Shown here: in pieces, positions 1-64,000 of the stretch
How the letters are laid out: each line of letters begins with the position of its first letter
How positions within the stretch are numbered: position 1 is the stretch's first letter
IMG/VR virus record: IMGVR_UViG_3300049001_000044
Span: 124,001-188,000 of that record
Reading direction: 5' to 3' (one strand)
DNA length: 64,000 nucleotides
The notes under the pieces: model-generated
The model's input: only the letters and a program-made list of their open reading frames with translations
What the model was told of the DNA's origin: nothing
The model's database searches: none
Made by a program: the position numbers and the translations under genes

Positions 1-709
1 CTTTCTTGAAGTCACCCTTCTGAATGCATTCCAGCAGACCAAACTTCCAGTCAGCGGCATCAGCACTCACATCCTTCGCACTTTGCAGTTTCTTGTTCTG
101 CACATTTTGGGACAGGAGCTGGATAGTCTTGCGAATGTCAGGGTAGCCAACAGCCACGTAATCGCACAGGATCAGAGGATCATATTCCACCTTTTCCGTG
201 TCCAGCATTTCTGCCATTCGCAGCGCAACCTTCTCTTGGTCAGGGGCTTTGAACGACACCTCTTGGAATCGGCTACGCAGCGGAGGGATGACCTTGTTGA
301 CGTAGTTGCAGGTGGCGATGTAGCGGCAGTTCTCCGAGCTGTCTTCGATCAGCGAACGAAGCAGAGCTTGTGCATCGAGCGAGAGGTAGTCGAACTCTTC
401 CAACTGAATCACTTTGAACTTACCCAGTGGGAAGGTCATTGCGAAGCCAACCGCCTTGTCACGAAGGGCTTCGATCTTTTCGTCCGAACATTTCAGCCTT
501 AACACATCAGACGGATCAATTTGCAGATCGTTGATGAGGGCTTTGGAGATGGTGGTCTTTCCGGTGCCTTGCACGCCGAACAACAGGAGATTGGGAAGAT
601 CACCGCTTGCTACGATGTTCTTGAAGAAGTTCTCTTGCTTATCGTCCTGAAAGATTACTTCAGCGATAGTCTTCGGGCGATAGCGTTCAACCCACAGCGA
701 TGTTTTCAT
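1..709 (-). CDS. Clamp loader large subunit (T4 gp44 / RFC-like AAA+), runs off the window edge
   Basis: Not in ORF track; manual translation from ATG at 709: MKTSLWVERYRPKTIAEV...LLFGVQGTGKTT (Walker A)...IQLEEFD...ATCNYVNKVIPPLRSRFQ (sensor/SRC-like motif). Confidence 0.93.
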   Translation of the reverse strand, partial: MKTSLWVERYRPKTIAEVIFQDDKQENFFKNIVASGDLPNLLLFGVQGTGKTTISKALINDLQIDPSDVLRLKCSDEKIEALRDKAVGFAMTFPLGKFKVIQLEEFDYLSLDAQALLRSLIEDSSENCRYIATCNYVNKVIPPLRSRFQEVSFKAPDQEKVALRMAEMLDTEKVEYDPLILCDYVAVGYPDIRKTIQLLSQNVQNKKLQSAKDVSADAADWKFGLLECIQKGDFKK

Positions 710-745
710 TTTGATCCTTTAAGTGACAGCGATACCTACCGTACT

Positions 746-776
746 ATTGTAGTACGGAGGCAATCAACTTTAAACT
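746..776 (-). promoter_or_regulatory. Phage promoter AGTTT-N20-TACAAT upstream of clamp loader
   Basis: One of ten copies of the motif with near-fixed spacing. Confidence 0.7.
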
Positions 777-780
777 TCAG

Positions 781-1188
781 TCAGTCTTTGCAGTCTTCGC
801 TGATGCGAGTAGGAGGGGTAGTGCCGAAGAACTCAGGATGCTTCGCGTAGTGCGCAGCTCGTTCTTGGTGGTCTTGCTCGAGGTAGGCCTGCAGCGCATT
901 CACAACGTGCTGCGTCTCGTGAGGGGACATGTGGTAGAAGAGAGTGTCGAGAAGCTTCTTCGCCATCTCCTTTGCATCCTCGCATGTCGCACTGATGCCT
1001 TGTTCAGCAAGTTGTTCAGTGCGCCATAGCCCGGCAAAGGAGTGGGTGATTGACTCATGCGAAGCATGCTCCACGATAAGATGAAAGCGCTCATTCTCTG
1101 TCCGATAGATGAGGTACTCTTCCTTGCCACGCCATGTGGGATTACCGTTCTCTTCGGCAAACTTTTCTAACGGTTGAAGGTCTGTCAT
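781..1188 (-). CDS. Hypothetical protein (135 aa)
   Basis: ORF track; co-oriented, ATGA overlap with upstream micro-ORF. Confidence 0.75.
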   Translation of the reverse strand: MTDLQPLEKFAEENGNPTWRGKEEYLIYRTENERFHLIVEHASHESITHSFAGLWRTEQLAEQGISATCEDAKEMAKKLLDTLFYHMSPHETQHVVNALQAYLEQDHQERAAHYAKHPEFFGTTPPTRISEDCKD

Positions 1189-1265
1189 TTCTTCTTCGGT
1201 GGTTTTGGGAACAACGTGCAGAGGATCATCGCCAGCACCATGATCACCATGGGATGGGAGTTCAT
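1185..1265 (-). CDS. Small hydrophobic protein (26 aa)
   Basis: MNSHPMVIMVLAMILCTLFPKPPKKK; fills the gap exactly with ATGA overlaps at both ends. Confidence 0.55.
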   Translation of the reverse strand: MNSHPMVIMVLAMILCTLFPKPPKKK

Positions 1266-1600
1266 TGATAGGTCTTCAGCCAGCGATTCAGGATTTTCTT
1301 GCACTCTCTAGCTTCTTCGCCCTTCCACGCCTGCATGTTGTTGAGCATGTACATGACTTGAGATTGAACACCTCTGATGCCGAACAGCTCACCATCCTCT
1401 CCTCGACTTTGGAAGGATTTCGTCATTGCATGGGCGTAGGTCAGAGCATAGGTGTTAACGCTTGCATTCAGCATGGCGATTCGAAGGGCGTCGATGACTT
1501 CCTTGGGCACCTTCGCCTTCGCAAGTTGCACGGCAAGTTCGTCGCTCATCATTGGGCCAGGGCCTTTGTTCTTGCCCTCTAGTAGTTCATTCACTTTCAT
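1262..1600 (-). CDS. Hypothetical protein (112 aa) with MKVNELLE leader
   Basis: Start moved to ATG 1600 (GGAG RBS); LLE leader like other putative head proteins. Confidence 0.7.
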   Translation of the reverse strand: MKVNELLEGKNKGPGPMMSDELAVQLAKAKVPKEVIDALRIAMLNASVNTYALTYAHAMTKSFQSRGEDGELFGIRGVQSQVMYMLNNMQAWKGEEARECKKILNRWLKTYQ

Positions 1601-1601
1601 G

Positions 1602-1811
1602 TTAGCTCCAGCATAGTCTGAGTTTGCGCTTGACGATCTCCACTCCGGCGATTTCACGTGGATCGATCCAAGCAATGTTCTGTTGGTCTTTCTTTGGCCA
1701 CTTGATGTTGTAGCCCTCTTCACCGAACTTCCAGTCGCGGACGTTCTTAGTGACGATGGTGCCACCACCTTTCAGGATAATTCGTAGGTCGTGCAGCTCT
1801 TCAAACTTCAT
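1602..1811 (-). CDS. Hypothetical protein (69 aa)
   Basis: ORF track; abuts neighbours, GAGG RBS. Confidence 0.65.
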   Translation of the reverse strand: MKFEELHDLRIILKGGGTIVTKNVRDWKFGEEGYNIKWPKKDQQNIAWIDPREIAGVEIVKRKLRLCWS

Positions 1812-1820
1812 CTTGTCCTC

Positions 1821-3173
1821 TTATTTTGGATTGCCTACAACGACGGGATCAGCTTGAGCTGGCTCTTCGATGTAGTGGTTACGCAGTCTAACGGAATGGT
1901 TGGAAAGCGTGGTGTTGTCGGTAACGATGTCAGCATTGTAGGTGCTTACATCTTCAAGCGCACTACGTGGAGTGGACAGAGCGATGACATCGCGGCCGTC
2001 TTTCTCTTTCATAGTGATGCGAGGCGATGGAGTTGTCGGTTGTACAACTGCTTCTTCCTCGTGCGAGCTTTGGAGGTCTTCTTCCGGAGTGCACGCGTTG
2101 CATGGGACATAGACACCAGGGCCAACGTGGTGGTCACCATCACCGCCGCAGTAGGCGCAGTCTGGATCTTGTGCAGGTGTTTGAAGCTCCTCTACAGGAA
2201 CCAACTCCATCTGGTCAGCGGTGATTGTCGGCTTGATTTCGGCATAACCGTGTGGATTCTCAGCGATTGCTTCCTTCACTGCTTCAGCGCGCTTAGCTTC
2301 TTCATAGGCCTCTTGCTCAGCGACAAGCTCGCCTACGATGCGATCACGATCTTCCTTGGTGAAGCCGAAGTCTTCGTACACCTTGTCGATGTCTTTCTCT
2401 GAGTGAGTGTCGAACTCAGGCCCATAATTGAAGGTCTTGCCGCCCACATTGATATGCTCCATCATCTGGCTAGGCTGGGCTACTTGTTCCTTCTTCTTGC
2501 GATTCAGTTCAAGGAGAAAGTTACCTGCGATGAGTAGCGAGATAGCAAGAGGGTCGAACACAATCATGATGGTGAGGATGACCCACTTCACTGCTTCTTC
2601 AGGCGTGGTGTTGAAGGCCTTCGCAACATACATGATTGGACCGACGTGAAGCTCTTTGTCGATGTTCTTGATTTTGAGATCAGGCAGTTCCGTGTCGATC
2701 TCAGCCAACCGACCGTTCACACGATTGACTTCAGGGCCAAACTGCTTGATGAGCTGAGTACGACCACGAACGTTGTTGTCCGCGACCTTTGCAATCTGCG
2801 CGTCGATTTCTTCCTTGCGCTTTTGCAGTCTTCCCTTCTCTTCTTCAAGGGTTTGGATTTTGATGGCTTGTGTACCAGTGTCGGCGATCGCCTTTTGGAA
2901 TTCTCCTGATAGGAAGCCAAAAGCACCCGCCGATGTGATGCTTACGAGGACGATGGTGGCCAACGTCATGTACACCTTCATAGGCCACTTGATCGAAGAC
3001 CAGTGTTTGTACAGGAACGAAACGGCCATCACCTTCCCGTAATCAAGCGCAACGGATAGGACGATCACGACAGGGCTTGCTGCAAAGATTGCAGACAGGC
3101 CAACAACGGATACGTAAGTACCGATGCCTTCGATGCCGAAGGCGGCTAGGAATACGAGAAAGGCGAATAGCAT
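1821..3173 (-). CDS. Multi-pass membrane / coiled-coil protein with acidic C-terminal region
   Basis: N-terminal hydrophobic helices, heptad-rich segment, further TM, CAYC...CNAC motif. Confidence 0.8.
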   Translation of the reverse strand: MLFAFLVFLAAFGIEGIGTYVSVVGLSAIFAASPVVIVLSVALDYGKVMAVSFLYKHWSSIKWPMKVYMTLATIVLVSITSAGAFGFLSGEFQKAIADTGTQAIKIQTLEEEKGRLQKRKEEIDAQIAKVADNNVRGRTQLIKQFGPEVNRVNGRLAEIDTELPDLKIKNIDKELHVGPIMYVAKAFNTTPEEAVKWVILTIMIVFDPLAISLLIAGNFLLELNRKKKEQVAQPSQMMEHINVGGKTFNYGPEFDTHSEKDIDKVYEDFGFTKEDRDRIVGELVAEQEAYEEAKRAEAVKEAIAENPHGYAEIKPTITADQMELVPVEELQTPAQDPDCAYCGGDGDHHVGPGVYVPCNACTPEEDLQSSHEEEAVVQPTTPSPRITMKEKDGRDVIALSTPRSALEDVSTYNADIVTDNTTLSNHSVRLRNHYIEEPAQADPVVVGNPK

Positions 3174-3181
3174 ATATGTGA

Positions 3182-3499
3182 TTAGTAGGCGTAGGTATCT
3201 TCAACGCTTGCGCCAAGAGCGCAAACTTGCTTTTCATCTGACTTCCAAAGGCGTGTGCCACCTTCGTTGAAGCCAGTGGTCCACTTGCCCGCTTCGATCA
3301 GAACGTAATCACCAACGTTGAAGTCCTTGACGTCTGGACCTACAGCGAACACCTTACCCCAACGAGCGTACTGCCCTTGAGAAAGGATGTCTTGGTTGGT
3401 GAGGATGAAGCCAAACTTGCTCTTCTCGATGAATAGACCCTCAGCGGTGTCATTCACAAATTCGAACAAGAAGCTGTCATGTAGCGGATTAAGCGACAT
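3182..3499 (-). CDS. groES: GroES-like co-chaperonin
   Basis: LNPLHD...GKVFAVGPDV...VGDYVL, typical Cpn10 pattern. Confidence 0.88.
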   Translation of the reverse strand: MSLNPLHDSFLFEFVNDTAEGLFIEKSKFGFILTNQDILSQGQYARWGKVFAVGPDVKDFNVGDYVLIEAGKWTTGFNEGGTRLWKSDEKQVCALGASVEDTYAY

Positions 3500-3520
3500 T
3501 GTAACTCCTATGGGATGAAC

Positions 3521-3772
3521 TTATTCAGCGTCGACGCCGTCATCAAGAGCGGCTTCGGATTCTGCGATACCTTCCTGTGCTAGGAATAGTGCAGAGACAG
3601 CAGATGATTGTTGAGGTTGTACTTGCTTAGTGCGGATGCCATCCTTTTCATCGATGAAACGGCGGCGATCATCAACACCGACTGGTACTGGCGTGGTCGC
3701 CAGTTGCTGCTTGATTGCGAGGACGTCAAAGTCGACGAATTGGCCGCGTGCACTGCGTGCTTTTCTGCTCAT
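3521..3772 (-). CDS. Hypothetical protein (83 aa)
   Basis: Start moved to MSRKARSARG at 3772 (GGAGA RBS); late-promoter motif upstream. Confidence 0.7.
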   Translation of the reverse strand: MSRKARSARGQFVDFDVLAIKQQLATTPVPVGVDDRRRFIDEKDGIRTKQVQPQQSSAVSALFLAQEGIAESEAALDDGVDAE

Positions 3773-3837
3773 AAGTGAGTTCTCCGAAAAAGGGAATATG
3801 GGATAAATATATAGGTTGCGTTGCAACTCGACAACCG

Positions 3838-3845
3838 TATTTATC
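3838..3845 (-). promoter_or_regulatory. Late promoter motif GATAAATA
   Basis: Intergenic; resembles T4 late TATAAATA; recurs before late genes. Confidence 0.6.
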
Positions 3846-3874
3846 GCCACCCCGGCGAGACTCACTTTCAACAG

Positions 3875-4141
3875 TCAGGACAGAAGTTTCAATCCTTCTC
3901 TTTCGATCCAAAGGGCTAGATCGACGGCATTGTAGATGCGTTCGCCACTCGGAAGGATGATGACGAAGCCATGACCTGTAGGATTGAGCTTACCTCGTCC
4001 CATCTTCATCGTAGTATGTGCATCAACGTGCTCATCATACGGAATCATCTGGCTTTTCAGAAGGGCAGTGACCGCGATGTAATCGAAGTTCTCATTGCCC
4101 TCCTTCATGCTGAAGATGGTTGCTCTACGAGCGATGATCAT
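3875..4141 (-). CDS. Hypothetical protein (88 aa)
   Basis: Start moved to ATG 4141 (GGAGAGG upstream). Confidence 0.65.
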   Translation of the reverse strand: MIIARRATIFSMKEGNENFDYIAVTALLKSQMIPYDEHVDAHTTMKMGRGKLNPTGHGFVIILPSGERIYNAVDLALWIEREGLKLLS

Positions 4142-4224
4142 CGCGTCTTTCCTCTCCAAGGGCAGTTAGCAGGAGAGTGACCGTTGCCACCACATAAGGT
4201 GCACACATGGGTGTAATTAGTCAT
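4138..4224 (-). CDS. CCHC zinc-knuckle micro-protein (28 aa)
   Basis: MTNYTHVCTLCGGNGHSPANCPWRGKTR = C-x2-C-x4-H-x4-C; overlaps both neighbours. Confidence 0.6.
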   Translation of the reverse strand: MTNYTHVCTLCGGNGHSPANCPWRGKTR

Positions 4225-4729
4225 GGTAGAACTCCGATGCAGGAATTGCGTACTTAACAGGATCCACTTCGTGGACACCAATGAGGTGGAGAACAAGTGA
4301 GGCGCAAGAGGAACCCCTACCTACGCCCCACAGTTGGTTCTTGGAACGAAGAGTGTCGATGATGTAGATGAGTGTCTTGAAAATGCTGCCAAGACCGCGA
4401 GTGCGAATCTCCAGCAACTCTTCCATTGCCCTTATCACATACTTCTCACCCTTCTTATGAGCTCGATCCAAGATGTACTCATCCAAATCCATGGTCTGGT
4501 ACTTCATGGGGATATCCCATGCGAAGCTTAGCTCTTCGTTCGCCTGCTTACCTGCGTGAATCACTTCCTCAAAGTCGACCAGGTTGAACTGCTTCACGTC
4601 TTCATTCATGTGAGTGACGACGATCTGAGACGGAGAAACTCCGTGAAGCAGCAGTTCAGGCACCTTCTCAGGTTCTACTTCGTTGGCGCCGTCGAACCAC
4701 AGGGTTCGATCATTGAGGATTGTTTTCAT
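4217..4729 (-). CDS. DnaE (Pol III alpha)-like fragment, 170 aa
   Basis: WGVGRGSSCASLVLHLIGVHEVDPVKY matches the DnaE GRGS region; ends before the PDID catalytic motif. Confidence 0.8.
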   Translation of the reverse strand: MKTILNDRTLWFDGANEVEPEKVPELLLHGVSPSQIVVTHMNEDVKQFNLVDFEEVIHAGKQANEELSFAWDIPMKYQTMDLDEYILDRAHKKGEKYVIRAMEELLEIRTRGLGSIFKTLIYIIDTLRSKNQLWGVGRGSSCASLVLHLIGVHEVDPVKYAIPASEFYHD

Positions 4730-4904
4730 ACTTGATAGCGGAGGGATCGACGCAGTAGGATCGCTTGTTTCGCTGCATCATGATGCCATGCTTGGCATCA
4801 CATTTGGCTTTGAGCTCGGAGATTTTGGTGGCAGAATCCCATACACAATATGGGAGTGCCACCATCATCGCGGCTACTCCAAGAAGAAGCAGCTTGTCTT
4901 TCAT
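4710..4904 (-). CDS. Small protein with N-terminal membrane anchor
   Basis: ORF track; hydrophobic N-terminus, overlaps neighbours. Confidence 0.6.
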   Translation of the reverse strand: MKDKLLLLGVAAMMVALPYCVWDSATKISELKAKCDAKHGIMMQRNKRSYCVDPSAIKYENNPQ

Positions 4905-5137
4905 TTCATGCCAAGGGTGTGGGCTGCGAGCTTGGATAGCACCGTCGCTGGTACTTCGATATGCGGAGCTTCAGGGACGAACAAGACGTCGCCCCATTTG
5001 CCGGTCTCCAGGAAGGTCTTGACGGATTCGCGGTGTTTCTTATTGCGAGGATTGAAGATAACCCGGGTAGGCAGGGCCTTAGTCAGGATTTTAGCTTGCT
5101 TGGCAGTATCAAAGATTTGGTCAACGATGGTTTGCAT
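4901..5137 (-). CDS. Hypothetical protein (78 aa)
   Basis: ORF track; GGAG RBS, first gene after a promoter. Confidence 0.7.
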   Translation of the reverse strand: MQTIVDQIFDTAKQAKILTKALPTRVIFNPRNKKHRESVKTFLETGKWGDVLFVPEAPHIEVPATVLSKLAAHTLGMK

Positions 5138-5168
5138 ATTCAGCTCCAGTAAAATTCAACGTAAGGCT

Positions 5169-5199
5169 ATTTTACTACGTCAGACGAGCTTCAAAAACT
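5169..5199 (-). promoter_or_regulatory. Phage promoter AGTTT-N20-TAAAAT
   Basis: Motif copy with exact spacing. Confidence 0.7.
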
Positions 5200-5804
5200 C
5201 ACACGTTGAAGATAGTCGTCAGTCCCACGACGAGTCCTGCAGCAGCGCAGATACCGGCGGCGACATAGTTCGTGGTCACAATGTCATCATCGACTCGTGC
5301 ACTTTTCACGCGCTTACGCCTCCACGCATTGAATGGACCCTCCACATACTCGTACTCAACAGTACCGTACTTGTTCTTCAGAACCAGGTAGAGAGCCACG
5401 CTCAGGAAAGTCAGGAGCAAGAAGATGCCCACTACGAGGTGGATGATCGCACCGCCCATCACCTTGAAGATGACGATGCCCATAGTGATCTTGCCCAGCG
5501 GGGTCTGGACGAAGTCGTTTGCCGCCACACCGATCTCTTTCGCGGCAGATACTGCAGCCTTTCCCATGTTGGCGCCCAGTTCACCCCATGCGGTGGCTTC
5601 GTTGCGGACGGTGGCTGAGATATTGGTGGTGCTTGTTGCCTGTTTCTGCAGTTCGGTGGCTTGCGCCATCAGTTGGGTCTTCTGCTCGGGAGTCAGCTTG
5701 CTCACATCGATCGAGCTGATATCGGATGCGCTCACAGCAGGAACTGCAAAGGCGGGGGTTACGAATGTTGCCAGAAGTGCCAGGGCGGCGAGGAACTTTT
5801 TCAT
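5199..5804 (-). CDS. Exported/membrane protein (201 aa)
   Basis: Start moved to MKKFLAALALLATFVTPAFA (signal peptide); two further hydrophobic segments. Confidence 0.75.
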   Translation of the reverse strand: MKKFLAALALLATFVTPAFAVPAVSASDISSIDVSKLTPEQKTQLMAQATELQKQATSTTNISATVRNEATAWGELGANMGKAAVSAAKEIGVAANDFVQTPLGKITMGIVIFKVMGGAIIHLVVGIFLLLTFLSVALYLVLKNKYGTVEYEYVEGPFNAWRRKRVKSARVDDDIVTTNYVAAGICAAAGLVVGLTTIFNV

Positions 5805-5838
5805 GCTTTTCCTTTCAGGGTGGTTTGGAATGTTGTGC

Positions 5839-6123
5839 TTATCGGCCTGCTTTCGCTGCAGCTTGGCGAATGGCCTTGGCTTCCTTCTTGTTCGGCACGT
5901 GCTCACGGGTAGCGAGGATTGCTTTGACGCGATTACGGAGACCACCGATGATGTAGTTCTCATCCCGCTCTGCTTGGGTCAGCACCTCATCGCCGCAGTG
6001 GGATGGGCAGCCACAGCGGTTCATCCCACTGTAGGTGGAGTCGCGGAGGGTCATGAGAGCACGAGTCGTCAGACCTTCCAGTTCTTGGGTGCTCTTGTTC
6101 AGATATGCGTGTGCGTTTATCAT
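5839..6123 (-). CDS. Hypothetical protein (94 aa)
   Basis: ORF track; ATGA overlap with upstream lipoprotein gene. Confidence 0.65.
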   Translation of the reverse strand: MINAHAYLNKSTQELEGLTTRALMTLRDSTYSGMNRCGCPSHCGDEVLTQAERDENYIIGGLRNRVKAILATREHVPNKKEAKAIRQAAAKAGR

Positions 6124-6398
6124 TCGTTTTCGTCCTTATCTTTTTGGCAGGGGATGTTCTTACCCTCGATGTCTTGTTGAGGAGACAGATTATTTCCATG
6201 CTCCAGGTAGGTCACACCATCAATGCACTGCTTGAAGACGGTGTAGGCACCTGGGGCTTCGTAGTTCCTCGCAATGCGAAACATGAAGTCAGGATGATCA
6301 AGCTTACGCTGTTCCTCCTTCATCTTCACATACTCTTCTTGCGAGGGGCCACAGGCCGAGAGTGAGGCGGCCATTAAAACCAGTAGTGCGTACTTCAT
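6120..6398 (-). CDS. Putative lipoprotein
   Basis: Lipobox LSAC after a hydrophobic leader; CIDG...PC motif. Confidence 0.75.
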   Translation of the reverse strand: MKYALLVLMAASLSACGPSQEEYVKMKEEQRKLDHPDFMFRIARNYEAPGAYTVFKQCIDGVTYLEHGNNLSPQQDIEGKNIPCQKDKDENE

Positions 6399-6685
6399 TT
6401 GACTTCCGTGTTGGTGCAGGCGGTTGGCAGGCCAGTGGTTGGGTTCAGATGCTGGGTGATGTTCTCGCCAAAGGTGACGAATTGAGCACCATCAACACAG
6501 AGGATTCGAACCGAGACGTTCAGGAAATCATTGTCGCCCGAGAACATACGAGCAGTGACGTTGATCTTCTGTTTGCCAGCAGCGGTCACGGGATGATCGC
6601 CTTTCTTCGCAGTGTTGGGTTCCTTACTACTGCATGCGGCGAGGGCAACAGCAAGAAGGCTGAGGATGAGCAGGGACTTTTTCAT
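6395..6685 (-). CDS. Putative lipoprotein, paralogue of neighbour
   Basis: Lipobox LAAC; CVDG...AC motif. Confidence 0.75.
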   Translation of the reverse strand: MKKSLLILSLLAVALAACSSKEPNTAKKGDHPVTAAGKQKINVTARMFSGDNDFLNVSVRILCVDGAQFVTFGENITQHLNPTTGLPTACTNTEVK

Positions 6686-7212
6686 TTCTTCTCCGGGATG
6701 TGGTCAACTTTTACACCGTACTTTCGGAGCAGCTCGATGCCATCCTTGATACGGTATTCACGACGATAAACAACTCTTGTGATCTTGGCCTGCACGATCA
6801 GCTTGGCGCACTCAGGACATGGAGAGTCCGTCACGTAGAGGGTACCACCCTGTGCACCAATGCCACCATTTTCAGTGATCTTGAGGAGGGCGTTGGACTC
6901 GGCATGCAGCACGTCTGGCTTAGTCCTCAGCACTTTGCTTGGTGGACCACCTATACCATCTTGGCCATCATAGCCTTCTGGCATTGTGTAGTACTCGCAC
7001 ACATCATCAGCGGCTCCAGACGGCATGCCGTTGTAACCATCACTGATGATTTGCTTGTCCTTGACGATCAAGGCGCCGACCTGGAGACGATTTGCTTTCG
7101 AGCGATGAGCCCACACTTCAGCCATCTGAAGATAGGCCTCGTCTAAGTCGATGCGATTTGGATTGGTTGTGAGTTTGGTGTACATGAAGTATTGTACTTC
7201 ATGTACATTCAA
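6682..7212 (-). CDS. dCMP deaminase
   Basis: QVGALIV...GYNGMPSG, HAESNAL and SPCPECAKLI zinc motifs. Confidence 0.93.
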   Translation of the reverse strand: MNVHEVQYFMYTKLTTNPNRIDLDEAYLQMAEVWAHRSKANRLQVGALIVKDKQIISDGYNGMPSGAADDVCEYYTMPEGYDGQDGIGGPPSKVLRTKPDVLHAESNALLKITENGGIGAQGGTLYVTDSPCPECAKLIVQAKITRVVYRREYRIKDGIELLRKYGVKVDHIPEKK

Positions 7213-7225
7213 ATGAAATCTTCGT

Positions 7226-7564
7226 TCAGTGGTAAACCCTCGCGACCTTCACCTCTTCTTCGGGGTCAATGCCTCGATCGCTCTCGATCTCCCTAATCAC
7301 TTGACGAATGGCCTGGAAGAGTTCAGGTGAGCCCTGATCGAGCTTCTCGGTCAGGATATTGTAGAGGGCTTCTTGGATGATGCCGTGATCGCCAGCACAA
7401 TCGAAGTAGGTTTGGAAGTTTGTTGATTCGCCGTTCTCATCGAGAGGATCTGCGGCCGAGATCAAAAGTACAGCACGGTCTGTTTCAAAGTCCCCATCGA
7501 TTTCAGAAATGATGGGATCGACTGCTTCTTGCAGTTCTTGGAGGAGGGTATCGTCGGTGGTCAT
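7226..7564 (-). CDS. Acidic hypothetical protein (112 aa)
   Basis: Start moved to ATG 7564 (AGGAG RBS). Confidence 0.7.
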   Translation of the reverse strand: MTTDDTLLQELQEAVDPIISEIDGDFETDRAVLLISAADPLDENGESTNFQTYFDCAGDHGIIQEALYNILTEKLDQGSPELFQAIRQVIREIESDRGIDPEEEVKVARVYH

Positions 7565-7603
7565 GTGCTGCTCCTGAGATGAAGGTTGGACATTCATCTC
7601 TAT

Positions 7604-7765
7604 TTAACCCTCGCGAGGTGATCGGTAATGGAACGGGTTCGATGTTTTGTCCAGGATGCGCACACTTTGCTGCAGCTTCTCCACGTGCTGGGCTTGTTCT
7701 TGGATCAGCTCTTCCAGGGTTTCCACATTGTAGAACTTCTTCAGTTGTTCGATATCATGTTGCAC
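7604..7765 (-). CDS. Small coiled-coil protein (53 aa)
   Basis: GTG start with GGAGA RBS; MQHDIEQLKKFYNVETLEELIQEQAQHVEKLQ...PREG; not in ORF track. Confidence 0.65.
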   Translation of the reverse strand: MQHDIEQLKKFYNVETLEELIQEQAQHVEKLQQSVRILDKTSNPFHYRSPREG

Positions 7766-7794
7766 TTTGGTCTCCTAAGGTAAGTCAACGTACT

Positions 7795-7825
7795 ATTTTA
7801 CTTCAGGAAACATTCCTCATAAACT
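7795..7825 (-). promoter_or_regulatory. Phage promoter AGTTT-N20-TAAAAT
   Basis: Motif copy with exact spacing. Confidence 0.7.
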
Positions 7826-7862
7826 TCGACCAGTGCATGAAGGAGTTACTACTAGAACATAG

Positions 7863-7951
7863 TCTGGGACTTACCAGAGGTGCTCAGAGGTGTTCAATGT
7901 GTAGTGATGATAACTTCTATGTGCTTCTGTTAGAAGGTCTCTGAGCACCTC
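7863..7951. repeat. Dispersed intergenic element copy 1 (13-bp inverted arms, 49-nt spacer)
   Basis: GAGGTGCTCAGAG 7877-7889 and CTCTGAGCACCTC 7939-7951. Confidence 0.85.
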
Positions 7952-7962
7952 CAGAAAGCACG

Positions 7963-7983
7963 AAAGGCCCACGAGGGGCCTTT
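7963..7983. terminator. Probable intrinsic terminator hairpin
   Basis: AAAGGCCC-ACGAG-GGGCCTTT, intergenic. Confidence 0.6.
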
Positions 7984-8002
7984 GTTTGTATATAGCGGAG
8001 GA

Positions 8003-8284
8003 TTATTCCTTTGATGTCGCCAAGGTCTCCATGTAAGTGATGTCCAGACCGTCACCTTCCACATAGATGATGTCGGCAGTTCCTGTCCATCCATTTGATC
8101 GAGATCGGAATGGTAGACCCAATCCAAAGTAGTTCTTTAGGGACTGGATAATTTGGCTGGAGTTCTGCCCAAGCGAGACATAAAGTTCTGCCCTCGTCTT
8201 GTACGCTTGCATATCCACTGCGTTAGGAGTTGCGTTTGCCGTTCCCACGAAGAGGAGAGCGGCTAGGAATAAAGTTCGTTTCAT
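8003..8284 (-). CDS. Putative exported protein (93 aa)
   Basis: Start at MKRTLFLAALLFVGTANA (signal peptide), ATGA overlap. Confidence 0.7.
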   Translation of the reverse strand: MKRTLFLAALLFVGTANATPNAVDMQAYKTRAELYVSLGQNSSQIIQSLKNYFGLGLPFRSRSNGWTGTADIIYVEGDGLDITYMETLATSKE

Positions 8285-8511
8285 GGTCTGCGTTTTTTCC
8301 AATTGTAGGAGTCGTCCGTGACATCGACTCCGCGTTTACCGACTGACATGCTGTTCTCCGTAGAGATAGTTACGTGTTGATAACCAGCATTGCGAAGACG
8401 TTCTGCCTCTTTCAAGGACCTTCCCAGAACGTCTTCACCATCAACCATGGTCCCTTGCGCTTTACCTTCCTTGTCAAGGTAGTACACGATTGAGGTAATT
8501 TGTTGCATCAT
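8281..8511 (-). CDS. Hypothetical protein (76 aa)
   Basis: ORF track; overlaps neighbours by 4 nt. Confidence 0.7.
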   Translation of the reverse strand: MMQQITSIVYYLDKEGKAQGTMVDGEDVLGRSLKEAERLRNAGYQHVTISTENSMSVGKRGVDVTDDSYNWKKRRP

Positions 8512-8807
8512 GCGAGTTGAGCCCTCTCTTGAAGGATATCAATCAGTGCTGCTGAGTCTTTCATCCAACGAACGTACTCCACTTCAGTGAAGCCCAGGTA
8601 GTCGCGAAGGGTCAACCCACAGCCAGCTTCAGACTGATGCCACAGATCGACGAAGTTGTCGATGTTCTCTGCGAAGGCATCACCTTGCAGGCACTGTTCG
8701 ATAAAAGACGGATCGGTCTCGTAAGGTTTCAGCGCTGCGTCCAGCTCTGCGATCTTTTCCTCGGTCCATGGTTGATCCATGCCGATGAAGGGTGCGATCA
8801 AATTCAT
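8508..8807 (-). CDS. Hypothetical protein (99 aa)
   Basis: ORF track; 4-nt overlaps. Confidence 0.7.
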   Translation of the reverse strand: MNLIAPFIGMDQPWTEEKIAELDAALKPYETDPSFIEQCLQGDAFAENIDNFVDLWHQSEAGCGLTLRDYLGFTEVEYVRWMKDSAALIDILQERAQLA

Positions 8808-9592
8808 ACTTTGTCTCCAAACAGGAATTGATTAGGATTGACCAGCAGCTTGAGTTCAGGGAAAGTGGTTTCAGTACACGACCTCAGCACTGGGCCAGTA
8901 GGACGATGCGCCTCTGGGATTTTTGCCATCTGGTCAGAAGTCAGTTCGACTTCCTTCGTGACTCGATGAACGAAAGTACCATGCTTGAAGAAGGCAGGCA
9001 TGTCATCGAATGGATGTCCGATTTCTTCCAGCATTTTCTTCTTGCCTTCGCCATCCACACCATGCAGTTTGCGGCTGGAGAAGTGGGCCTGCGCTGCCAT
9101 CGAGATGGCATTCTTCACCGCGTCTTGCTGGCGCCATAGGTAGTTAAGGTATGCTTCGTTAAGGTCCTCAACTTGCCAAACGCGGCAGTCAAAGGTAGGG
9201 TAGGTGTGCTGCTTCTCAGGCAGGATGCCAGGTAGATTCTTCGTGAAGTAGCTGGTGGCGAGTGATGCCAGTACCGAGGTCAGCTTCTGGAATTTGCCAT
9301 CGAAGAGGTAGGTGCCAAGGTTGTCTTCTTCCACGTAGTAGCACAGCGAGATTTCGTCCGACTGAGTGTAGCCAACCAGAGCGTGGGTCTCTTCGACCAG
9401 GTACTTCGTGGTACCGATCATGAGGGCGCTCATGCGTTCGTCGTACGGACGGTTCAGACCCTTAGTGAAGGTGTGGAATGCCCGACCATCCAGACGAGCC
9501 ATGATCGGCTTACCCTTCACAGCTTTCCTTCCAGCTTCTGCCTGTTCGACTTCTTTCAGGCGATCACCCAGTGTGTCTTTGCTGTCGGTCAT
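8804..9592 (-). CDS. thg1: tRNA(His) guanylyltransferase Thg1-like 3'-5' polymerase
   Basis: ARLDGRAFHTFT, YTQSDEIS, FDGKFQKL, FDCRV, WRQQDAVKNAIS motifs. Confidence 0.93.
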   Translation of the reverse strand: MTDSKDTLGDRLKEVEQAEAGRKAVKGKPIMARLDGRAFHTFTKGLNRPYDERMSALMIGTTKYLVEETHALVGYTQSDEISLCYYVEEDNLGTYLFDGKFQKLTSVLASLATSYFTKNLPGILPEKQHTYPTFDCRVWQVEDLNEAYLNYLWRQQDAVKNAISMAAQAHFSSRKLHGVDGEGKKKMLEEIGHPFDDMPAFFKHGTFVHRVTKEVELTSDQMAKIPEAHRPTGPVLRSCTETTFPELKLLVNPNQFLFGDKV

Positions 9593-9726
9593 TTCGCCTC
9601 CACCACGCAGCCATGTTGTACCTTCGCCAGTTGCAGTTCATGTTTCAGGTATTTGTCGTATGCTTCGTTACCACCCAGCACCAACAAGATGCCGATGATC
9701 ATGATTGCGCCCCATTTATGTTCCAT
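9589..9726 (-). CDS. Small membrane-anchored protein (45 aa)
   Basis: MEHKWGAIMIIGILLVLGG...; ATGA overlap with thg1; not in ORF track. Confidence 0.55.
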   Translation of the reverse strand: MEHKWGAIMIIGILLVLGGNEAYDKYLKHELQLAKVQHGCVVEAK

Positions 9727-9898
9727 GTTTCATATCTCCTTCAAGTTGTTCACGTAGTTGTTTTGCTTCTGCTCTCGCTATATCACGATCATCTATTACG
9801 TGACTCCAGCTACCAGCGGTGAAGTAGGGATTCTCAGTAAGTTCAGGACCAGGCTTCCAATCGTCTGGCACCTTCAAGATCATGGTGAAGTACTTCAT
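9716..9898 (-). CDS. Hypothetical protein (60 aa)
   Basis: ORF track; ATGA overlap with acb1-like gene. Confidence 0.6.
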   Translation of the reverse strand: MKYFTMILKVPDDWKPGPELTENPYFTAGSWSHVIDDRDIARAEAKQLREQLEGDMKHGT

Positions 9899-10380
9899 TT
9901 GTTTTCCCAGTCCAGATCCAAATCCTCACCATACTCTGCTCCCAACAGAACTACTTCGTTGAACGGAGGTAGGATGCCAACGTCGAAGTTGTAGGGGATT
10001 TTGTAAGAGAGGGTGATGTGCGGCTTGTAGGTTGGAAAGTCGTAAGTCGCTGGGTGTTCTCTCATCAGCTGCTCATGGCGAGCAGATAGGGTTGGCGCAT
10101 TCAACTTCATCACCAAACATTTGGTCGAATCCGCTTTACCAGGCTTTGTGTCGAACAGCTCGTATCCTTGGAAGGACGCGTAGTGCATGAAGTCGGGCTC
10201 TGCAACGTAGTCAGGTAAGTGAGTACGGCTGTAGAGTAGGGTGACATGGCGCCGATGTTCCTTCGAGTTGAGGGTGGTTGGGATGCCATGGAACTTCAGG
10301 AACTCGCTCAGCTTTTTGTTGGTAGGCTCAAGCACGCGAACAGCCGCGTACGTCCCTACTTTGGGGTCGTTGAGTTTCAT
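9895..10380 (-). CDS. acb1: 2H phosphoesterase, Acb1 (T4 57B)-like anti-CBASS nuclease
   Basis: HVTLLYSR and PHITLSY motifs, ATYDFPTY, C-terminal EYGEDLDLDW like T4 Acb1 as recalled. Confidence 0.82.
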   Translation of the reverse strand: MKLNDPKVGTYAAVRVLEPTNKKLSEFLKFHGIPTTLNSKEHRRHVTLLYSRTHLPDYVAEPDFMHYASFQGYELFDTKPGKADSTKCLVMKLNAPTLSARHEQLMREHPATYDFPTYKPHITLSYKIPYNFDVGILPPFNEVVLLGAEYGEDLDLDWENK

Positions 10381-10407
10381 GTGGGAGGGATTTTGTAGAA
10401 GTGTATT

Positions 10408-10438
10408 ATTGTAGCATTTGGTGGATCACGTTAAAACT
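10408..10438 (-). promoter_or_regulatory. Phage promoter AGTTT-N20-TACAAT
   Basis: Motif copy upstream of acb1-like gene. Confidence 0.7.
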
Positions 10439-10445
10439 GGGTTCA

Positions 10446-10453
10446 GATAAATA
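10446..10453 (+). promoter_or_regulatory. Late promoter motif GATAAATA
   Basis: 21 nt before the plus-strand ORF at 10475. Confidence 0.65.
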
Positions 10454-10474
10454 CCCATTTTATAGGATCACCAA

Positions 10475-11080
10475 ATGAATCTCCTACAACTACTCGAGGC
10501 CTCTGACGAGGCGAAGAAGTACGTAGACAAGGATGGAAAAACCGTCTATCGTCTACCACGAAAAGAACAACCTCCCAATGAGGATGATCTGACTGCGCCA
10601 AGGATGAAGGCAACGAGACGTCCTCGACCCGGCGAATCTAACCTATCTCCTGAAGCTCTTGAGCTGCGCAGGTCAATGGCAACTCCGTCGAAGGACGACC
10701 TGTATGGACATACTGGCTACGACCCACGAGTCAAGCGCTTGAAGAAGGGTGAGAGAGTGGATCCAGACTTCATCGGTTCGTTGCTTCGCTTTGCACACGA
10801 ACGCAAGGGCAAGCTCTACTACATGGGCAGGGATGGTGAACGCGATCCTACTCCAATGGCAGACGTTGTTGAAGTTGGTTACACCTACAAGCAGAACCCA
10901 ATGTGGGGTACTTGGCACAAGGCGCAGACTCTGGAACTTCGCTTCCACAATGGTACAATCGTTCCTGCGACTAGACTTGGTCCGTCGCACGTGATCGTTC
11001 AAGACTACCGCTTCAAGGCTTACATGCCATCAGGTGTTGCAAAGTTTTGGAGCATCATCAGAGACCACAACAATCGCTAA
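10475..11080 (+). CDS. Hypothetical late protein (201 aa) with MNLLQLLE leader
   Basis: Fills the gap between minus genes; own late promoter, AGGA RBS and terminator. Confidence 0.8.
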   Translation: MNLLQLLEASDEAKKYVDKDGKTVYRLPRKEQPPNEDDLTAPRMKATRRPRPGESNLSPEALELRRSMATPSKDDLYGHTGYDPRVKRLKKGERVDPDFIGSLLRFAHERKGKLYYMGRDGERDPTPMADVVEVGYTYKQNPMWGTWHKAQTLELRFHNGTIVPATRLGPSHVIVQDYRFKAYMPSGVAKFWSIIRDHNNR

Positions 11081-11086
11081 GAAGAA

Positions 11087-11123
11087 AGGCCCCTAACACT
11101 GCGCGGGATGGTGTTAGGGGCCT
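11087..11123. terminator. Bidirectional terminator between convergent genes
   Basis: 13-bp inverted repeat AGGCCCCTAACAC / GTGTTAGGGGCCT with A/T-rich flanks. Confidence 0.75.
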
Positions 11124-11127
11124 TCTT

Positions 11128-11523
11128 TTACTCCGGTGTTTTAGGTGCAGGTGGAGTTGTGCGGTCTATACTGTCTTGCGTCTTGTATGCATCACCTGGT
11201 GCGCCGTACTTGGCAAGGACTAGCTTGCTAAATCCATCAATCGAAGCAACGTAGCCGAGATAGATGGCGAACAAATCCCAGTTGAGGGTGTTGTTGAGTG
11301 TCATTTGGATCATGATCCAAGTTCCGACGATACCACCTACGAGCTGGAGAACTTTCGTCGCGCTGACTTTGTTCCCATCCCTGGTGATCATGTCGGTCCA
11401 GTTGAGGTGGCCCCTTTTGTTCGCACGCCAGAAAGCACCCGCCAAAAATAGCAGGAGACCACCAATGATGGCGCCATACAGGTTGAAGGTGAAGCCCATT
11501 ATCGTAACCATAGAAGTACTCAT
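11128..11523 (-). CDS. Three-TM membrane protein, possible holin
   Basis: Three hydrophobic segments and own late promoter; holin role is inference. Confidence 0.55.
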   Translation of the reverse strand: MSTSMVTIMGFTFNLYGAIIGGLLLFLAGAFWRANKRGHLNWTDMITRDGNKVSATKVLQLVGGIVGTWIMIQMTLNNTLNWDLFAIYLGYVASIDGFSKLVLAKYGAPGDAYKTQDSIDRTTPPAPKTPE

Positions 11524-11552
11524 TCTGCAATATGTGGGTATTCAAGATTGAG

Positions 11553-11560
11553 TATTTATC
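11553..11560 (-). promoter_or_regulatory. Late promoter motif GATAAATA
   Basis: Upstream of TM gene, just after a UUCG terminator. Confidence 0.65.
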
Positions 11561-11580
11561 CTGATGGCCGGATCCGGAGC

Positions 11581-11607
11581 AAAAAGAAAGGAGTCCGAAG
11601 ACTCCTT
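11581..11607 (-). terminator. cUUCGg intrinsic terminator
   Basis: AAAGGAGTC-TTCG-GACTCCTTT followed by CTTTT on the minus strand. Confidence 0.8.
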
Positions 11608-11613
11608 TTGGAT

Positions 11614-11772
11614 TCAAAACCCGTCGTCAATCAGCCACCATCCCTCTTCGAAATGGTTGTAAGCTTCGCTACCAACTTCGTACGGGCAATCCTCTAGAGG
11701 AAGAGGATGGTGGTCAATACCTTCATTGAACCACCTAAGCTGGTCTTCGCTCAGATCACTGAGCCAGCCCAT
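11614..11772 (-). CDS. Small acidic protein with CPY...EGW motif (52 aa)
   Basis: MGWLSDLSEDQLRWFNEGID...DCPYEVGSEAYNHFEEGWW; TAATG overlap with glutaredoxin; not in track. Confidence 0.6.
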   Translation of the reverse strand: MGWLSDLSEDQLRWFNEGIDHHPLPLEDCPYEVGSEAYNHFEEGWWLIDDGF

Positions 11773-12023
11773 TATGTGCCGATCAGTTTTTGCAGATCAG
11801 GGAAGCCACCAATCACTGTACCATCCAGCACGATCTGTGGGACGCTCTTCGCAGTAGGGATTTTCGCTTTCAGTTCTGGCGCGGTGATGTAGGTGACACC
11901 TTCGACTTTCTCTTGGCCGACATCCACGATCACCTCATCGTATTGGATGCCTTTCTTGTTAAGCAGGTCTTTTGCTTTGTCACATTGTGGGCAGGAAGGT
12001 TTGGAGTAGACAGTAAATTTCAT
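11772..12023 (-). CDS. Glutaredoxin (83 aa)
   Basis: Start moved to MKFTVYSKPSCPQC; SVPQI and IGGF motifs; follows nrdB. Confidence 0.92.
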   Translation of the reverse strand: MKFTVYSKPSCPQCDKAKDLLNKKGIQYDEVIVDVGQEKVEGVTYITAPELKAKIPTAKSVPQIVLDGTVIGGFPDLQKLIGT

Positions 12024-12025
12024 GA

Positions 12026-13162
12026 TTAGAATTCCGGGAGTTCGTTGTAGTTGATTTCGTTGGTCATGGAGCCGATGACATAAGCGACGGACTCGTTTTC
12101 TTGCAGTGCAGTTTGCTTCTTGTTGGAGTTCATGTGCTTGTTGAACCATGGTGCTGGAGTGGACTTGACGCCTGCATCATACTTAAGACCGATTTCTTTC
12201 AGTCGACCTTGGGCAGTCCAATCAACCAGTCCTACCATCACGCGCTCATTCATACCAATGACGCTGCCTTCTTTGAAGAGGTACTTGGCCCAGCCCTTCT
12301 CTTCGTCGATAACGGAGAGCAGCATGTCCAGGCATTCCTTCTTCGTCTCTTGAGCGACTTGAGCGAAGCGTGGATCGTCTTTGACGAGGGTGTTGAGAAT
12401 GTAGGATGTCCAGTCCACGTGCAGCATTTCATCAGAGAGAATCAGTGCGATCTCGTTTCCGTTGCCGATGAAGATCTTGTTCTCAACCATTGCCAATGAG
12501 GTAGCAAAGCTGACGGTAAAGCGGATAGCTTCCAAACCGTACGAAGCAACCATCGCCAGCCAAATTGCCTTGATGTGCTCGTGCTCACTCACGTACAGAG
12601 CCTTCTCGATGTCTGCGCTGAGTTGGATCTTCTGCGTCTTCAGCTGCTTCAGCGTTTCCTTGCGGCAGTTCAGCTGATGCAGGTCTTCGTAGTAGTCGCC
12701 AATGGAACTAACCATCGACATGATTTCGCTGTTGTCGTGAATCTTGTTGAACTCGTCCTTAGGAACGTTGTAGATGTTCCTGATGATGTGCGAGTAAGCA
12801 CGCGAGTGGATCTGTTCAAACCAAGTCCAAGTAGTGACCATTGCTTCCAGTTCTGGAACAGAACAGACTGGCGCAAAGATCGCAACGGGTGCACGACCTT
12901 GAATGGAGTCGAGTGTGGTCTGACGCAGGAGGTTGGAGGTGAAGATGTGGCGGACAGCTTTCGATGCTTCCTTGAAGTCGATCTTGTCCTTAGTAAGGGT
13001 GATCTCTTCAGGTACCCAGAATGCACCACGTTGGGTCTCGTCGAACTTTGCAATCTTGGGATAAGCGTAGTCGTCAAATCGTTGGGTGGTAACTTGACCA
13101 GCAGGGTCAAGGAACATTTGACGCTTGGAGTATTCAGGAACTTTAGTAAAATCTCGATTCAT
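12026..13162 (-). CDS. nrdB: Ribonucleotide reductase class Ia beta subunit
   Basis: FWVPEEITL, EQIHSRAY, LEAIRF, DEMLH diiron ligands; C-terminal QENE...Y. Confidence 0.96.
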   Translation of the reverse strand: MNRDFTKVPEYSKRQMFLDPAGQVTTQRFDDYAYPKIAKFDETQRGAFWVPEEITLTKDKIDFKEASKAVRHIFTSNLLRQTTLDSIQGRAPVAIFAPVCSVPELEAMVTTWTWFEQIHSRAYSHIIRNIYNVPKDEFNKIHDNSEIMSMVSSIGDYYEDLHQLNCRKETLKQLKTQKIQLSADIEKALYVSEHEHIKAIWLAMVASYGLEAIRFTVSFATSLAMVENKIFIGNGNEIALILSDEMLHVDWTSYILNTLVKDDPRFAQVAQETKKECLDMLLSVIDEEKGWAKYLFKEGSVIGMNERVMVGLVDWTAQGRLKEIGLKYDAGVKSTPAPWFNKHMNSNKKQTALQENESVAYVIGSMTNEINYNELPEF

Positions 13163-13205
13163 ATTCGTCTTTGAGTTAGGAGAGGGCTTTCACCCTCTCC
13201 ATTAT

Positions 13206-15536
13206 TTACAACACGCAGCTTTCGCAGTAGCCTTCGTCTTCTTCAAGCTCTTCTACGACTTGAGCTTGAGGAGTATCCTGCAGCATTTCCTTCGCACCTT
13301 GCTTATCGACCAGGTGGTAGTAGTGGGACTTGACTCCCCACTTGTGCGCTCGCATCAAGTTACCCAGAACCAGAGTCACAGGAATCTTACCTTCAGGGAA
13401 CCACTTAGGCGAGTAGTAGGTGTCAGACGAGATGCCTTGGTCAACATAGACTTGCAGAACTGCTGTGGTCTTGATGTACTCGATGCAGTCTTTCTGGTCC
13501 CACAAAAGCTGGTAGTGATTCTTCAGCTTGCGATATTCTGGAACGACTTGAGCGAATGCGCCCGCTTTGGATTCCTTGATGATGATTAGCTGCTTGACGA
13601 GGTTGATACCGTTCGTCGAGTTGATAACCACCGAAGACGATTCGACTGGAGCAATGGCCATCAGCGTTGCGTTGCGGATGCCGTACATCTTCAGCTTCTC
13701 ACGCAGACCTTCCCAATCCAGATCTTCCGAAGGAGTGAAGTCAGTCAGTTCGTTGACGCCTTCAGCGCGCAGCTCCCATGGGAAGATGCCTTGGCCGTAG
13801 CGAGTCTTCGAAGACATTTCGCAAGGACCTTTCTCCTTAGCCAGCATCACAGATGCTTCGGTCAGATAGAAGGCCTGGTGTTCCATCCAACGCTTGACTT
13901 CAGCCAGTGCGTCTGCATCACCATATTTCATCTTGCGCTTGGCGTGCCAGTAAGCAAGGTTGGTAATGCCGATGCCCAGCGGTTCGAACTCTTTGTTGTG
14001 GAGTTCAGAATGGACGGACAGAAAGTCTTGGTACTGCAGAAGGTTGTGCAGCGCACGATGCAATACAACTGCTGGACGTTTGATGTCTTCTGGATTACGG
14101 AAGCAACCCCAGTTCAAACTGCCTAGCGTGCAAAGAGCGATACGACCGTCTGGATCATCAATCGTCTGGAAAGGACGAGTGTGCTGCATGATCTCAGTGC
14201 AGAGATTGGTCATGTACACTGGGTGGATCGACGGAACAAACGGACCCTGCTTTGCCACGTTGTCCACGTTCAAGACGTAGTAGCGACCAGTGTCGCTGCG
14301 CTCTTTGTTAAAGAGGTCTTTAACGTAGGTCTCTGCAGGAATCTGCTTGACCTTGATGTCCTTGCGCTGCTCGTACTCTTCGTACAGATGCTCGAAGTAG
14401 TCGTAGTCGCGGTAGTAGGCTTCGTACAGATCGGGTACTTCGTTCGGGTCAAACAGAGAGATGACGCCTTGACGGTAGAATCGCTTCCACATCAGAGCGG
14501 AGACACCAACGCAGTAGTCCAGGTGACGAACGCGGGTCTCGTCAGTACCTTGGTTGTTCTTCAGCACCAGAAGGTCTTCAACTTGTGCGTGCCAGAATGG
14601 GAAGTTCGTAGTTGCGGATGCGTTACGAATACCGCCTTGTGAACACGAGCGAAGGTCAGCGAACCATTTCTTCAGGAACGGAACCATGCCTGTGTGTTTG
14701 ACTTCACCACCGCGGATAGGCGCGCCCAGCGGACGGAGACGACCGATATCCAAACCAATACCTGCTCGCTTTGCAGCGTAGTCAGCCATGATTTGGCCAG
14801 ATGCGAAGATCGACTTCAGCGTGTCATCTGACTTGATAAGAACGCAAGAGGAGAATTGCTTCGTCTTGGTACCCAGGCCAGCCAGAACTGGCGTAGCCAA
14901 GGTGAAGAGGCCGTCACTGGAGGAGTTGTAGAAGTCACGCACCCAACGAAGACGATCCTTTGTCTCTGCGTGGAATGCAGTTGCGGCCGCAACTGCATAG
15001 CGGACTTGTGGGGTCTCAACTACAGAGCCAGACTTAGTGCGATCTTGAACAAGATACTTTTCAATGAGTTGGTCAACTGCTGCGTAAGGGAGGTTTTCGT
15101 CTTTGTCATGGTCAACGAATTTCTCAATTTGATCCCATTCTGCTTCAGTGTACCAGGTGAGTAGTTCAGGGGTGTAGAAGCCATTTTCAACGTTCTTCTT
15201 TACGATGTCATACAGGCGTGGGGGAGTGTAGGTACCGTAAACGTCCTTGCGCAGCATTGAGATTCGCTGCTTACCAGCGGCGTACTGGTAATTGACGTTG
15301 CCGATTTCGGGGTGCTCTTCTTCATCGATGAGGTCAATCATAGCACGAAGTGCCATTTGATCGAGCTCGCGAGTTGGCATACCATCATAGAAGTTCGCCT
15401 TGGCGGCGATCTCAATCATCGAGGTGGATACACCATCAATGCCTTCGCAAACTTTTGCGATTTGTGCTGACCATTTTTCGTGTTCGAGAAGTTCCCTTTC
15501 TCCATTTCGCTTGATGACGTACATTGCTTGCGTCAT
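13206..15536 (-). CDS. nrdA: Ribonucleotide reductase class Ia alpha subunit
   Basis: N-terminal ATP cone, TPVLAG, FSSCVL, TNLCTEI, LCTLGS, C-terminal CESC. Confidence 0.97.
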   Translation of the reverse strand: MTQAMYVIKRNGERELLEHEKWSAQIAKVCEGIDGVSTSMIEIAAKANFYDGMPTRELDQMALRAMIDLIDEEEHPEIGNVNYQYAAGKQRISMLRKDVYGTYTPPRLYDIVKKNVENGFYTPELLTWYTEAEWDQIEKFVDHDKDENLPYAAVDQLIEKYLVQDRTKSGSVVETPQVRYAVAAATAFHAETKDRLRWVRDFYNSSSDGLFTLATPVLAGLGTKTKQFSSCVLIKSDDTLKSIFASGQIMADYAAKRAGIGLDIGRLRPLGAPIRGGEVKHTGMVPFLKKWFADLRSCSQGGIRNASATTNFPFWHAQVEDLLVLKNNQGTDETRVRHLDYCVGVSALMWKRFYRQGVISLFDPNEVPDLYEAYYRDYDYFEHLYEEYEQRKDIKVKQIPAETYVKDLFNKERSDTGRYYVLNVDNVAKQGPFVPSIHPVYMTNLCTEIMQHTRPFQTIDDPDGRIALCTLGSLNWGCFRNPEDIKRPAVVLHRALHNLLQYQDFLSVHSELHNKEFEPLGIGITNLAYWHAKRKMKYGDADALAEVKRWMEHQAFYLTEASVMLAKEKGPCEMSSKTRYGQGIFPWELRAEGVNELTDFTPSEDLDWEGLREKLKMYGIRNATLMAIAPVESSSVVINSTNGINLVKQLIIIKESKAGAFAQVVPEYRKLKNHYQLLWDQKDCIEYIKTTAVLQVYVDQGISSDTYYSPKWFPEGKIPVTLVLGNLMRAHKWGVKSHYYHLVDKQGAKEMLQDTPQAQVVEELEEDEGYCESCVL

Positions 15537-15569
15537 GTGTGTTGTTCTCCAATTATTTTGCTACATGAA

Positions 15570-15600
15570 ATTATACTATTTCGACCCAGCTAAATTAACT
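15570..15600 (-). promoter_or_regulatory. Phage promoter AGTTA-N20-TATAAT upstream of nrdA
   Basis: One-mismatch variant, exact spacing. Confidence 0.62.
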
Positions 15601-15657
15601 TCAACCAGGGAAAACGAGGGCCGCAAGGGCGATTTTGGGTCGCCCCTTGACGTAGAA

Positions 15658-16236
15658 TTACAGGGATTTGAGTGTGAAGTCGGTTACTTCGTTAATTCGC
15701 CGAGTCCATCCAACCAAGAACATCTTCTGGGATGGGTCTCGCTCTACAATAGAGTTGTAGAAGGCCGATCTGTATTGCGAAATCTTGGTGATCATGTCGC
15801 GTTGATTACCATTCGCTATTGCACGCAGGGTGTTGGGTCCAATTTGACCATCTTCGACTGCCCCGACGGAGCGCTGGAGGAACTTGTTGGCACGACCAAT
15901 TCCATGATTGACGCAGCCATCGAAATGGATCAACGCCAATGGATATGGAAGAGCATCGCATTTGCCACGCATCCAGTAGTTGGTGAAGTAAACCTGCATT
16001 GCACCATCCAAGTTCAATGCATTGACGTTGACGTCGGTGTTAGCCTTCTGCGCTACACCATACTTCGTCTCACCGCCGCGGTCATTTGGAATGTTCACAT
16101 AACCAACCTTCTGTCGCTGCTCTCGAGTTGAGATACGACCAGCGACTACGTCAGGATCAGCTGGGTTAAAGAAAGCCCCAATCTCGTAAAGCATCGCATG
16201 ATTAAATGCTTTGACGAATCCTTCTGGATACTTCAT
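15658..16236 (-). CDS. GH108-family lysozyme (endolysin) with C-terminal peptidoglycan-binding part
   Basis: NDRGGETKYGV, FDGCVNHG, DGQIGPNTL, FLVGWTRR. Confidence 0.88.
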   Translation of the reverse strand: MKYPEGFVKAFNHAMLYEIGAFFNPADPDVVAGRISTREQRQKVGYVNIPNDRGGETKYGVAQKANTDVNVNALNLDGAMQVYFTNYWMRGKCDALPYPLALIHFDGCVNHGIGRANKFLQRSVGAVEDGQIGPNTLRAIANGNQRDMITKISQYRSAFYNSIVERDPSQKMFLVGWTRRINEVTDFTLKSL

Positions 16237-16263
16237 CTTGTTCTCTCCTTATTCTTGATAGGG

Positions 16264-16271
16264 TATTTATC
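16264..16271 (-). promoter_or_regulatory. Late promoter motif GATAAATA upstream of lysin
   Basis: Motif match in intergenic gap. Confidence 0.65.
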
Positions 16272-16310
16272 ATGACCCCGGAGAGAACTCGATGAATGAA
16301 GTATCCTACA

Positions 16311-16820
16311 CTAGCCCGTAATGTCGCCTACGACTTTGTTGGTGAGGTGCTTGTAGAGGTCGTGCGGACCAATCACAACCGACAATTGGAGGGTCTTGCC
16401 AACGCCTTGACCTGGACCAACAGGATGGACCAATGCTTGACCTTTGTTGATCATTGGATGGACAAGGGAGATGTCTTCAACGTAATCAACCACGTCGATG
16501 TCGAGGGTACGAAGGTTCATTTCATCTGGCGCGAACACGAAGGCGATATGCTTCGAGCTACTGCATGCTTGAACCGAAACGGTGTCGAGCTGGTAGGTGT
16601 CGCGATCAGTGACTAGGATCTGCCAAGTAGCAGGGACCCAGAATTCGGAGTTGTTCACACGCAGCTTCACCGCAGCACCCGTCGTTTCCTCAAGGTAGGT
16701 GATGTGTTGCAGCATGAAGTCGGTGATTTGAGCGTTGAAGATCCAGTGATGACGAATCACCACCGGAGCAGTCAGACTGTCGATCACGTACGGTTTGCCG
16801 TAGTCAGCCAATACCAGCAT
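16311..16820 (-). CDS. Hypothetical protein (169 aa)
   Basis: ORF track; abuts the MazG-like gene. Confidence 0.75.
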   Translation of the reverse strand: MLVLADYGKPYVIDSLTAPVVIRHHWIFNAQITDFMLQHITYLEETTGAAVKLRVNNSEFWVPATWQILVTDRDTYQLDTVSVQACSSSKHIAFVFAPDEMNLRTLDIDVVDYVEDISLVHPMINKGQALVHPVGPGQGVGKTLQLSVVIGPHDLYKHLTNKVVGDITG

Positions 16821-17555
16821 TTAGTTGCTTCCTTCCGCGTCAGGCGTAATTTCGTAGTTCGCGGTGAAACGAACCAGCTTGATCTCTGCTGGATTGCTGC
16901 TCACGTTACCAAAGTAAACGCGCTTCATGTCATCGGTGCAGAGGTTCTCGTTGATGACACCGTGGCTTTCGAAGTAGCGACGATCGTAACCAGCTTCGGT
17001 TAGAATGCGCAGACCATTCGGTGCTTGCCAACCTTCTGGTTTGACGACGTCGAATGCGTGACCGCGTTTTGTGATGCCACGTTCCTTGGAGATGTTAGCG
17101 CGTTGTACGTCATCCCATAGCTTCTCCCACGGCAGACCCATGATAACGGCAGTGCCCTTGGCGAAATAGACTAAGTCGATCAGTGCGTCCGCCTGCTCAG
17201 CGAAGTCTTGGCTTTCGATGGCCATCTTGAATTCGTCCAGCTCTTCTTGCAGACATTCTGCTCGCTCACGCAGCTTACGCTTAGTGACCATGACAGGTAT
17301 ACGTCCGCTGTCGATGAAGCCAAACTTCTGATGGAAAGCGCGAACGTCTTCCAGCTCTTTGTCGGTCGCAGGGACTTCGACTTCTTTGTATTGATCCATT
17401 TCTTTCCAGTGTTGGGTTAAGAGGCGATTGAGGATGGCTTCAGCTCCTTTGCGGTAGATGACGTAGCCATACGGGTCTTCAATCTCTAAAGGGTCCCACT
17501 CCACGATTCGATAGTCGTAGAGAAGCGCAATGTTTTCTTTCTCTTTCTTGTTCAT
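16821..17555 (-). CDS. MazG/PRA-PH-like NTP pyrophosphohydrolase (start uncertain, GTG 17594 possible)
   Basis: LQEELDEF...EQADALIDLVYF...WDDVQRANISK...VVKPEGW. Confidence 0.83.
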   Translation of the reverse strand: MNKKEKENIALLYDYRIVEWDPLEIEDPYGYVIYRKGAEAILNRLLTQHWKEMDQYKEVEVPATDKELEDVRAFHQKFGFIDSGRIPVMVTKRKLRERAECLQEELDEFKMAIESQDFAEQADALIDLVYFAKGTAVIMGLPWEKLWDDVQRANISKERGITKRGHAFDVVKPEGWQAPNGLRILTEAGYDRRYFESHGVINENLCTDDMKRVYFGNVSSNPAEIKLVRFTANYEITPDAEGSN

Positions 17556-17653
17556 AGCAGTAGCCCAGCCAAAATGGCTGAAGTTGAGTCTCACGTATTG
17601 GAGTTGCCGTGAAGCCGATAGGCTACGGCTGAGGAAGGAGTTACTACATGAAT

Positions 17654-17684
17654 ATTATACCCCTTCCTCAATCGAAGAAAAACT
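17654..17684 (-). promoter_or_regulatory. Phage promoter AGTTT-N20-TATAAT
   Basis: Exact motif copy. Confidence 0.72.
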
Positions 17685-17694
17685 GGAACCTTAC

Positions 17695-18033
17695 TTATAG
17701 CAGCGATTGCACATCGTTGGAGTCTGAACACGGAGGAACCAACCAATAAACTGCCTTTCCATGTTCTTGCGCATACTCGATTTCACTCCGTGTTGAGTCA
17801 CCATAATAGCCGTCCCTGTTCAAAATAACAACGACATCAGAGGCGGCTATCTTACGCTTATGCGCCACGTCAAGCGCAATTTTTGTTTCGTCACTGTACC
17901 AACATTTCACCCCATTTTTATCACTGGGATAAACTGCTAACGAAAATACTGTATGCCCTGCCAACGTCAGCACTTCATTCCAGTGTTTAAAATCGGATTC
18001 AAATTTGGCACTACCGCATAGTGTGATAATCAT
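17695..18033 (-). CDS. Nucleoside deoxyribosyltransferase/hydrolase-like (flavodoxin-type) protein
   Basis: ITLCGS...KIAASDVVVILNRDGYYGDSTRSEIEYAQEHGKAV; AT-rich relative to flanks. Confidence 0.65.
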   Translation of the reverse strand: MIITLCGSAKFESDFKHWNEVLTLAGHTVFSLAVYPSDKNGVKCWYSDETKIALDVAHKRKIAASDVVVILNRDGYYGDSTRSEIEYAQEHGKAVYWLVPPCSDSNDVQSLL

Positions 18034-19499
18034 TGTTTCACCTTCATTGAAATTTTCTTGAGGACCGGATACTGCGCTTCCTTGTAGTACTTGTCCCGTT
18101 CTTTTGCGTGCTTCTTACTCCACTTCAGCTTGGAGTAGATGTCCACTGCTTTCAGATTCTTCTTGTCGTCTGCCATACGGAGACCACGGCCGATAGACTG
18201 AATGGCTCGAATGAACGACTTGCCCGCATCAACGAGGACTAGGCAGAAGACACGGTCAATGGAGATACCAGTCGATGCGATACCCGAGGATGCGATGACG
18301 ATGAGGTCGTCATGCTCTTCGAACATGTCGTAGTGCTCCTTACGCAGGTCCTTTGGTGATTCACCATAGAGGAAGACTGCGCCCTTAATGAGGGAGGCCA
18401 GCTTCTCACCGAATGGGATGCTATTCACCAGCACAAGGGTGTTGCCGTTGGTAGCGCACTGTGAGATGATGATGTCGGCGATCTTCTCCATTCGAGCTGG
18501 AGACTTGGTGAGGAAGGCACGCTCGGACGAGTAGTCAGGGAACTCTTCGTCGATGTAGGTCTCATCCAACTCCACTGGCTGAATCTCAACCTTTGCAAGG
18601 TAGCCATTATCCATCAACCACTTAGCAGGGATTTCCTTCAGCACTGGACCAATCGAGCTAAACAAGCTCCATTGATCGGCCTCACCCTTAGGCAGAGTAC
18701 CAGTCACACCAAAGCGGAAGGCGATGTTCTTGCCATGCTCGTTGATTAGCTTTTGAGCGACCGACGCTTTGATGCCGTGCGCTTCATCCCAGATCAGAAC
18801 GTCAAAGTTCTCCATGATCTCTGGGTTGTATTGAAGGGCCTGCCACGTAGCAACGACGTGCGTCTTATTGATGTTCTTGTCGGTGCCAGAGTACACGCCT
18901 ACGTCCATGCCCAGCAGCTCGTACCACGAAGCGGTTTGATCAACTAGGTCAGAGGAAGGAACAATCGTGATGACGCGATATCCCATCTCACCATAGATGT
19001 GGGAGATACCAGCTGTGATGGAGGTCTTGCCTGCACCAGTACCCGCGATGATGAAGCCACTGCCCGCTTCCACCGCCTTCATCACACACTCATGCTGATA
19101 AGGACGCAGCTTAAATTGGACACCCGGCTTAACCTCAACTAATCCCATGATGTCGCCACCTTCGGCCTGCGTGCAGATGCCGATGTTATCGAAGCTAACC
19201 AGCTTACCAGGAACGGTTGGGTGCTTAACAGGCCTACGGTTGTCGACTAGGTTGACATCGTATCCCCACTTGTCAATGAAGGGAAGGATCTTGTCCAGCA
19301 GTCGTACGTAGGTCTTGCCTGTGCGCTCGAAGAAGTGGATCTTACCATCCCACCGACCAAGTTTGTACAGGGGCATGAAGAAGTAGCCATCAACAAAGAC
19401 GCCGAATTCTTTGAAGAGGGATTCAATATGTTCAGGGGCGAGACCGGAGAAGTAGCACCAGACCTCGTCCTTAACGGTGAGGGTACACGTTTTAGTCAT
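18030..19499 (-). CDS. uvsW: UvsW-like SF2 DNA helicase
   Basis: LRPYQ, GTGAGKT, DEAH, TGT, QSIGRGLR. Confidence 0.93.
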   Translation of the reverse strand: MTKTCTLTVKDEVWCYFSGLAPEHIESLFKEFGVFVDGYFFMPLYKLGRWDGKIHFFERTGKTYVRLLDKILPFIDKWGYDVNLVDNRRPVKHPTVPGKLVSFDNIGICTQAEGGDIMGLVEVKPGVQFKLRPYQHECVMKAVEAGSGFIIAGTGAGKTSITAGISHIYGEMGYRVITIVPSSDLVDQTASWYELLGMDVGVYSGTDKNINKTHVVATWQALQYNPEIMENFDVLIWDEAHGIKASVAQKLINEHGKNIAFRFGVTGTLPKGEADQWSLFSSIGPVLKEIPAKWLMDNGYLAKVEIQPVELDETYIDEEFPDYSSERAFLTKSPARMEKIADIIISQCATNGNTLVLVNSIPFGEKLASLIKGAVFLYGESPKDLRKEHYDMFEEHDDLIVIASSGIASTGISIDRVFCLVLVDAGKSFIRAIQSIGRGLRMADDKKNLKAVDIYSKLKWSKKHAKERDKYYKEAQYPVLKKISMKVKQ

Positions 19500-19558
19500 G
19501 TAGATTCAAAATTAAACGTTCAAACGAAAACTGCCAACCCGAAGATTGGCAGCCAAAA

Positions 19559-20020
19559 TTACAGCACGGTCTCTTGCAGCTCAGACACACGCAGCTTTGT
19601 GATGTGTCCAACCATCCATCCCATGTTCCTCAAGTTCTCCGTAATTTCGTACAGATGGTTCTTAGTGAGGTCAACTTCGATGATGATTTGGTTCAACTCA
19701 ACGATCACTTTCTCTCCAGCAATGTACGCTTGGATGTCGCGAGTGCTTAGCTGTTTTGGATAGCCTTCAACGTACTTTTTCCAGAGCTTTGCTGTCTCTT
19801 TCTCTTTGACGTTCTGCAGCCATTCAGCAAGTGCTTTCATTTCCTGATAAGCACGACCGTAGTTTTGTTGGTGATGCGGGAGAGTACGAGCGATCTCTTC
19901 AAGCTTACGACCTTCCAGCTCAAAGACGACTTCTGCATCTTTCACTTTTTGTTCATACTTGGGAAGGATCTCGAGGATCTGCTCGAGCTTGTCCATTTCC
20001 AATGTGAGGATGAAACTCAT
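19559..20020 (-). CDS. uvsY: UvsY-like recombination mediator
   Basis: Helical 153 aa, YVEGYPKQLSTRDIQAYIAGE; lies between uvsX and uvsW. Confidence 0.68.
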   Translation of the reverse strand: MSFILTLEMDKLEQILEILPKYEQKVKDAEVVFELEGRKLEEIARTLPHHQQNYGRAYQEMKALAEWLQNVKEKETAKLWKKYVEGYPKQLSTRDIQAYIAGEKVIVELNQIIIEVDLTKNHLYEITENLRNMGWMVGHITKLRVSELQETVL

Positions 20021-20289
20021 GCGTCTCTCTTAATGATGAATTCTTGGGTGTCGAAATCGAAGTCAATGGATGACTCCGTTCCTAACCGCTTGTATGTTGC
20101 TGCGTCAGCATAAATTCGCGGGTACATCTCCAAGAACACCCAGTCTCCCTTAGGCGCATCGTCTAAGAAGAGGATTTCAAGGGATCCAAGTGGGGGTGTC
20201 TTGAAGATTACTGCTCGCTTCTCGCCTCCTAAGAGGCTGAGAAGTTTTGCTCTAGCGCAGTATGTGACGGCTCTACGGTTACTCGCCAT
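20017..20289 (-). CDS. Hypothetical protein (90 aa)
   Basis: Start moved to MASNRR at 20289; 4-nt overlap with uvsY. Confidence 0.55.
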   Translation of the reverse strand: MASNRRAVTYCARAKLLSLLGGEKRAVIFKTPPLGSLEILFLDDAPKGDWVFLEMYPRIYADAATYKRLGTESSIDFDFDTQEFIIKRDA

Positions 20290-20455
20290 CCTTAGCTTCG
20301 GTACCGGCGTAGCCGTCCAGCAGCTCTTTGACACGCTTCGTCAGTTTTGACTGCGAGGTGAAGACTTCACGTTGGATGTCGTATGAATCGCCTTTAGCTT
20401 CAGTGTAGGAAAGCAGGAAGCCGCCAGTTACTACTTCGATAGTCAGATGTTGCAT
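20279..20455 (-). CDS. Hypothetical protein (58 aa)
   Basis: MQHLTIEVVTGGFLLSY...; TAATG overlap with uvsX; not in track. Confidence 0.6.
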   Translation of the reverse strand: MQHLTIEVVTGGFLLSYTEAKGDSYDIQREVFTSQSKLTKRVKELLDGYAGTEAKDGE

Positions 20456-21537
20456 TATTCTTCGTCCTTGTCAGAGGCCAGCAGTTTGGCCAGTTCGTCT
20501 TCTTCGCCTGAATCCATAGAGTAGCAGGCGGCTTTCGGGTGTTTGAAGAGCTTAGCAGCATCTTCGTGAGTCATTTCGTTCGGACGGAAGAAGTAGACTT
20601 CACCGTCGATCGGGCCGTTGGACATCATCCAACCTTGCTTCTTACCAGGGACATCGGACTTGACGATGACGCCCAGATTTTCCAGCAGATCAACCAGGCC
20701 GGTGAAGGGGCTCATACCCTTGCCATATGGAACTTCCAGCTCGATCTTGCCGCTTGCTTTGGTGAAGCGCGACTTGTAAGCTTCAACTCGCATACGAACA
20801 CCAACAACCTCAGTGCCCTCTTTCAGCTTCAGCTTAGTGACGAGGCCGATGATCGAAGGGAAGAACTTAACCGAGTTGGTGATAGCCCATGCTCCGTCGC
20901 CCATCATAACGTCTTGGTTGTAGACGTGGTCGGTGAAGACGAACGAGATAGGCAGCATAGCCAGTTGGCCGTGAATCAGCTTCAGCATTGCCTTACGACG
21001 TTTTGCCAGCTGACCTTGGTCACCCTTAATCACGCCACCACCTTCGTAGTTCTCCATCTCAGTGGTCGAAGCCAGCATTGCGAGGGAGTCAAGGATGATG
21101 AGGATACGAGGAGAGTCAGGGTTGTCTTTGCCGTAAGCTTTGACGTAGCCTTTGAAGAACTCAGCGCAGACCGAGTTGACGTCTTCAATGGTGGTGACCT
21201 TTGCATAGGTTAGGCTGTCTTCGTCAACTTTGGCGCCGATCTTACCGAGGTAGTCCATGTCCAGAGCATTCTCGGAGTCGAGAGCGAGGACGTGATAACC
21301 AGCAAGTTGTGCGTGCTTAATGGCGTTCGACGTAAGGAAGGATTTACCAGAGCCTGAAGGACCGACGAAAGCCACCGAACGACCCAGCGGAATGCCGCGG
21401 TTCCAATCACCAGTGAGGATGTAATTGAGCGCGTAGTTACCGGTGGTGAGCCATTCTTGCGGACGACCAATGCCTACCAGTACCGAGTCGAGTTTGTTTA
21501 CCGCCTTCTTAAAATCTTTTAGAAAGGAAAGTGTCAT
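20455..21537 (-). CDS. uvsX: UvsX / RecA-like recombinase
   Basis: GPSGSGKS, LDSENALD, ILDSLAML, FTDHVY. Confidence 0.93.
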   Translation of the reverse strand: MTLSFLKDFKKAVNKLDSVLVGIGRPQEWLTTGNYALNYILTGDWNRGIPLGRSVAFVGPSGSGKSFLTSNAIKHAQLAGYHVLALDSENALDMDYLGKIGAKVDEDSLTYAKVTTIEDVNSVCAEFFKGYVKAYGKDNPDSPRILIILDSLAMLASTTEMENYEGGGVIKGDQGQLAKRRKAMLKLIHGQLAMLPISFVFTDHVYNQDVMMGDGAWAITNSVKFFPSIIGLVTKLKLKEGTEVVGVRMRVEAYKSRFTKASGKIELEVPYGKGMSPFTGLVDLLENLGVIVKSDVPGKKQGWMMSNGPIDGEVYFFRPNEMTHEDAAKLFKHPKAACYSMDSGEEDELAKLLASDKDEE

Positions 21538-21605
21538 GTATGGATTGTCTCAAAACTATGGGAGGGAATGGAGGAGTAGAGAACCTACTCCTCCTACGGT
21601 CTTAA

Positions 21606-22475
21606 TTAACCGTTCTGCTGAGCACGTGCTCGTGCACGCAGAGCTTCGAGGACAGAGGACTTGCTAGCGCCGCCTTCTGCAGGAGCTTCAGATGCCGGTG
21701 CATCTTCAGCTTCGACCTTCGGTGCAGCTTTCGGTGCAGCCTTAGGAGCAGGAGCCGGAGTGTCGTCACCATCGCTTTCGCGGAAGGCTTGACCCGTTTG
21801 ATCAGCGATCAGCATCGCTTCGACAGTTGCACGATCGACGTACTTCGTGCGGTAGTCCTTCAGCGTGTACAGCGTCATTGCTTCGATGACTTCGTCGTCG
21901 AGGTCAGACTGCTTCGGTGCGAAGGAGGAAGTACCGTAGTCGGCGTATTGACCGGACTTGGTCTTCTTGATACGGAAGTTGTAGCCACCTTTCAGTTCGA
22001 ACGGTGCTTCTTCCAGGTCACCCGACTGGAAAGCCGACTGGATCTGCTTGAAGATCTTCGGACCAAACTCGATGAGTTTCACCAGAGCGTTTTGGTCATG
22101 ATCGATTGGCGACTCAACCACGATGACTTGACCGATGTACGACTTCTTGCGGTAGTACTTCTTACCCAGTTCTTCGTTCTTCTCATCGTAGTACTTACGC
22201 GAGAGATCGCATACAGGGCAGTGCTCGTTGTGCATCGACAGGCAAGGAACTTTCTTGCGTTCGCCGTTGATAGTCAGTTCGTGTTGGAGGTTTTCGACGA
22301 GGAAGCCCAGGGAGTTGGACTCGTCAAGGTCAGGCAGGAAACGTACGACTGCGATCGAGTCGTCAGGCATCTTCCAGAACGGATAGAACAGTTTCCAGGT
22401 TTGGTCGCCACCGCCGCCACCTGCGGCTTTTTGCGAGAATGCGGATTTCAGAGCGTCGAGATTAAACTTAGCCAT
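21606..22475 (-). CDS. gp32-like single-stranded DNA-binding protein
   Basis: Start moved to MAKFNLD (AGGAG RBS); RFLP, CLS...CPVC, GYNFRIKKT, acidic tail. Confidence 0.9.
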   Translation of the reverse strand: MAKFNLDALKSAFSQKAAGGGGGDQTWKLFYPFWKMPDDSIAVVRFLPDLDESNSLGFLVENLQHELTINGERKKVPCLSMHNEHCPVCDLSRKYYDEKNEELGKKYYRKKSYIGQVIVVESPIDHDQNALVKLIEFGPKIFKQIQSAFQSGDLEEAPFELKGGYNFRIKKTKSGQYADYGTSSFAPKQSDLDDEVIEAMTLYTLKDYRTKYVDRATVEAMLIADQTGQAFRESDGDDTPAPAPKAAPKAAPKVEAEDAPASEAPAEGGASKSSVLEALRARARAQQNG

Positions 22476-22525
22476 TTGTAAAACTCCTAAAAGGTATAAA
22501 CGAGAAAATGAAACAGTCAAAGGTC

Positions 22526-22556
22526 GTACGAAGTGCTTCGTACAAGACTATTTATA
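22526..22556 (-). promoter_or_regulatory. TATAAATA late promoter plus leader hairpin of SSB gene
   Basis: TATAAATA 22549-22556; GTACGAA-GCAC-TTCGTAC hairpin 22526-22543. Confidence 0.65.
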
Positions 22557-22643
22557 TGGGACTTACAACAGGCATCGATCAGGGAGATCGATATGGCATC
22601 GGAAGGGAAAAGATATGCAACTCGTTGTAGAGTTGATGGAGTA

Positions 22644-22674
22644 ATTATACTCCAACGAGTTGCTTAGAAAAACT
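22644..22674 (-). promoter_or_regulatory. Phage promoter AGTTT-N20-TATAAT
   Basis: Exact motif copy; -10 lies inside an 11-bp inverted repeat. Confidence 0.72.
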
Positions 22675-22682
22675 GTTGGGAT

Positions 22683-23114
22683 TTACTGTTCGACGATGTA
22701 AAGGTTGTTTCCCCAATTCATCGTCCAAGCCCTCCAATCTTCCATGTTGATTGGTACTCGCTTGAGTAGAACGCGCTTTCCAGAAGAAGTTCTGCGTGCT
22801 AATACAGGTTGTTTCTTACGTCGCGATCGCTGCTTCTTCGCTTCGTTTTTGTTAGAAGGCATTATACCATACCCGCCATAGTAATGAAACTTCACTCCAT
22901 CGCGGATCAACACTTCCAACATTGCCCATTCCTTCTTGTCATTTCGACGAGGAGCGCGGAAGGCAGAGCCCGCGTACAACATTTTCCTGCGGCAAGTCGT
23001 ACACTCATGATCCTTCGTGTTGTGATGAGGACGATGGAAACAGAGTCGACAGTTGAAGCACACATACTTCCCTGAAGAGGTGAGTGGTTGGTAGAGTCGA
23101 ATTCCTGTCCTCAT
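22683..23114 (-). CDS. Zinc-ribbon protein (143 aa)
   Basis: CFNC...CTTC; start moved to MRTGIR (ATGA overlap). Confidence 0.7.
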   Translation of the reverse strand: MRTGIRLYQPLTSSGKYVCFNCRLCFHRPHHNTKDHECTTCRRKMLYAGSAFRAPRRNDKKEWAMLEVLIRDGVKFHYYGGYGIMPSNKNEAKKQRSRRKKQPVLARRTSSGKRVLLKRVPINMEDWRAWTMNWGNNLYIVEQ

Positions 23115-23296
23115 ATTAGAGACACCAAGAATTTGCCAACAGACCACAGACCAACGCCCACTAACCCAAGCAGCGTGAGAAGAATGGTGTAGCCTAGGAT
23201 TGCGTTGTTGCGTTCGCCGATGCGCTCCTCTTCAGTTGCAGGGCGAGTCAGCTTCTCAAAGAAGCCACGAGACTTCAAAGTGAAGGGGTTGATCAT
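23111..23296 (-). CDS. Small membrane protein (61 aa)
   Basis: C-terminal TM; AGGAG RBS at ATG 23296. Confidence 0.65.
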   Translation of the reverse strand: MINPFTLKSRGFFEKLTRPATEEERIGERNNAILGYTILLTLLGLVGVGLWSVGKFLVSLI

Positions 23297-23472
23297 GCTG
23301 GATCTCCTGGGCGTCGATTCCATTTCGTGATTGCTTCGTCATCGCTATCACCAGCAGCTGTCGCAGTCCCGCATCCACCATTTAGGTAGTTGCAGATAAC
23401 GCGGCGCTCACCGGGATAGTTGGTATGCGAGATGATTTGCTTGTTCTCGCCGCATGTTGGGCATGGTAGCAT
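23293..23472 (-). CDS. Lar (restriction alleviation)-like zinc protein (59 aa)
   Basis: MLPCPTCG...C...GCG...DEAITKWNRR; GGAG RBS; not in track. Confidence 0.7.
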   Translation of the reverse strand: MLPCPTCGENKQIISHTNYPGERRVICNYLNGGCGTATAAGDSDDEAITKWNRRPGDPA

Positions 23473-23487
23473 TTGCGTTCTTACTCC

Positions 23488-23925
23488 TCAAAAGACGGTT
23501 TTGATTACGCCATTGCCAGTGTCAATCGAGATCTCTAACTGAATGGACATCTTGTTGTATTCGAACATGCGATAGTCATACCCAGCTTCCCACTCAACTG
23601 CCTGCTTGGTTGGAGGGCCTGCATGCCCATCAGGGTAGGTCCATGGCGAAGTGGGTTGGTAAGGGCAGTGGGTGAAGTCGTTATGGGTGTCGTCATGTTC
23701 TGCAGCCTTAAACCCTTCCAACCATTCCTTACTCTTGGGAGGTGGAGGAAGTGGCATCCAATGCGTGACCTCATCCCGCTCGAACCATCCACCGTTCGAG
23801 TCAAACGTTCTGTTCTTGGCGTCCCATTTAGCAGGCCAGACAGTAGGATGGTTTTGTGGATCAAACACCACTACCAACATCCCATCCTTTGTGGGGTACC
23901 CGTCCTTAACGTCGATCCAGTTCAT
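23488..23925 (-). CDS. DUF551-like N-terminus plus CPY...EAGY C-terminal module
   Basis: MNWIDVKDGYP...VTHWMPLPPPP, then EWLEGFKAA...CPY...EWEAGY. Confidence 0.7.
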   Translation of the reverse strand: MNWIDVKDGYPTKDGMLVVVFDPQNHPTVWPAKWDAKNRTFDSNGGWFERDEVTHWMPLPPPPKSKEWLEGFKAAEHDDTHNDFTHCPYQPTSPWTYPDGHAGPPTKQAVEWEAGYDYRMFEYNKMSIQLEISIDTGNGVIKTVF

Positions 23926-24422
23926 TTGACTTTTGCTTTCAGTGCTTTCAGCGCGGCCTTAGGCAGGTACTTCTTCGCCACCTTTTCCCAACCATTGATC
24001 TTGACCATACCACGGATCATCGAGCTGGACACGGCGACGAGGTCTGGAGGTGGCATGACGAAGACAGTCGAAACCTCTGGCTCAATGGCAAAGTTTACCA
24101 TCTGCTGCCCATGCTCATACTCAAAGTCCACAACATTTCGCAGACCGCGAACAATAACGTCCGCGCCGAATTGCTTTGCGACGTTGGCAGTGAATGTGTT
24201 CTCTGGCAAGAAAGCAATGGTAATACCAGTCAGCCCAAGCTGTTCATTGATGCTATCCACCACTAAGTCGTAGCGCTCGTCATGATCGAAGAAGTACTTC
24301 TTGTCAGGGTTGTCAGCCACCAAGACGATAACCTCATGCGCCATCTTCTGAGCTTCCTTGATAACGTGAATGTGGCCTAGTGTGATGGGATCAAACGACC
24401 CACTAACTACTGCGATGCTCAT
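23922..24422 (-). CDS. coaD: Phosphopantetheine adenylyltransferase
   Basis: SGSFDPITLGHIHVI, VRGLRNVVDFEYE, VSSSMIR. Confidence 0.9.
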   Translation of the reverse strand: MSIAVVSGSFDPITLGHIHVIKEAQKMAHEVIVLVADNPDKKYFFDHDERYDLVVDSINEQLGLTGITIAFLPENTFTANVAKQFGADVIVRGLRNVVDFEYEHGQQMVNFAIEPEVSTVFVMPPPDLVAVSSSMIRGMVKINGWEKVAKKYLPKAALKALKAKVK

Positions 24423-24991
24423 TCGTGTTCTCCCACAAGGTATTCGTAGATCGCGTCACTAATTTCTTCGGCACATTCTTCTGGAGTGGATGAGGTGGTG
24501 TCGACGGTAATGTCGGCCATCTCCATCTTCTTCTCTTCGCTCATCTGGTTTGCGATAACAGACATGGCTTCTACCCTGCTCTTCTTACCCCGTGCGACCA
24601 CGCGATCAACGCGGGTGTCGAATGACGCAGTGATGTGGACGACCAAGTCAAACTCACCTTGCATGTTGGTTTCAAAGAGTAACGGGAACTCGACGAAGTT
24701 CATTCCCTCCATCGACAGCGCCTTACCCAACTTCATGCCAATCTTAAGTGAGGACTGGAGATTAACCATGTTGCGAATCTCGCGATCACTGAAGACCAAC
24801 TTACTGACGATTTCTCGATCAGTGGTTTGAAACTTTTCGTACAGCCAGTCCAACCATCCCTGCTCCGTGTACAGTTCATCTACGAACTTGTCCATTGAGT
24901 AGAAGTTGGCTCCTTCATAGAGTTGTTCCAGTTGCTTGACGATGGTGGATTTGCCTGCGCCAATCCCACCAGTGATCGCGATGTTCATCAT
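24419..24991 (-). CDS. coaE: Dephospho-CoA kinase
   Basis: IAITGGIGAGKST, DR...KLVFSD, EFPLLFE, QMSEEKK...ADI. Confidence 0.88.
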   Translation of the reverse strand: MMNIAITGGIGAGKSTIVKQLEQLYEGANFYSMDKFVDELYTEQGWLDWLYEKFQTTDREIVSKLVFSDREIRNMVNLQSSLKIGMKLGKALSMEGMNFVEFPLLFETNMQGEFDLVVHITASFDTRVDRVVARGKKSRVEAMSVIANQMSEEKKMEMADITVDTTSSTPEECAEEISDAIYEYLVGEHE

Positions 24992-25329
24992 TCTCCGAAT
25001 TCCTTTTTCAGTCGTTCGTATTCTGCCTTGTCCCTTGCTACCCGCTCAGCCTTACGCTTCGCTTCCTTTGTAAGACGGGTCGCGAACTCTTGGTCCGTCT
25101 CTTCCCTCTTGACGTAGATTCGAGCGTAGGCGTAGTAGTGATCAGAATACGCCTCGCACTCTCTGTCGATGTCAAGGGTGGCGTCCTCACCATGCTCCTC
25201 GATGAGGGTTTGGATTTCCTTTAGAGCATCTTTCAGCTTGCCGTTGAGTGCGTACTTGACGTCATCGCGCGCAATGACGTCAATCATTTTCTTAGTCACG
25301 TCTCTTTCTCCAGTCAAAAGGGCGGACAC
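24988..25329 (-). CDS. Hypothetical protein (113 aa)
   Basis: ORF track; 4-nt overlap with coaE. Confidence 0.65.
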   Translation of the reverse strand: MSALLTGERDVTKKMIDVIARDDVKYALNGKLKDALKEIQTLIEEHGEDATLDIDRECEAYSDHYYAYARIYVKREETDQEFATRLTKEAKRKAERVARDKAEYERLKKEFGE

Positions 25330-25534
25330 CTGGCATCGCGTTCATTCTCGTCGCCAGCATGTGAGCATATTGTAACGCTTGTTCGTGGCAAGCAAAATCT
25401 CCGTTCACGACTAACGCTACGTCGTGAGCAAAGTCATGTGATTGAAGGACGACCAGTGGACCTTCTAGTCTGCGCCAGACGTCCACCTGCCACGGTCCTT
25501 GATCGTCTTCTACGTCCTCATGGTGATCACACAT
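25292..25534 (-). CDS. Hypothetical protein (80 aa)
   Basis: ORF track; TAATG overlap with the kinase gene. Confidence 0.55.
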   Translation of the reverse strand: MCDHHEDVEDDQGPWQVDVWRRLEGPLVVLQSHDFAHDVALVVNGDFACHEQALQYAHMLATRMNAMPGVRPFDWRKRRD

Positions 25535-26217
25535 TACTTCTTCTCCTTGTTCTGCTGGTCGTTGACGTACTTATTCCACTTCATCAGGGCAAGCGTCATG
25601 ATGCCAGGCAGATACTCGGCGTCAGGGACGGTGTTGATAACGCGAACTTCATCACACTCACTACCCAACAGGGCGGCTTCTTGGCGGAAGTACTGAGTGG
25701 TCAGCGCGCTGAATGGGATACTCTTGTCAGCGCGAGTAGCTTGGCGATCGTTGAGGATGCGCAGAGGAGTTTGGAACTCTGCTGCTACGATGTGGAAGCC
25801 GAACTGACCAGCAGTTCGGGCGTTCCTCAGATCGTTTACCCAACGAGTGCGCGATTTGCGGGTGACGTTCGTATTGTCCACGATCACCACGTCGTTGTTA
25901 TCACGGACTTGCAGCCACGAGGTAGTAACGAAATTGGAGAAGTCAGCACCCGCCTCATTGCAGAAGTCGAACGCCTTGCGGTAAAAGTCCACCGCTTCTT
26001 CGCGGCCAGTCGGGAAGTCGAACTTCATGTAGCGGAGATCGGGACCTCCGCACATCACACCATGTTCAGTGGCATGGAAGGCGTAGTAGGCAAGACGGCA
26101 GGTGTCCAACGAAAACACACCAACGTCTTGACCCGCATGATCAACCTTCAGCTGTTCGATGAAGGAGGATTTGCCGGAGCCCGAAGGGCCGATCAACAGG
26201 TAGGCTACTTTATTCAT
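25534..26217 (-). CDS. P-loop kinase (AAA_33 / polynucleotide kinase-like)
   Basis: LIGPSGSGKSS, VIVDNTNVTRKSR, RQATRADKSIP. Confidence 0.82.
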   Translation of the reverse strand: MNKVAYLLIGPSGSGKSSFIEQLKVDHAGQDVGVFSLDTCRLAYYAFHATEHGVMCGGPDLRYMKFDFPTGREEAVDFYRKAFDFCNEAGADFSNFVTTSWLQVRDNNDVVIVDNTNVTRKSRTRWVNDLRNARTAGQFGFHIVAAEFQTPLRILNDRQATRADKSIPFSALTTQYFRQEAALLGSECDEVRVINTVPDAEYLPGIMTLALMKWNKYVNDQQNKEKK

Positions 26218-26473
26218 TGTCTTTCCTATCTACGTTACCACGCACGCCTTGGTTCCAAAGTTCGCGCGTATTCACACCCACACCGCTTACGCTCTCATCG
26301 CAGTCTTCGCAGCCAACCATTGAGAACATTGCTTCGCCGAAACCCCTAGCGTTGCCGCCGCATTTGGTGCACTTGTTGTAGCCGATGATGGCGCACGAAT
26401 CACAAAGCCAGAACTTGTCATAGCCTTGGACAGTGCCGCCATGTTCTTCGCAGAACTTACCAGACTTTCTCAT
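26210..26473 (-). CDS. Cys-rich zinc-finger protein (87 aa)
   Basis: CEEH, CDSC, CTKC, CEDC; start moved to 26473 (ATGA overlap). Confidence 0.65.
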   Translation of the reverse strand: MRKSGKFCEEHGGTVQGYDKFWLCDSCAIIGYNKCTKCGGNARGFGEAMFSMVGCEDCDESVSGVGVNTRELWNQGVRGNVDRKDNE

Positions 26474-27096
26474 TGCCATTCGACCAGCTCCCATTCCTTC
26501 ATCCACTCGTCGACACGAGCCAACTTCTCTGCTTGATCATCACTGACTCGACCGTGTTGATCGCTCAACAGCAAGTCCAACCAGGCACGATGGCCAACTT
26601 CACCCAGGCGTTGCATGAGGGCGGTCTTCAGAGCACGACGCTTGTCCTTGTTCTTCAGATCGAAGGGGACGTGATACTCGATCATCATCGCGATATTCGA
26701 GACATCTTGCAACGTGAAGCCCAGCAGCTCCTTCACCAACTCCATGTTCTGAGTTGCGTAGTCCACCCAGACACGAGCCGAAATCTGCTCATGACCATGG
26801 TAGGCACGATAGTTACCGCGTGCTTCGGAATACTTCTGGATTTCAGAAGGCGGTTTGCCCACGTCATGGAAGGTGTTTGCGACCAAGGTCAGCAGGCGTT
26901 GGCGATCCGAACGGTGGATGGCCAGATTTTCCATGTACCAGCGATTCAGCATTTTGGTGTGGACAGCGACGTTCGCTTCACGATGCCATGGCGAGTTCTC
27001 AACCGTGGCCTTCATGTTGGCCCACAGATCCGTCTCCTTGAACTTCGAGAAGAAGGATTCGAACCTTCGAACTGCCTCAGTGTAGGGTTGTGTCAT
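26470..27096 (-). CDS. HD-domain phosphohydrolase (CCA-enzyme / HD-Pnk-type HD)
   Basis: PWHRE..V..HT, FHDVGKP, YHGHEQISA, IEYH, SDQHGR. Confidence 0.85.
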   Translation of the reverse strand: MTQPYTEAVRRFESFFSKFKETDLWANMKATVENSPWHREANVAVHTKMLNRWYMENLAIHRSDRQRLLTLVANTFHDVGKPPSEIQKYSEARGNYRAYHGHEQISARVWVDYATQNMELVKELLGFTLQDVSNIAMMIEYHVPFDLKNKDKRRALKTALMQRLGEVGHRAWLDLLLSDQHGRVSDDQAEKLARVDEWMKEWELVEWQ

Positions 27097-27108
27097 TCTT
27101 ATTCTCCT

Positions 27109-27567
27109 TTAGTACGTGTACCGGGCGAAGTGACCATCCAGCTCATTGCCGTAGAAGCGAGTGAGCTTGTCGCCCATGTCTTCGTCAGCGCTGATGATGT
27201 CTTCCACTTCCTCGATCACGACTGGTTTCAGTGCGATGATGTGCTCGATCATCTTGCGATATTGCACTTCATCGGTGATGAACCGTACTGAGTGATCATC
27301 ACCTTCACGACCAGCGTTTTGGACGATCATCACTGGCGAACCCTCGAACCACACGGTGGACAGACGCCAGATCCTGCGGTAGTCGAAGTCGAAATCAAAG
27401 ATGTTTCGAACCTCGACGAGAGGCGATGCCATCTCATTCAGTTCGTAGCTTTCCAAGCCAACTTCAGGGATGAAGTTGTAGTAGCAGCCCACAAGAGTGT
27501 GGAGCGGCAGATACTTGGTGGTCTTGTCCGATGTTGAGCGGGCGTAGAGTTCATTTGCAGTAGTCAT
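27109..27567 (-). CDS. Hypothetical protein (152 aa)
   Basis: ORF track; first gene after a promoter. Confidence 0.7.
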   Translation of the reverse strand: MTTANELYARSTSDKTTKYLPLHTLVGCYYNFIPEVGLESYELNEMASPLVEVRNIFDFDFDYRRIWRLSTVWFEGSPVMIVQNAGREGDDHSVRFITDEVQYRKMIEHIIALKPVVIEEVEDIISADEDMGDKLTRFYGNELDGHFARYTY

Positions 27568-27572
27568 GTTGT

Positions 27573-27604
27573 ATTGTAGCTCTTCTATGTGCGTTAAGAA
27601 ACTT
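27573..27604 (-). promoter_or_regulatory. Phage promoter AGTTT-N21-TACAAT
   Basis: Motif copy with one extra spacer base. Confidence 0.6.
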
Positions 27605-28049
27605 TGACCTGGTCTTCACCGCAAATTTTGCCAGTGATTCGCTTCACAAGGACTTCCTGCTGCGAATAGGCTTCCAACTCCCATGGGCGATCCACGTAGA
27701 GAAGGCCCTCCGTTTTGAAGACCTCACCTTTCCAGATGAAGATGTCCTTGCCATCATCCCGCTCTACCTTCAGCGTTCCCTCGAGGAGTTGCTTGACGTG
27801 GACCATCTCATGAGCAAGGGTGGACATCGTTCGCTCAAAGCCCAGCTTTGAATCCAGACCAACACCACACGTCCCATTCAGCAGCCCTGAAACACCAGCG
27901 TATCCTCGATCCTTGCGAAGGTCTTTCTTGACGTAGATGATCACCTTATTGTCGAAGTGGTCGATCTCCAACTCTATGGCCAACATGTGGGCGAAGCCAT
28001 GGAGGAACTTGCGCTTGGCCGCGCTGCTGCCTTCCATTGTGATGATCAT
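27594..28049 (-). CDS. HExxH zinc metallopeptidase-like protein
   Basis: TLAHEMVHVKQ...PWELEAY. Confidence 0.78.
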   Translation of the reverse strand: MIITMEGSSAAKRKFLHGFAHMLAIELEIDHFDNKVIIYVKKDLRKDRGYAGVSGLLNGTCGVGLDSKLGFERTMSTLAHEMVHVKQLLEGTLKVERDDGKDIFIWKGEVFKTEGLLYVDRPWELEAYSQQEVLVKRITGKICGEDQVKVS

Positions 28050-28642
28050 GCTTCACCATACTGGGCAAGTTCCCACTTGATGTTTTCCTTCGCCAGCACT
28101 TCCATCTTTTCGAATTCCTTTGTGATGAAAATCCTGGACTGCAGTGCAGCTTGAAGGAAGGTGCAACGACCGTCGACGTAGGCATCATTGTTGAACTGGA
28201 TAAACTCACGGCGAATTTCGTTCTTGTAGTTCTCGTATCGTGCGGGCTTCGCAGCCAAGATCGCCATGTCCAAGTCCAGAACCAGCTCGGATTCTTGGAT
28301 GGTGGCTTTGTGGGTCTTGGTGTCTAAGATGATCTGTTCGATGGCGTTGATGTTGGTATTTGGGAACAGATCGTTGAAGTCATCTTCGTTCTGGGCGACG
28401 TGGGTCTTCATCAACATCACCGACAACTCTTCGTTCAGTGTAGTCCCTGGAATGTACACGATGTCGTGGTACATGAGGGCTAGAACTTGTTCGTCTGACA
28501 GCGGTAGGTTCATGTTCTGCGCCATGCAGAAGATGTCCTGGATATGACGCTCGTTGTGGTAGGCCCGGTGACACTCGCGATAGTGGTGGCCAACATGGGT
28601 AGCGTACCACTTGAAGTGTCGAGCTTTCTGGAACATGATCAT
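28046..28642 (-). CDS. HD-superfamily metal-dependent hydrolase
   Basis: RAYHNERHI, YHDIVY, NEELS, LDLDMAILA. Confidence 0.82.
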   Translation of the reverse strand: MIMFQKARHFKWYATHVGHHYRECHRAYHNERHIQDIFCMAQNMNLPLSDEQVLALMYHDIVYIPGTTLNEELSVMLMKTHVAQNEDDFNDLFPNTNINAIEQIILDTKTHKATIQESELVLDLDMAILAAKPARYENYKNEIRREFIQFNNDAYVDGRCTFLQAALQSRIFITKEFEKMEVLAKENIKWELAQYGEA

Positions 28643-28666
28643 TTCCTAAAAGAAATTAGAAATGAT

Positions 28667-28697
28667 ATTGTAGCGCACCAGAGGTGCTCAGAAAACT
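28667..28697 (-). promoter_or_regulatory. Phage promoter AGTTT-N20-TACAAT overlapped by the repeat element
   Basis: Exact spacing; the spacer contains GAGGTGCTCAGA (28681-28692). Confidence 0.72.
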
Positions 28698-28755
28698 TCG
28701 ACCTGATGAATGTGTATGTTTATGTGATTGTCGTACGGAGGTCTCTGAGCACCTC
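28681..28755. repeat. Dispersed intergenic element copy 2
   Basis: GAGGTGCTCAGA 28681-28692 / TCTGAGCACCTC 28744-28755, 51-nt spacer. Confidence 0.85.
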
Positions 28756-28827
28756 AGGAGGGCCCAGAAGATGCGCAGGAGCCTATCTCACTAGGCTCCT
28801 GTAAGAGGATCCAACAGTTGATACAGG

Positions 28828-28947
28828 TCAATCAGTAAGGAAGTGACCTTTCCGTGGTTTAGTAGGAGGCGGACACTTTCCTCGTAGCCAGTCAAGCAGC
28901 CATAGAAGTCCACCAAATACACAGAGGAAGCCGACAAAAAATTCCAT
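28828..28947 (-). CDS. Small membrane peptide (39 aa)
   Basis: MEFFVGFLCVFGGLLWLLDWLRGK...; not in track. Confidence 0.45.
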   Translation of the reverse strand: MEFFVGFLCVFGGLLWLLDWLRGKCPPPTKPRKGHFLTD

Positions 28948-28948
28948 G

Positions 28949-29053
28949 TCAGTCCTTTGCAGGTGCAGGTGGAGTTGGCAGCCACATCAGCGTCAGCAGG
29001 GCAAGGGGGCCAAACATCACGAGCATGAGGGGCATAGGATCGTAGTACTTCAT
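28949..29053 (-). CDS. Small membrane peptide (34 aa)
   Basis: MKYYDPMPLMLVMFGPLALLTLMWLP...; GGAGG RBS; not in track. Confidence 0.5.
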   Translation of the reverse strand: MKYYDPMPLMLVMFGPLALLTLMWLPTPPAPAKD

Positions 29054-29065
29054 GATTTCCTCCAT

Positions 29066-29362
29066 TCACGGATAATATTTCGAGACAATCGTCTCGATTA
29101 CTGCAGCGAGTATAAACAGCGAGATGCCCACCACTAACAGTGCGTTGGCTATCCTTGGCTTGGGCTTTGATGGCAACCACAGGAGCAACGCGATGAGTAG
29201 AAAATCGAGGTGGTGGAGGAAGCGAAAACCCCAGCCACCAACGTACTGAAAATGCCACTTAGTCTGCAACCCCCATTGCAGTAAGCCATTCAGGTAGTCG
29301 AGACTAGCGATGATGCTAAGAGCACCGCCTAGCACCGCCGCCAAATTGAGTAGCCTCCTCAT
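29066..29362 (-). CDS. Three-TM membrane protein, candidate immunity protein
   Basis: Hydrophobic 98 aa; ATGA-coupled to the hydrolase gene. Confidence 0.65.
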   Translation of the reverse strand: MRRLLNLAAVLGGALSIIASLDYLNGLLQWGLQTKWHFQYVGGWGFRFLHHLDFLLIALLLWLPSKPKPRIANALLVVGISLFILAAVIETIVSKYYP

Positions 29363-30048
29363 CGCAGCCCCTGCTCGTACAGGTACTTGGCGAGCTCCCT
29401 TCGCCGCTGGCGTCCGAGTCGAGTGTTCGGTCTGTAGTAGAAGTGGCCGAAGCCGGCAATGTCTTGCGACAGCTTGTTCTCGTCTTCGAGCTGGCCTTTA
29501 GAGAGCCAGAGCTTCCACAGGGGCATACCCGCATAAATCGGATCGCCATGATGCGTTAGGTTGAGGACGATGACGCGCCGTATGTTGCCGTTGTTCTGCA
29601 ACTTCCCTAGGAAGTCTTTGCTGATCGGAGAAGCGATCAGCACCAGGTGGTCCACGATGTGGTGAAAACGGGAGTACGCCATCGCTGTATGCGCAGCCAT
29701 CAACGAGCCATAGGAGTAGCCGATCAGGTTAAATTGGTCCGCATCCACCTGCTCCAACCCTTCAATCATCCACGTTTTCTCGTTGCCAGCGGTGTTGAGG
29801 CGCAAGTCTAAGGCAGAGCGAATGGCATCCCGTATCTGACCTTGCGTGCGTTTGCCGACCCACACATGCTTGATGCCAGCTTCCTGTAACGATGCAACCT
29901 GATCGGCGATGTACGAGCCGTTCAACCCGGCACCGCCCCAGTACACGGTACCACGCGGCCTTCCAACTTTGATCTTGATTGGTGTCTTGTCTGACTTGGG
30001 CGTAAGCTCAGCCTTTACGACCACGGGTTCAAACAGAGGGGTGGCCAT
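29359..30048 (-). CDS. Alpha/beta hydrolase (lipase-like, GxSxG)
   Basis: NLIGYSYGS nucleophile elbow, VLIASP, GDPIY, GFGHFYY. Confidence 0.8.
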   Translation of the reverse strand: MATPLFEPVVVKAELTPKSDKTPIKIKVGRPRGTVYWGGAGLNGSYIADQVASLQEAGIKHVWVGKRTQGQIRDAIRSALDLRLNTAGNEKTWMIEGLEQVDADQFNLIGYSYGSLMAAHTAMAYSRFHHIVDHLVLIASPISKDFLGKLQNNGNIRRVIVLNLTHHGDPIYAGMPLWKLWLSKGQLEDENKLSQDIAGFGHFYYRPNTRLGRQRRRELAKYLYEQGLR

Positions 30049-30049
30049 G

Positions 30050-30565
30050 TTAGGCCCCTTCCGGCATGATGGTGATCTTGATATTGGCCGGATCGCTCAT
30101 CTCGATCCTCTCCGTCTTGCCTTCGCCGTCAGTCCTGCCCTCGATGACCCTGCCTTCGCACTCGATGCTGTACCCACGATGCATGAGTATGTCGCCTGTT
30201 GCTTCGTCATGGAGAACGAATTGCTGATCGAAACCCTCGTTCGTCTTGCCTACCCACTGGCCGTTCTCCTCCACGAAGCGGATCGGTACTTCCTCGCCTG
30301 ATGTATTGGTTACACCGTCCTTGTCGTTCAGCGTAGAGATGAGCGGGCAACCACAGCTCGTCTTCATACCGTGCAGAACTTTGGCAACGCCGTTCACCTT
30401 CGAACGCTCGTATCCCTCTGCGATAACGCAGCCTTTCGAGCAGGATATCTTCGCGCCAACCACGGCGACTGGCCTACCCATACTCTTTACAAACTCGACG
30501 CCTTCCAGTACAGTTGCGCCACAAGCGGCGAAATCATCCTTACGAATCCAACCAATGATACGCAT
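30050..30565 (-). CDS. PAAR-domain protein with C-terminal extension
   Basis: DFAACGATVLEG, GRPVAVVGAKISC, GVAKVLHGMKTSCGCPLI, then FDQQFVL...IEGRTDGEGKT. Confidence 0.88.
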   Translation of the reverse strand: MRIIGWIRKDDFAACGATVLEGVEFVKSMGRPVAVVGAKISCSKGCVIAEGYERSKVNGVAKVLHGMKTSCGCPLISTLNDKDGVTNTSGEEVPIRFVEENGQWVGKTNEGFDQQFVLHDEATGDILMHRGYSIECEGRVIEGRTDGEGKTERIEMSDPANIKITIMPEGA

Positions 30566-30636
30566 GGATCGTTTCCTTTCAATTTGACTTCGATCAAAAC
30601 CTCGGTTATTGTTGAGGTTAGTTCAATAATATCTCA

Positions 30637-30714
30637 GAGGTGACCCAAGGCGTTGCTAATGATCATATAGTACGCACAATACGGAGGTCTCTGAGCACCT
30701 CTGGTAAGCCCAGA
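30637..30714. repeat. Dispersed intergenic element copy 3 (left arm degenerate)
   Basis: TACGGAGGTCTCTGAGCACCTC 30680-30701 identical to 28734-28755; 30689-30708 is the reverse complement of 7870-7889. Confidence 0.85.
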
Positions 30715-30718
30715 ATGC

Positions 30719-30748
30719 AATAGAGGACACCATCGAAGGTCCTCTATT
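30719..30748. terminator. Hairpin, probable terminator
   Basis: 10-bp inverted repeat AATAGAGGAC / GTCCTCTATT. Confidence 0.55.
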
Positions 30749-31086
30749 AGAACATCTTTTCTACCAGATGTTCGCCCATTGCGTAGATGATATGGGCCAT
30801 TGCACGACCGTCCACCATTTGGCAATGATCCAGCACTGCAATGGCCAGAACTACTGACACGATGGGGAGGATAAATCCGCGCACGATCAATAAGCCTTGT
30901 GGGATACTTGGGCTTTGGCTTGGACCGAGATTCCTTGCGTGTACAACACAATGCCAAATGCGAGGAAGGACAACAAGATTATTCGGTTCATGTTCATGTT
31001 CACCTCCGAGATTTAGAATAATTTGATTGTATTACTCCTAGGAAATTTGGTGTTGACACCCATCAAACACGGAACTTGCGAACGAA

Positions 31087-31112
31087 AAAGGACTTCCCTA
31101 GGAAAGTCCTTT
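31087..31112 (-). terminator. Intrinsic terminator
   Basis: AAAGGACTT / AAGTCCTTT arms, U-run on minus strand. Confidence 0.65.
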
Positions 31113-31122
31113 GCTCGAGGGG

Positions 31123-31845
31123 TTACTTCTTGGCTTTTTCCTGTTGAGCCCAGTACTCCCGCAGGAGTTTGAGATTCCACTCGTACTTGATGGGGTAGCC
31201 CTCCTTCTTGACCTCGCCGTCATTCCACTTTGGGGGTTTTCCCATCGTCATCCCCACCTTCAGGTTATTCGACAGGCAATCCGCAAAGGGAGACTTCGGG
31301 CCGACCCACGTCTTGGCGAGCTTGCCTTTCTTGTTGACCCTGCCCAGCCACAAGATGACGTCGTCGATCCCCTTGAGTTGGGCGCGGTAGCAGGGCTCGA
31401 CCGCCTTGGAGTAGAGTTTTGTCAGATGCTCCTCATAGTCCGCAGCACCCATAAGCGGCATAGGTCCCACTCGCGCCATGTACTCCCAATGGTTGGGTTC
31501 ATTGGGGTCGATCTTACGTGGGTGCAAGTCCTGGTCGCGGCGCTCGGGCCTGTCGATGATGGCACTTTGACACTCCATCTTCTTCATGAGAACGCCCTTG
31601 TAGCAGTACGTTGCCTTCTCACGATTGTTCGTCAGCTCCATGTACGTGGTCAAACTGTCGGGCTGTTTGTTCGTGCACACATAGGGTGTGCCCTTGCAGA
31701 CGACGGAAAACATCTCGCTATTGGCATCCTCCTGGGCCGCCTGTTGAAACACCTGGGGCGGAATTTGGCGGGCTTTGACGACACTGACGAGAGACGGCTG
31801 CGCTTGGGCGACGCCGACCACGAAGAGCAATGCGAGGGCTTTCAT
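31123..31845 (-). CDS. Exported Cys-containing protein (240 aa)
   Basis: Signal peptide MKALALLFVVGVAQA; GGAG RBS. Confidence 0.75.
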   Translation of the reverse strand: MKALALLFVVGVAQAQPSLVSVVKARQIPPQVFQQAAQEDANSEMFSVVCKGTPYVCTNKQPDSLTTYMELTNNREKATYCYKGVLMKKMECQSAIIDRPERRDQDLHPRKIDPNEPNHWEYMARVGPMPLMGAADYEEHLTKLYSKAVEPCYRAQLKGIDDVILWLGRVNKKGKLAKTWVGPKSPFADCLSNNLKVGMTMGKPPKWNDGEVKKEGYPIKYEWNLKLLREYWAQQEKAKK

Positions 31846-31921
31846 GACGTTCTCCTTGAAGTAAGAGGTGCTGTTTTTATTTTACTTCAAAGAAACCTTT
31901 GCGCATTGACGAGAAACAAAA

Positions 31922-31943
31922 GGGGCCCCCAGGTGGGGGCCCC
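31922..31943 (-). terminator. Intrinsic terminator
   Basis: GGGGCCCCC / GGGGGCCCC stem then TTTTG on minus strand. Confidence 0.65.
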
Positions 31944-31956
31944 ACATCAAATCAAA

Positions 31957-32256
31957 CTACTGCACCACACCATCTTTAAAGGTCGTATTGTTACCTACGC
32001 GTACCCAAATACCCTTGTTCAAGTCGAGCAGCTCAATGCGACGTTTGTCAGATCGAATAGGCGCGACACTGGAGCCAAGGTTTTTAGTCCACATATTTTT
32101 GGCAACGGACCCGAAACAATTCCTACACGCTATCTCTGCGTTTTCGCATTTGGTGCTCATCCTTATGACACCATTCTGTTTTGGACCCTTGCGATAATTG
32201 TCGCCTTCGTCGCCCCATACGACAGCCCAATAAAATTGGCTCATGTTTTTCCCCAA
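31957..32256 (-). CDS. Hypothetical protein (about 99 aa)
   Basis: ORF track; bounded by terminators. Confidence 0.6.
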   Translation of the reverse strand: MGKNMSQFYWAVVWGDEGDNYRKGPKQNGVIRMSTKCENAEIACRNCFGSVAKNMWTKNLGSSVAPIRSDKRRIELLDLNKGIWVRVGNNTTFKDGVVQ

Positions 32257-32260
32257 AAAG

Positions 32261-32284
32261 GGGCCTCCCTTTTACAGGAGGCCC
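32261..32284 (-). terminator. Intrinsic terminator
   Basis: GGGCCTCC / GGAGGCCC stem then CTTTTT on minus strand. Confidence 0.6.
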
Positions 32285-32312
32285 AAGGCACGAACAACTA
32301 GGGGAGGTGGGA

Positions 32313-32711
32313 TTATCTGCCGCCGTTCCCGCTTGCGGAGTGGCCGGCGCGGCGTGCTCCGCCCGGATCGCCAGGGCGAAGTTCTTCATTCCCCTTCAAG
32401 CGACTGTCAGATTCGGGGTGGTTGACCTGGCCACGGCCGTCAGTCGCGCGAGGTCCGTTCCTCCGGACGTTTGCATTGTAGCGGACGTTGCGGCCAAAGA
32501 AGCGCGAGAGCTGGTCGATATCGGAAGGATTCAGCGTGCGCTCCTGGATGCCATCGCCGGTAACTTTGACGACTTCCTGCCCCTGGAAGTCGCCTTCACC
32601 CTGCATGGTCTCGTAGGTGACTTCGCCCACGCTGATTTTGCGGCTCACATGTTGCTCGACGATCACTGCCGGTTGCTGTTGACCCTGATCCTTGTCTTTC
32701 TGAGTTGCCAT
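32313..32711 (-). CDS. Hypothetical protein with disordered Arg/Gly-rich tail (132 aa)
   Basis: ORF track; AGGAG RBS. Confidence 0.7.
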   Translation of the reverse strand: MATQKDKDQGQQQPAVIVEQHVSRKISVGEVTYETMQGEGDFQGQEVVKVTGDGIQERTLNPSDIDQLSRFFGRNVRYNANVRRNGPRATDGRGQVNHPESDSRLKGNEELRPGDPGGARRAGHSASGNGGR

Positions 32712-32917
32712 GATATTTCTCCTGAAAAATTAAAGGAAGGAAATTTCAACTTCGTCGTTGTCGACAGTTTAATTTTACTATAGATGCGAGCAAAAGTGTG
32801 TTATGCACATAACATAGACGCACATTTTTTTGAAGCAACATTTTCTAGAAGTAATTGCACCCACGTTAATGTTGATTCCCCTGGGGGAGTGCGGTGATTT
32901 CTCAGAAACAACACAAA

Positions 32918-32937
32918 AAGGGAGCCTAGGCTCCCTT
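32918..32937 (-). terminator. Intrinsic terminator
   Basis: AAGGGAGC-CTAG-GCTCCCTT then TTT on minus strand. Confidence 0.7.
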
Positions 32938-32957
32938 AGTTTTTGGTGCGGTGGGTT

Positions 32958-33032
32958 TTAGCGTGAGGCGAGAATGCCCACAACGAGCGCGAGTGCGATG
33001 ATGATCAGCGGCGCGGCGTACTTCCAGTTCAT
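32958..33032 (-). CDS. Small membrane peptide (24 aa)
   Basis: MNWKYAAPLIIIALALVVGILASR; ATGA overlap; not in track. Confidence 0.5.
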   Translation of the reverse strand: MNWKYAAPLIIIALALVVGILASR

Positions 33033-33304
33033 GCACCCTCCGGCTTTGTGAAGTGAACCCTCATGCATGGGCGGCCCTCGGCTTCAGGCACCAGCCCGCC
33101 CCATGCCCACATGTGATCCAAGTTGTAGATGAGGCGACGACGCTGGTACTGGTCGTCGCCAATGCCGAGCATGGGGTTGTTCACGTCCACGAACACGGTA
33201 GGGGAATCGCCCCTCTCGACATGGCCCAGGCGGTTCAACTCCACCCACGGGCCTTCAGGATTTTTGGGTGGTTCACCATCGGTGACGAAGATAAGATGCG
33301 TCAT
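33029..33304 (-). CDS. Hypothetical protein (91 aa)
   Basis: ORF track; coupled to neighbours. Confidence 0.7.
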   Translation of the reverse strand: MTHLIFVTDGEPPKNPEGPWVELNRLGHVERGDSPTVFVDVNNPMLGIGDDQYQRRRLIYNLDHMWAWGGLVPEAEGRPCMRVHFTKPEGA

Positions 33305-33609
33305 TAATCATCCTCTACATGTAGTGGGAATACTTCAATTGCGTTGCGAACTTCTTGCATGGCCTCGCGAACGGCCTGGCTCATGTTCATGAAGTTCTGG
33401 GCAGCCTTCCAGCAGGCGTGGAGGTAGTGGGTCTTCTCGAGCATTGACCGTTCAGGGATGACGTTCTCGAACAGGTCCTTCTTGGCCAGGCGGAGTTCGT
33501 TCGCCGCACCATTGCAGATGACTGCCCGGAATTCCACCGGCACGGGGATGATGGCGCCAGGGGTAGGGATTGCAACAGCTTGGGCCATACGGATAGGTTT
33601 CGCTTCCAT
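33304..33609 (-). CDS. Hypothetical protein (101 aa)
   Basis: ORF track; GGAGG RBS. Confidence 0.7.
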   Translation of the reverse strand: MEAKPIRMAQAVAIPTPGAIIPVPVEFRAVICNGAANELRLAKKDLFENVIPERSMLEKTHYLHACWKAAQNFMNMSQAVREAMQEVRNAIEVFPLHVEDD

Positions 33610-33710
33610 GCTTCCTCCAACGTTTGTGTTTCGATAAGGCTATCGTATCACAACCTGGTAGAAAGTACACAGAAAGAATTGTAACAGGTGTTTGTTACTT
33701 AGAAGAAACA

Positions 33711-33728
33711 AAGGGCCCGAAGGCCCTT
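33711..33728 (-). terminator. cUUCGg intrinsic terminator
   Basis: AAGGGCC-TTCG-GGCCCTT then TGTTTCTT. Confidence 0.7.
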
Positions 33729-33748
33729 ATAATAGAAGTTGTTTGGGA

Positions 33749-34087
33749 TTATTTCCGCTTGCTGTGTCTTCGGGCGGATTCTTCGAGGAGGGGAGTAACT
33801 GCATATCGGTTTTCGAAGTCGCGAGGGTTTCGTTTGTAGGTCGTGTTGACCTCGCCTGTACCCATGGTGAACACGCAAACCGCATGGACGATGTGGGGAG
33901 AATCCTTTTCAAAAATTTCAGCTCTGACGGCATATCCCTTCTTGGGATCATACACGTGTTGATTCGCGAGATAACCACTGGCCCTTTCGGCGGCTGGGTT
34001 AGGATGAATACAAGGTACCTTCTTGATGACCTCAAGTCTTTCATTCATGTACGCGATGACGATGTTCCGTTCTTTCCGCTCTACCAT
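33749..34087 (-). CDS. Hypothetical protein (112 aa)
   Basis: Start moved to MVERKERN at 34087 (GGAAGG RBS). Confidence 0.65.
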   Translation of the reverse strand: MVERKERNIVIAYMNERLEVIKKVPCIHPNPAAERASGYLANQHVYDPKKGYAVRAEIFEKDSPHIVHAVCVFTMGTGEVNTTYKRNPRDFENRYAVTPLLEESARRHSKRK

Positions 34088-34097
34088 ATTTTCCTTC

Positions 34098-34589
34098 CTA
34101 CCTTGCAAACGTGAAGCCCAACATAATGAGCATGAGATCACACCAATGCTTTGCATGGGCATCTTGTTCGTTGAGTACAGGGAAGCCACGAGCAACCCAA
34201 TTAAGCTGATCTACGGATTCGGGGTCGGCTTCAGGATTCATGCCAGGCAGCCACGTGTTGAACATCCGCACCCTCACGCGCGGCACGGTGTCGATGTACG
34301 CAACCAAATCCTTCATGCGATTCGGATTACCGCCCTGGACAATCAAGCAATGGTTCCCCACCGCATCTCGTGTCCACTCGGGATCGATGATTACGGTGTC
34401 TAGGCGCGATGGGGTACAGAAGATCCGCCGAGGAACACCCAAAACATCTGCGGTGTTCTTGGCATCCATTAGCCCCTTCATCCATTCCTTCGCGTCGGCC
34501 GTTTCCTCTTGGTAGAACTTCTCCACGTCAAGAGGATTATACCCGTCGAAGTAGGCCTGTTGGCCGGCTATGTAAGCCGGCGTTTTCAC
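34098..34589 (-). CDS. Hypothetical protein (163 aa)
   Basis: ORF track; GGAGG RBS, overlap with upstream gene. Confidence 0.7.
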   Translation of the reverse strand: MKTPAYIAGQQAYFDGYNPLDVEKFYQEETADAKEWMKGLMDAKNTADVLGVPRRIFCTPSRLDTVIIDPEWTRDAVGNHCLIVQGGNPNRMKDLVAYIDTVPRVRVRMFNTWLPGMNPEADPESVDQLNWVARGFPVLNEQDAHAKHWCDLMLIMLGFTFAR

Positions 34590-34804
34590 TTGACCACCTC
34601 CGCAACCCGCACGACCTCACCGACGGACAGGTAGTGGAAGTTCAGGGTGCTGGTTTCGCGGCACAGGCGGGAGACGCATGCGGCGGGGTATCCAGTGTGG
34701 CGATCCCGATCGTGCTCGACTACCTTCCAATCGGGATGGTTGTTTATGAAGGTTTCCCGCACAACCTCGAAGTCACCCTCGTTACGGAATCCGAAGATCT
34801 GCAT
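34586..34804 (-). CDS. Hypothetical protein (72 aa)
   Basis: ORF track; GGAG RBS. Confidence 0.65.
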   Translation of the reverse strand: MQIFGFRNEGDFEVVRETFINNHPDWKVVEHDRDRHTGYPAACVSRLCRETSTLNFHYLSVGEVVRVAEVVK

Positions 34805-34812
34805 GTTGCTCC

Positions 34813-35130
34813 TTACACGGTGGGTTCGAAAGCGAAGAACACGTGATGGACGTCTTCACGACCGCGAACGATCATGTAGTCGTCGTACTTGTAAACCGCA
34901 GGACCTTCCGTGTTGAACACGTCGCCGCACAGACCATTGATTTGGGGATGACGATTATCACCCACATCCACCCGCTCCCACGATCCCTCAATCGACGATA
35001 CCGCATTGATGTCGATGTCAAAGTAGGCGCAGAGGTCCGTGGGGGTCTGGGGAATTTCGTCAATATCCGGGTTACCACTATCCACGATGTCCTCGAGTTC
35101 GGACACCACACTATCTATAAGCGAAGCCAT
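34813..35130 (-). CDS. Acidic hypothetical protein (105 aa)
   Basis: ORF track; GGAGG RBS, TATAAT at 35160-35165. Confidence 0.7.
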   Translation of the reverse strand: MASLIDSVVSELEDIVDSGNPDIDEIPQTPTDLCAYFDIDINAVSSIEGSWERVDVGDNRHPQINGLCGDVFNTEGPAVYKYDDYMIVRGREDVHHVFFAFEPTV

Positions 35131-35201
35131 TAATCCTCCAATTGTTCAGGTCACTTGTAATTATACTGTACCACAAGCACAATTGAATGTACACAAGAAA
35201 A

Positions 35202-35245
35202 TTGTAACAGAGAGATCAAGGGAATTTCTTCCCTCTCTGTTACAA
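35202..35245 (-). terminator. Terminator downstream of terL
   Basis: 13-bp inverted repeat TTGTAACAGAGAG / CTCTCTGTTACAA then TTTTCTT on minus strand. Confidence 0.65.
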
Positions 35246-35258
35246 CTCGTTACAGATT

Positions 35259-36827
35259 TTAGAGAATTGAGAAAGGCACAGGATCACCGCCGAAGTGGTC
35301 AAAGTTCGGTTCGGTTTCGTCTGCGTCAGGAGCCATCGTTTCGTACACGAGCTCTCTGGCCTTTTCATCGTAGTGGGAAAGGCGATGCATTAGCTTCATG
35401 ACCACTGCCATTGCCATGATGGTATCGTCAGTCGCGCCGATCTTCGCCTCATACGATCCACCTTTGGCCACGAAGTTCTTCAGTTCGAAGAGTAAGATGT
35501 CGGAGTTGATCTTCAAACCGTTGTTAATTCTCTCAACCAAGTTTTTCATCTGCATGCAGGTGACGAGCTTAGATTTACCGGTCGTGTAGGTACCGAACTT
35601 GCCTGGTGTTTCGTCGTACCGCTCTACGCCATCCAAGTAGGTACCACCGTCTGGGCTATCATCGTTTTGGATCATGGCGACTAGCGCTTCACCCACACCG
35701 TTTCGCTCAAAAGACCACACAACTTCAGCGCGCCGACGATTTTGATCTGGCTTTCTCAGCTCTTTCAACAGCCACTTGATCTTAGCATAGATGAGAGGGA
35801 TGTTGACGTTATTCAGTCTCAGCTCAGCGACTTGTTCCAAGCTTGGGAACTCCACAACCTGAATTGCAGTGAAGTCTTTTCCGTTACCTGTGGCCGGATC
35901 AACGCCGACGAGATAAGTTTTGTTTGCTCCACCGACGTCTTTCCAGAACCTGAAACCCATCTCTTCACGGATGTGCGGCTTAGCACGCATCGCATGCAGG
36001 CAACGTGAGTCAATGAGCAACGCCTCGCTAGAAAGGAATTCGCAGTCAAGTTCTTGGCGGGCCTTAACCGGACCAAGTTTGCCGATCATTTCGTCGTAGT
36101 ACTTTTGCTCCCGGTCTGGGTGCTGATACCACATCGCCCTGATAGGTTTGAAACTGTTTTGACCACTGTTTGCGCCTCGCCACAGCTGCGCGAAGAGGTC
36201 AGAGTCGCCGTTAGGGGTCGAGGTTAGAACGAACTTACCACCAGTCGATAGAGACGGTGCAAGCGATGCCCACATCTCGTCTTGAATACGACGAGATAGG
36301 AACGCGATCTCGTCAATGAAGAGGAAGGATGGCGAGCTACCACGACCTGTCTTTTCCGAAGTTGCTTCGCACTTGATCTTGGCGTTGTTGTCGAACTCGA
36401 TAGAAGTACGTGAGTAGTATTTGCAGCCTGGCTTGATCCACTCTGGCAATTCCTCATACGCAAACTTGATACGAGACATAATTTCGGTTGCGTGAGCCAT
36501 TGCTTTCGACGCAATGATGCAGAGTTTGGGTTCGTCTTTGTTGGCAAAGCAGGTGAGCCAGATAACGTACATCGCAACGACGGTGGTTTTACCCATCTGA
36601 CGTGAGGCAAGAATGATCGTGTCCTTATTGTTGTGGATGGACGTGATCATCTCTTTCTGGTACTCATAGAGGATCATTGGCACGGCGCCCTTTACAGGGT
36701 CAACGACCATGATGTAGTTTTCGATGAAGTAGATTGGGTCGCGCTGACACCGCACGAGCTCTTGGATGAGCTCAGGCGTGTACTCGTTGGTAGAGTTTGG
36801 GCGCTTAATCGCTGGATTAGCGGGCAT
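35259..36827 (-). CDS. terL: Terminase large subunit (T4 gp17-like)
   Basis: ASRQMGKTT, GRG, FIDEIAF, TSTPNG, GVDPATG..DF, FERNGVG, DDTIMA. Confidence 0.96.
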   Translation of the reverse strand: MPANPAIKRPNSTNEYTPELIQELVRCQRDPIYFIENYIMVVDPVKGAVPMILYEYQKEMITSIHNNKDTIILASRQMGKTTVVAMYVIWLTCFANKDEPKLCIIASKAMAHATEIMSRIKFAYEELPEWIKPGCKYYSRTSIEFDNNAKIKCEATSEKTGRGSSPSFLFIDEIAFLSRRIQDEMWASLAPSLSTGGKFVLTSTPNGDSDLFAQLWRGANSGQNSFKPIRAMWYQHPDREQKYYDEMIGKLGPVKARQELDCEFLSSEALLIDSRCLHAMRAKPHIREEMGFRFWKDVGGANKTYLVGVDPATGNGKDFTAIQVVEFPSLEQVAELRLNNVNIPLIYAKIKWLLKELRKPDQNRRRAEVVWSFERNGVGEALVAMIQNDDSPDGGTYLDGVERYDETPGKFGTYTTGKSKLVTCMQMKNLVERINNGLKINSDILLFELKNFVAKGGSYEAKIGATDDTIMAMAVVMKLMHRLSHYDEKARELVYETMAPDADETEPNFDHFGGDPVPFSIL

Positions 36828-36886
36828 GTAGTTCTCCTAAGTTAGATATGCAGGGATAACGTGTGACGTTTTGGAAACCCTGCAGA

Positions 36887-36894
36887 TATTTATT
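36887..36894 (-). promoter_or_regulatory. Late promoter motif AATAAATA upstream of terL
   Basis: Motif match; leader contains a hairpin. Confidence 0.62.
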
Positions 36895-36913
36895 AGGAGA
36901 ACCTGTGCGTCAG

Positions 36914-37372
36914 TTAGTTGTGACCGTAATCGATCTTGCTCTTCAAGATCATTTCAAGAGCCGTATGCAGTTCCATTCCTGACAGATTCTTCTTCAACCA
37001 TTTCGTTGCGAGCTGGTTAGTGAGCTTCTCGTTCTGATATATTTTGCCTGGCGACTTGACCGTCATCCATGCGTGATACGCTTCGTGAGCTGCTTGAGCC
37101 ACATCCGCTGCATCTCGACTTTGAAGATTGATAAGGTAAATGGTTCCCGGGGTATCAGCTGCGGTTAACCCCAGCTCAGCCATCCAATCCTCTACTTTCC
37201 CCTTCAGCGGAGGAGTAAAACCTGGCTCATCGCCCTGTTTAACCATGTATGCGCCGGCCTTCATGTCATCAGTATCGGTCACGACTTTATCCTGGCCCAG
37301 AATATCTTTTACGACATCTAGGGCGGTGAAGCGTGTGGGCGTTCTAGCCTCGAAAAGTTCGTGTAGTTTCAT
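36914..37372 (-). CDS. HExxH-containing protein with MKLHELFE leader
   Basis: AAHEAYHA motif. Confidence 0.7.
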   Translation of the reverse strand: MKLHELFEARTPTRFTALDVVKDILGQDKVVTDTDDMKAGAYMVKQGDEPGFTPPLKGKVEDWMAELGLTAADTPGTIYLINLQSRDAADVAQAAHEAYHAWMTVKSPGKIYQNEKLTNQLATKWLKKNLSGMELHTALEMILKSKIDYGHN

Positions 37373-37400
37373 TTTAGGAGCTCACGTAATTTCATTTTCT

Positions 37401-37673
37401 TTATCCGAATAGTTTGTTGCCGCCCTTCTTGATCCGTAGCTTCTGTGCGGTTTCAAGGTCACGACGGATGGTTGCATATCGAGTGGCTTCCTTCTTGAAG
37501 AAGTCAATTTGGTCCTGTGTGGGAGTGAACCCATCCTCCGTCTGACAACGAGCGACTTCCTGCTTAGCCAAATACTCGATGAAGTCTGAGTAGTGGTTGA
37601 CGCGCTCGTTGCTGACGAAGAAAGCCGTTCTTACCGGCTTTCCACTATCATCATGGATTTTGATCTCGTCCAT
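37401..37673 (-). CDS. Hypothetical protein (90 aa)
   Basis: ORF track; TAATG coupling. Confidence 0.7.
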   Translation of the reverse strand: MDEIKIHDDSGKPVRTAFFVSNERVNHYSDFIEYLAKQEVARCQTEDGFTPTQDQIDFFKKEATRYATIRRDLETAQKLRIKKGGNKLFG

Positions 37674-38329
37674 TACGCTTTGCGTTTGAGGATATCCTTA
37701 TCCTCGTTCTTGATGCGCTGCTCGAGGTCGGTCCAATTCATGCGACCATGATCGTGCTTTTCAATCTCTTCCAACTTAGCACGAACTTCGGCGCCGAGGG
37801 TATCGAAGATTTCGAAGAATGCGTATTTGTAGCGGTTGCCTGCCAACTTGTTGCGCTTCGCCTTCATGCGCTCACGCTTCGTAAAGATGTTCATGAAGAA
37901 CACCGCATCTGGGGCTGAGAGGTTATCGGCGAACTCATGGTCAGAAAGCCTGTCGTCGACTTCTTTATCAGTCATGAGATCATGAGGAATGTCAGATGCG
38001 TTGCCAAAGTCTGCACGACCTGCAGTTGCACCAGTCACAGTGCTCTTACGCTTATCCGGACGAACCCAACCTGGACGACCACCTTCACGGACGACACCTT
38101 CACCCAGCACTTCACCTTCTTCGTCGTCCATGTCATACACACCATACGCGCGGTCTTCGCCTGGGATGTGTGCCCAGAACATGTGCTTACCATCTTCGAC
38201 ACCGCCCTTGAAGCGAATCTTGTCGGCCTTATCAGGGTAGGCCTTCTTCACGGCATCCATCCATTCATCGCGGTCTTTGATTGTCGCCTTTTCACTGACG
38301 ATGTTTTGGAGTTCACGTAGTAGTTTCAT
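37673..38329 (-). CDS. Hypothetical protein (218 aa), probable processed head protein
   Basis: MKLLRELQNIVSE leader and internal VLGE/VVRE sites; GTAAATA motif upstream. Confidence 0.7.
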   Translation of the reverse strand: MKLLRELQNIVSEKATIKDRDEWMDAVKKAYPDKADKIRFKGGVEDGKHMFWAHIPGEDRAYGVYDMDDEEGEVLGEGVVREGGRPGWVRPDKRKSTVTGATAGRADFGNASDIPHDLMTDKEVDDRLSDHEFADNLSAPDAVFFMNIFTKRERMKAKRNKLAGNRYKYAFFEIFDTLGAEVRAKLEEIEKHDHGRMNWTDLEQRIKNEDKDILKRKA

Positions 38330-38372
38330 ATTCTTTCCTAAGATTGTTGCGGCCTATCGGCACATCCCTTAT

Positions 38373-38984
38373 TTACTTCAAGCTCTTGATAAAGGGCTCT
38401 ACCTGATCCATGAAGGTACTTTCGTTTTTGTTGAAGATGTAGAACTTTTCGCACTTGATCATGATTTCGCTGTTCGATTTCAAGCACTCTTGGAAGTGAT
38501 CGTTGTGGAACCATGCAGCGTTGTTCATGTCCTGCATTACCAGCGTGATGGCCTTCTCTGTGGCCACATCATAGTCCTGTTCACCATCGCGATTTCTTAC
38601 AACGTCGCGGTGCATCTCCATGTTGCCGGTCAGATCATGGAAGTCCGGGCTGCACAACCATTCAAACTTACCGATCGGAAAAACCACCCCTAGCTGATCA
38701 CCATAAAGTAGAGCGTTGTTGGCGCTGCCAGAAGTGAAGAGACCGTTGCGGAATGGGAACCCAAATTCCTTCTTGAAGAATTCATTGGCGCGATCATGAA
38801 GATCAGTTGGACTGTCACGAGGGCCAGTGCGCTCACGGAACGGGATGATGGCATGGTCAGGTACGTGCTGCGCTGCATGGTGAAGATACCTATCTCCCTT
38901 CAGAGAGAAGTAGTAGGCGCAGTCCTTCTTGAACTGTTCTAAGTTAAGCGGCGCGGACTCTTGGAGGTATTGCTTGAATCTCAT
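38373..38984 (-). CDS. ART-like protein, subfamily B (first Arg motif degenerate)
   Basis: MRFKQYLQE leader; PRDS...FTSGSANNALLYG...FP.G.F...SEIMI. Confidence 0.6.
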   Translation of the reverse strand: MRFKQYLQESAPLNLEQFKKDCAYYFSLKGDRYLHHAAQHVPDHAIIPFRERTGPRDSPTDLHDRANEFFKKEFGFPFRNGLFTSGSANNALLYGDQLGVVFPIGKFEWLCSPDFHDLTGNMEMHRDVVRNRDGEQDYDVATEKAITLVMQDMNNAAWFHNDHFQECLKSNSEIMIKCEKFYIFNKNESTFMDQVEPFIKSLK

Positions 38985-39700
38985 TTGTACCACCCATCGA
39001 TCTTGTGCTTGATAACGTCCGCATCCATTACATCGGAAAGGTACTTCGATTTCTGGCTGCGAATTTTTTCTGCCATGCGCTTGCCAATCGGGTTAGCGAT
39101 TGGAGCGTCGTAGAAATTGGTCATCGATGCGAACGCCTTTCTAAGCACCGCATCGGTTAGCTCACCCTCGTCATTCTTGATCTCGGCGAAGAATGAGCTG
39201 AATTCCTGCTTAAAGAATTCCTTGTTCTCCGCTGACCGCTTGTAGACTTGCTGAATGAATTCGGGATCCACATCGCGCTCTTGACGAGTTGCTGCGCGCT
39301 TAAGCGCCGTTTCAAGTGGTGTGTCAACGAACACCATGCCTACGTCATAGCCCAGCGACTTCAAAATACCAGCACGCTGAAGGATGTTTTCTGCACTGTT
39401 CGATGTACCATCAATAAGCAGTGGCAGCATACCATTCAGATAGTTGCCCAACATGCCTTTCGTGATGCGATGGGTCTGATCTTGGAATGCAATCCAGTTC
39501 ATGCTGTTGACGCGACGACCAGTCTTGAGTGTGAGGTACTCGGTGGCGATGTCGGTGTTGATGACGCGAGGTTGGATCGCACCACTGATTTTCTTCCCAG
39601 TGTACGACTTACCAGAGCCCGGAATGCCGACGACGAAGACAGCTTTGAAAATTCCGCGATCTTCGATTGATTCTGAAATGAACTCTTTGAATGAAACCAT
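38981..39700 (-). CDS. P-loop kinase (zeta-toxin / AAA_33-like) with head-targeting-like leader
   Basis: MVSFKEFISE; VGIPGSGKS, LLIDGT, ALKRAATRQER. Confidence 0.8.
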   Translation of the reverse strand: MVSFKEFISESIEDRGIFKAVFVVGIPGSGKSYTGKKISGAIQPRVINTDIATEYLTLKTGRRVNSMNWIAFQDQTHRITKGMLGNYLNGMLPLLIDGTSNSAENILQRAGILKSLGYDVGMVFVDTPLETALKRAATRQERDVDPEFIQQVYKRSAENKEFFKQEFSSFFAEIKNDEGELTDAVLRKAFASMTNFYDAPIANPIGKRMAEKIRSQKSKYLSDVMDADVIKHKIDGWYK

Positions 39701-39733
39701 GATGTTCTTTTATGATTGGGATACAGGCTCTAT

Positions 39734-41059
39734 TTACTTCATGTGAGACTGAATGTACTCAAGAGCGTCGTCAGTTAGTTCACCCATATTCAGCGAAGGC
39801 CACCGATGGAAGAAGTCTACGAACGCATTCTCAACCTTCCTGTGAACTGCATGGCCGCCCTGTCGAAGAGCATGAACAACGCCCGCAAATAGACGTGCAT
39901 CGATCGCAACACATGGACCGCTGAACCAACACTCAACATTCGTTGGTAGCTTCCGTCCGAACTCAACCATCTTTAAGTTCAGGGTGTCAGGGTGGAACAT
40001 AACAGCGGCAAGAGCTTGAAGTCCCCTTCCCTTATTCTTGCTGAGGATGTCCATCAATTCTTTCTTCGGCGTTTCTTCAAATGCATCGCACCATCTTTCA
40101 GCGAAATCGTCGGTGTTGCTGTCGATGAAGTCGTTGATAGCACTGACGCTGGCCATAGTCATTTGTTTCCCATCGCCAAGTTCCAGCCCGATATCCTCTA
40201 AGAGGTGCTCGAACTCGTCAGAGAACAAATCGACATCAATACCATCAGACCAAGACGTGACGATATCGTTGTGAATGAAGTCATCCACATTACTCACCAC
40301 CACTTTGGTGCCATCGAATGGAACGATGACCATCGGCATACCATAGCTCGCCGCTTCAGCAATGTTAGAAGAGCAGATAAGTGACTTGCTTCGCGATGGA
40401 AAATCCTTCATGCTATCAGAAATGTCCATCATCAACTGGTAGATGTTGTTCGTATCTCTTGAGGTGCGCTCGCCCTGCGATGCGTCGATCGTCATAACTG
40501 CGACGTCATGCTTGAATCCGCGGAAGAGCAGACCACCAGTCGAAATTGCTTGAAGGCCGCGTGAGCAGTGCTTGTTGAGAAGGTCAACAGCTTTCTTCAC
40601 ATCGACATACTCGACGGCCCATGGCTTGACGACCGCCTCAGTGATTGGCTTTGGCTCGCGCTCCATGATGTCGCCTGTGATCTTCTTGAAGCCATTGCGT
40701 TGGTACCATGCCTTGAGCTGTGTCTTGGTTAGATTCTTCCCCTCCCTTCCGCCTGCGTTCTTAAGCGGCTTAACAGTGAGGTCCATCTTCACCTGATGCT
40801 TGTCAGCCAGGTCGGTCAGCCACTTCATGAACTCACGAGCGTTGCCTTGGTTCTTCTCAATCGACATGATGCTACTGATGTGGATCATGCCTTGCCACTT
40901 GCTAATCTCCGCCATCATTTTGTCCTGCCAGATGGCCATACGTGGACTCCAAGGATGCGGGGTCGTTTGTTCATGATACTCTTTCATGAACGCATCGAGG
41001 CCTGGGTTCGCCTTCAAACTTATGCGAACTACCTCTGATAGGAACTGTTTGAATCTCAT
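39734..41059 (-). CDS. GNAT acetyltransferase fused to an ART-like domain
   Basis: QGNAREFM...LKAWYQRNGF (GNAT); LFRG...FPSRSKSLICSS...A..YG...VECWFSG. Confidence 0.7.
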   Translation of the reverse strand: MRFKQFLSEVVRISLKANPGLDAFMKEYHEQTTPHPWSPRMAIWQDKMMAEISKWQGMIHISSIMSIEKNQGNAREFMKWLTDLADKHQVKMDLTVKPLKNAGGREGKNLTKTQLKAWYQRNGFKKITGDIMEREPKPITEAVVKPWAVEYVDVKKAVDLLNKHCSRGLQAISTGGLLFRGFKHDVAVMTIDASQGERTSRDTNNIYQLMMDISDSMKDFPSRSKSLICSSNIAEAASYGMPMVIVPFDGTKVVVSNVDDFIHNDIVTSWSDGIDVDLFSDEFEHLLEDIGLELGDGKQMTMASVSAINDFIDSNTDDFAERWCDAFEETPKKELMDILSKNKGRGLQALAAVMFHPDTLNLKMVEFGRKLPTNVECWFSGPCVAIDARLFAGVVHALRQGGHAVHRKVENAFVDFFHRWPSLNMGELTDDALEYIQSHMK

Positions 41060-41529
41060 TTGATCTCTTTCGTCTGCGAGTCGATGGTGATCATCTTCAA
41101 GATGTCGTTACGGTCGGCGACGACGATGTTGTTGGTCGTCTTACCACCATTCGCGTAAGGAATGAACTGGTTAACCTTCTTTCTTTCCACCTTGATCTTC
41201 GCCTTCGAGGTAGCAGCGGCGAGTGCGATGTTTAGATAGGTAGCAGCGACCTCAGCGTTACGTGCGGCGTAGCGAGGCTCGATAATCTCGGTGTAGGCGA
41301 TCTGATTCTGGAAAGTGCTAATTGCGGAGTTGTACACCTCGTCAATCTTCTTCTCAGTCTCAATGTCATCCGCGTCCTTCACGTCTGGCTGCGGCTCAGT
41401 AGGTTGAACGTTGCTAGGTTGGGTGACATCAGTCATTCCATACTCTTGCTCAATATCGAACTCAACACCGCTCGTTGGGTTGAATGAACCTTCTTCGATG
41501 TTGAAGACGTCTTCTAGTGGGTGTTTCAT
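41056..41529 (-). CDS. Probable terminase small subunit (gp16-like)
   Basis: Helical core, EVAATYL, C-terminal TTNNIVVADRNDILKMI. Confidence 0.55.
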   Translation of the reverse strand: MKHPLEDVFNIEEGSFNPTSGVEFDIEQEYGMTDVTQPSNVQPTEPQPDVKDADDIETEKKIDEVYNSAISTFQNQIAYTEIIEPRYAARNAEVAATYLNIALAAATSKAKIKVERKKVNQFIPYANGGKTTNNIVVADRNDILKMITIDSQTKEIK

Positions 41530-41540
41530 TTTCTGCTCTC

Positions 41541-42797
41541 TTATTCAAATGGCCATGGGCCCGGTTTTTCGCCGGTTTTTCTCTGTGCTTGGAACTTGGC
41601 GATCTTTTTCTTGATCATTTCCTTGGTGTTCCACAGATCGAAATTTCCTGCTGCGTATCTTGCGAACAGCGCCATGATCTTTTCAAAGGTCTCGTCGCCA
41701 CGTTTGTTGGACATAACCAACTTGTAGTACTTCTTTCGATACTCTTCAACCTCAGCCTTGTTGTCGATGGCCAATGCATATGCTTGCGCGCATCTAGATA
41801 CGGCGTTGATGACCTTGTCTTCCATGGACAGATAGTCACTACCAACGGATCTAAACTCGACGTGACTGCGCTTTAGATTGACTGAGACGTATTTACCCAG
41901 ATCGCGTCTTGATTGTAGCTGGTCAGCGGCGATTCGAGTCACGCCATTACGCATCAACCTCAGTTGCTTCTCAACGAACTCTGGATCGCGGCTAAGTGCG
42001 TCCTTCATGTTCCGGTACATTGACTCGCAGTACCTATTCGTCTCACGACCAAATTCAGCAAGTAGGTGTTCGTCACCCAGGAACAGCACCAGCTTTACCA
42101 TGTCAAGTTTGTTATGACCTTCGCCACTCACGTTAATGTGGAGCCCGCATGACGCGTTCGTCTCTGCGCCATTCTCTTTTAACCACGCGAAGACGTTCTT
42201 CAGAGCAGTTAATCCTTCGCTGATTGAGCTGTAAACAGGGCTAACCATCTCAATGCCAAAGTTGGCCTTTATGCTGTCGTCAGGTTCAAACGTCCACTTG
42301 GTCGATACCTTCGTCGCTTCGTTGTGCTCACCGAAAACAGTTGGCTCTTCTACGTTTAGGTCTTTTGCGAACTTAGCCGCAATCGCTTTAGCAGTGTTGA
42401 TGAACTCAAGGTAGGGGTCATCTGACGCTTCATCGTAACCGTGGGGCAGATCGTACCCGTAAACCTCAGCAAAGTCAGAGAATGAGAAGATGGATTTGCT
42501 GGTCATGTAGGATAAGAAGGTGGTACTAATCTGACCGCGGCTTCCCGCAAGGGATTTCCATCTTTGATAGTCATCATCTAACTTATCGAAGGCGTCATCG
42601 GACATGCTGAAGAAGTTAGCGATGACGTTTGGTGTAATGTCGTAATCAAAGCGCACACCCTTTTTACCAGTGAGTTTCTCAACGTCATCGAAGAATACTT
42701 CCAGTTCGAATCCCACTTGTAGAGGAGATGATGATGCGAAGCTCTTGAGCGCGCTAGGGCTCATCCTAACCTCGTTAAGATAATCTTTGAATTTCAT
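41541..42797 (-). CDS. Putative amidoligase (COOH-NH2 ligase type 2) with head-targeting-like leader
   Basis: GFELE, PDDSI, GIEMVSP, TNASCGLHINVS, KYVSVN, VEFR. Confidence 0.83.
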   Translation of the reverse strand: MKFKDYLNEVRMSPSALKSFASSSPLQVGFELEVFFDDVEKLTGKKGVRFDYDITPNVIANFFSMSDDAFDKLDDDYQRWKSLAGSRGQISTTFLSYMTSKSIFSFSDFAEVYGYDLPHGYDEASDDPYLEFINTAKAIAAKFAKDLNVEEPTVFGEHNEATKVSTKWTFEPDDSIKANFGIEMVSPVYSSISEGLTALKNVFAWLKENGAETNASCGLHINVSGEGHNKLDMVKLVLFLGDEHLLAEFGRETNRYCESMYRNMKDALSRDPEFVEKQLRLMRNGVTRIAADQLQSRRDLGKYVSVNLKRSHVEFRSVGSDYLSMEDKVINAVSRCAQAYALAIDNKAEVEEYRKKYYKLVMSNKRGDETFEKIMALFARYAAGNFDLWNTKEMIKKKIAKFQAQRKTGEKPGPWPFE

Positions 42798-43321
42798 TTC
42801 TTCGCGCCTCTTGTAGTACCGGTAGTCTTTCTAGTACCTGCTGGTTTTTTCGCCTGTTTCGCCTGTTTCTTTGGACCCTGCTTGAAGAGGGACTGTTCAG
42901 TGATGACGCGGAACTTCATGCCGTTCTGACGACAGAAGACCTCAGCGGCTTTCCACTTGGCGATATTTACTGCCAGCGCCATCTTGTCACGATCGCTCTT
43001 TGCCTTTTCAGCCAGCGTCTCTTTCAACGGCTTGACTTCCAACACTTCTTTCTGAATGTTGCCGTCCTTATCCTGATAGACCACGACGAAGTCAGGGAAG
43101 TATCTGGCCGGTTTGAAGCCTGGACGTCCAGTCACAGGGTCAATGACCGGTTTGAGATAAGGAATGACAAGCTCTTCACTACCCCACTTGATGACAGCCT
43201 GTGAACTATCCAGGAACTTCATCATAGCAATTTCCCACGATGAACGGAACATGATGTTCGTTGCATCACCTGCGTATTTCTGCGGATTCTTTGGAACGAA
43301 TCTTCCTTGTGCGAAACCCAT
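42794..43321 (-). CDS. Head completion nuclease (T4 gp4-like)
   Basis: GRFVPKNPQKY, RSSWE, WGSEELVIPY, YFPDF, EVKP. Confidence 0.9.
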   Translation of the reverse strand: MGFAQGRFVPKNPQKYAGDATNIMFRSSWEIAMMKFLDSSQAVIKWGSEELVIPYLKPVIDPVTGRPGFKPARYFPDFVVVYQDKDGNIQKEVLEVKPLKETLAEKAKSDRDKMALAVNIAKWKAAEVFCRQNGMKFRVITEQSLFKQGPKKQAKQAKKPAGTRKTTGTTRGAKK

Positions 43322-44484
43322 TATGCGTATTCTCCATCGTCGCTAGACTCTTGACTTGCCAGCGATTCGACCACGCTTGGTGAGGTGGTGTTGTCAGCTA
43401 AGAAGTTCGTCGATGGTCGAGCGAATGATTGATTTGTTTTTCCTAGTGGATTGACTTTGTTTCCAACCACTGTGTCCTGTACAGAAGATGCACCACCGTC
43501 TGAGATGGTAGTGAAGTTAGGAGTCGCGTAGTCGCGGTACCCCTGATTCAGTGCGCTACCATTTGCGCCACCTTGTGCAGAGCTCCCACCATTACCGTCC
43601 ATCGGAATATCGCCGCCCATAAACAGTGGACCGCCTGTCTCAGTGGTGAAGGCGTTGACGTGATCCATGAAGACAGAGTCGAAGTCAACTGACATCGTGA
43701 TGATGTTGAAGTTGCCGCCGTTCTCATGGTCCATATCGTCGATATCGATGTTGGTGAACTTTGGGTTCATGAAGATGAAGTTCACAACCTTCACCCACGC
43801 CGAAGGAGTCTTTACGTCGCTGTTCCTCTCAACGAAGATTTGGTGGACGGTCATTTCTTCCAAGATGTTCTTCGCATCATTTGGGAGTGGTCCACGCCAT
43901 GCGGTGTTGTTGTCGCTGCCATAATCGAAGCCATAGTCTTCATGCGTCATCGAAGGCATGAACTGTCTGCGAGAGATCGGTTGAATGAGCTGACGGTACA
44001 TGTTGACGAAGCCCAATCCATTATTGCCAACGTCGTCGAAGAATGTCAAGCTAACTTCTCGGTTGCGGATGGACTTCAACACCTTAGTGCGGAAGTTGTA
44101 GAGGTTTACTTCCTCATAGTCGAAGTCGTGTTTAGGACGATCAACGTGGCGAACGATGAAAGTGAGATTCTCTTGGAGCTGCTTCACCGGATAACCCATC
44201 GACTCGGCGTAGGCGATGATAGCTGGGTTGAACTTGAAGCTCACCTTGAACATGAACTTCAGCTTAGGATTGAATGCTACGTTGTTCTTGATCAGATCAT
44301 GAGCGTAGTCAGACGAAATCCATTCCGAAGGAGCGCCTTCTGATTGTGATGCGGTGGATGCTTTGGAGGTCGAGCCAAAAGACATCTTCTTGTCTTGCCC
44401 GCTAACAGCGGCGCCGAATTTGTCAAGCGCGTTCTTCTCCAAATTGACACCCGATGGGATCATTTTTGAAATATCTTTTGGCAC
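43321..44484 (-). CDS. Tail-tube-like baseplate protein (gp48/gp54-like)
   Basis: VDRPK...VNLYNFR...VSLTFFDD tube-fold pattern; late promoter; beside tail tube gene. Confidence 0.55.
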   Translation of the reverse strand: MPKDISKMIPSGVNLEKNALDKFGAAVSGQDKKMSFGSTSKASTASQSEGAPSEWISSDYAHDLIKNNVAFNPKLKFMFKVSFKFNPAIIAYAESMGYPVKQLQENLTFIVRHVDRPKHDFDYEEVNLYNFRTKVLKSIRNREVSLTFFDDVGNNGLGFVNMYRQLIQPISRRQFMPSMTHEDYGFDYGSDNNTAWRGPLPNDAKNILEEMTVHQIFVERNSDVKTPSAWVKVVNFIFMNPKFTNIDIDDMDHENGGNFNIITMSVDFDSVFMDHVNAFTTETGGPLFMGGDIPMDGNGGSSAQGGANGSALNQGYRDYATPNFTTISDGGASSVQDTVVGNKVNPLGKTNQSFARPSTNFLADNTTSPSVVESLASQESSDDGEYA

Positions 44485-44511
44485 GATTATTGTCCAGGTG
44501 GTTGTACGGTT

Positions 44512-44519
44512 TATTTATG
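44512..44519 (-). promoter_or_regulatory. Late promoter motif CATAAATA
   Basis: Directly after a UUCG terminator. Confidence 0.65.
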
Positions 44520-44535
44520 AAGCCGGACGGCGCGC

Positions 44536-44561
44536 AAAAGAAAGGGAGCCCGAAGGCTCCC
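44536..44561 (-). terminator. cUUCGg intrinsic terminator
   Basis: GGGAGCC-TTCG-GGCTCCC then TTTCTTTT. Confidence 0.8.
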
Positions 44562-44579
44562 ACGTTCAGCTAGCTTGTA

Positions 44580-44837
44580 TTAAGCTGCTTCGTCGGTCTT
44601 TGGTGCGTCTTCAGCTGGAGCTGGAGTTTCGACAGGCGCTTCCACCTTCTCTTCAACTACGGGCTCAACTACTGCTTCGACTTCCTTAACGACTTCTTCT
44701 ACCTTTTCGACAACTTCGTCGACGACGTGCTTCACTTCTTCAGCGACGTGTTGAACAGCGTGAGCTGCCTCCACGACGAAGTCAAGCTTGACGCCTGGCA
44801 GAGAGGCTAACATGCGGAGGTAATCTGCTTGCTTCAT
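44580..44837 (-). CDS. Acidic low-complexity protein (85 aa)
   Basis: V/E-rich VVxEV repeats; follows the tail tube gene by 1 nt. Confidence 0.65.
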   Translation of the reverse strand: MKQADYLRMLASLPGVKLDFVVEAAHAVQHVAEEVKHVVDEVVEKVEEVVKEVEAVVEPVVEEKVEAPVETPAPAEDAPKTDEAA

Positions 44838-44838
44838 A

Positions 44839-45429
44839 TTACAGGTTACCGTTCAGTGCAGTGCCGTATCCAGCACCCATCAGTTCTTGACGTGCGTGGT
44901 CGTAGCGGATGGAAAGGGTGATAGTTGCTGCGTCAGAAGCCGAGTAGTCCAGATCACCGTAGTCCGCAGACACGATGAAGCAGCCTTCAAGACGCCATTC
45001 TTCAACAACACCTTCGTTACCGTCCAGCTGTTGCAGGATAGTACCGAATTTGTAATCAGAACCAGTAGCACCAGCATTCAGCCAGTCGCCTGGAAGATCG
45101 CCACCGATCAGGCGCTGCTGAGTTTCAAGTTGACCTTGAACTGCAGCCGAGGCCAGACCAGTAATGTCGTCTTCGAGGGTCAGAGAGACTGGATCCCAAG
45201 TGTGCTTACCAGCAATGTACGCCACCGAGTTGTAGCGGTGGATTGGAACTTCTTCAAACGAAAGATTCGGGCGAGTGATAGTCGTGGCCTGACGAGTCAG
45301 TTCACGCGAGCTCGCCGATGGAACGAGGCGTGCGAGACCAACGAAGGTCACCTGCCAGCGGTGCTTTTGCTTTGGATGCAGGATACCAAATCCCGCTCCA
45401 GGAATACCCATCTGCGATAGAGTAGCCAT
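44839..45429 (-). CDS. Tail tube protein (gp19-like)
   Basis: RPNLSFEEV...IAGKHTWDPVSLTLED...WRLEGCF...DLDYS...ITLSIRYD. Confidence 0.88.
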   Translation of the reverse strand: MATLSQMGIPGAGFGILHPKQKHRWQVTFVGLARLVPSASSRELTRQATTITRPNLSFEEVPIHRYNSVAYIAGKHTWDPVSLTLEDDITGLASAAVQGQLETQQRLIGGDLPGDWLNAGATGSDYKFGTILQQLDGNEGVVEEWRLEGCFIVSADYGDLDYSASDAATITLSIRYDHARQELMGAGYGTALNGNL

Positions 45430-45486
45430 GTTTTCTCCTTAGTACTAACTAAAAGTGGTGTCAGGTCACCGGTTGTCTACGAGACT

Positions 45487-45494
45487 TATTTATT
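45487..45494 (-). promoter_or_regulatory. Late promoter motif AATAAATA
   Basis: Upstream of tail tube gene. Confidence 0.65.
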
Positions 45495-45531
45495 CAACCC
45501 CGCAGTTTACCGGTGCCGGTTCTTGTGTTAC

Positions 45532-46392
45532 CTAAATCTCATCTGCGCTCTTGATCTGTTTCATCAACCAATCATAGCGCTCTTGACGGTTGAAGTGCGT
45601 ACCTTTCAACCCAGCCTTTTCCATCTCTTCCTGCACCATTGAATATGGGACCATGTAGTATCCGTCAGTGCGATAGAAGAGGATCTCATGACCGCTCTTC
45701 ACAGCTGCTTCCAAGTCTTCATTGTCTAGGTAGAGGGTGTCAAAGGCGTTGTGGAGAGATTGGACCAATTTGCCATAGGCGTTCTTTACCTGAGACCACA
45801 TTGCTGCGGGTGGTTGGTTGGAGATCGTCTGTAGCGTCATATCCTCACCCGCGTCATTACGATTTGCAACCCATGTTGCGGGTGTCATCTCATACGAGAT
45901 GTCTTGGAAAAGTTGACCTATGCTCCCTGCATCGGGCTTTGGAGCGTCATTCATCCTTTTAAACTCTGCCCCGATCTGTTGCATGATCTGTCCTTCTTCA
46001 TCATAGGAGTCAGTGATGTCCGTTGACCATCCATATTTGAAGTCGCCTACTGGGAAAAAGAATCCTAACTCTCCATACTCTGATGTCATGGCGGCGTTGC
46101 CTGACGCGAACACAGTTCTAGTACGCACAGATGGGACCTTGCGGGCAAGCTGATATCCTGCGTTGAAGACAAAGTTGAATGCCTTGCCAGAGTCACGAGG
46201 TGGTCGCTCAGTGGGATGAGGGGTGAACCCTGCTCTCATGTACCGTGCAGACACTCCACGAAAAATTGGAGCAGTGGGGTTGGCGTGCAAGTAGGGCTTG
46301 CATCGATACTTGATGTCCTCGCACACTTGTCGGAAGTTCAGTCCAAGTGCTGGACGATCGTCTTGTTCTAAGATGAAGTCTTTGAATCTCAT
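45532..46392 (-). CDS. ART-like protein, subfamily B
   Basis: MRFKDFILE; IFRG...PRDS...VFASG...YG...FPVGDF...HEIL. Confidence 0.65.
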   Translation of the reverse strand: MRFKDFILEQDDRPALGLNFRQVCEDIKYRCKPYLHANPTAPIFRGVSARYMRAGFTPHPTERPPRDSGKAFNFVFNAGYQLARKVPSVRTRTVFASGNAAMTSEYGELGFFFPVGDFKYGWSTDITDSYDEEGQIMQQIGAEFKRMNDAPKPDAGSIGQLFQDISYEMTPATWVANRNDAGEDMTLQTISNQPPAAMWSQVKNAYGKLVQSLHNAFDTLYLDNEDLEAAVKSGHEILFYRTDGYYMVPYSMVQEEMEKAGLKGTHFNRQERYDWLMKQIKSADEI

Positions 46393-47168
46393 TGGAATAG
46401 CATGCCTTTCAAAGCATTGAATTTGTCTAATGCGGTTTTGCCTGGGATGTCTGACGCTGGAATCATGTAGTAGCCGTCTGACTTGGTGATCATGATCTCG
46501 TTTCCTGATTCGATAGCCCTACCTAGATCATCATTTCGGTAGTAGTCTTGGAATGTTTCCTTACAAGCAGCCACCAGAGCCTCACTGGTCACTCCCAACT
46601 CTTTCTGAATAGTTGCATTAGCCTTACCATTGAGAATGTCTCTGGACCACACTCCCTTGACCCAGAGCTTTTGCCAGACCTCTCGACCCATTCGAATGTC
46701 GTCATTGTCTGTTGGATGTTCCACGTCTGGCTTGAAGCCATGCTGTATCAGATTTCTAACGATGCTGCGGTAGAAGTAGTAGTCAAAATCCAGCACATCG
46801 CCAATAGTGCGTGACCAGTAGAATTCGAACTCACCCTTAGGAAATACGAAGGATAGATCCCCATAGACGCGTGCATTCTTTTCATCACCAGTTGCAAAGA
46901 CCGTCTTAGTCCGAACATCTTGTATGCCGAAGGCAGCAATGAACCCTACGTCAAACATGAAGTTGAAAAGTGGGGTAGTGTCTCTAGGATGGCGATTTGT
47001 TGGGCGCTCATAGTAACCGCGTTGCGCTCCGTGAAAACCACGCATCATACCTTTTCGCTCATGCTCGATTTGAGAGAGGTATGGTTGGCAATCTTTCTTA
47101 ATCTCTGCGACAATCTCTTCCAGGTTTCGGAAGGTTTGGTTCTCTTGTAGGAATGTTTTGAATCTCAT
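46389..47168 (-). CDS. ART-like protein, subfamily B
   Basis: Start moved to MRFKTFLQE; MMRG...PRDT...VFATG...YG...FPKGEF...NEIM. Confidence 0.65.
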   Translation of the reverse strand: MRFKTFLQENQTFRNLEEIVAEIKKDCQPYLSQIEHERKGMMRGFHGAQRGYYERPTNRHPRDTTPLFNFMFDVGFIAAFGIQDVRTKTVFATGDEKNARVYGDLSFVFPKGEFEFYWSRTIGDVLDFDYYFYRSIVRNLIQHGFKPDVEHPTDNDDIRMGREVWQKLWVKGVWSRDILNGKANATIQKELGVTSEALVAACKETFQDYYRNDDLGRAIESGNEIMITKSDGYYMIPASDIPGKTALDKFNALKGMLFQ

Positions 47169-47189
47169 TATGTGCTCCATGCGATGGGG

Positions 47190-47197
47190 TATTTATG
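47190..47197 (-). promoter_or_regulatory. Late promoter motif CATAAATA
   Basis: Drives the subfamily-B pair; after a UUCG terminator. Confidence 0.65.
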
Positions 47198-47217
47198 TGA
47201 TCGCCCGGGCGCCGCGC

Positions 47218-47245
47218 AAAAGAAAGGAGCCCGAAGGCTCCTTTC
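47218..47245 (-). terminator. cUUCGg terminator after the sheath gene
   Basis: GAAAGGAGCC-TTCG-GGCTCCTTTC then TTTT. Confidence 0.8.
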
Positions 47246-47261
47246 AGCTTCAAAACTTTGA

Positions 47262-49121
47262 TTACTTCATCGATGCGCCGGTAGACAGCACGCGCATTGG
47301 GATGTAGATGAATTCAGCCGCTTTGACTGGCTTGATTGCAACGTCCAGGTACAGCTCGTTGTTCTCAATGCGTTGTGGGGTGTTGTTCGACTCATCGCAC
47401 AGGGTGACGAAGTCGTACAGACCGCGCTTAGCCAACACGTCGTTCAGCAAACCATCCGCTGCCGACTTGAGGTTGTCACGAGTGATCTTGTCGTTAGGTT
47501 CGAAGACGAATGGGAATGCGCCTTTACGCAATGCGCGCTTCAGGTACATAACCAGACGAACAACGTTCACGCGGTCCAGAGCCGAAGCGCCTGGTGCGGA
47601 AGTCTTCTGACCCCAGATCAACAGACCTTGTCCTGGGAAGAACACGATCGGGTTGACGTTCTTACCGAACTCATACAGGTTATCGCGCTGACCCTGGGAG
47701 AGATTGCTCTCAACGAAGGTGGTTGCGGTACCGAGGGTGCCAGATACGAAGCCAACGGTTTGGATGCCAGTTACGACACCGCGACGTGCACCTGCTGGAG
47801 CGAACCATACGTACGACTGGTTGTCGCTGTAAGCGTAAGTGCGGAGTGCGATACCCGAAGGTGCGCAGACAACGTTACGGCCATCGAGGTTGGAAGCCAG
47901 ACCCCATGGGAAGTAGTACGCGACGTCATTCGACGAGACACGCTCAGAGGTCATCGACCAAACTGCGGTCTGCTCAGGGGTCTTGTTGACTGGAGTGTCA
48001 GCGATTACGAATGCTTCTTCGTTCACGTCTACGGACAGAGCGACGAGGTCATCAACAACTTCTGGGAAGCCAGGAGCAACGATGAGGTTGTACTCGTACA
48101 TTTCCGAACGTACTTCGGTGTTCGAATTGATTTCTGCTGCAAGAGCAGTTGCGATTGCTACACGCTTAGCTGCATCGTTCGCGCCCAGTGGGTTGAACAG
48201 ATTCACAGGCTGCAGGGTGAAGCGGAACATATCACCAGCTGCGAAAGCGACATCGCCCGCATTGATGAGGAAGTTCACGTAGTTGTTGTCGTAAGGAACA
48301 CCAACCAGACCATTCGAGGTTTGACCAGATGCCGAACCGCTGACTTCGTAATCAGTGTCAGAGATAAAGGTGATAGTCCAAGTCTCGTTTGCAACAGGCG
48401 AGGAAGCCAGGAGCGAAGAGTCAGGAAGGATGTTGACCATCTTACCGTTACCAATGCGCTCGAGTTCTTCGGAGGTGTACACCAGATCGAACTGGAAGTA
48501 GTCGTCCTCGTTGAATGGAACCGAACCTTCAGTGATGGTGAAGTTGACCTTCGTCGAAATGAAGTCTGCGTCAAGGCTGCCGGTACCGATGATACCCGAA
48601 ACAGAACCAACGACGGTGTAATTCGTGGAGCTAGTGAATACAACGCTGATTGTTTCTGGACGAACGAATGCCGATGCTGCGACGATGTGACCGATCGTAC
48701 CATTGCCGATACCGAACAGAACTGCATCGGACGCAACAGGGGTACCAACGCCGACGAACTGTTCAGTTGCATCAGTGAGGTCCACGTTTGCGCGAACGAC
48801 GTATGCACGGTTACCAACGCTAATGAACTGATTCAGAGCCATCAAACCGTATTCATTGCGAGCATCACCGTGGAACTCGTTGCCACCGGAGTCTTTCCAG
48901 AAGTAAGGAACACCGTAGAGCGATACCGACTGACCAAGAGAGGTCACGGTTCGGACTACCGAGTGTTCGTTTGTGCCAGCCGCAGGTGTTACACCATTTG
49001 GCTGAAGCTTGCCCTTACGGGTTGCCACGAAAAAAAGTGGCACGGTTGGGGCTGATGCTGGGATGTAGAACGAATCGTCTACGACGGTTACGCTTACACC
49101 TGCGCTAACTAGCGAAGCCAT
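47262..49121 (-). CDS. Contractile tail sheath protein (gp18-like)
   Basis: LVSAGVSVTVVD, YFPW, APSG, WFAPAG..RG, NPIVFFPG, WGQKT, DRVNVVRL, FEPND. Confidence 0.95.
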   Translation of the reverse strand: MASLVSAGVSVTVVDDSFYIPASAPTVPLFFVATRKGKLQPNGVTPAAGTNEHSVVRTVTSLGQSVSLYGVPYFWKDSGGNEFHGDARNEYGLMALNQFISVGNRAYVVRANVDLTDATEQFVGVGTPVASDAVLFGIGNGTIGHIVAASAFVRPETISVVFTSSTNYTVVGSVSGIIGTGSLDADFISTKVNFTITEGSVPFNEDDYFQFDLVYTSEELERIGNGKMVNILPDSSLLASSPVANETWTITFISDTDYEVSGSASGQTSNGLVGVPYDNNYVNFLINAGDVAFAAGDMFRFTLQPVNLFNPLGANDAAKRVAIATALAAEINSNTEVRSEMYEYNLIVAPGFPEVVDDLVALSVDVNEEAFVIADTPVNKTPEQTAVWSMTSERVSSNDVAYYFPWGLASNLDGRNVVCAPSGIALRTYAYSDNQSYVWFAPAGARRGVVTGIQTVGFVSGTLGTATTFVESNLSQGQRDNLYEFGKNVNPIVFFPGQGLLIWGQKTSAPGASALDRVNVVRLVMYLKRALRKGAFPFVFEPNDKITRDNLKSAADGLLNDVLAKRGLYDFVTLCDESNNTPQRIENNELYLDVAIKPVKAAEFIYIPMRVLSTGASMK

Positions 49122-49182
49122 GTTATTCTCCTTGTCTTAAATTTTGCCGGTTCTATCATGTCACGCCGGCTGATGACCTACC

Positions 49183-49190
49183 TATTTATG
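49183..49190 (-). promoter_or_regulatory. Late promoter motif CATAAATA
   Basis: Upstream of sheath gene. Confidence 0.65.
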
Positions 49191-49233
49191 AGATGGTCGG
49201 GTTCCAGTTGCAGAAAAATCAAAGTTTGGACAC

Positions 49234-49983
49234 TCATTCCTTCGTCCCATCGATTACGGTCTGGCCATATTTAGTCGTGAACGGGATCATGTCGCCGTTT
49301 TCGTCGAACTCACCAACGCTAAATCCTGCGAGGTCACCAATCGTGATGAAGATCTTCTTCACCATGTCTTCCTTCACGTCGACAGGGCCAGCAATGAAGA
49401 TAGGGATTTCGAAGGAGAGGGTCCACGAAATGACGCGACGGTCGGTACCGGATGGATAGTTCTCTTCATTCGACAATCCTATCAGCTCGACACGAGTCAG
49501 CTTGGTCCAGTCGAATGCTGCGTCAGACGTTTGGATCTGCAAGTCAGGATCGAACAGCATCAGGATCTGTTCAAGGATCTGATGGCTTTGCTGCGTGTTA
49601 CTTGCACAGATAGTTAGGTCGACTGCCATCACATACTGGATTGGCATGACCCTAGTCACTACCTTCAAGTCTTGCGGGTAGACACCACCGGCTGGTAGGA
49701 AGGTCTTCTTGTCGACGACGCCGATACCCTTACGCACCGGCGAAAGAGACAGGCCTGTCATGTTCGCAGCCATTGCAGGAAGCGAGAAGGGTTTGTTCTG
49801 AGTGTTGCCTGCATTGATCGCAGCAACGACTCTGTCTCTGCTACCGATCACGATAGGGACAGTGATGAATTCTGGCTCGTCGCACTCACCCTTACCAGTC
49901 TGCACCTTCATACCAGCGAAGATGTTGCAGAATTGTAGGAGGTAGGAGCGGAGTTGTCCGTCGTAATAATAGAAATCCATCAT
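49234..49983 (-). CDS. Tail terminator / sheath stabiliser (gp15-like)
   Basis: YYYDGQLRSYLLQF...VPIVIGSRDR...LPAMA...EQILMLFDP. Confidence 0.75.
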   Translation of the reverse strand: MMDFYYYDGQLRSYLLQFCNIFAGMKVQTGKGECDEPEFITVPIVIGSRDRVVAAINAGNTQNKPFSLPAMAANMTGLSLSPVRKGIGVVDKKTFLPAGGVYPQDLKVVTRVMPIQYVMAVDLTICASNTQQSHQILEQILMLFDPDLQIQTSDAAFDWTKLTRVELIGLSNEENYPSGTDRRVISWTLSFEIPIFIAGPVDVKEDMVKKIFITIGDLAGFSVGEFDENGDMIPFTTKYGQTVIDGTKE

Positions 49984-50546
49984 GATGAAGCGACCTCTCT
50001 TAATTCTTGAAGTGAAATTACCGATTTTCTTCCCTTCGAGACGTTGTCAAACTTGGGAATAAATCGAAGATTAAAAATGTGGGCTAGTATTTCTGGCTCA
50101 ACACCGTTATCAAATCCGTGCTTGATAGAGTACTTATGATCAAGCTCGTAGCCCTGTCCCCATTTATCATAGTCAGGAAGAGCTGAAAGATCATTCTTTC
50201 TTGAGAGAAATGCAACCCGATTCCTATACTGAATCAACTGTTGTTTGTACTCTTCCGAGGTTTGATATTTCTCACGGAGAGCTTTGCTGATGGCCTGACC
50301 TCTCTTATTTAGATCAACCGATTTGGCAATCTTGCGGCCCCGCTTTTGCAAGCCGCTTACCCCATTCTCGTCGACAGCGGATAAGGTCTCAATGATTTTC
50401 TTCCCATGTTCTTTGAAGTAGTCAGGATTCTTAGCAAGCTTAGCCGCCTTGATCGCCTGACCTCTTCTTTGAAAACCTGTGAGACCGTCTTCTCCAACCT
50501 GAGACATCTTAGCATGCCAGTTAGCTTTGGCCGCAGGGGTTCTCAT
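49980..50546 (-). mobile_element. Free-standing HNH homing-endonuclease-like gene
   Basis: YELDHKYSIKHGF...NLRFIPKFDNVSKG HNH-type C-terminus; basic repeated N-terminus; inside the structural operon. Confidence 0.65.
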
Positions 50547-51058
50547 TTTGGCATCATCCGTTTAATAGTTGGAAGCAGTGATTGCAGGGCGTGGTGAATG
50601 TCGTAGCGATATTTGGTGAAGCGAGACAGACTGTCTTGCCCAGTAGGCCACTTCTGTTCATCACTCCACTTCTTCAGGACCTTCATACCGTCGATGTAGT
50701 CTTCAACGGCCTTTAACACCACCTCACCGTGCTTGTCCATGAACTGTTTCGCCAAGTCGTAGTGCTCATCACGTGGATCATTGTTGAAGTAGATTAGATC
50801 CGGGATCGTAGTGTTGGCTTGGTACTCCTTTGCAATAGGAGCGAGCTCAAGGCGATACCGCTTAAGTGAGTCGTTCATCTTAGCACGCAAGACCACGAGT
50901 TGATCGTCAACGTACTTCTCCAACTCTTCCTGCTTCTGGAAGGCGTTAGGGAGATCATCAGCGATTGACTGAATCTTCTTTCTGAAGTCATCACTGCGCT
51001 TCTTCTTGAAGTCATCGTCTGCGTCGATGACATTCTCAATGAATGGTTTGAATCGCAT
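50543..51058 (-). CDS. Helical protein with MRFKPFIE leader
   Basis: Start moved to ATG 51058; paralogue of next gene (YRLELAP). Confidence 0.72.
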   Translation of the reverse strand: MRFKPFIENVIDADDDFKKKRSDDFRKKIQSIADDLPNAFQKQEELEKYVDDQLVVLRAKMNDSLKRYRLELAPIAKEYQANTTIPDLIYFNNDPRDEHYDLAKQFMDKHGEVVLKAVEDYIDGMKVLKKWSDEQKWPTGQDSLSRFTKYRYDIHHALQSLLPTIKRMMPK

Positions 51059-51579
51059 CACGCACCTCTCATGTCGTTGATTGCACGCTTGACTTGATTG
51101 CGCAGCTCTCTTCTTGCGTGCTTCACCGCATCAAGCCCATGGCGTTCCTTTAAGGTCTGCAGCCAATTGAACAGGTCGTTTAGGCCTTTCTCGTACTCAT
51201 CGACTGCGGCTTTGACTTCAACATAGTGATCCTTCACGAACTTCGTCACGTCTTTATTAGGTGAACCGCTACGATGGGAGTTGTGTGCGATAAGCTGCAT
51301 GATGGTTACGTCAGAATGGAATCCACTGATGACAGGTGCCAGCTCCAACCTATACTTTTTCAGTTTCTTTTCAAACGCGACTTGGAGTTGCTCAATGCGA
51401 TCCTTGACCTTTCCGCGTTCGCGCTGTGCGTGACCGTTAGCGTGAGCTTTTTCCCGCTCTAGCTGTTGAAGGTATCCTTCCGTGTCGAAGTTCCTATCTT
51501 GAGTAGCCTTGGCACGACGCGCCTGGAATTTGTCGCGGGCGTCGATTACCGCCTCTTGAATGAAATCTTTGAATCTCAT
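51058..51579 (-). CDS. Helical protein with MRFKDFIQE leader
   Basis: VIDARDKF...KKYRLELAP shared with the downstream paralogue. Confidence 0.72.
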   Translation of the reverse strand: MRFKDFIQEAVIDARDKFQARRAKATQDRNFDTEGYLQQLEREKAHANGHAQRERGKVKDRIEQLQVAFEKKLKKYRLELAPVISGFHSDVTIMQLIAHNSHRSGSPNKDVTKFVKDHYVEVKAAVDEYEKGLNDLFNWLQTLKERHGLDAVKHARRELRNQVKRAINDMRGA

Positions 51580-53438
51580 ATTGTTTTCTTCCCAATGCTT
51601 TGCTTGGTGGAGGAGTTTAGAATCTGATGCATGGTCGGTTTAGCCGAAGTGTACTCAGTGCGACGATCTTGCTCAATGAAGATCCAACGGTTCTTCACAG
51701 CGCTGAAGCGGTGCAGTCGTGGAGCAATCTTCGTATCAGTTGGATAGTAGAGACGGAAGTATTCACCATCCTTCGACTTCGTTGGGTCAGGGAGTTGGTA
51801 GCCTTCGACGTACGGTTCACCATTCTTTGGTAGACCATCTTCGACATAGGTAGGCGCCCTTGCTTTCATCTTCACTGGCGCTGGTTGACCCTTCGCGTTT
51901 CCAGTAGGAACAGGCGGAGTCATGTGCACCATTTCAATGCTCAGTCCATCATCTGATCCGCGTTCAGGAACCGCTTTCGCTGCCGCCTTCATCGTCTCTT
52001 CGGTTACTTCCAACACAGACTCATCAATGTGACCAGCACCATCAGCAAGGATCGTGTCAGCGGTGAGATACTTCTGAGTGTCGAACGTGCCGAAGATGTC
52101 TCTCGTTTCTTGCGACGGGATTGCCTCTTGAGCTTGGAAGCGGTAGAGCACTGGCTTCCATCCAGTTGTGTAGCCAACAGACGCCCATCCAGTGTCGGTA
52201 ACTTCCAAGAACTTCTTCACAGGACGAAGGTTATGATCGTACTGCATTTCAGGAATGACCTCGATGATGTCACCGGTAACGATAGGGCGACCCATCAGTT
52301 GGACCATCACGGCATATGATACAGTGAACGAGTACTGATCGAGAATGTTCAGACCGAATTTTGACAGATCGGAGATACTGTCGTTCGTGCTATACTGCGC
52401 CTTGATTCGCAGTGGCTGCTTCGCGTAGTCACGGTCCCTGTTCTCTTGGAAGAACAAGTCTTGCACGTTATTGATGTCAGTTGGTGGGCTATCAAGAATG
52501 TCCAGCTCAAGCACTTCCCAGCTATCGGTTCCAGTGAACATCGTTGGTACGACACGAATCGCTTTCACCAACAACTCCGTCTGTAAATTCATCGTGACAG
52601 GAGATACAGACTGGACTAGGTTGAACACGCCCACTCGCTTCCAAACGTAGTTGATTGGGAAGCTAAACATGTCGCCTGTCATAAAGTCCACACCGCCACC
52701 AATCAACGTGAAGTTGACGATTGTGGAGACAAACTGTGAATTTACCGTTGCGACGCCAAGTTGCTTCATAGCACCCACGACCGGCTTCCACATAACTTGG
52801 AAGGACGTTGAGTTGATTGCCACGAGCGTCACTACGCCTGCGACCGGGTTCTGTCCTATTGCTGTTGGTGTGAGCGTGCCATTGCCAAGACCACTGAAAG
52901 TAACCTCACCAAATTCTACCTTACCATCTGCGATCTCAACTCTAACTTGCTTCGCAAAATTGAAGGCAGTGTTACCTTGCTTGATGACGACGGCGCCCAC
53001 CTTTACCCAGTTAGGTTTTGCAGGGCTATTTTCTGGCTCGTTGCCAGGCCGAGCAGTGACGATACCAAAGTCAACACCTACATAGGCTTTTCCTGCTACG
53101 TCACTACCTGCTTGGAAGCTTCGCCATGCACCGTTGTTGATGTTGGAAATTGGGAAGCCAGGTGCTGGGGTCGATGACATCAGCGTGCCTTTAGACAGCA
53201 CACTACCATCACCTTGCTCATGCACACCTAGCAGCTTGTAGATGTTGAGTGGGGCACCATTGATGTTGAGATTCTCTGCAGCGTAGGACTCCTGCAGCGC
53301 TGTTTCATTGCGAGCGCAGAGGTCTTCCTCACCAGAGATTTCCCACTCGCCCATACAAGGATTAGTGGGAACGTACGAAGGTGTATCGTCGTGTTGGGTG
53401 TTTAGGCTACCAGCCGCGTCTTCGCAAGGGTAAGTCAT
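51576..53438 (-). CDS. Neck protein (gp14-like) with large inserted domains
   Basis: N-terminal AENLNINGAPLNIYKLLG; DLFFQENRDRDY, LSKFGL, GDII, FLEVTD. Confidence 0.6.
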   Translation of the reverse strand: MTYPCEDAAGSLNTQHDDTPSYVPTNPCMGEWEISGEEDLCARNETALQESYAAENLNINGAPLNIYKLLGVHEQGDGSVLSKGTLMSSTPAPGFPISNINNGAWRSFQAGSDVAGKAYVGVDFGIVTARPGNEPENSPAKPNWVKVGAVVIKQGNTAFNFAKQVRVEIADGKVEFGEVTFSGLGNGTLTPTAIGQNPVAGVVTLVAINSTSFQVMWKPVVGAMKQLGVATVNSQFVSTIVNFTLIGGGVDFMTGDMFSFPINYVWKRVGVFNLVQSVSPVTMNLQTELLVKAIRVVPTMFTGTDSWEVLELDILDSPPTDINNVQDLFFQENRDRDYAKQPLRIKAQYSTNDSISDLSKFGLNILDQYSFTVSYAVMVQLMGRPIVTGDIIEVIPEMQYDHNLRPVKKFLEVTDTGWASVGYTTGWKPVLYRFQAQEAIPSQETRDIFGTFDTQKYLTADTILADGAGHIDESVLEVTEETMKAAAKAVPERGSDDGLSIEMVHMTPPVPTGNAKGQPAPVKMKARAPTYVEDGLPKNGEPYVEGYQLPDPTKSKDGEYFRLYYPTDTKIAPRLHRFSAVKNRWIFIEQDRRTEYTSAKPTMHQILNSSTKQSIGKKTI

Positions 53439-54277
53439 TTGTATTGCTCTAGGAATTCTTTGAATACGTCTTCACGAATGAAGAGCGCTTTACCTTCTAT
53501 CCAAGCTTCAACGCCTGGCTTCTCAGGGACGGTTGCTTTTGCAGCGATTGCCGTCGTGAGGTTATTTATCGAAGGATCAAGACAGTACTCCAGCAATTCT
53601 TCAAAGTTCGAAAACCCTTTCTTCGCCATCGTGCGAACTGCTGCTTCAATTGACACCACGTCCTGGTGACTGATTTTGACCTTGCCCGCATCGGCCTTCT
53701 CGACTAAGTCGTAAAGCATCTTCATCGTCCATCCACGAAGAGTGCCACGAATTGCTTCAGCGTCGGTGTCAGGGACGATTCCACGGTTAATCAGCTTCAT
53801 CAAGCTCATTAGGAGGCCATTGAGGGAGTTTAGTCCTGGCAAGCCAATCGATTCCTCCAGCACTGGGAATGATTTCCAGATATCGTGCGAGTTGCACTTA
53901 CCAACCTTCGCGTCATCAGCTGGGATCACGTAGAAGATGTCGCCATATCCAGACGCAATGCGATCGGTCGACGCACAAATGTAGGCGCTCTCACGGCTAG
54001 GATATGCTTCCCATTTCTTAGAAGTGGCGATGAACTTCGTGTAGTAGTTGTGAGTGTTCTTACTCACACGTTTGAAGGAGGTGGAGTCACCCAATTGGTA
54101 CTCGCCCTTGGTGCCGTCGACACCGCGCACCAAGTTTAGCTTACCATCTTTTACCCTCTTCATAACCTTAGACGCATTCGCTTTAACCCACTCCACTGCC
54201 TCATTGTAGCTGACAGCTTTTGATGATGGGACTTTTGGAAGAGCAACCTCTTCCATGATGTAGTCTTTAAACCGCAT
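53435..54277 (-). CDS. ART-like protein, subfamily A, tandem copy 6
   Basis: MRFKDYIME; LVRG...YPSRESAYICAS...YG...IPADD...VEAWIEG. Confidence 0.68.
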   Translation of the reverse strand: MRFKDYIMEEVALPKVPSSKAVSYNEAVEWVKANASKVMKRVKDGKLNLVRGVDGTKGEYQLGDSTSFKRVSKNTHNYYTKFIATSKKWEAYPSRESAYICASTDRIASGYGDIFYVIPADDAKVGKCNSHDIWKSFPVLEESIGLPGLNSLNGLLMSLMKLINRGIVPDTDAEAIRGTLRGWTMKMLYDLVEKADAGKVKISHQDVVSIEAAVRTMAKKGFSNFEELLEYCLDPSINNLTTAIAAKATVPEKPGVEAWIEGKALFIREDVFKEFLEQYK

Positions 54278-55109
54278 AGAGTTCTTCTTTCAATTGGTTG
54301 ATTAGTTTATGGGTGTGCGAACCCATGCGATCACTTTCGATGCGGATAAACACGCACTCACCGCGAATCCAAATTTCTCTAGCCTCGTTCACGCCACCGT
54401 AATCACTCGCATCAGTGTGTAAAAACTTGTTCAGGGTAGGGTCGAAAATTCGTTCGAAGAAGGCCTGAAGATCAGAGTCCTTCTTACCCCTCATGTTAAC
54501 GATGACGGCGCGAATCGTGTCTGCTTCATAATCCTGCAAAGTTCCTACCATTTCCCGTAACATGTCGGCAGTAATTTCGCTTAGCTCATTCCTGAACTGG
54601 TCAATGTTGTCAGGGTCCAGCTTGTACTTGTGGTTGGAGAGCAGTCTCACCCATCCAAAGAACTGGTTCAGATCACCAATGTCAGGGAACCCAGTGCCGC
54701 GAAGACCCTCTCTAAAGCTGTACCAGAAATCACCGTCAGGACAAATACCCATGTGTGCGTTGTCGGATGGAATGACGAGGAAGGCCTTACCATACTGCCA
54801 CGCAGTCTGCTCAAACGATGAGCAGATCCATGCTTGATCGCGACGGGGATAATCGCTCCAACGTGGTGATGAAGAGACGAGAGCGTTCGTCTCATTCGAA
54901 GTGAAGGCGGCCTTACGTTTGAACTTGCTGCTGTCGCCGACAGCATAGTCCTGTTGCAGTGGCATGCCACGGAAGATTGCGACGTCAGGATTATCGAATA
55001 GGGCGTTAGTGTACCACTTCGAGTTCTTCCTAATCCAATCGTACGCTTCCTCTTTCGAGATGGCGGTGGATTGAGGTCCACCCTCAGCAAGGTATGCTTT
55101 GAATCTCAC
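54267..55109 (-). CDS. ART-like protein, subfamily A, tandem copy 5
   Basis: MRFKAYLAE; IFRG...YPRRDQAWICSS...YG...DFW...REIWIRG. Confidence 0.68.
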   Translation of the reverse strand: MRFKAYLAEGGPQSTAISKEEAYDWIRKNSKWYTNALFDNPDVAIFRGMPLQQDYAVGDSSKFKRKAAFTSNETNALVSSSPRWSDYPRRDQAWICSSFEQTAWQYGKAFLVIPSDNAHMGICPDGDFWYSFREGLRGTGFPDIGDLNQFFGWVRLLSNHKYKLDPDNIDQFRNELSEITADMLREMVGTLQDYEADTIRAVIVNMRGKKDSDLQAFFERIFDPTLNKFLHTDASDYGGVNEAREIWIRGECVFIRIESDRMGSHTHKLINQLKEELYAV

Positions 55110-55969
55110 AGCTCCAACTCCTTACGCAGGAATTCGATGATGTCGCGATCGCTGTTGCCAGTGACCTTGATGAACGCGGCTTTACCGTTGATCCATACTT
55201 CTCGTCTGCTGTCGACGCCACGATAGTCTTCGCCCTTTGTGTGGATGAATCCATTTGCATTTGGATCGAGTGCTTTTTCCAACCATTCGTCCATGTTGTC
55301 AGCGTGCATTTTCTTCATCGACTCTACAAGAGGTCTAACAATGCGAATGTCTTGCATCGACTCCTTCAACTCTTGCTCGTTATACTTGCTGAGCGAGTGA
55401 CGAAGCTTTGTAGGATTATTCTCTGGCATCGGAGTGGAAGGGGTGTTGAGCTTGTCAATGAATCGATTAACGTCATCGACGTCAAAGAAGCCAGACCCTT
55501 TCAAACCTACCTTGTCAAAGCATGCCCAGAAGTCATACGATGGACAGACACCGATTCGTGCTGTGTCCGCAGGAATGACAAAGTACAGACTACCTTCTGC
55601 ATCAGGATCCTTTGAACTATACCCACGAAATGCATAGAGGTCTGCGCCCGACAGGGAGGTGGAGCAGATGTACGCGCTCTCACGTGGTGGGAACGACTGC
55701 CATTCAGGATAGGTTGGGATGAGCGAGTGAATGTGATTGCTGGTGTTTGCGGCTCTCCTTCTGAAGAGGCGTGAATCACCGATAGCAAAGTCATCAAAGG
55801 AATCACGCATGCCGCGATAGATTCGATTGTTGGTTTTGCTATCATCCAAAATGCTGTGGATTCCTTCCGCTGCATTCTTTTGAATCCAATCTACTATCTC
55901 TGCTGCGTGAGACGTAACGGTGAATGGCTTACGGTATTCTTGCTCTTGTAGGTATGACTTAAACCGCAT
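55106..55969 (-). CDS. ART-like protein, subfamily A, tandem copy 4
   Basis: MRFKSYLQE; IYRG...FPPRESAYICST...DFW...REVWING. Confidence 0.68.
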   Translation of the reverse strand: MRFKSYLQEQEYRKPFTVTSHAAEIVDWIQKNAAEGIHSILDDSKTNNRIYRGMRDSFDDFAIGDSRLFRRRAANTSNHIHSLIPTYPEWQSFPPRESAYICSTSLSGADLYAFRGYSSKDPDAEGSLYFVIPADTARIGVCPSYDFWACFDKVGLKGSGFFDVDDVNRFIDKLNTPSTPMPENNPTKLRHSLSKYNEQELKESMQDIRIVRPLVESMKKMHADNMDEWLEKALDPNANGFIHTKGEDYRGVDSRREVWINGKAAFIKVTGNSDRDIIEFLRKELEL

Positions 55970-56792
55970 CTTTCAAAGTCCTGATAATTTTTTCGATGTT
56001 GTGACCGTCGACCTTGATGAATGCGGCTCTACCTGCAACCCACACTTCACGATCACCAGTACGTTTGTGATAATTAGACGCCGTGGTCTGTGAGAACTTA
56101 TTTAGCTCGGGGCCAAGGACGATCTCAAGCAGGTCGTCCATGTTATCGACATCCAGATTATTCATCGCATCAACGACGGCAGTGTGGTAGACTTTCTTCA
56201 TCACATCCTTCGTCCATGATCGAAGCACATCATGCAGCTTCTCTGAATCGGTCTCAGGAAGATGGACATTCAGAGTTTCAGCGGTGGTGGTGAGGAAGGT
56301 GTTCAGGTCTGCAACGTCATTGATGTTCCAAAGGTCAGCATGAGCTAGACCTCTTTCGAACGATGGCCAGAAGTCATCACGTGGGCAGATGCCGATGTGG
56401 GCGTTATCTGCTGGGATGACTAGGAATGGATCGTAGCGTGATGAGTATTTAGCAGCAGTGTGCAAGTTGTCGGCGCAGATGTATGCGCTCTCACGACTAG
56501 GATAGTTCTTCCATCGTGGCGAAGTGGCAATGAATGAGTTGACGAAGTTTTTGGTGTTAGCCGACTTCCTCTTGAACATAGCCGAGTTACCCACTGCATA
56601 TTGAGTATCAGACGGCACGCCTCTCACGATGTAGTTGTCAGCACTTAACACATTCGTGATGTAGTGGGAGGCATGACGCTTGCACCACTCCCTAAATGGG
56701 CCGATAGGGATAGGAGCGATGACTGGTTTGTCGCTCATCCCGGCTCCTAGCACGTGGAAGTCCGACTCATTAATGAATTGCTTAAAGCGCAT
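55959..56792 (-). CDS. ART-like protein, subfamily A, tandem copy 3
   Basis: MRFKQFINE; IVRG...YPSRESAYICAD...DFW...REVWVAG. Confidence 0.68.
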   Translation of the reverse strand: MRFKQFINESDFHVLGAGMSDKPVIAPIPIGPFREWCKRHASHYITNVLSADNYIVRGVPSDTQYAVGNSAMFKRKSANTKNFVNSFIATSPRWKNYPSRESAYICADNLHTAAKYSSRYDPFLVIPADNAHIGICPRDDFWPSFERGLAHADLWNINDVADLNTFLTTTAETLNVHLPETDSEKLHDVLRSWTKDVMKKVYHTAVVDAMNNLDVDNMDDLLEIVLGPELNKFSQTTASNYHKRTGDREVWVAGRAAFIKVDGHNIEKIIRTLKDAV

Positions 56793-57687
56793 TCAGCCAC
56801 TCCCTTACTTTTTTCTCTGCTGATTCGTAATCATATTCGTCGACAAATTCACTGATCGAGATGAACGCACATGTGCCGCCAATCCATACTTCATGATCAC
56901 CTTCCACATGGAAGGTCTCGCCCTTAGTGTGAGTGAAACCAGAAGCGGCTGGATCCAGTAGGCCTTCTAAGAACGTTAGCATGGACTCACGATAGTCCAT
57001 CTTCTCGGCGATCATCTTAATCCTTCTACTGTACTCGTTATGGAAGTCGACATGAATCTTGTCCGACATGTCATGAAAGTCTTTGTTAGTATCAGGGTGA
57101 TCACCAATCATGTCTTCCAAGTCTTCACGCCAAATGCTTCTCAAAATCCTGGTAAGTTCTGCGTAGTCAGTGCTGTTGTCAATTGGTTCACCAAATCGTT
57201 GGCATATGGCGCTCAAGACTTCGTTCATCATCTCAACACCGCCACCTTTGAACATTTTATCGAACTCTTTGAAGCCGCACCAGAAGTCGAAAGCTGGAAC
57301 AACGCCAATTCCCGCATCGTCAGCAGGAATTACCAGGTAGGGGTCACCAAAGTTGTTCGCGTTATCTAGGTCAGTAGTGCATATGTAGGCGCTCTCACGC
57401 TTAGGATAGTCTTTCCATTTAGAAGAGCGGGAAACCAACAAGTTGATGAAGTTGGAAGTGTTTGCCGCCTTTCGAACGAATTTGCTCGTATCGCCTAGAC
57501 CGTATGGGTGATCTTCCCTACCCATTGAAAGACCACGCCAAATAATTGGACCACCACGAAGCAGACCAGCAACATGCGCCTTGCTATGCTGCTTAATCCA
57601 CTCAACCACTTCTTCCTTTGATGTTGGAGAAGCATGCGGGTAGCTGTACTTCTCCTCTTGTTCCTTTAGGTAATCTTTGAATCTCAT
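56782..57687 (-). CDS. ART-like protein, subfamily A, tandem copy 2
   Basis: MRFKDYLKE; IWRG...YPKRESAYICTT...FG...DFW...HEVWIGG. Confidence 0.68.
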   Translation of the reverse strand: MRFKDYLKEQEEKYSYPHASPTSKEEVVEWIKQHSKAHVAGLLRGGPIIWRGLSMGREDHPYGLGDTSKFVRKAANTSNFINLLVSRSSKWKDYPKRESAYICTTDLDNANNFGDPYLVIPADDAGIGVVPAFDFWCGFKEFDKMFKGGGVEMMNEVLSAICQRFGEPIDNSTDYAELTRILRSIWREDLEDMIGDHPDTNKDFHDMSDKIHVDFHNEYSRRIKMIAEKMDYRESMLTFLEGLLDPAASGFTHTKGETFHVEGDHEVWIGGTCAFISISEFVDEYDYESAEKKVREWLNAL

Positions 57688-58589
57688 TCTAACTCTTCTA
57701 CCCAGTCAAGTGGGTTATCGGCGTGGCCGATAACTGCTACCTCACCATGCACCCACACCTCATGGTCTCCATGAATGTCGAACTCTCTTCCATTTAAGAC
57801 TTGGAATTTGTTCGTGTATGGATCCATCGACTTGGACAGCCATTCATACAGGCTGTCTCCCATGTTCGGGCTCTGCAGGATGGTTTCACGGATGATTTTC
57901 GCCCAACGCTGGTTGTAATCGCGGGTGTGGTCAGGATGGTCGTTGTCGAACCCTTCCAACTGATTTACGAAATCGTGAAGCTTCTCGGTGGTCACATCGC
58001 TCAACACCCTTCTCATCTCGTCAAAGGTCATCTTCTGCTCATCTAACTTCAGATTCATTTCTTCTTTGATGAACTCCAGCATCGTGTTGATGGAGTCGAC
58101 GTTCTTGTGTCTGCGCTTTAGGAACGAAAAGCTGTCCCAAAAATCTGACTCAGTGCAGATTCCGATTTGCGCGCTGTCGGCAGGAATGATTAGTGCAAGG
58201 TCACCATACTGTTCCGCCTTGTGCTCGTTCGTCGTGCAGATGTATGAAGACGAACGAGGTGGGAACCGCTTCCATGCTGCGTCATTGCTCACCAACAAGT
58301 TGATGTAATTGGCAGTATAGGCTGCACGACGCTTGAGCGATCTCGAATCACCAATCAAGTACGGTGCCTCTGCCGTGAATCCACGATAGATCGGTGATGC
58401 GCTGCCATCCTTCAGCTTCTGAATGTAGCGAGAGGCGTTCTTCTTAATCCACTCCTTAACCTCATGCTCTTCGACCCGCCGCATGTTTTGAAAGTTTGGG
58501 GTGGAGATCGTCTCCTCATCGTCGTCCCATGGAAAAGTCGGTTCACCGTTGTTTCGATATTGCTCTTTGATGTAGTCTTTGAATCTCAT
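57684..58589 (-). CDS. ART-like protein, subfamily A, tandem copy 1
   Basis: MRFKDYIKE; IYRG...FPPRSSSYICTT...YG...DFW...HEVWVHG. Confidence 0.68.
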   Translation of the reverse strand: MRFKDYIKEQYRNNGEPTFPWDDDEETISTPNFQNMRRVEEHEVKEWIKKNASRYIQKLKDGSASPIYRGFTAEAPYLIGDSRSLKRRAAYTANYINLLVSNDAAWKRFPPRSSSYICTTNEHKAEQYGDLALIIPADSAQIGICTESDFWDSFSFLKRRHKNVDSINTMLEFIKEEMNLKLDEQKMTFDEMRRVLSDVTTEKLHDFVNQLEGFDNDHPDHTRDYNQRWAKIIRETILQSPNMGDSLYEWLSKSMDPYTNKFQVLNGREFDIHGDHEVWVHGEVAVIGHADNPLDWVEELE

Positions 58590-58591
58590 TT

Positions 58592-60445
58592 TTAACCGAT
58601 GAAGAATGCTGTGTTGCCGAAGTTGACGCCACCGTTACCAGCTTCGTAGTCAGTGATTTGACGAAGCAGCTCAGCGAAGTCTTGGTTCGCTTCTGAGATA
58701 AGCATGTCGCCGTTCAACGTCAATCCGCCGTTAGGACCTGCAACAGAGCCGTATTTAGAGCGGATCATACCCAACGTGTACTTCAGTTCGGCTTCAGCCC
58801 AGCCTTGAATCCACTGCTTAGCCCAACGGTCATTGATCAACTCTTGTTCAGTTCTTTCAATCACGACTTCCAACACCACACGTTCAGATCTGGTTTGAAT
58901 GTCGCGATATAGAGTGAGCTGTCGAGAGGCTTCATCCCAAGTGTACATGATGTTGCCAGCGAAAATCTTCTCAAACATCTCAGCCATCTGCGACACAAGG
59001 TGGATGGAAACCAAGTCGATGTTTTGGCCGTTGTAGAACTGCTCAATGAATGGCTGCGAGTAGATGTTAGAACCACCGAATGCGTTCATCGAGGACTGTG
59101 AAACACGGTGAATCTTCAGTATGTTGACGATCTTGTCAGTGCCTAGGCGCGGATCATTGAGGTAGTAGGTGGACTGATTGTTCTTCACCGTGAAGAGAAT
59201 GTGGCGATGCTGATACGCGTTGTCAGCACGACGACGGAACTCGTCAAGAGCATTATCGATTGCGACGTTGAACTGTTCTTCAGCCAACTCAATGCAGATC
59301 TTTGGCCAACCCATCTGGTTCTTCAGAGTCTTGATGAGGCGCAGGCGCTCATCATAGCTACCGTCGGTGCCAATACCGATCTTGTCAGACGTTGCAGAGC
59401 CTTCGCTGTCAGTATCAGCCTTGTTCCATTTGTCACCATCCCATACCAGCAAATCTCTACCCACGGTCTGATAGAAGAAGTCGCCAATAGTTGGAGGAGC
59501 AGGAGGTTGGTAGTCGCAAACTGTATCGCCGGTAATTGCGGTGGTCCACTCACCCGGGCCTGTCTGGAATTGGAAGAGATTGCCAGTGAATGGCAGCCAC
59601 TGCCCCAATGTGAAGACGTACATCTGAGGGGTTGGCATTGCACCAAGCGGGTCTTGCCCCATGTTGTAAGAGATGTCGCCTGGTTGCGCATCGCTTGGGG
59701 TCTCACGAAGGAACCTACCAAGAGGTACGTAACCTGAACCGAACTTAACACGGGTATTCGATGCATTGCAGTCCACCCACATACCACCTACGAAGAAGAC
59801 AAGCTTGTTGTATGTGATGTCGTAGAAGATATGATTTGGTCCGACAGGTGGCGCCGTACCAACAGGAACAGTATCAGTCGAAGTCTCAAGCCAAGTGCTA
59901 GTAGCGGCGTTCCACACCAGCACTTTGTTCGAGGCATGGTCATAGTACGCTTGACCATTCGATGGGTTGCTTGGAGGAATAGACTGAGCTGGGATAGAGC
60001 CGGCGTAAGTGTCAACACTGCGCTCATTCACCGTGGTTTCGATCGCGTAGGATTGAACGCCAATGGTGAAGTACTGCAGGATGTTGGATGCGGCATGGAT
60101 GGACGCGTAGTAGACCTTGTTAGGATCCACATTCGAGACGTCAACGGACACGATGGTTAGATCATCGTTGAAGTATCCATACGAAGCGGCGATTACTTGA
60201 GCAGTGCCGATCTTGTCAGCAGGTGCTGCGAAATTGGTAGATGGCGTGTAGCGCTTGCCATCCTCTGGGTATTCATCACCAGAGAATCTGCTTTCTGAAA
60301 GCAGGACGACTGCGCCGTCAATCACATCAGAGATTGGATAGGTCCAAGTAACTCTCAGCGAGTTGTTTGGGATTTGCTGGACTTTGACGGTCATCTTGCG
60401 ACCGTCAATCCATAGATCATGAGCGTTGTTTTGGAGGTCAGACAT
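58592..60445 (-). CDS. Neck protein (gp13-like) with long N-terminal extension
   Basis: C-terminal QMGWPKICIELAEEQFNVAIDNAL...WIQGWAEAELK..LG.IRSKY...GGLTLNG. Confidence 0.8.
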   Translation of the reverse strand: MSDLQNNAHDLWIDGRKMTVKVQQIPNNSLRVTWTYPISDVIDGAVVLLSESRFSGDEYPEDGKRYTPSTNFAAPADKIGTAQVIAASYGYFNDDLTIVSVDVSNVDPNKVYYASIHAASNILQYFTIGVQSYAIETTVNERSVDTYAGSIPAQSIPPSNPSNGQAYYDHASNKVLVWNAATSTWLETSTDTVPVGTAPPVGPNHIFYDITYNKLVFFVGGMWVDCNASNTRVKFGSGYVPLGRFLRETPSDAQPGDISYNMGQDPLGAMPTPQMYVFTLGQWLPFTGNLFQFQTGPGEWTTAITGDTVCDYQPPAPPTIGDFFYQTVGRDLLVWDGDKWNKADTDSEGSATSDKIGIGTDGSYDERLRLIKTLKNQMGWPKICIELAEEQFNVAIDNALDEFRRRADNAYQHRHILFTVKNNQSTYYLNDPRLGTDKIVNILKIHRVSQSSMNAFGGSNIYSQPFIEQFYNGQNIDLVSIHLVSQMAEMFEKIFAGNIMYTWDEASRQLTLYRDIQTRSERVVLEVVIERTEQELINDRWAKQWIQGWAEAELKYTLGMIRSKYGSVAGPNGGLTLNGDMLISEANQDFAELLRQITDYEAGNGGVNFGNTAFFIG

Positions 60446-60475
60446 TGGAAGCCCTGTCGATATTGTACGATCAGG

Positions 60476-60483
60476 TATTTATC
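60476..60483 (-). promoter_or_regulatory. Late promoter motif GATAAATA
   Basis: Upstream of the gp13 / ART / gp14 / gp15 operon. Confidence 0.65.
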
Positions 60484-61321
60484 GATCGCTGGGGTAACCG
60501 TTAGCCTTCCATTCTCTTATGTAGTCAAGCACTTTAATTTTTGGTTCCCAACCACTGGGACGCAGGAACTGATTGGCGCAGGTATAGGGAGGATCGCCTG
60601 GCCTAGCGGCACGATATTCGATGTCAAGTGAGGTGTCACGTTGGAACTCTTCAACGATCTCTTTCACCGTGACTGATGCTTCACCACTGCCAAGTTCGTA
60701 AAGATTCCAACCAGGACGAAGCGCCATGTGGTCCATCACCTGAACGAGTCCTTCACAGACATCATCAACGTGCGTATAGTCTCTAATGATCGAACCATCG
60801 CCTTCGATGAAGAAGCCGCGACACGTTGTCAATCCTATCTTGCACTGCTTGACGAGGGTAGTGTAGGAGTAGGCGAACGCTTCACCAGGCCCATACACGT
60901 TGAAAAGACGAACTGAGCATGCGTGAACCTTGTAGGTGTCACGGTATAAGTCCACAAGTTGCTCACCCATTGCTTTCGACAACGCATACGGATTGCGAGC
61001 GAGATTTGCGAACTTAGCAGACGACGATGAGATGAAGATCAGCTTCGTAGTTGGATTCTTACGACAGTACTCCAGCACCTTCGTCAGCGATGTGATGTTG
61101 TTCTCAATGCTACCCGCTGGATCAACAAGTGAGATGCCGAGTCGTGGGGTTGCGGCAAGATGGAAGATGAAGTCCAACTCACCAAACTGGCCCAAGTCTG
61201 TGTCTTGCACCAACTGACCATCAACCTTGTCAATGATGAAGACGTCTTCAGTAATTTCCGAAAGATGGTTAACGAGGCGTGTGCCGATGAAGCCACGCCC
61301 ACCAGTGACTAGGATTCTCAT
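60479..61321 (-). CDS. NAD-dependent epimerase/dehydratase (extended SDR)
   Basis: Start moved to MRILVTGGRGFIG; FHLAA, ISSSS, YALSK, RLFNVYGP, RDYTHVDD. Confidence 0.92.
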   Translation of the reverse strand: MRILVTGGRGFIGTRLVNHLSEITEDVFIIDKVDGQLVQDTDLGQFGELDFIFHLAATPRLGISLVDPAGSIENNITSLTKVLEYCRKNPTTKLIFISSSSAKFANLARNPYALSKAMGEQLVDLYRDTYKVHACSVRLFNVYGPGEAFAYSYTTLVKQCKIGLTTCRGFFIEGDGSIIRDYTHVDDVCEGLVQVMDHMALRPGWNLYELGSGEASVTVKEIVEEFQRDTSLDIEYRAARPGDPPYTCANQFLRPSGWEPKIKVLDYIREWKANGYPSDR

Positions 61322-61782
61322 GAAAATATTACCGTCCCACGTGTTGCAGCAGTGCATGGCAAGATGCCTGCTAGGGTGTCATCGCTAGGCGTGCCATCAA
61401 AACAGAGTGTGGAGATGGAGTGACCTTTACCTGCGTTTGGCCCGCTCAGGAACTTGACTAGACTTCCATCACTGAACTCATACCTTTCTTTCGTCCTACT
61501 ACGAAGGAGTCCGATGTAGAGATCGGAAGGTAGGCTGTCCAGCATCTTACCAAATTCTGCAGCGCGTTCACGCCGGCTTTGAACATTGGTCGATACTACG
61601 AGATGGGTGCGAAGAGGTTGGAAGATTGCTTGCCACAGAATGTAGGCGAGGGATTGCTCCACGCCTGCTTCATTCTGTTCACCTTGCTTGATAGTAGGTG
61701 GTGTGATGCCTAGTTGGGATTCGCAGAAGTACTCAAACGAATCTCTGCAATGGATGAGGGTGAGGAGTTGGGATGGTGACAT
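61318..61782 (-). CDS. Degenerate terminase-ATPase-like protein (154 aa)
   Basis: Colinear with TerL N-domain (CRDSFEYFCE, YILW, YEFSDGS, GKG.S, LCFDG) but no Walker A and no Walker B Glu. Confidence 0.6.
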   Translation of the reverse strand: MSPSQLLTLIHCRDSFEYFCESQLGITPPTIKQGEQNEAGVEQSLAYILWQAIFQPLRTHLVVSTNVQSRRERAAEFGKMLDSLPSDLYIGLLRSRTKERYEFSDGSLVKFLSGPNAGKGHSISTLCFDGTPSDDTLAGILPCTAATRGTVIFS

Positions 61783-61789
61783 GGAATTT

Positions 61790-61816
61790 CTAAATAGTCG
61801 TTTGAGACTTATTTAG
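61790..61816. promoter_or_regulatory. Overlapping divergent CTAAATA motifs
   Basis: CTAAATA on plus 61790-61796 and on minus 61810-61816, between divergent genes. Confidence 0.5.
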
Positions 61817-61824
61817 GATTCACC

Positions 61825-62052
61825 ATGATCAAGGTTCGTGCACGTGCTTGGCCGCACATGTTCAAAGCGGGAGAAACGGTCGAGGCAGTGATTAAGAAGG
61901 TCAACTGCCACGACGTTATGGGAGAGGAGTTGGCGGAGCTTCTACAGAAGTACCACGAAATCAATGGGAGTCATGTTCCAAGGGCGGCAACACAAGCGTT
62001 AATTCCTGTGTTGGTCCGCCATCAGACGAAGGTGTTTGGCAAGAAGCGTTAA
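61825..62052 (+). CDS. Hypothetical protein (75 aa)
   Basis: Fills the gap between minus genes; AGGA RBS; late-type motif upstream. Confidence 0.6.
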   Translation: MIKVRARAWPHMFKAGETVEAVIKKVNCHDVMGEELAELLQKYHEINGSHVPRAATQALIPVLVRHQTKVFGKKR

Positions 62053-62474
62053 TTGCCTGGCATCAGGGTGATGAGGCCAGAGATTTCACGGTCTTCCTTC
62101 ACCACATTCGGTGCTGGCCAGCTCGACTTGGTTTTGGCTTCCTTCGCCGCATGCTTGATGCGGGCTTTTTCCGCCTTCTCGCGGTCCTTCAATGAACCGA
62201 AGACTGCACGGAAACGGTAGGAGATTTTCAGCACGTCGTCATCGACGGACTCCAACGTGTAGTAGATGTTCTCGAGGGCGTAAAGGGTGGGGTCTTGCGC
62301 CTTGGTTACGCCATGGAATTGTGCGATGATGTTATGGATCTTCTGAAGATCCGGGCCTTTGGCCGACATGACGTTCGCTGCGAGATTTGCGAGATTCGAA
62401 ATGCCCAGCTCCATGTCTTCCCACTTGCTGCCGAGTTTAACTTGGAAGGATTGGCGTTCGATAACTGCAGTCAT
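62049..62474 (-). CDS. Hypothetical protein (141 aa)
   Basis: ORF track; AGGAG RBS; AGTTT promoter upstream. Confidence 0.72.
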   Translation of the reverse strand: MTAVIERQSFQVKLGSKWEDMELGISNLANLAANVMSAKGPDLQKIHNIIAQFHGVTKAQDPTLYALENIYYTLESVDDDVLKISYRFRAVFGSLKDREKAEKARIKHAAKEAKTKSSWPAPNVVKEDREISGLITLMPGN

Positions 62475-62510
62475 ACTTGCTCCTTAGAGGATGTGTCAAC
62501 GTGATGAGTA

Positions 62511-62541
62511 ATTATACGTCATTGTGAGGAGCTGAAAAACT
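62511..62541 (-). promoter_or_regulatory. Phage promoter AGTTT-N20-TATAAT
   Basis: Exact motif copy. Confidence 0.72.
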
Positions 62542-62569
62542 AGCTGTCTACAATACGACACAGACATAT

Positions 62570-62648
62570 TCTGAGACTTACTAGAGGGGCCCAGTGATGA
62601 CAAAAGAGCTTCGATGCTATTACTAACATCGAAGCTCTAGAGGTGCTC
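62570..62648. repeat. Dispersed intergenic element copy 4 (degenerate) around a terminator
   Basis: 62570-62594 matches 7863-7887 at 21/25 positions; AGAGGTGCTC at 62639-62648; 12-bp hairpin 62605-62638. Confidence 0.7.
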
Positions 62649-62662
62649 TGGGAGGTCCTGAC

Positions 62663-63442
62663 TTACACGATGATCAGAGACGTTCCGCATTCACTGCAGA
62701 ATTTAGCCGTCGCTTTGTTCATGTGATGACAGGTCGTGCATTTTGGTTTTGCTTTGACTGTGATCGGCTGCTCAACCTTGCCATTCTCTGTCTCGCCAAG
62801 CAGTTTCAGTACCATGACTTCCTTAACACCATCTCCAGTAAAGCTGGTAGTGTGGAACTTCTGATCACTGACAGATCCTTTTACGGTGATGCCAACATCA
62901 TTCTGTGGCATAGGAGCAGAATAGGAAGTAGCAGATGCCGAAGCAGAGCAGGAGAGAGTGGAGTTGCCTCTGGCAATTAGATCACTGCCACCGTAGGAGG
63001 TGTTGGAAAGCCAGGTGGTGGAGACAGCATCAGCAGATTTGCTAATAGCACCCCTAAACATTGCGCTGTCCCAGTTGATCTGCGGAAGCATCTGCTCGTA
63101 TTCGAACTCGATTCGAACCAGGCCGTCTTCTACGAAGATACCCCTTGCTCGTTCGACGTTGTTGGTGCGTTCGATGAACTTGAACTTGTTACCGCTTTCG
63201 AGATTACCGTTGTCGATGAAGCGTTCCAAGTCAATGCTTTGGTTCGCACGAACAACCAGGCCGTCGCCAGTCACTCGTACACCATCAATGTCGATGTGCA
63301 CAATAGCTCTGCGAGAGTTTAGGTTCTTGAGGGAGATTTGGTATTCAGAATTGAATGGGACGTAGACTTTGTCACCATCGAACTCGCGGAGGACGCGATT
63401 GTTTACCTTGATGGCTGCGGCCATTTTGTTGGAGTACATCAA
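62663..63442 (-). CDS. Hypothetical beta-rich protein with C-terminal zinc ribbon
   Basis: CTTC...FCSECG at the C-terminus. Confidence 0.78.
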   Translation of the reverse strand: MMYSNKMAAAIKVNNRVLREFDGDKVYVPFNSEYQISLKNLNSRRAIVHIDIDGVRVTGDGLVVRANQSIDLERFIDNGNLESGNKFKFIERTNNVERARGIFVEDGLVRIEFEYEQMLPQINWDSAMFRGAISKSADAVSTTWLSNTSYGGSDLIARGNSTLSCSASASATSYSAPMPQNDVGITVKGSVSDQKFHTTSFTGDGVKEVMVLKLLGETENGKVEQPITVKAKPKCTTCHHMNKATAKFCSECGTSLIIV

Positions 63443-63499
63443 TTTATTTCCTTCTGACGATTCTTAAACCGCTCACAGACTAGGGAGCGCAAAATTAAA

Positions 63500-63541
63500 G
63501 TCTGTTGACGTCGATACGGATATTTATCTTCGTCAACAGAC
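63500..63541 (-). promoter_or_regulatory. Late promoter motif GATAAATA inside an 11-bp inverted repeat
   Basis: GTCTGTTGACG / CGTCAACAGAC flank 63521-63528. Confidence 0.6.
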
Positions 63542-63546
63542 CTGTG

Positions 63547-63768
63547 TCAGGCGATAGGAGTGAGGGTGCCGAAGTCGTCGATGATCGCCTTTGGATAACT
63601 GATGAACTTCTCGTTCTCAGATGCCCAGTAGCGACCATTGAAGGTGACCTTGCCGTCACGTTCGTGCGTATTATGGAGGGTAGTAGCGAAGCATCGCCAG
63701 AAGGAACCCACTTTCATAACCCACGCGTACGATGATTCACCACTTACGATGATCATGTCGCTGATCAT
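63547..63768 (-). CDS. Hypothetical protein (73 aa)
   Basis: Start moved to MISDMII (ATGA overlap with upstream gene). Confidence 0.55.
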   Translation of the reverse strand: MISDMIIVSGESSYAWVMKVGSFWRCFATTLHNTHERDGKVTFNGRYWASENEKFISYPKAIIDDFGTLTPIA

Positions 63769-64000
63769 ACTGCGAAAGCGATCAGTGCTGCGTAGATGAT
63801 CTTGCAGGCGAAGTGGATAGCTTGATCCGTGTTCAACGTGATTTTGTTCTCGCACTTCAGGAAGTCAGTGAAGCCATGAGCGATGAGTTCGACCGCTGCG
63901 AAAATCAACCCGATGTTTTGGCTACCAGTTGCGAGAGCGGTGACAATGCCGACGAAGCCTGCATGGATAAAGGAGTGGGCGAAGAGTGCGTGCTTCCAAA
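63765..64000 (-). CDS. DUF3307-like membrane protein, 5' part outside the window
   Basis: LFAHSFIHAG...ELIAHGFTDFLK...DQAIH; not in track. Confidence 0.72.
   Translation of the reverse strand, partial: WKHALFAHSFIHAGFVGIVTALATGSQNIGLIFAAVELIAHGFTDFLKCENKITLNTDQAIHFACKIIYAALIAFAV

What the first reader, a model, noticed from the sequence alone, without database searches (positions are those of the whole stretch)
36914..58589. Fourteen unrelated or paralogous late proteins share a capsid-targeting-like N-terminal leader
Seen: M(R/K)FKx(Y/F)(L/I)xE or a close variant starts the ORFs at 38984, 39700, 41059, 42797, 46392, 47168, 51058, 51579, 54277, 55109, 55969, 56792, 57687 and 58589; looser leaders at 1600, 10475, 37372 and 38329. 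Recognised structural and replication proteins lack it. Known: T4 internal proteins use a 10-aa CTS (IPIII MKTYQEFIAE) removed by gp21 at (I/L)xE and are ejected with the DNA. Inference: a modular address tag that loads a large enzyme cargo (ART-like, GNAT, kinase, amidoligase, HExxH protein) into the head for injection.
Basis: partly seen in the sequence, partly recalled or inferred. Interest (0 to 1): 0.82.

Follow-up and report, generated by a model that had tools for sequence, protein, structure and literature searches.

The report
T4-like capsid-targeting leader in jumbo phage
A giant uncultured phage puts the same nine-residue tag, a close cousin of phage T4's capsid-targeting sequence, on the front of many unrelated proteins, and in a cultured relative every annotated protein with the equivalent tag is found in purified virions, so the tag probably marks what the phage packs into its particle.

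Summary
M[RK]FKx[YF][LI]xE occurs 12 times in six frames, against 0.0 in codon shuffles. Every hit is on the minus strand at an ATG or GTG start. Two close variants start at 51058 and 39700.

A second, shorter leader, M[KN][LV]x[EQ]L[LF]E, starts the ORFs at 37372, 1600 and 10475.

The tag is not a by-product of paralogy. With the leader removed, the 14 proteins form at least four unrelated groups:
- a large family of unknown function (10 members)
- a pair of 170-aa paralogues
- an Amidoligase_2 enzyme
- a zeta-toxin/AAA_33 kinase

In IMG/VR, one codon version of the leader precedes 69 ORFs in 32 BLAST clusters.

The same genome encodes a T4 gp21-type prohead protease, a gp20-type portal and a gp23-type capsid protein. 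T4's own leaders are MKTYQEFIAE and MKTFKEF…; the aromatic and [IL]xE positions match.

In Agrobacterium phage Atu_ph07, all 19 annotated proteins carrying its version of the leader are in the published virion proteome (P about 1e-14).

Cleavage after the Glu, head location and injection are inferred, not shown. The ART-like and GNAT cargo labels are not supported. I read this as a new variant of a known kind.

The parts
57684..58589 (-). Family-A cargo gene, 301 aa, leader MRFKDYIKE
   Evidence: phrog_12810 4.9e-42
56782..57687 (-). Family-A cargo gene, 301 aa, leader MRFKDYLKE. AF2 model has pLDDT 83.5; leader residues 1-10 are low confidence and lie outside the fold
55959..56792 (-). Family-A cargo gene, 277 aa, leader MRFKQFINE
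55106..55969 (-). Family-A cargo gene, 287 aa, leader MRFKSYLQE
54267..55109 (-). Family-A cargo gene, 280 aa, GTG start overlapping the upstream stop (GTGA), leader (M)RFKAYLAE
   Evidence: the JGI gene call missed this start
53435..54277 (-). Family-A cargo gene, 280 aa, leader MRFKDYIME
51058..51579 (-). Family-B cargo gene, 173 aa, leader MRFKDFIQE; mature part basic (pI 9.8)
50543..51058 (-). Family-B paralogue, 171 aa, one-residue-shorter leader MRFKPFIE
   Evidence: E=8e-10 to 51579; the same short form occurs in L004 and L005
46389..47168 (-). Cargo gene, 259 aa, leader MRFKTFLQE (second ATG of the ORF, GGAG 7 nt upstream); distant family-A branch (phrog_11975)
45532..46392 (-). Cargo gene, 286 aa, leader MRFKDFILE; paralogue of 46389-47168
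41541..42797 (-). Amidoligase_2 enzyme, 418 aa, leader MKFKDYLNE
   Evidence: Pfam PF12224 1.2e-10. Orthologues in RsoM2USA (MKLIQKLSE) and Atu_ph07 gp196 (…KKLTE); gp196 is detected in virions
39734..41059 (-). Two-domain cargo gene, 441 aa. Leader MRFKQFLSE at the extreme N-terminus, then an extra N-terminal domain, with the family-A domain at about residues 150-392
38981..39700 (-). Zeta-toxin/AAA_33-type P-loop kinase, 239 aa, 10-residue leader MVSFKEFISE (same length as the T4 CTS)
   Evidence: Pfam 1.3e-11 and 4.4e-10. Nearly all of the 120 homologue clusters listed carry M[IV][ST]FK[EQ]F[IL]xES or MRFKEF..ES about 24 aa before the P-loop
38373..38984 (-). Cargo gene, 203 aa, leader MRFKQYLQE (internal ATG of a GTG ORF); phrog_15932/11975
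36914..37372 (-). 152-aa protein with class-2 leader MKLHELFE; bare HExxH motif at residue 96
37673..38329 (-). 218-aa protein starting MKLLRELQ, a near-miss to the class-2 leader (Gln in place of Glu); membership uncertain
   Evidence: a similar MKLLQELQ starts a 270-aa gene next to the capsid gene
1262..1600 (-). 112-aa protein with class-2 leader MKVNELLE. Its orthologue in a related contig carries the class-1 leader MNFKTYLKE
   Evidence: (54% identity, E=2e-36, alignment begins just after the leaders)
10475..11080 (+). 201-aa basic protein with class-2 leader MNLLQLLE, outside the late cluster
58592..60445 (-). Context: T4 gp13-like neck protein, no leader
   Evidence: Pfam Phage_T4_gp13, phrog_211
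47262..49121 (-). Context: tail sheath, no leader
   Evidence: 54% identity to RsoM2USA
35259..36827 (-). Context: large terminase, no leader

Best explanation
The leader is a capsid-targeting propeptide of the T4 type.

Proposed mechanism:
- A short amphipathic N-terminal peptide binds the scaffolding core while the prohead assembles. It has a hydrophobic or aromatic residue at position 3, hydrophobic residues at 6 and 7, and Glu at 8 or 9.
- Whatever protein follows the peptide is therefore enclosed in the shell.
- The phage's gp21-family prohead protease then cuts after the Glu of the terminal [LI]-x-E.
- The mature proteins stay in the DNA-filled head and probably leave it with the DNA at infection.

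Shown:
- the tag exists
- it is selected at the protein level
- it sits on unrelated proteins
- it is gained, lost and swapped between orthologues
- it matches the experimentally mapped positions of the T4 CTS
- the same genome has a T4-type portal, protease and capsid protein
- in a cultured relative the equivalent tag picks out virion proteins without an error among annotated genes

Inferred:
- binding to the core
- cleavage after Glu
- head rather than tail location
- ejection into the host
For: 1. The tag sits on unrelated proteins.
- With the first 12 residues removed, the 14 proteins fall into at least 4 groups with no similarity to each other.
- In the 441-aa protein the tag stays at the extreme N-terminus although an extra domain precedes the family-A domain.
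- One codon version of the tag finds 87 places in IMG/VR. Of these, 69 head ORFs of at least 80 aa, which form 32 BLAST clusters.
- Homologues of family A (3,466 cluster representatives) and of the kinase (120 clusters listed) carry the same leader forms, including MKTFKTFLIE.

2. The tag is a separable module.
- A DUF6267 protein has the leader plus an acidic linker in one contig, while cyanophage homologues start directly at the conserved HLEHLEDD.
- Orthologues swap class-1 and class-2 leaders.
- Amidoligase orthologues in three phages each carry that phage's own form of the leader, ending L-x-E.

3. It matches T4.
- IPII and IPIII start MKTYQEFIAE; IPI starts MKTFKEF.
- The review PMC9026906 reports that residues 4 and 7 matter for targeting and residues 8 and 10 for processing.
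- These correspond to F3, Y/F6, I/L7 and E9 here, and match exactly in MVSFKEFISE.

4. The machinery is present in the same 343-kb contig.
- Peptidase_S77, 6.9e-24
- Portal_T4, 2.7e-88
- Gp23, 1e-92
- The protease starts MKQQLLIE, like the LIE-9 site of T4 gp21.
- Capsid proteins of the clade share a conserved LxE-TA site near residue 39.

5. Published virion proteomics agree.
- In Atu_ph07, the 19 annotated proteins whose N-terminus matches M[RKN][WLFIV]..[LI].E are all in the virion ESI-MS/MS table (PMC6102473, Table S5).
- They are gp43, gp53-63, gp381, gp407, gp408, gp482, gp548, gp561 and gp672, in 7 unrelated groups.
- The background is 140 of 714 proteins, giving a hypergeometric P of 1.3e-14.
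- The 8 proteins not used to define the pattern are 8 of 8.
- The Atu_ph07 amidoligase orthologue gp196 is also detected.
Against: - There is no direct evidence for this phage; it is known only as a metagenomic contig.
- Nothing shows cleavage. The Atu_ph07 data are tryptic identifications, and removal of 8 residues is invisible on a gel.
- Virion association does not prove a head location.
- The pattern used for Atu_ph07 was written after seeing 11 of the 19 proteins.
- Most mature cargo here is acidic to neutral, unlike the basic T4 internal proteins.
- Codons 2 and 4 are strongly biased to AGA and AAA against the genome's usage, so some nucleotide-level or translational constraint also acts on these bases.
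- A homologue of the T4 scaffold gp22 was not identified by Pfam.
Confidence: 0.8

Rival explanations
1. The shared N-terminus is only the conserved start of one expanded paralogous family and has no function as a tag.
For: Ten of the 14 proteins belong to one superfamily, six of them in tandem.
Against: - The amidoligase, the kinase and the 170-aa pair share nothing but the leader with that family.
- In IMG/VR the leader heads 32 unrelated clusters.
- The leader is 70% identical between paralogues and the body 31%.
- The leader is present or absent on homologues of DUF6267.
Confidence: 0.02
2. The conserved element acts at the nucleotide level. It could be a translation-initiation enhancer (A-rich early codons), an RNA signal, or a recombination site that shuffles gene cassettes. 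On this view the peptide is incidental.
For: - AGA is used for Arg2 in 8 of 12 leaders against 11% in gene bodies.
- AAA is used for Lys4 in 10 of 13 against 29%.
- Many of these genes are translationally coupled, with overlapping stop and start codons.
Against: - Synonymous codons from different codon families are used (AGA and CGN; CTA, ATC, ATT and CTT), and the upstream sequence is not conserved.
- Other forms of the leader differ in DNA but keep the hydrophobic pattern and the terminal [LI]xE.
- The peptide pattern predicts virion proteins in Atu_ph07.
Confidence: 0.05
3. The tag directs proteins into the particle, but they serve as structural or scaffold-like internal material (an inner body or DNA-packing aid) or as tail and neck accessories. 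They are not effectors delivered to the host.
For: - Six paralogues lie between neck genes.
- Family A has no recognisable catalytic fold.
- The 170-aa pair looks helical and charged.
- PhiKZ-like giant phages hold large internal protein masses (PMC5694885).
Against: - At least two cargo proteins are enzymes: an amidoligase and a zeta-like kinase. A structural role for these is unlikely.
- A terminal [LI]xE only makes sense for substrates of a protease that works inside the prohead.
- Further paralogues are scattered away from the neck genes.
- In Atu_ph07 the array is far from the neck genes.
Confidence: 0.13

Closest known systems
Capsid targeting sequence (CTS) of phage T4 internal proteins IPI, IPII, IPIII and Alt (Mullaney and Black 1996; reviewed in PMC9026906)
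   Same: - It sits at the extreme N-terminus and is 8-10 residues long.
- It has aromatic or hydrophobic residues spaced i, i+3, i+4.
- It ends in [IL]-x-E, the cleavage motif of the gp21 protease.
- It is found on otherwise unrelated proteins.
- The genome has a gp20, gp21 and gp23-type head.
- MVSFKEFISE and MKTFKTFLIE are near-copies of T4 MKTYQEFIAE and MKTFKEF.
   Different: - The main form is one residue shorter (MRFKxYIxE).
- A second form, MKLxELFE, coexists in the same genome.
- There are many more tagged genes: at least 19 class-1 and about 8 class-2 in the roughly 110 kb of this genome that could be read.
- The cargo is mostly 20-50 kDa and acidic to neutral, and includes enzymes and a huge paralogous family.
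- The host phage is a 343-kb jumbo phage that shares only the core head genes with T4.
- Function has not been tested.
N-terminal propeptides of ejection and inner-head proteins of phiKZ-like giant phages (SPN3US, phiKZ; PMC5694885, PMC10052503)
   Same: They occur on head-internal proteins of giant phages, are removed by a gp21-related protease at x-x-E motifs, and are thought to target proteins to the prohead.
   Different: Those propeptides are mostly longer than 100 residues and are not a shared short consensus. The lineage and cleavage motif ((S/A/G)-x-E) also differ.
MuF-fused and polyvalent head-packaged effectors (Iyer et al., PMC9503650, PMC7824862)
   Same: They provide a way to load enzymes into the head for delivery with the DNA, and the cargo is diverse and fast-evolving.
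   Different: Loading is by fusion to a structural domain, not by a short cleavable peptide. Neither survey mentions an N-terminal leader in jumbo phages.
Encapsulin cargo-loading peptides (own knowledge, not tested here)
   Same: A short portable peptide directs unrelated enzymes into an HK97-fold shell.
   Different: The peptide is C-terminal, is not cleaved, binds the shell protein directly, and no DNA or injection is involved.

Membership tests
T4-type capsid targeting sequence (CTS) | Located at the extreme N-terminus, starting at Met1 | tested here: met
   All 12 strict hits and both variants lie on start codons. In the two-domain protein the leader remains at the N-terminus.
T4-type capsid targeting sequence (CTS) | About 10 residues, with the positions important for targeting (T4 residues 4 and 7, aromatic) and for processing (8 and 10, I and E) conserved | tested here: met
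   T4 has MKTYQEFIAE; the positions are from PMC9026906. Here they are F3, Y/F6, I/L7 and E9. MVSFKEFISE is in the same register as T4.
T4-type capsid targeting sequence (CTS) | Portable: present on proteins unrelated to each other | tested here: met
   At least 4 groups in the window, 32 clusters in IMG/VR, 7 groups in Atu_ph07.
T4-type capsid targeting sequence (CTS) | Genome encodes a gp21-family prohead protease and a T4-type head | tested here: met
   Peptidase_S77 6.9e-24, Portal_T4 2.7e-88 and Gp23 1e-92 on the same contig.
T4-type capsid targeting sequence (CTS) | A gp22-type scaffolding core to which the CTS binds | tested here: inconclusive
   A 290-aa gene sits in the gp22 position just upstream of the capsid gene, but it has no Pfam match; only phrog_10922 of unknown function.
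T4-type capsid targeting sequence (CTS) | Tagged proteins are found in the virion | tested here: met
   Not testable for this uncultured phage. In the relative Atu_ph07, 19 of 19 annotated leader proteins are in the published virion proteome.
T4-type capsid targeting sequence (CTS) | Leader removed by cleavage after the Glu | not testable with these tools
   Needs semi-specific mass spectrometry or N-terminal sequencing of virion proteins.
T4-type capsid targeting sequence (CTS) | Leader alone is sufficient to package a foreign protein | not testable with these tools
   Needs reporter fusions in a cultured relative.
ADP-ribosyltransferase superfamily (claimed for the 277-301-aa paralogues) | Recognisable ART fold or family match | tested here: not met
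   - No Pfam hit at E up to 10 in 16 members.
- No hit in a PDB profile search.
- Foldseek against the PDB gave nothing below E=1, from a model of pLDDT 83.5.
- BFVD matches are only uncharacterised jumbo-phage proteins.
- The atlas gave only weak leads, to DUF2441 and a Tse2 ART.
GNAT acetyltransferase (claimed cargo) | Pfam Acetyltransf match on a leader-bearing protein | tested here: not met
   No leader protein has such a match. The genome's GNAT lies about 2 kb beyond the window end and starts VIVQITYAE, without a leader.

The most novel reading that the evidence does not exclude
The leader may be a readable address code shared by a very large clade of T4-superfamily phages, from ordinary T4-likes to 350-490-kb jumbo phages. 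If so, it lists each phage's whole packaged and injected protein set directly from sequence.

On this reading, dozens of unknown families would be a reservoir of first-minute host-takeover or anti-defence effectors. One of them, family A, has more than 3,000 sequence clusters.

The coexistence of two or more leader forms in one genome (MRFKxYLxE and MKLxELFE) would be a sorting code for different copy numbers, core layers or fates.
Probability: 0.3. Interest if true: 0.85.

Novelty: new variant of a known kind. Interest (0 to 1): 0.68.

Why it matters
If the tag works as in T4, the packaged proteome of uncultured jumbo phages can be predicted with a regular expression. In Atu_ph07 the pattern picked out 19 of 19 annotated virion proteins, including isolated genes scattered over 490 kb.

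That would point directly at the proteins a phage brings into the cell before any gene is expressed. This is the class in which anti-restriction and host-takeover factors such as T4 IPI and Alt were found.

It also marks a very large, wholly uncharacterised virion protein family, together with a conserved amidoligase and zeta-like kinase, as priority targets.

Finally, it offers a ready-made short tag for loading foreign proteins into large phage capsids.

In the literature I could search, short CTS-type leaders are described only for T4 and its close relatives. Giant phages are described as using long propeptides.

Tried and rejected
- **Near-identity DNA search** of the late region against GenBank phages found no match. 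The phage is known only as a metagenomic contig.
I used the commonest codon version instead, so the IMG/VR count is a lower bound.
- **ART-like fold for family A** was rejected after Pfam, a PDB profile search and Foldseek.
- **Pfam on ten IMG/VR cargo proteins** named only DUF6267.
- **RsoM2USA virion data** cover only ten excised gel bands and say nothing either way about ORFs 403-405.
- **XacN1** has no detectable family-A homologue, so its proteome was not used.
- **Head module in the window**: it is absent there, and I found it about 23 kb beyond the window's high-coordinate end on the same contig.
- **Walking the rest of the 343-kb contig** was not attempted, so the genome-wide count of tagged genes is incomplete.
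- **Nucleotide-level explanation** was considered and largely rejected on codon evidence, apart from the AGA/AAA bias.

Full report
**What is there.** The window is positions 124,001-188,000 of a 343,229-bp metagenomic phage contig (JGI Ga0494384_0000001, also IMGVR_UViG_3300049001_000044). It has no close relative among GenBank phages. Protein similarity places it with jumbo myoviruses: its sheath is 54% identical to that of Ralstonia phage RsoM2USA, then come XacN1 and PA5oct. The cited region is a minus-strand late cluster with T4-like neck and tail genes: gp13-like, gp15-like, sheath, tube and large terminase.

- The pattern .[RK]FK.[YF][LIM].E occurs 12 times in six frames. Every hit is on the minus strand and on a start codon.
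- One hundred codon shuffles never produced a hit.
- Two variants start at 51058 (MRFKPFIE) and 39700 (MVSFKEFISE).
- Structural and replication proteins lack the leader.

**Selection is on the peptide.** Arg2 is written AGA, CGC, CGG or CGA. Other positions also use synonymous codons, and the upstream 30 nt are unrelated. Among the six tandem paralogues the leader is 70% identical and the rest 31%. There is one caveat: AGA and AAA are far commoner in the leader than in gene bodies. An additional translational constraint on the first codons is therefore likely.

**It is a module, not a family signature.**
- With the leader removed, ten of the fourteen proteins belong to one superfamily of unknown function, which I call family A. 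These are the six tandem genes, the C-terminal half of the 441-aa protein, and the more distant 259-, 286- and 203-aa proteins.
- Two more are a pair of 170-aa paralogues.
- One is an Amidoligase_2 enzyme and one a zeta-toxin/AAA_33 kinase.
- Scanning IMG/VR with only the commonest codon version of the leader found 87 places. Of these, 69 head ORFs of at least 80 aa, which form 32 BLAST clusters.
- A profile of family A finds 3,466 cluster representatives. Their N-termini fall into three forms: MRFKxFLxE, M[ITV][ST]FKxF[LI]xE and MKLxxLxE. In 126 of 151 there is a hydrophobic-x-E ending within residues 7-13.
- Nearly all kinase homologues listed carry the same leader forms about 24 residues before the P-loop.

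**The leader is gained, lost and exchanged.**
- A DUF6267 protein has the leader plus an acidic linker in one contig. Cyanophage homologues begin directly at the conserved core.
- The 112-aa protein at 1262-1600 starts MKVNELLE. Its 54%-identical orthologue elsewhere starts MNFKTYLKE.
- Amidoligase orthologues start MKFKDYLNE here, MKLIQKLSE in RsoM2USA and MRWQDISSKKLTE in Atu_ph07. In all three the next residues are [VL][RK]M.

**A second leader form.** The looser leaders at 37372, 1600 and 10475 fit M[KN][LV]x[EQ]L[LF]E. This gives 3 hits against 0.01 expected, all at ORF starts. More occur elsewhere in the genome, next to the capsid gene and in another cluster. The start at 38329 is only a near-miss. 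Both forms share a hydrophobic residue at position 3, hydrophobic residues at 6 and 7, and a terminal [LI]-x-E.

**Link to T4.**
- On the T4 record, IPII and IPIII start MKTYQEFIAE and IPI starts MKTFKEFTST.
- The review PMC9026906 reports that the first 10 residues of IPIII suffice for packaging. Residues 4 and 7 matter for targeting and residues 8 and 10 for processing by gp21. T4 gp21 itself has an LIE-9 site.
- The leaders here keep exactly those positions. MVSFKEFISE is in the same register as T4, and the main form is one residue shorter.
- The same contig encodes a Peptidase_S77 (gp21-family) protease, a T4-type portal and a gp23-type capsid protein.
- That protease begins MKQQLLIE. Capsid proteins across the clade share a conserved LxE-TA site near residue 39, just before the Gp23 domain.
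- The AlphaFold model of one family-A protein (pLDDT 83.5) leaves residues 1-10 as a low-confidence appendage outside the fold.

**Experimental support from a relative.**
- Agrobacterium phage Atu_ph07 has family-A homologues (E=2e-19) in a tandem array whose members start M[RK]WxQLxE.
- I read the whole record and scanned it for M[RKN][WLFIV]..[LI].E.
- Two hits are internal to genes and one is an unannotated ORF. The remaining 19 hits are N-termini of annotated proteins: gp43, gp53-63, gp381, gp407, gp408, gp482, gp548, gp561 and gp672.
- I identified these both by their ordinal position in the record and by molecular weight. All 19 are listed in the published virion ESI-MS/MS table (Attai et al. 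2018, PMC6102473, Table S5).
- The table has 140 rows for 714 proteins, so the hypergeometric P is 1.3e-14. The eight proteins not used to write the pattern are eight of eight.
- The 19 fall into seven unrelated groups.
- The amidoligase orthologue gp196 is also detected, with 14 peptides.
- Atu_ph07 also has a gp21 homologue (Table S3).

**What is not shown.** No data exist for the window's own phage. Cleavage after Glu, binding to a scaffold, head location and ejection are inferences from T4. A gp22 homologue was not recognised.

**Status of the claimed cargo.**
- Kinase and amidoligase: supported.
- ART-like: not supported (weak atlas leads only).
- GNAT: not supported; the only GNAT is outside the window and has no leader.
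- HExxH: a bare motif only.

**Comparison with what is known.** I would file this as a T4-type CTS in a new setting.
- The searchable literature describes such short leaders only for T4 and close relatives.
- The same literature contrasts them with the long propeptides of phiKZ-like giant phages.
- Two broad surveys of jumbo phages and of packaged NAD-utilising enzymes do not mention a leader.
- The differences from T4 are a shorter main form, coexisting leader forms, a much larger and mostly non-basic cargo that includes enzymes, and spread through a very large clade.

**Verdict.** I rate it a new variant of a known kind, with interest 0.68.

Noticed in passing
window 42794-43321 (-): A 175-aa protein with a TnsA-like endonuclease N-terminal domain (Pfam 9.9e-22) sits between the second tail-tube-like gene and the amidoligase cargo gene. 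It has no leader. It may be a mobile or homing insertion in the late cluster.
   Followed up: no
window 43321-44484 (-) and 44839-45429 (-): There are two tail-tube-like genes side by side. The 196-aa tube matches phrog_4542 at 2.2e-44. A 387-aa relative matches at 7.6e-10.
   Followed up: no
leader codons 2 and 4 of the 14 genes, e.g. window 58578-58586: Arg2 is AGA in 8 of 12 leaders against 11% in gene bodies. Lys4 is AAA in 10 of 13 against 29%. This A-rich codon bias points to a translational or nucleotide-level constraint on top of the peptide.
   Followed up: partly
L016:6873-7487 and L016:10001-11218 (same contig, outside the window): The prohead protease begins MKQQLLIE, resembling the LIE-9 site of T4 gp21. 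The major capsid protein begins MELFENW, resembling the class-2 leader. Across 24 related contigs the capsid proteins share a conserved [YH]LxE-TA site near residue 39, a likely maturation cleavage site.
   Followed up: partly
L125:2434-5335 and L147:2507-5208 (same contig, outside the window): More tagged genes lie elsewhere in the genome. L125 has three tandem genes starting MRFKQYLME, MRFKTYLTE and MINFKTFLL. L147 has a cluster starting MRLKEYLKE, MRFKDYLGE, MKLIQLFE and MKVTELFE.
   Followed up: partly
IMG/VR loci L096, L131, L162; L099, L145; L105, L165; L111, L167: The leader is followed within 9-17 codons by a stop (MRFKKFILEEG*, MRFKIFLNEKFIL*, MRFKDFFMEAK*, MRFKYFLGEIPFSYIIV*). Each form recurs on two or three contigs. 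They could be truncated genes, a different genetic code, or leader-only peptides.
   Followed up: no
Atu_ph07 gp53 (L170:14975-17311) versus window 38981-39700: In Atu_ph07 a family-A domain and a zeta-toxin kinase domain appear to be fused in one 778-aa virion protein: BFVD names it 'Zeta toxin domain-containing protein', and it matches the family-A model. In the window they are separate tagged genes. This suggests the two work together.
   Followed up: no
window 54267-55109 (-): The JGI gene call starts this gene at an internal ATG (232 aa) and misses the GTG start that carries the leader. A second assembly's call gives the 280-aa form.
   Followed up: yes
window 47373-49055 (+): A 560-aa ORF runs antisense to the tail sheath gene. 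It is almost certainly a shadow ORF.
   Followed up: no
Atu_ph07 record 315248-315526 (-): An unannotated 92-aa ORF starts MRLFDLFE. It is a likely missed gene for a packaged protein, and it could not be in the mass-spectrometry search database.
   Followed up: no

Follow-up and report, generated by a model that had tools for sequence, protein, structure and literature searches.

The genome of a 343-kb T4-like jumbo phage carries ten paralogous ORFs placed in a T4-type neck/tail operon, and the question raised by this locus is whether their products are enzymes carried in the virion and, if so, of what kind. The stretch of DNA analysed here (the window) comprises 64,000 nucleotides, positions 124,001 to 188,000 of IMG/VR record IMGVR_UViG_3300049001_000044, and a sequence-only reading of it had interpreted the ten ORFs as a diversified set of virion-borne ADP-ribosyltransferases (ARTs). 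The phage encodes homologues of gp13, gp15, gp18, gp19, gp4 and gp17, which place it within the T4 superfamily, and its lineage is T4-like group 2.2. All ten ORFs are present on the minus strand (Table 1); for 38373 and 46389, internal Met codons are the likely starts, giving ends at 38984 and 47168. The gp13-type gene adjoins the six-gene tandem array directly upstream, one of the other copies (46389..47168) is placed between the sheath and tube genes, and the large terminase gene forms the low-coordinate end of a module rich in genes with a shared N-terminal leader.

Table 1. Genes of the leader-rich module and its surroundings, in window coordinates.
Feature	Coordinates	Strand	Basis and remarks
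T4 gp13-type neck protein	58592..60445	-	PF26809 Phage_T4_gp13; phrog_211
Family A paralogue 6, 301 aa	57684..58589	-	BLASTP, HMM; phrog_12810 (no assigned function); leader
Family A paralogue 5, 301 aa	56782..57687	-	BLASTP, HMM; leader
Family A paralogue 4, 277 aa	55959..56792	-	BLASTP, HMM; leader; first AlphaFold target
Family A paralogue 3, 287 aa	55106..55969	-	BLASTP, HMM; leader
Family A paralogue 2, 280 aa	54267..55109	-	BLASTP, HMM; GTG start; leader
Family A paralogue 1, 280 aa	53435..54277	-	BLASTP, HMM; leader
Family C protein 1, 173 aa	51058..51579	-	Leader; paralogue of 50543-51058
Family C protein 2, 171 aa from second codon	50543..51058	-	Leader, one residue shorter
gp15-type sheath stabiliser	49234-49983	-	phrog_227, E 1.4e-31
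Tail sheath	47262-49121	-	phrog_10581, E 4e-157
Family B paralogue 3, 259 aa from leader Met	46389..47168	-	BLASTP, HMM; phrog_11975
Family B paralogue 2, 286 aa	45532..46392	-	BLASTP, HMM; leader
Putative amidoligase, 418 aa	41541..42797	-	PF12224 Amidoligase_2, E 1.2e-10; leader
Family A paralogue 7, 441 aa	39734..41059	-	BLASTP, HMM
P-loop kinase, 239 aa	38981..39700	-	PF13671 AAA_33, E 1.3e-11; PF06414 Zeta_toxin, E 4.4e-10
Family B paralogue 1, 203 aa from leader Met	38373..38984	-	BLASTP, HMM; second AlphaFold target
Possible second-class variant leader (tentative), 218 aa	37673-38329	-	N-terminus
ORF between the two variant-leader ORFs, 90 aa	37401-37673	-	Without leader
Possible second-class variant leader (tentative), 152 aa	36914-37372	-	Passes relaxed leader pattern
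Large terminase	35259..36827	-	phrog_36964, E 2e-67

BLASTP and HMM comparisons bear out the ten ORFs as true paralogues, with six in tandem, one present as a C-terminal domain and three forming subfamily B. The tandem genes (53435-58589) share 28–34% identity (BLASTP E 1e-32 to 1e-52), and the C-terminal part of 39734-41059 matches them at E 1e-6 to 1e-15 and the family HMM at E 1e-47. This longer protein consists of the leader, a domain of ~150 aa that had no match in family searches (Pfam included), and the A domain at about residues 160-408. The subfamily B genes 38373, 45532 and 46389 match each other at E 4e-5 to 7e-31 (BLASTP). The A profile matches subfamily B over the first ~120 core positions, with E values of 2e-6 and 2e-8 for B proteins of the window and values as low as 1e-11 for those of relatives, and a joint alignment of A and B keeps all motifs in register; judged by these alignments, the two subfamilies are homologous.

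This is a large family, of 3,939 clusters at 50% identity, and the motifs picked out earlier proved to be genuine conserved columns across 136 of its members. With a mean column identity of 19% in these sequences, R75, R100, D140 and E249 (numbering of 55959-56792) are invariant, and conservation reaches at least 90% at R57, G58, T80, N82, W94, P98, I105, C106, G117, P127, D129, W142, F145, P228 and W251. The region from D-F-W to the last Glu is variable, as had been noticed, with a mean pairwise identity of 20% vs 41% for the N-terminal core, and none of the seven A copies of the window has lost a conserved polar residue, even as the insert, which is helical, diverges. A diversified expansion of a conserved core carrying a hypervariable insert is thus upheld. 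The Cys that is near-invariant in subfamily A is missing from subfamily B, a point against the reading proposed below, and the insert of 38373..38984 is short. The latter protein had been described as lacking the first Arg, but it is the Gly of the Arg-Gly pair that is absent, the Arg being in or beside its column.

What unites these genes with their neighbours is a leader of 9–10 N-terminal residues, found on at least 14 genes in the window and consisting of an aromatic residue, two further residues, a second aromatic, Leu or Ile, one residue, and Glu at position 9 or 10. The aromatic-x-x-aromatic-(L/I) pattern occurs in 14/14 leader ORFs and the Glu two residues past the L/I in 13/14. Across the window, half of the genes between 35 and 62 kb (15 of 30) have the leader, vs just 1 of the other 65 (Fisher p=2e-8). 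It is the best conserved segment of the six tandem paralogues (70% identity vs 41% in the core), and no fewer than four unrelated families begin with it (A/B, Amidoligase_2, AAA_33/Zeta_toxin and family C). The peptide is conserved while synonymous sites vary freely and the flanking DNA is only 26–29% identical, so the leader is not a DNA repeat or the product of gene conversion. Among metagenomic family representatives, 89/148 show it in their 16 N-terminal residues, the Glu being at 9 or 10, vs 42/2302 internal 16-residue windows that match the pattern. The version of the leader differs by phage and is common to the cargo genes of each (Atu_ph07, L002, L004), and in the confident AlphaFold model of 55959..56792 it is disordered (residues 2-15).

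In phage T4, the first 10 residues of IPIII form the capsid-targeting sequence (CTS), of which residues 4 and 7 control targeting and residues 8 and 10 control processing, and the protease gp21 cuts after L/I-x-E (PMC9026906). IPII and IPIII, as read from NC_000866, have an aromatic at position 4, Phe at 7, Ile at 8 and Glu at 10; the window kinase has the same four residues, in the 10-residue T4 format. At the level of sequence, the window leader reproduces the T4 CTS at its four functional positions and ends in a gp21-type L/I-x-E site. No prohead protease gene of this phage turned up in the window or across 10 kb of sequence beyond it; RsoM2USA, the closest cultured relative, has a Peptidase_S77 protein (ORF379, E 4.8e-24), and gp204 of Atu_ph07 is reported as a gp21 homologue (PMC6102473).

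The proposal that these proteins are virion-borne gains further support from Atu_ph07, in which all eleven proteins gp53-gp63 are family members by HMM, the homologues having been mapped exactly to gp numbers by molecular weight. All eleven were detected in purified virions by ESI-MS/MS, with 3–31 unique peptides each (PMC6102473, Table S5), a proteome of homologues that reports association with the whole virion and does not resolve a position inside the head. Since every one of these homologues was found in purified virions, the view that the A/B proteins of the window are virion-borne, diversified and probably ejected is well supported. Relatives keep synteny while the copy number of the family varies, which is the outcome of the cross-relative comparison that had been suggested.

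Taken together, the A/B proteins and their leader-bearing neighbours are probably internal head cargo of this phage, which a capsid-targeting leader of the T4 type would bring into the prohead, and we would put this at about 70%. Each cargo protein would be synthesized late, from within the neck/tail operon, and its disordered leader would dock it on the scaffolding core. A gp21-type prohead protease would then cut off the leader after L/I-x-E, leaving the mature protein in the head beside the DNA, with which it would exit at infection; cleavage and ejection are proposed here by analogy with T4. The mature cargo is about 22–48 kDa and mostly acidic (pI 5–6.4), and is therefore not a set of histone-like DNA packers. 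Since an amidoligase, a kinase of the Zeta/AAA_33 type and the two small family C proteins bear the same leader and would be delivered with it, the module may encode a whole injected toolkit. The polyvalent batteries of Iyer et al. 2017 reportedly include kinase, amidoligase and ART domains.

The closest precedents are IPI, IPII, IPIII and Alt of T4, all of them CTS-bearing and processed by gp21, the last being a leader-bearing, head-packaged and injected enzyme (PMC9026906). As in T4, a short N-terminal leader is common to otherwise unrelated cargo; its two targeting positions are aromatic, its processing positions are Leu/Ile and Glu, and it ends in L/I-x-E. Homologues of the window cargo are present in virions (Atu_ph07). 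Unlike T4, which has a handful of tagged genes, the window has at least 14 in one 27-kb module, most leaders are one residue shorter, and the cargo is of 20–50 kDa and mostly acidic where the IPs are small and basic. The cargo genes are also embedded in the neck/tail operon, unlike those of T4 internal proteins, and not beside head genes, a location that speaks against head cargo. A second parallel is with families A and B of SPN3US and the PF12699 inner-body proteins of phiKZ, which are multi-copy head paralogues of variable copy number with identical or near-identical N-terminal propeptides; a gp21-related protease cleaves them after Glu (PMC5694885). The window families share the multiple paralogues, the copy number variation between relatives and the near-identical N-termini, but they lack a PF12699 match, belong to T4-like group 2.2 rather than to the phiKZ-like phages, and have a leader of the T4 L/I-x-E type instead of A/S-x-E. 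Finally, the concept of an injected enzyme battery is the same as that of polyvalent proteins and MuF-fused effectors, in which batteries of enzymatic domains are head-packaged and injected early (PMC5512222, PMC9503650), except that in the window the domains occur as individual small proteins that carry a targeting leader apiece, with no giant or MuF fusion.

As to what the A/B domain does, the ART assignment has to be weighed against the structure models. ARTs of the R-S-E type carry an Arg on strand 1, Ser-Thr-Ser on strand 2 and then a helix, and a Glu or Q/E-x-E on strand 5. In the A/B family, R57-G58 is followed by I-C-(S/T)-(S/T) or F-(A/T)-(S/T)-G and then by E249, and the predicted strands match the ART order: in the predicted secondary structure, the aromatic-Arg-Gly lies at a strand end, (I/F)-(C/A/T)-(S/T) at a strand end before a helix, then come two strands, and the Glu opens a late strand. 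The aromatic-Arg-Gly, Ser/Thr motif and late Glu have the same order in ModA and ModB, and the sole hhalign local alignment sets the Tyr-Arg-Gly of the family on the invariant Arg-Gly of those enzymes. Head-packaged ARTs are, moreover, common in myoviruses (PMC9503650). The two models themselves, both confident, of 55959..56792 (pLDDT 92.3, pTM 0.87) and 38373..38984 (pLDDT 87.5, pTM 0.81), are compact globular alpha+beta domains, for which Foldseek gave nothing at E≤0.001 against 350,542 PDB chains (best E 0.43 and 0.2) and no ART among the 34 matches listed for the first or the best 50 of 131 for the second, a search that very diverged ARTs may escape. At Foldseek sensitivity the predicted structures are thus not ART-like, the result that the sequence-only reading had named as telling against itself, although the order of the strands and of the R, S/T and E motifs would still fit an ART. 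The BFVD search listed three ART-PolyVal-like proteins, all of them among its non-significant matches (E 0.35, 1.7 and 3.3, probability ≤0.04). Pfam searches with the ten window proteins and with the 136 members (E≤0.1 for the latter) returned no ART family, no PF12699 and no other family, NCBIfam had no match for the family and PDB profile searches no sequence match, while hhalign comparison with aligned ARTs of the T4 ModA/ModB type gave probabilities of 2–8% (3.4% and 8% among them) and comparison with T4 Alt 0.2%. The family therefore differs from Alt, ModA and ModB in lacking significant sequence, profile or fold similarity to them. It also has no Q/E-x-E, the conserved Q/E two residues ahead of the final Glu being absent from the window A copies, and it has the additional invariant residues R75, R100 and D140, which we take to lie outside the R-S-E triad. 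That the A/B proteins are highly diverged R-S-E (cholera-toxin-like) ARTs, each paralogue modifying a different host target after injection, consequently seems quite unlikely.

A fold without an enzyme neighbour in the PDB could also suit non-enzymatic internal head proteins, serving as core or packing material or as injected stoichiometric inhibitors of host defence, like T4 IPI*, with the conserved core needed for packaging and for folding and its variable helical insert offering the binding surface. T-even internal proteins are a diverse anti-restriction set with only the CTS in common (PMC3012670), SPN3US and phiKZ have large families of head ejection protein paralogues without assigned function (PMC5694885), and both the hypervariable insert and the varying copy number would fit. 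Nevertheless, the conserved set, four residues without variation and about fifteen nearly so, most of them Arg, Asp, Glu, Thr, Asn and Cys, resembles a ligand or active site, the acidity of the mature proteins is a poor match for packing material, and an enzymatic setting is suggested by Atu_ph07 gp53, where a kinase domain homologous to 38981..39700 is fused behind an A domain, so that we regard a non-enzymatic role as rather unlikely. The position of the genes, between the gp13-type and gp15-type genes and between those for sheath and tube, might instead suggest a structural role in the neck, collar, whiskers or tail, and Atu_ph07 does have hair-like fibres and many virion proteins without assignment. 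This is highly improbable, given that the leader corresponds to the T4 head-targeting signal, with a prohead protease site at its end, and is also carried by a kinase and an amidoligase, that the Atu_ph07 array (gp53-65) is distant from the neck genes gp140 and gp143, and that the compact models are unlike fibres. The most likely reading of the A/B domain, with its invariant Arg, Arg, Asp and Glu together with Arg-Gly, Thr-x-Asn, Cys or Ser/Thr, and Asp, is of one conserved chemistry on a phosphate-bearing ligand, which the insert would direct to different host targets. Invariant charged residues could also serve packaging or folding instead of catalysis. More tentatively, the A/B proteins may found a large, previously unrecognised superfamily of injected phage enzymes that T4-like jumbo phages deliver as leader-bearing arrays, with a new fold and either a very deep ART branch or an undescribed chemistry, a possibility to which we give less than even odds. 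In that case the leader might serve as a sequence tag by which the entire injected proteome of these phages could be read from genomes alone.

The amidoligase, the kinase and the two family C genes, like the shared leader itself, were absent from the sequence-only reading. The amidoligase leader has a Lys at position 2. The family C proteins are 29% identical to each other (E 4e-13) and have the leader in common with A/B, to which they are otherwise unrelated; the first had no match in family searches. The three ORFs of 36914..38329 likewise gave no family matches (NCBIfam included), and the possible second-class N-terminal pattern of this segment is similar to the one that T4 Alt shows in NC_000866.

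The ten A- and B-type proteins encoded in the window would be best accounted for as internal head cargo, each tagged with a short N-terminal leader. On this account the cargo proteins would be made late, together with the structural genes, and docked by the leader on the prohead core; the prohead protease would then free them from it, and they would enter the cell along with the phage DNA. The window covers positions 124001–188000 of a viral contig of 343,229 bp assembled from a metagenome (JGI 3300049001 / IMGVR_UViG_3300049001_000044). The phage belongs to the T4 superfamily and is a jumbo phage, the closest cultured relative being Ralstonia phage RsoM2USA (54% amino-acid identity in the tail sheath). 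A megablast of the array DNA against 50,697 phage records gave no nucleotide-level match. The cargo genes lie in a T4-type module at 35–62 kb, where genes are on the minus strand.

Genes of the T4-type module that were assigned by homology, and leader-bearing genes outside the A/B family (window coordinates).
Feature	Coordinates	Strand	Remarks
Large terminase, full-length	35259–36827	−	
P-loop kinase	38981–39700	−	AAA_33/Zeta_toxin; ten-residue T4-format leader
Putative amidoligase	41541–42797	−	PF12224, E 1.2e-10; leader
gp4-type head completion protein	42794–43321	−	
Tail tube	44839–45429	−	196 aa
Tail sheath	47262–49121	−	
gp15-type sheath stabiliser	49234–49983	−	
Family C, two paralogous 171–173-aa proteins	50543–51579	−	leader
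gp13-type neck protein	58592–60445	−	PF26809

The sequence-only reading had grouped these ten ORFs as one expansion of paralogues, and its grouping stands. Pairwise identity among the six tandem genes at 53435–58589 is 28–34% (E 1e-32 to 1e-52). Family A also takes in 39734–41059 by its C-terminal two thirds, and a second subfamily, B, comprises 38373, 45532 and 46389. The family A profile picks up the B proteins across the first ~120 core positions, and every motif falls in register in the joint alignment, so A and B belong to a single superfamily. The motifs that had been picked out by eye are indeed its conserved columns, and the stretch between Asp-Phe-Trp and the last Glu is, as had been noted, a hypervariable helical insert (20% identity, versus 41% in the core). 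Across 136 members with a mean column identity of 19%, R75, R100, D140 and E249 (numbered as in the protein 55959–56792) are invariant, with conservation of 90% or more at R57-G58, T80, N82, I105-C106, D129 and further positions; every conserved polar residue is kept in all seven A copies of the window. Copy number varies: the window has ten copies (seven A, three B), the RsoM2USA array three, Agrobacterium phage Atu_ph07 eleven, and the stretches fetched from two relatives' loci, L002 and L004, eight and ten, respectively. Together with the hypervariable insert, this suggests that the paralogues are aimed at different targets. A word-indexed protein search with one paralogue returned only 3 matches, so a full HMM scan was needed; among 1.84 billion representatives it found 3,939 clusters at 50% identity (E ≤ 0.001). 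All family members whose source names were examined are called 'hypothetical protein', and neither Pfam, PHROGs nor NCBIfam gave a function for A, B or C.

Conservation in the family proteins peaks in the first nine residues (70% identity), which the sequence-only reading passed over. All ten ORFs begin with Met, Arg, Phe, Lys, any residue, Tyr/Phe, Leu/Ile, any residue and Glu, and the same leader is found on four ORFs outside the family, specifying the amidoligase, the P-loop kinase and the two family C proteins. A relaxed form of the pattern occurs in 15 of the 30 genes at 35–62 kb and in one of the 65 genes in the rest of the window (Fisher p = 2e-8). Its Arg, Phe, Lys and Leu/Ile positions use synonymous codons freely, and the DNA on either side is not related, so the leader is neither a DNA repeat nor a product of gene conversion. 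Among 148 metagenome representatives of the family, 89 carry the motif within the first 16 residues with Glu at position 9 or 10, compared with only 1.8% of internal windows, and related phages each have their own version, common to their cargo genes. In the AlphaFold model of 55959–56792 the leader is disordered; the linker after it is poorly conserved.

Its likeness to the T4 capsid-targeting sequence is close. In T4 this sequence comprises the first ten residues of IPIII, of which residues 4 and 7 serve targeting and residues 8 and 10 processing, and the prohead protease gp21 cleaves after L/I-x-E (PMC9026906). The T-even internal proteins have only the tag in common and are otherwise unrelated (PMC3012670). 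In the N-termini of T4 IPII and IPIII (NC_000866), position 4 is aromatic, 7 is Phe, 8 is Ile and 10 is Glu. The kinase leader of the window has exactly this set of four; the nine-residue leaders have it too and are shorter by one residue close to their start, and the ten-residue leaders of the L002 and L004 loci are even closer to IPII and IPIII. As for the protease, Atu_ph07 gp204 is a reported homologue of T4 gp21 (PMC6102473), and in RsoM2USA a Peptidase_S77 gene adjoins the portal and gp23-type capsid genes. For the window's phage, neither the window nor the adjoining 10 kb yielded the corresponding gene, and two pattern scans of viral contigs recovered proteases of other phages only.

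Evidence of virion association comes from Atu_ph07, which has an array of thirteen genes. HMM comparison places eleven of these, gp53–gp63, in the A or B type, and they start with the leader version of that phage; the gp numbering was fixed by calculated masses, which agree with the published table to 0.01 kDa. All thirteen array products were detected in purified virions, with 3–31 unique peptides each (PMC6102473, Supplementary Table S5). The earlier proposal that the family is virion-borne is thus borne out for all eleven Atu_ph07 homologues, and would extend to the window's phage by homology. No internal leader-like cleavage site was found in the two-domain proteins gp53 and gp54.

What the cargo does is less clear-cut. 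The family had been taken for ADP-ribosyltransferases (ARTs) of the R-S-E clade, and the predicted order of strands is like that of an ART core: a strand ending in Arg-Gly, a strand that carries the Cys/Ser/Thr motif and leads into a helix, then two strands, the insert and a strand opening with the invariant Glu. In one local hhalign alignment the family's Tyr-Arg-Gly also falls on the invariant Arg-Gly of Mod proteins. However, that identity found no significant support in any of the searches, and we regard it as distinctly improbable. Pfam matched neither an ART family nor any other recurrent family in the ten proteins and 136 members, and profile searches of all PDB sequences matched nothing beyond helical-bundle noise, which fell in the variable insert. 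With hhalign, the family profile reached 3.4% probability against eight ModA/ModB-type ARTs taken from the phage collection, and the A+B profile 8%, and the comparison with T4 Alt gave 0.2%; comparison with T4 ModA/ModB alone was not significant. AlphaFold models were confident for 55959–56792 (pLDDT 92.3, pTM 0.87) and for the short-insert member 38373–38984 (pLDDT 87.5, pTM 0.81), and Foldseek matched neither to any of 350,542 PDB chains at E ≤ 0.001 (best E 0.43 and 0.2), with no ART among the matches listed (34; the best 50 of 131). Against predicted viral structures, the 55959–56792 model matched only the uncharacterised family to which it belongs, with B-type proteins of Atu_ph07 among the matches; three ART-PolyVal-like proteins came next at E 0.35–3.3. 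No structural relative of the A/B domain could be detected, and the tempting motif-based call is here corrected.

Readings as PD-(D/E)xK nucleases, papain-like or transglutaminase enzymes, RES proteins or PTPs also fail when the signatures of these groups are set against the family's conserved columns: there is no conserved His and no E-x-K, and the residue order is wrong. The main rival, on balance unlikely, is a non-enzymatic role, for example as defence inhibitors like IPI*. Retention of an enzyme-like residue set while a helical insert diversifies is the pattern expected of host-targeting effectors or anti-defence proteins. The invariant Arg, Arg, Asp and Glu, together with a kinase fusion in Atu_ph07 gp53, suggest that the A/B domain is an enzyme acting on a phosphate-bearing ligand. 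In gp53 (778 aa; positions 10975–13311 of the Atu_ph07 locus L001) a homologous kinase follows the family-A domain, and is itself followed by ~300 unassigned residues. Mature family proteins are mostly acidic, which argues against a DNA-condensing role and rules out histone-like internal proteins.

Diverse injected proteins that have one targeting tag in common are familiar from T4, and the principle takes another form in SPN3US and phiKZ; what is new here is how many genes carry the tag, their location in a neck/tail operon, the presence of the tag on an amidoligase and a kinase, and the main cargo family, which is very large in metagenomes, unannotated and without a structural neighbour. A full-text literature search found no publication on this family or on a tag of the capsid-targeting type in this jumbo phage clade. 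With a T4-type tag on at least 14 genes of one module, candidate injected proteins of the clade can be listed from sequence alone.

Several other ORFs deserve mention. The leader of the amidoligase, which has no PDB relative by sequence, suggests a candidate injected ligase. The extra N-terminal domain of 39734–41059 (residues 1–160) had no match in any search made, and nothing supported a GNAT-like reading made by eye; the L002 homologue of 39734–41059, P0165, instead shows a weak, sub-threshold GNAT acetyltransferase match at the C-terminus. A 387-aa protein (43321–44484, −) near the tube gene has a tail-tube-like match (phrog_4542, E 8e-10) and may be a paralogue of the tube protein or otherwise related to it. 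A gene for a NAD-dependent sugar epimerase (60479–61321, −; PF01370) lies immediately upstream of that for the gp13-type neck protein, in the late structural region. The 154-aa ORF at 61318–61782 (−), 25 kb from the full-length terminase, has a weak large-terminase match (phrog_5989, E 3.5e-6); two gp17 matches also occur in Atu_ph07 (PMC6102473). The block at 12026–22520 (−), with class Ia ribonucleotide reductase subunits, a helicase, a UvsX-type recombinase and a gp32-type SSB, is ordinary replication and nucleotide metabolism for a T4-like jumbo phage.

Leader-like N-termini also occur beyond the set described. The sole match among the 65 genes outside 35–62 kb, a 201-aa ORF (10475–11080, +) with a start of the Atu_ph07 type, may specify a further head-targeted protein. 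Two products, 36914–37372 (152 aa) and 37673–38329 (218 aa), both on the minus strand, begin with a residue pattern like that of the T4 Alt N-terminus and may carry a second type of leader; 37673–38329 is 40% identical over ~77 residues to internal segments of a 1453-aa protein of L002 and an 810-aa protein of L004. On unrelated viral contigs, the same leader types are found on some neighbours of gp21-type protease genes (L026 3404–4531, L048 9545–9880 and L050 9545–9880), suggesting a wide occurrence of the tag beside head genes.

Follow-up and report, generated by a model that had tools for sequence, protein, structure and literature searches.

The locus at positions 39734..41059 raises the question of whether a two-domain phage protein is a precursor that is cut in the prohead into two enzymes or a single modifier with two activities. 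The open reading frame (ORF; P0001) was located within the 64,000-nt stretch of DNA that was analysed (the window), which belongs to the genome of a 343-kb T4-like jumbo phage, an uncultured IMG/VR record. Positions are those of the window, and the features described below are on the minus strand unless stated otherwise. The encoded protein of 441 aa (49.9 kDa) consists of a leader, a GNAT domain, a joint and an ART-like domain. The initial annotation had described a leader, a GNAT domain, a KPITE-AVV linker and a 'subfamily A' domain, and this architecture was confirmed by the 441-aa ORF, the GNAT fold of the N-terminal domain and the paralogues of the C-terminal domain.

With a probability of roughly one half, the protein is expressed late as the precursor of two effector enzymes and is packaged in the head, cut by a gp21-family protease and injected. 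We infer that the 9-aa leader, of the T4 capsid targeting sequence (CTS) type, would bring the protein into the prohead core, where the prohead protease would cut after L7-S8-E9 and, most likely, a second time after I139-T140-E141. Residues 10-141 would be released as a minimal GNAT acetyltransferase of 15 kDa, which is basic (pI 9.7), and residues 142-441 as an ART-like enzyme of 33 kDa, which is acidic (pI 5.0). Both would remain in the head, be injected along with the DNA and modify their host targets at an early stage of infection.

The N-terminal leader MRFKQFLSE (residues 1-9; 41033..41059), with a predicted cut after L7-S8-E9, resembles a CTS. The T4 CTS, MKTYQEFIAE, is cleaved off and directs any fused protein into the capsid (PMC8442874). 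Leaders of T4-type CTS proteins are about 10 aa long, resemble MKTYQEFIAE and end in (I/L)xE, and the same was found for MRFKQFLSE. Within the window, the start MRFK[DQ][FY][IL]xE was detected in at least 11 ORFs on the minus strand, and the genome has about 14 such ORFs. In the family alignment, the leader was 8-12 aa long in 61 of the 66 members, mostly in the form MxTFKxFLxE.

The joint I139-T140-E141 (40637..40645), predicted to be an internal prohead-protease site before A142, lies in the sequence EPKP-ITE-AVVKPW and was analysed using the family alignment, the family profile and a DNA comparison with split genes. ITE had been noted to fit the (I/L)xE rule, and it does; the bare motif, however, was at chance level, as the protein contains 5 such sites versus 3.5 +/- 1.7 in shuffled sequences. 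The joint stands above chance because of its position, since its Glu is the invariant residue of the family (E in 66/66 aligned sequences) and, in the single-domain members, the aligned Glu closes the N-terminal leader. At P3 of the joint column, L, I and V were found 54, 8 and 3 times, respectively (I/L in 62/65), and Ala was the most frequent residue at P1'. The hmmsearch analysis with the family profile aligned the joint ITE to positions 9-11 of the profile leader, which are its last three. It is thus plausible, as judged by sequence comparison, that the joint ITE is a retained prohead-protease site, homologous in position to the leader end of the family.

The origin of the joint was traced in a syntenic contig (L001), in which the gene order is TnsA-like / 156 aa / 142-aa GNAT / 281-aa ART-like / Zeta kinase ... 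TerL. In this contig, the GNAT and the ART-like protein are encoded by separate genes, which overlap by 14 nt in different frames. The alignment of the split and fused genes established, at the level of sequence, the split-gene ancestry of the ORF and the homology between its joint and a leader end. A small deletion (net 16 nt) would have joined two overlapping neighbour genes, each with a leader of its own; the joint would then be the remnant of the second gene's leader, so that the protease site would have survived the fusion. The same fusion was present in two other assemblies (P0003 and P0004; 63% identity), both with LTE at the joint position. An assembly frameshift as the source of the fusion was ruled out, because the fusion was found in three independent assemblies.

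Alternatively, the packaged protein may lose its N-terminal leader only and persist as an intact bifunctional GNAT/ART-like modifier of ~49 kDa, with ITE as a harmless leader relic; a bifunctional modifier had also been suggested in the initial annotation. This alternative is rather unlikely and nevertheless has to be taken seriously. Sites of the [IL]xE type are expected ~3.5 times by chance at such a composition, and the three known sequences of the P0001-type GNAT and ART-like fusion are 63% identical, so that the conservation of the site among them is weak evidence. In addition, residues 143-151, directly after the joint, were modelled as strands packed on the C-domain, as they were in the single-domain members, and the joints of the ART-like-then-GNAT fusions P0084 and P0113 contain no clean [IL]xE. 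On the other hand, ITE is placed exactly at the inferred cut of all the single-domain paralogues.

Proteins of this family have been observed in virions. ESI-MS/MS of the Atu_ph07 virion detected all the paralogues gp53-gp65, which are thirteen homologues (PMC6102473 Table S5). Among them, gp63 (41.4 kDa) is a virion protein with the same order of leader, GNAT, (I)TE joint (GSITE|TAE) and ART-like domain; its candidate cut positions follow LLE8 and ITE119, and its predicted C-terminal piece is 28.0 kDa. The peak abundance of gp63 was in the gel band of 26-31 kDa proteins and that of gp53 (87 kDa; joints VTE, LTE, LNE and ITE) in the ~21 kDa band, at gel-slice resolution only, with proteins smearing across many slices and processing not discussed by the authors (PMC6102473 Table S5). 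In the same gels, gp54, in which two ART-like domains are fused, remained at about 56 kDa (PMC6102473 Table S5). The migration of gp54 at full size favors an uncut fusion; however, its joint is without [IL]xE, whereas gp63 and gp53, with such joints, run at fragment size. The orthologues of gp63 also retained (I/L)TE despite variable residues at P1'-P3', which argues against a mere relic. In the RsoM2USA paper, in which virion MS was limited to the major bands, the paralogues go unmentioned.

The protein group that includes gp63 (phrog_11975) gave a collinear match to residues 58-256 of the ORF. The two fusions differ, however, in that the C-domain of gp63 comes from another subfamily, that of the window ORFs 38373, 45532 and 46389, and in that the two GNATs are only 27% identical over 66 aa; they may therefore have arisen by independent events. 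In the 2645-aa polyvalent relative P0174, 10 [LIV]xE|S sites were found versus 2.4 +/- 1.5 in shuffled sequences, with one ahead of each ART-like copy and one separating its GNAT from the next ART-like copy.

The N-terminal domain (about residues 19-136; 40652..41005) was assigned as a minimal GNAT acetyltransferase domain from its structure model (pLDDT 80), Foldseek and the VIA structure comparison. VIA gave Z scores of 9.3 for AcrVA5 and 8.5 for RimI, and the best 50 matches listed were all GNATs with Z >=7. Foldseek likewise ranked AcrVA5 best (prob 1.0) and matched GNATs only, with probabilities of 0.9-1.0. The model has the mixed alpha/beta topology of GNATs, in which strands 1-4 are followed by helix 3, strand 5, helix 4 and strand 6. 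The GNAT assignment of the initial annotation was thus borne out, and the fold of the model can be named with confidence.

In GNATs, motif A in the loop between strand 4 and helix 3 binds the pyrophosphate of acetyl-CoA. A motif A-like loop, K69-N-Q-G72-N-A74 (40838..40855; alignment A3), was found between the model strand 58-66 and the helix 73-87, agreeing with [QR]-x-x-G-x-[GA] except that K replaces Q/R, and a motif B-like W118-Y119...G123-F124 is located downstream of it. K69, G72, W118, Y119, G123 and F124 are invariant across 11 N-domain homologues, and the domain would be expected to use acetyl-CoA. Its stand-alone homologues are 135-150 aa long. The Pfam GNAT models did not match any of the 11 homologues at E up to 1; weak Acetyltransf_1/_7 matches in a P0021-type relative were due to its own C-terminal GNAT.

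The closest solved structure, the phage anti-CRISPR GNAT AcrVA5 (PDB 6IUF), which acetylates Cas12a, was superimposed on the N-domain with an rmsd of 3.2 A over 91/95 residues and 18% identity, and both are minimal phage GNATs of ~90-130 aa. In contrast, there is no significant sequence similarity between the two, and an additional conserved loop, P98..N101-A-G103..G107, connects strand 5 with helix 4 in the N-domain. Packaging is not known for AcrVA5.

The C-terminal 'subfamily A' domain (residues 142-441; 39737..40636) was modelled with a beta core, a helical insert at ~276-360 and a C-terminal helical tail (pLDDT 94, pTM 0.90). Residues 152-386 matched six tandem single-domain paralogues (53435..58589) with BLASTP E values of 1e-13 to 9e-5, each of which begins with an MRFK..xE leader. 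The clusters related to the C-domain numbered 5056, which makes the family one of at least 5000 clusters at 50% identity.

The VIA comparison of this domain with the PDB revealed that 12 of the top-50 matches span the beta core (model residues ~12/37-250) and that 10 of these 12 have a known ART fold, namely Arr (Z 5.5), KptA (4.7), DT (4.5), tankyrase (4.0 and 3.9), Tpt1 (3.7), AvrPphF ORF2 (3.7), PARP1 (3.5), TreX (3.4) and PARP4 (3.3), although every structural match of the domain falls below the tools' confidence guide of Z 8. A further match, BC2332 (Z 4.8), which we take to belong to the ART clan, may be the eleventh. A second structure comparison gave Tpt1 (Z 4.1), TccC3, OspC3, ExoS and CopC, with Z from 2.3 to 4.1, and the Atlas structure clusters matched were ART-PolyVal (TM 0.49), a Tpt1 cluster, DUF2441 (TM 0.47) and DRAT.

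Three positions of the domain are candidates for an R-S-E active site. R180 (FRG; 40520..40522), on the predicted strand 1, is the candidate catalytic Arg and is invariant in 66 sequences, with [YF]RG as its equivalent in the Atu_ph07 and RsoM2USA paralogues. The segment S226-L-I-C229-S230 (40370..40384; alignment A1; model strand residues 88-91) is a candidate STS-like strand 2, in which S226, I228 and C229 are nearly invariant; ICSTS was found at that place in several relatives. E376 (ECWFSG; 39932..39934), the candidate catalytic Glu, is placed where a late core strand begins; it is invariant or nearly so, and its equivalent in distant paralogues is E[VI][WM]. The linear order and the predicted strand placement of R180, S226..S230 and E376 in the model and alignment fit R-S-E.

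The C-domain had been called an ADP-ribosyltransferase, and this claim held only in its weaker form: the domain is ART-like by the fold of its model, a weakly supported assignment, and it would use NAD+. Alternatively, it may be an ART-fold-like or similar alpha/beta domain with another function, e.g., an NADase, a phosphotransferase, an enzyme acting on another class of substrate or an internal head protein without enzymatic function. This is doubtful, and the evidence on its side is as follows. The structural scores are low (Z <=5.5, TM <=0.49), and Foldseek found no PDB match at E <=0.001, the best being CopC/OspC3 at E 0.08. At E up to 0.05, the 66 family members gave no match to a Pfam ART family, and the A2 profile retrieved no ART from the PDB sequences, only two engineered proteins on the C-terminal helices. 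There is no [QE]xE motif, and the position two residues ahead of E376 is occupied by N, D, E, S, G, R or K, depending on the member. The best structural neighbours, Arr and Tpt1/KptA, are not protein-modifying ARTs, and the strongest motif of the family, RTSRDTNNxYQ, is no known ART motif. Against these points, the agreement on an ART fold among the core-spanning matches extends over three independent libraries, and the invariant Arg, Ser/Thr and Glu occur on predicted strands in R-S-E order in both subfamilies and in distant phages. Moreover, the strong conservation of polar residues points to an enzyme.

PF18760 and PF03496 (ADPrib_exo_Tox) did not match the ORF, and PF03496 found nothing in the whole genome. 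The sole PF18760-like ORF of the genome is a separate gene (G000:207632-208201), and the hhalign comparison between the family profile and this ART-PolyVal-like ORF was not significant (E 0.085).

The genomic setting was consistent with a packaged protein. The gene is situated between a TerS-like gene, TerL, and head-completion and tail genes, in a late structural/packaging cluster whose genes overlap at their start and stop codons. The next gene downstream (38981..39700) encodes a Zeta-toxin/AAA_33-type P-loop kinase (Pfam AAA_33 1.3e-11, Zeta_toxin 4.4e-10) with the leader MVSFKEFISE. By BLASTP, this kinase matched residues 243-464 of Atu_ph07 gp53, in which the kinase and an ART-like domain form a fusion, and phrog_12810 covers both the two-domain gene and the kinase gene. 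The genome also encodes a gp21-type prohead protease (G000:224554-225216, minus strand; PF03420, 84.7 bits vs a cut-off of 27), a gp23-type capsid protein (PF07068, 312 bits) and a gp24-like paralogue; the gp23-type protein has LKE|TAE before its conserved core. The initial proposal of a polyprotein cut in the prohead is partly supported, namely by the architecture, the GNAT domain, the leader-homologous ITE, the gp21-family protease and the fragment-size migration of gp63, but its ART part is the weak one.

It is quite improbable that the protein is unpackaged and acts late in the cytoplasm, with an N-terminal peptide that provides a translation initiation context or in-cell localisation. The leader was identified through resemblance only, which leaves some room for such a role; however, its length and key residues agree with those of the T4 CTS, the gene lies within the late structural/packaging cluster, the genome has a gp21-type protease, and the thirteen Atu_ph07 homologues are found in virions.

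The proposed packaged precursor was compared with known head-packaged systems. T4 IPI, IPII and IPIII, which are processed by gp21, have an N-terminal leader of 10 aa with (I/L)xE at its end, and the family carries such a leader as well (MKTYQEFIAE in T4 vs MxTFKxFLxE in the family and MRFKQFLSE here). In addition, the genome encodes a gp23-type capsid protein along with a protease of the gp21 family, the genes are in late clusters, and homologues occur in virions. The differences are that the cargo of the present phage comprises enzyme-like domains (GNAT, ART-like, Zeta-type kinase, amidoligase), whereas the T4 cargo comprises small basic proteins, and that this phage has about 14 leader-bearing genes and a second, internal predicted site at the domain joint.

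T4 Alt, a head-packaged and injected R-S-E ADP-ribosyltransferase, comes from a T4-like phage, as does the present protein, which would likewise be packaged and has candidate residues in an R...S...E-type order. The N-terminus of Alt, MELITELFDE, resembles the family leader variant MKVxELFE, and hhalign paired a helix and L[YF]R segment of Alt with the P0001 family, a pairing that was not significant (E 0.1). Alt is a 682-aa protein with a C-terminal ART domain, the family lacks [QE]xE, and PF03496 gave no match in the genome.

The polyvalent proteins of phages and conjugative elements combine unrelated effector domains in one polypeptide, for which packaging and injection have been predicted; among their modifying domains ART is the most frequent, and a particular GNAT family is typically found next to it (Iyer et al. 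2017, PMC5512222). Similarly, the present ORF joins a GNAT and an ART-like domain in a packaging context, and relatives of its C-domain occur in the 2645-aa P0174. However, the active site of ART-PolyVal (PF18760) is H-Y-D, whereas the candidates here are R-S/T-E without a PF18760 match. The ORF contains two domains only, with no MuF, zincin MPTase, ART-PolyVal, SNF2 or methylase domain according to Pfam. Furthermore, autoprocessing by embedded metallopeptidases was proposed for polyvalent proteins (PMC5512222), whereas P0001-type joints carry prohead-protease-type sites.

Injected head-packaged enzymes are the phage's first strike on host transcription and defence, and few have been characterised beyond those of T4 (Alt and IPs). 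Three themes meet in the present locus: the T4 signal for capsid targeting and cleavage, the polyvalent proteins and a huge family of virion proteins that lacks annotation. The locus also suggests a simple rule by which the prohead protease separates fused effectors at leader relics. Only tentatively, leader-derived prohead-protease sites may be a general punctuation of the injected effectors of T4-like jumbo phages, whose cargo would include a huge unannotated family forming a new R-S/T-E clade of NAD+-using ART-fold enzymes recurring beside minimal AcrVA5-like GNATs. If so, the protease would restore single domains inside the head, and effectors could therefore be freely encoded by single genes with a leader each or by fusions of whatever length, from the two domains of P0001 to the 2645-aa protein with its 10 [LIV]xE|S sites. 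The injected effectors of jumbo phages could then be listed from the genome sequence alone, by their leaders and junction sites. The AcrVA5-resembling minimal GNAT and the divergent ART-like enzyme are candidates for host takeover or anti-defence, and the P0001-type leader is a possible packaging tag for engineering such phages, like the T4 CTS.

Finally, the DNA and the reading frame of the gene were analysed. No near-identical DNA was found in the phage collection. The T4 late promoter TATAAATA occurred at one site in the 64-kb window, away from the gene and not above chance, and sigma-70-like promoters and terminators were not enriched. There was no Rfam match in window positions 36000-44000, no meaningful match of the protein sequence among the PDB chains and no Pfam family in the ORF at E up to 0.1. 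The plus-strand ORFs over the gene (up to 80 aa) were regarded as shadows, with nothing backing them. Translation from M41, which would yield a leaderless, truncated GNAT with the C-domain, is the start of the public gene call (P0002) and of the ESM Atlas record (residue 41) and has GGAG 9 nt 5' of its ATG, but it is highly improbable, and M1 is better supported, because residues 1-40 are kept in P0003 as well as in the eight GNAT homologues that stand alone and have the same leader, the fold model takes residues 19-44 as a GNAT helix and strands, and the M1 start codon overlaps the stop codon of the upstream gene (ATGA).

The gene proposed at 39734-41059 was borne out as a single minus-strand ORF encoding a protein of 441 aa (P0001). 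It sits in a dense minus-strand stretch of late genes within a record of 343,229 bp with direct terminal repeats (the window is G000:124001-188000). This stretch includes genes for the tail sheath, for its gp15-like stabiliser and for gp19-like tube proteins, as well as for a gp4-type head-completion protein with a TnsA-like fold (42794-43321, minus; PF08722, Tn7 TnsA-like endonuclease N-terminal domain, 1e-21) and, further along, TerL. The nearest isolates by TerL were Ralstonia phage RsoM2USA (43%) and Agrobacterium phage Atu_ph07 (39.5%), with Xanthomonas phages XacN1 and Xoo-sp13 also among them. Public annotation and the ESM Atlas both place the start of P0001 at M41, which would remove the leader along with the initial GNAT elements; M1 is favoured by conservation and by an ATGA overlap with the stop codon of a TerS-like ORF (weak assignment). 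Short plus-strand ORFs overlapping P0001 were taken as shadows, and the search for RNA families and promoter or terminator signals at the locus revealed none that was prominent. The sole convincing terminator-like site near the cluster was a strong GC-rich hairpin with a T run after it (44544-44561, minus), which separates the tube-like gene 44839-45429 from the 387-aa tube-like gene 43321-44484. A stretch of about 130 aa (27% identity, E 3e-5) is common to two proteins, the tail sheath and a 620-aa virion structural protein (47262-49121 and 51576-53438, minus), and may be a decoration or insertion domain.

The N-terminus of P0001 reads MRFKQFLSE. At least 11 minus-strand ORFs in the window, and about 14 genome-wide, begin with MRFK[DQ][FY][IL]xE. 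Carriers of this 8-10-aa leader and its variants are dispersed across the structural module (36914-37372, 38373-38993, 38981-39700, 41541-42797, 45532-46392, 51058-51579, 53435-54277, 55959-56792, 56782-57687 and 57684-58589, and further 54267-55109 and 55106-55969, all minus). Two of them have enzyme domains, namely the Zeta-toxin/AAA_33-type P-loop kinase at 38981-39700 and the Amidoligase_2 protein at 41541-42797; among the others are six tandem paralogues of the P0001 C-domain (53435-58589), in agreement with its assignment to subfamily A in the initial annotation. The 206-aa ORF at 38373 may have an internal start, MRFKQYLQE, three codons past the listed GTG. A 10-aa leader, MxTFKxFLxE, is usual among the 66 C-domain family members. 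It has the length of the T4 capsid targeting sequence (CTS), MKTYQEFIAE, and shares its M, T, aromatic, F, I/L and E. The T4 CTS brings any fused protein into the capsid and is removed from internal proteins by cleavage (PMC8442874). Because of this likeness, the leader-bearing genes of the window may all encode head-packaged proteins.

Elsewhere in the genome lies a head module of T4 type, whose 290-aa ORF (G000:222062-222934, minus) may encode the scaffold. The genome encodes a gp21-family protease (G000:224554-225216, minus; PF03420, 84.7 bits), a gp23-type capsid protein (G000:220823-222061, minus; 312 bits) and a gp24-like paralogue, and both the leader and the protease context of CTS-type internal proteins are present. 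The capsid protein contains LKE/TAE (slash, cut position) about 22 residues ahead of its conserved MIRRIIP core, presumably the position at which T4 gp23 is cut.

The linker of P0001 reads EPKP-ITE/AVVKPW, with the predicted cut between I139-T140-E141 and A142 (nt 40637-40645). The initial annotation had regarded ITE as a possible (I/L)xE protease site. As a bare motif it carries little meaning, since five [IL]xE sites occur in P0001 and shuffled sequences yield 3.5 +/- 1.7; it is the homology of the joint that counts. In single-domain members the domain starts directly after the leader (FLxE/AxxKPW), and the column of the joint Glu is E in 66/66 sequences, with L (54), I (8) or V (3) at P3 and mostly Ala at P1'. 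The hmmsearch analysis placed ITE on profile positions 9-11, the leader end, and both other known copies of the P0001-type fusion have LTE at the joint. In the syntenic contig L001, a 142-aa GNAT and a 281-aa ART-like protein are encoded by separate genes in different frames that overlap by 14 nt; the amidoligase gene is missing there between the TnsA-like and 156-aa genes. Relative to L001, the joint in the window has lost a net 16 nt, so that the frames are fused, and its ATC ACT GAG corresponds to TTG GTT GAG, the final three leader codons, in L001. The joint-leader homology and the split, overlapping genes indicate that the fusion is the derived state and the joint a remnant of the leader of the second gene.

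In Atu_ph07, thirteen tandem paralogues, gp53-gp65 (L004, 39484-52173; numbering confirmed via the source name FDI40_gp063), carry the leader M[RK]WxQL[TN]E, and all were found in virions by ESI-MS/MS (PMC6102473, Table S5). In the same table, gp63 (41.4 kDa; leader, GNAT, GSITE/TAE, ART-like; predicted pieces of 28.0 and 12.4 kDa) peaked in the gel slice of 26-31 kDa proteins. The 87-kDa gp53 (an ART-like segment, a kinase and two further segments, with joints VTE, LTE, LNE and ITE; predicted kinase piece of 23.2 kDa) peaked at about 21 kDa, and gp54 (56.5 kDa; two ART-like domains, a joint without [IL]xE and no pieces expected) at about 56 kDa. The authors offered no interpretation of these positions as processing; at gel-slice resolution and in a distant relative, those of gp53 and gp63 would imply it. 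Orthologues of gp63 (70-85% identity) keep (I/L)TE and vary in the following three residues, and a 570-aa two-domain relative has the joint HKLTE/A. P0174, a 2645-aa metagenomic polyvalent relative, combines five ART-like copies with a GNAT and contains ten [LIV]xE/S sites at domain boundaries, a fourfold enrichment over shuffles (2.4 +/- 1.5; 0/2000 reached ten). Its own leader is followed by one such site, each of the five ART-like copies is preceded by one, and another lies between the GNAT and the next ART-like copy.

In the proposed mechanism, the P0001 gene would be expressed late, alongside the structural genes, and the leader would bring the precursor into the prohead core. A gp21-type protease would cut off the leader after E9 and, with somewhat better than even odds, also cut after E141. 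The computed products, a basic 15.3-kDa GNAT (pI 9.7) and an acidic 33.4-kDa ART-like enzyme (pI 5.0), would be left in the head and injected with the DNA, and host targets would be modified. Packaging of P0001 in the head appears probable and its internal cleavage slightly favoured; for the whole chain from late expression through packaging and cuts to injection, we estimate a probability of about 0.5. P0001 would work like the T4 CTS/gp21 internal-protein system, but with cargo of the polyvalent-protein type. The literature search, which left aside the supplements of two broad surveys, retrieved no paper on the leader or joint sites in these phages.

The N-domain matched no Pfam model. Its AlphaFold model (11-sequence alignment, pLDDT 80) is a minimal GNAT, and Foldseek matched it exclusively to GNATs, with the anti-CRISPR acetyltransferase AcrVA5 on top (probability 1.0). 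An independent structure search gave AcrVA5 (Z 9.3, 91/95 residues) and RimI (8.5), with GNATs in all 50 matches listed. The strand 4-helix 3 loop has a motif A-like K69-N-Q-G72-N-A74, W118-Y119...G123-F124 forms the usual motif B, and these residues are invariant across homologues, eight of which are stand-alone proteins of 135-186 aa with the same leader. The modelled fold and the motifs thus identify the N-domain as a GNAT, as originally proposed, without a curated-model match.

The C-domain model was very confident (66 sequences, pLDDT 94, pTM 0.90). Against the PDB, Foldseek returned nothing below E 0.08; close structural kin were viral proteins lacking annotation, several Atu_ph07 paralogues among them (E about 1e-13). 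Matches covering the beta core were nearly all ART-fold proteins, every one weak: Arr (Z 5.5), BC2332 (4.8), KptA/Tpt1 (4.7/3.7), diphtheria toxin (4.5), tankyrase (4.0), AvrPphF ORF2 (3.7), PARP1 (3.5), TreX (3.4) and PARP4 (3.3), and in a second set Tpt1 (4.1), TccC3, OspC3, ExoS and CopC. Cluster matches were ART-PolyVal (TM 0.49), one Tpt1 cluster, and DUF2441 and DRAT clusters; we take DUF2441/BC2332 to be an ART clan member. Pfam ART families matched 0/66 family members, and hhalign against T4 Alt gave no significant match, pairing only a helix and L[YF]R segment in both proteins. Conserved residues on predicted strands fit an R-S-E order: R180 (FRG), S226..C229-S230 (several relatives have ICSTS here) and E376 (ECWFSG). 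Equivalents occur in the other subfamily as well as in paralogues from Atu_ph07 and RsoM2USA; the [QE]xE motif is absent. The domain is therefore named ART-like. Support for the earlier claim of an ADP-ribosyltransferase is weak, and ART membership is unproven. The domain probably has an ART fold, and enzymatic ADP-ribosyl transfer is something we can only infer. The family comprises 5056 clusters at 50% identity (E up to 0.001), and it and phrog_11975/12810 are annotated as function unknown.

A GNAT is paired with an ART-like domain not only in P0001 but also in gp63 and P0174; the multi-domain relatives P0021, P0084 and P0113 show the two in the opposite order. This repeated pairing suggests that the two domains may act on related targets. 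A parallel theme of GNAT next to ART is on record for polyvalent proteins (PMC5512222). Three ORFs (38373-38993, 45532-46392 and 46389-47180, minus) form the second ART-like subfamily (phrog_11975/15932), apart from the six tandem genes. Outside the window, a 189-aa ORF (G000:207632-208201, minus) matched ART-PolyVal (PF18760) at 27.6 bits, just below the cut-off, and starts with MKVKELFEE, a leader variant like the T4 Alt N-terminus MELITELFDE.
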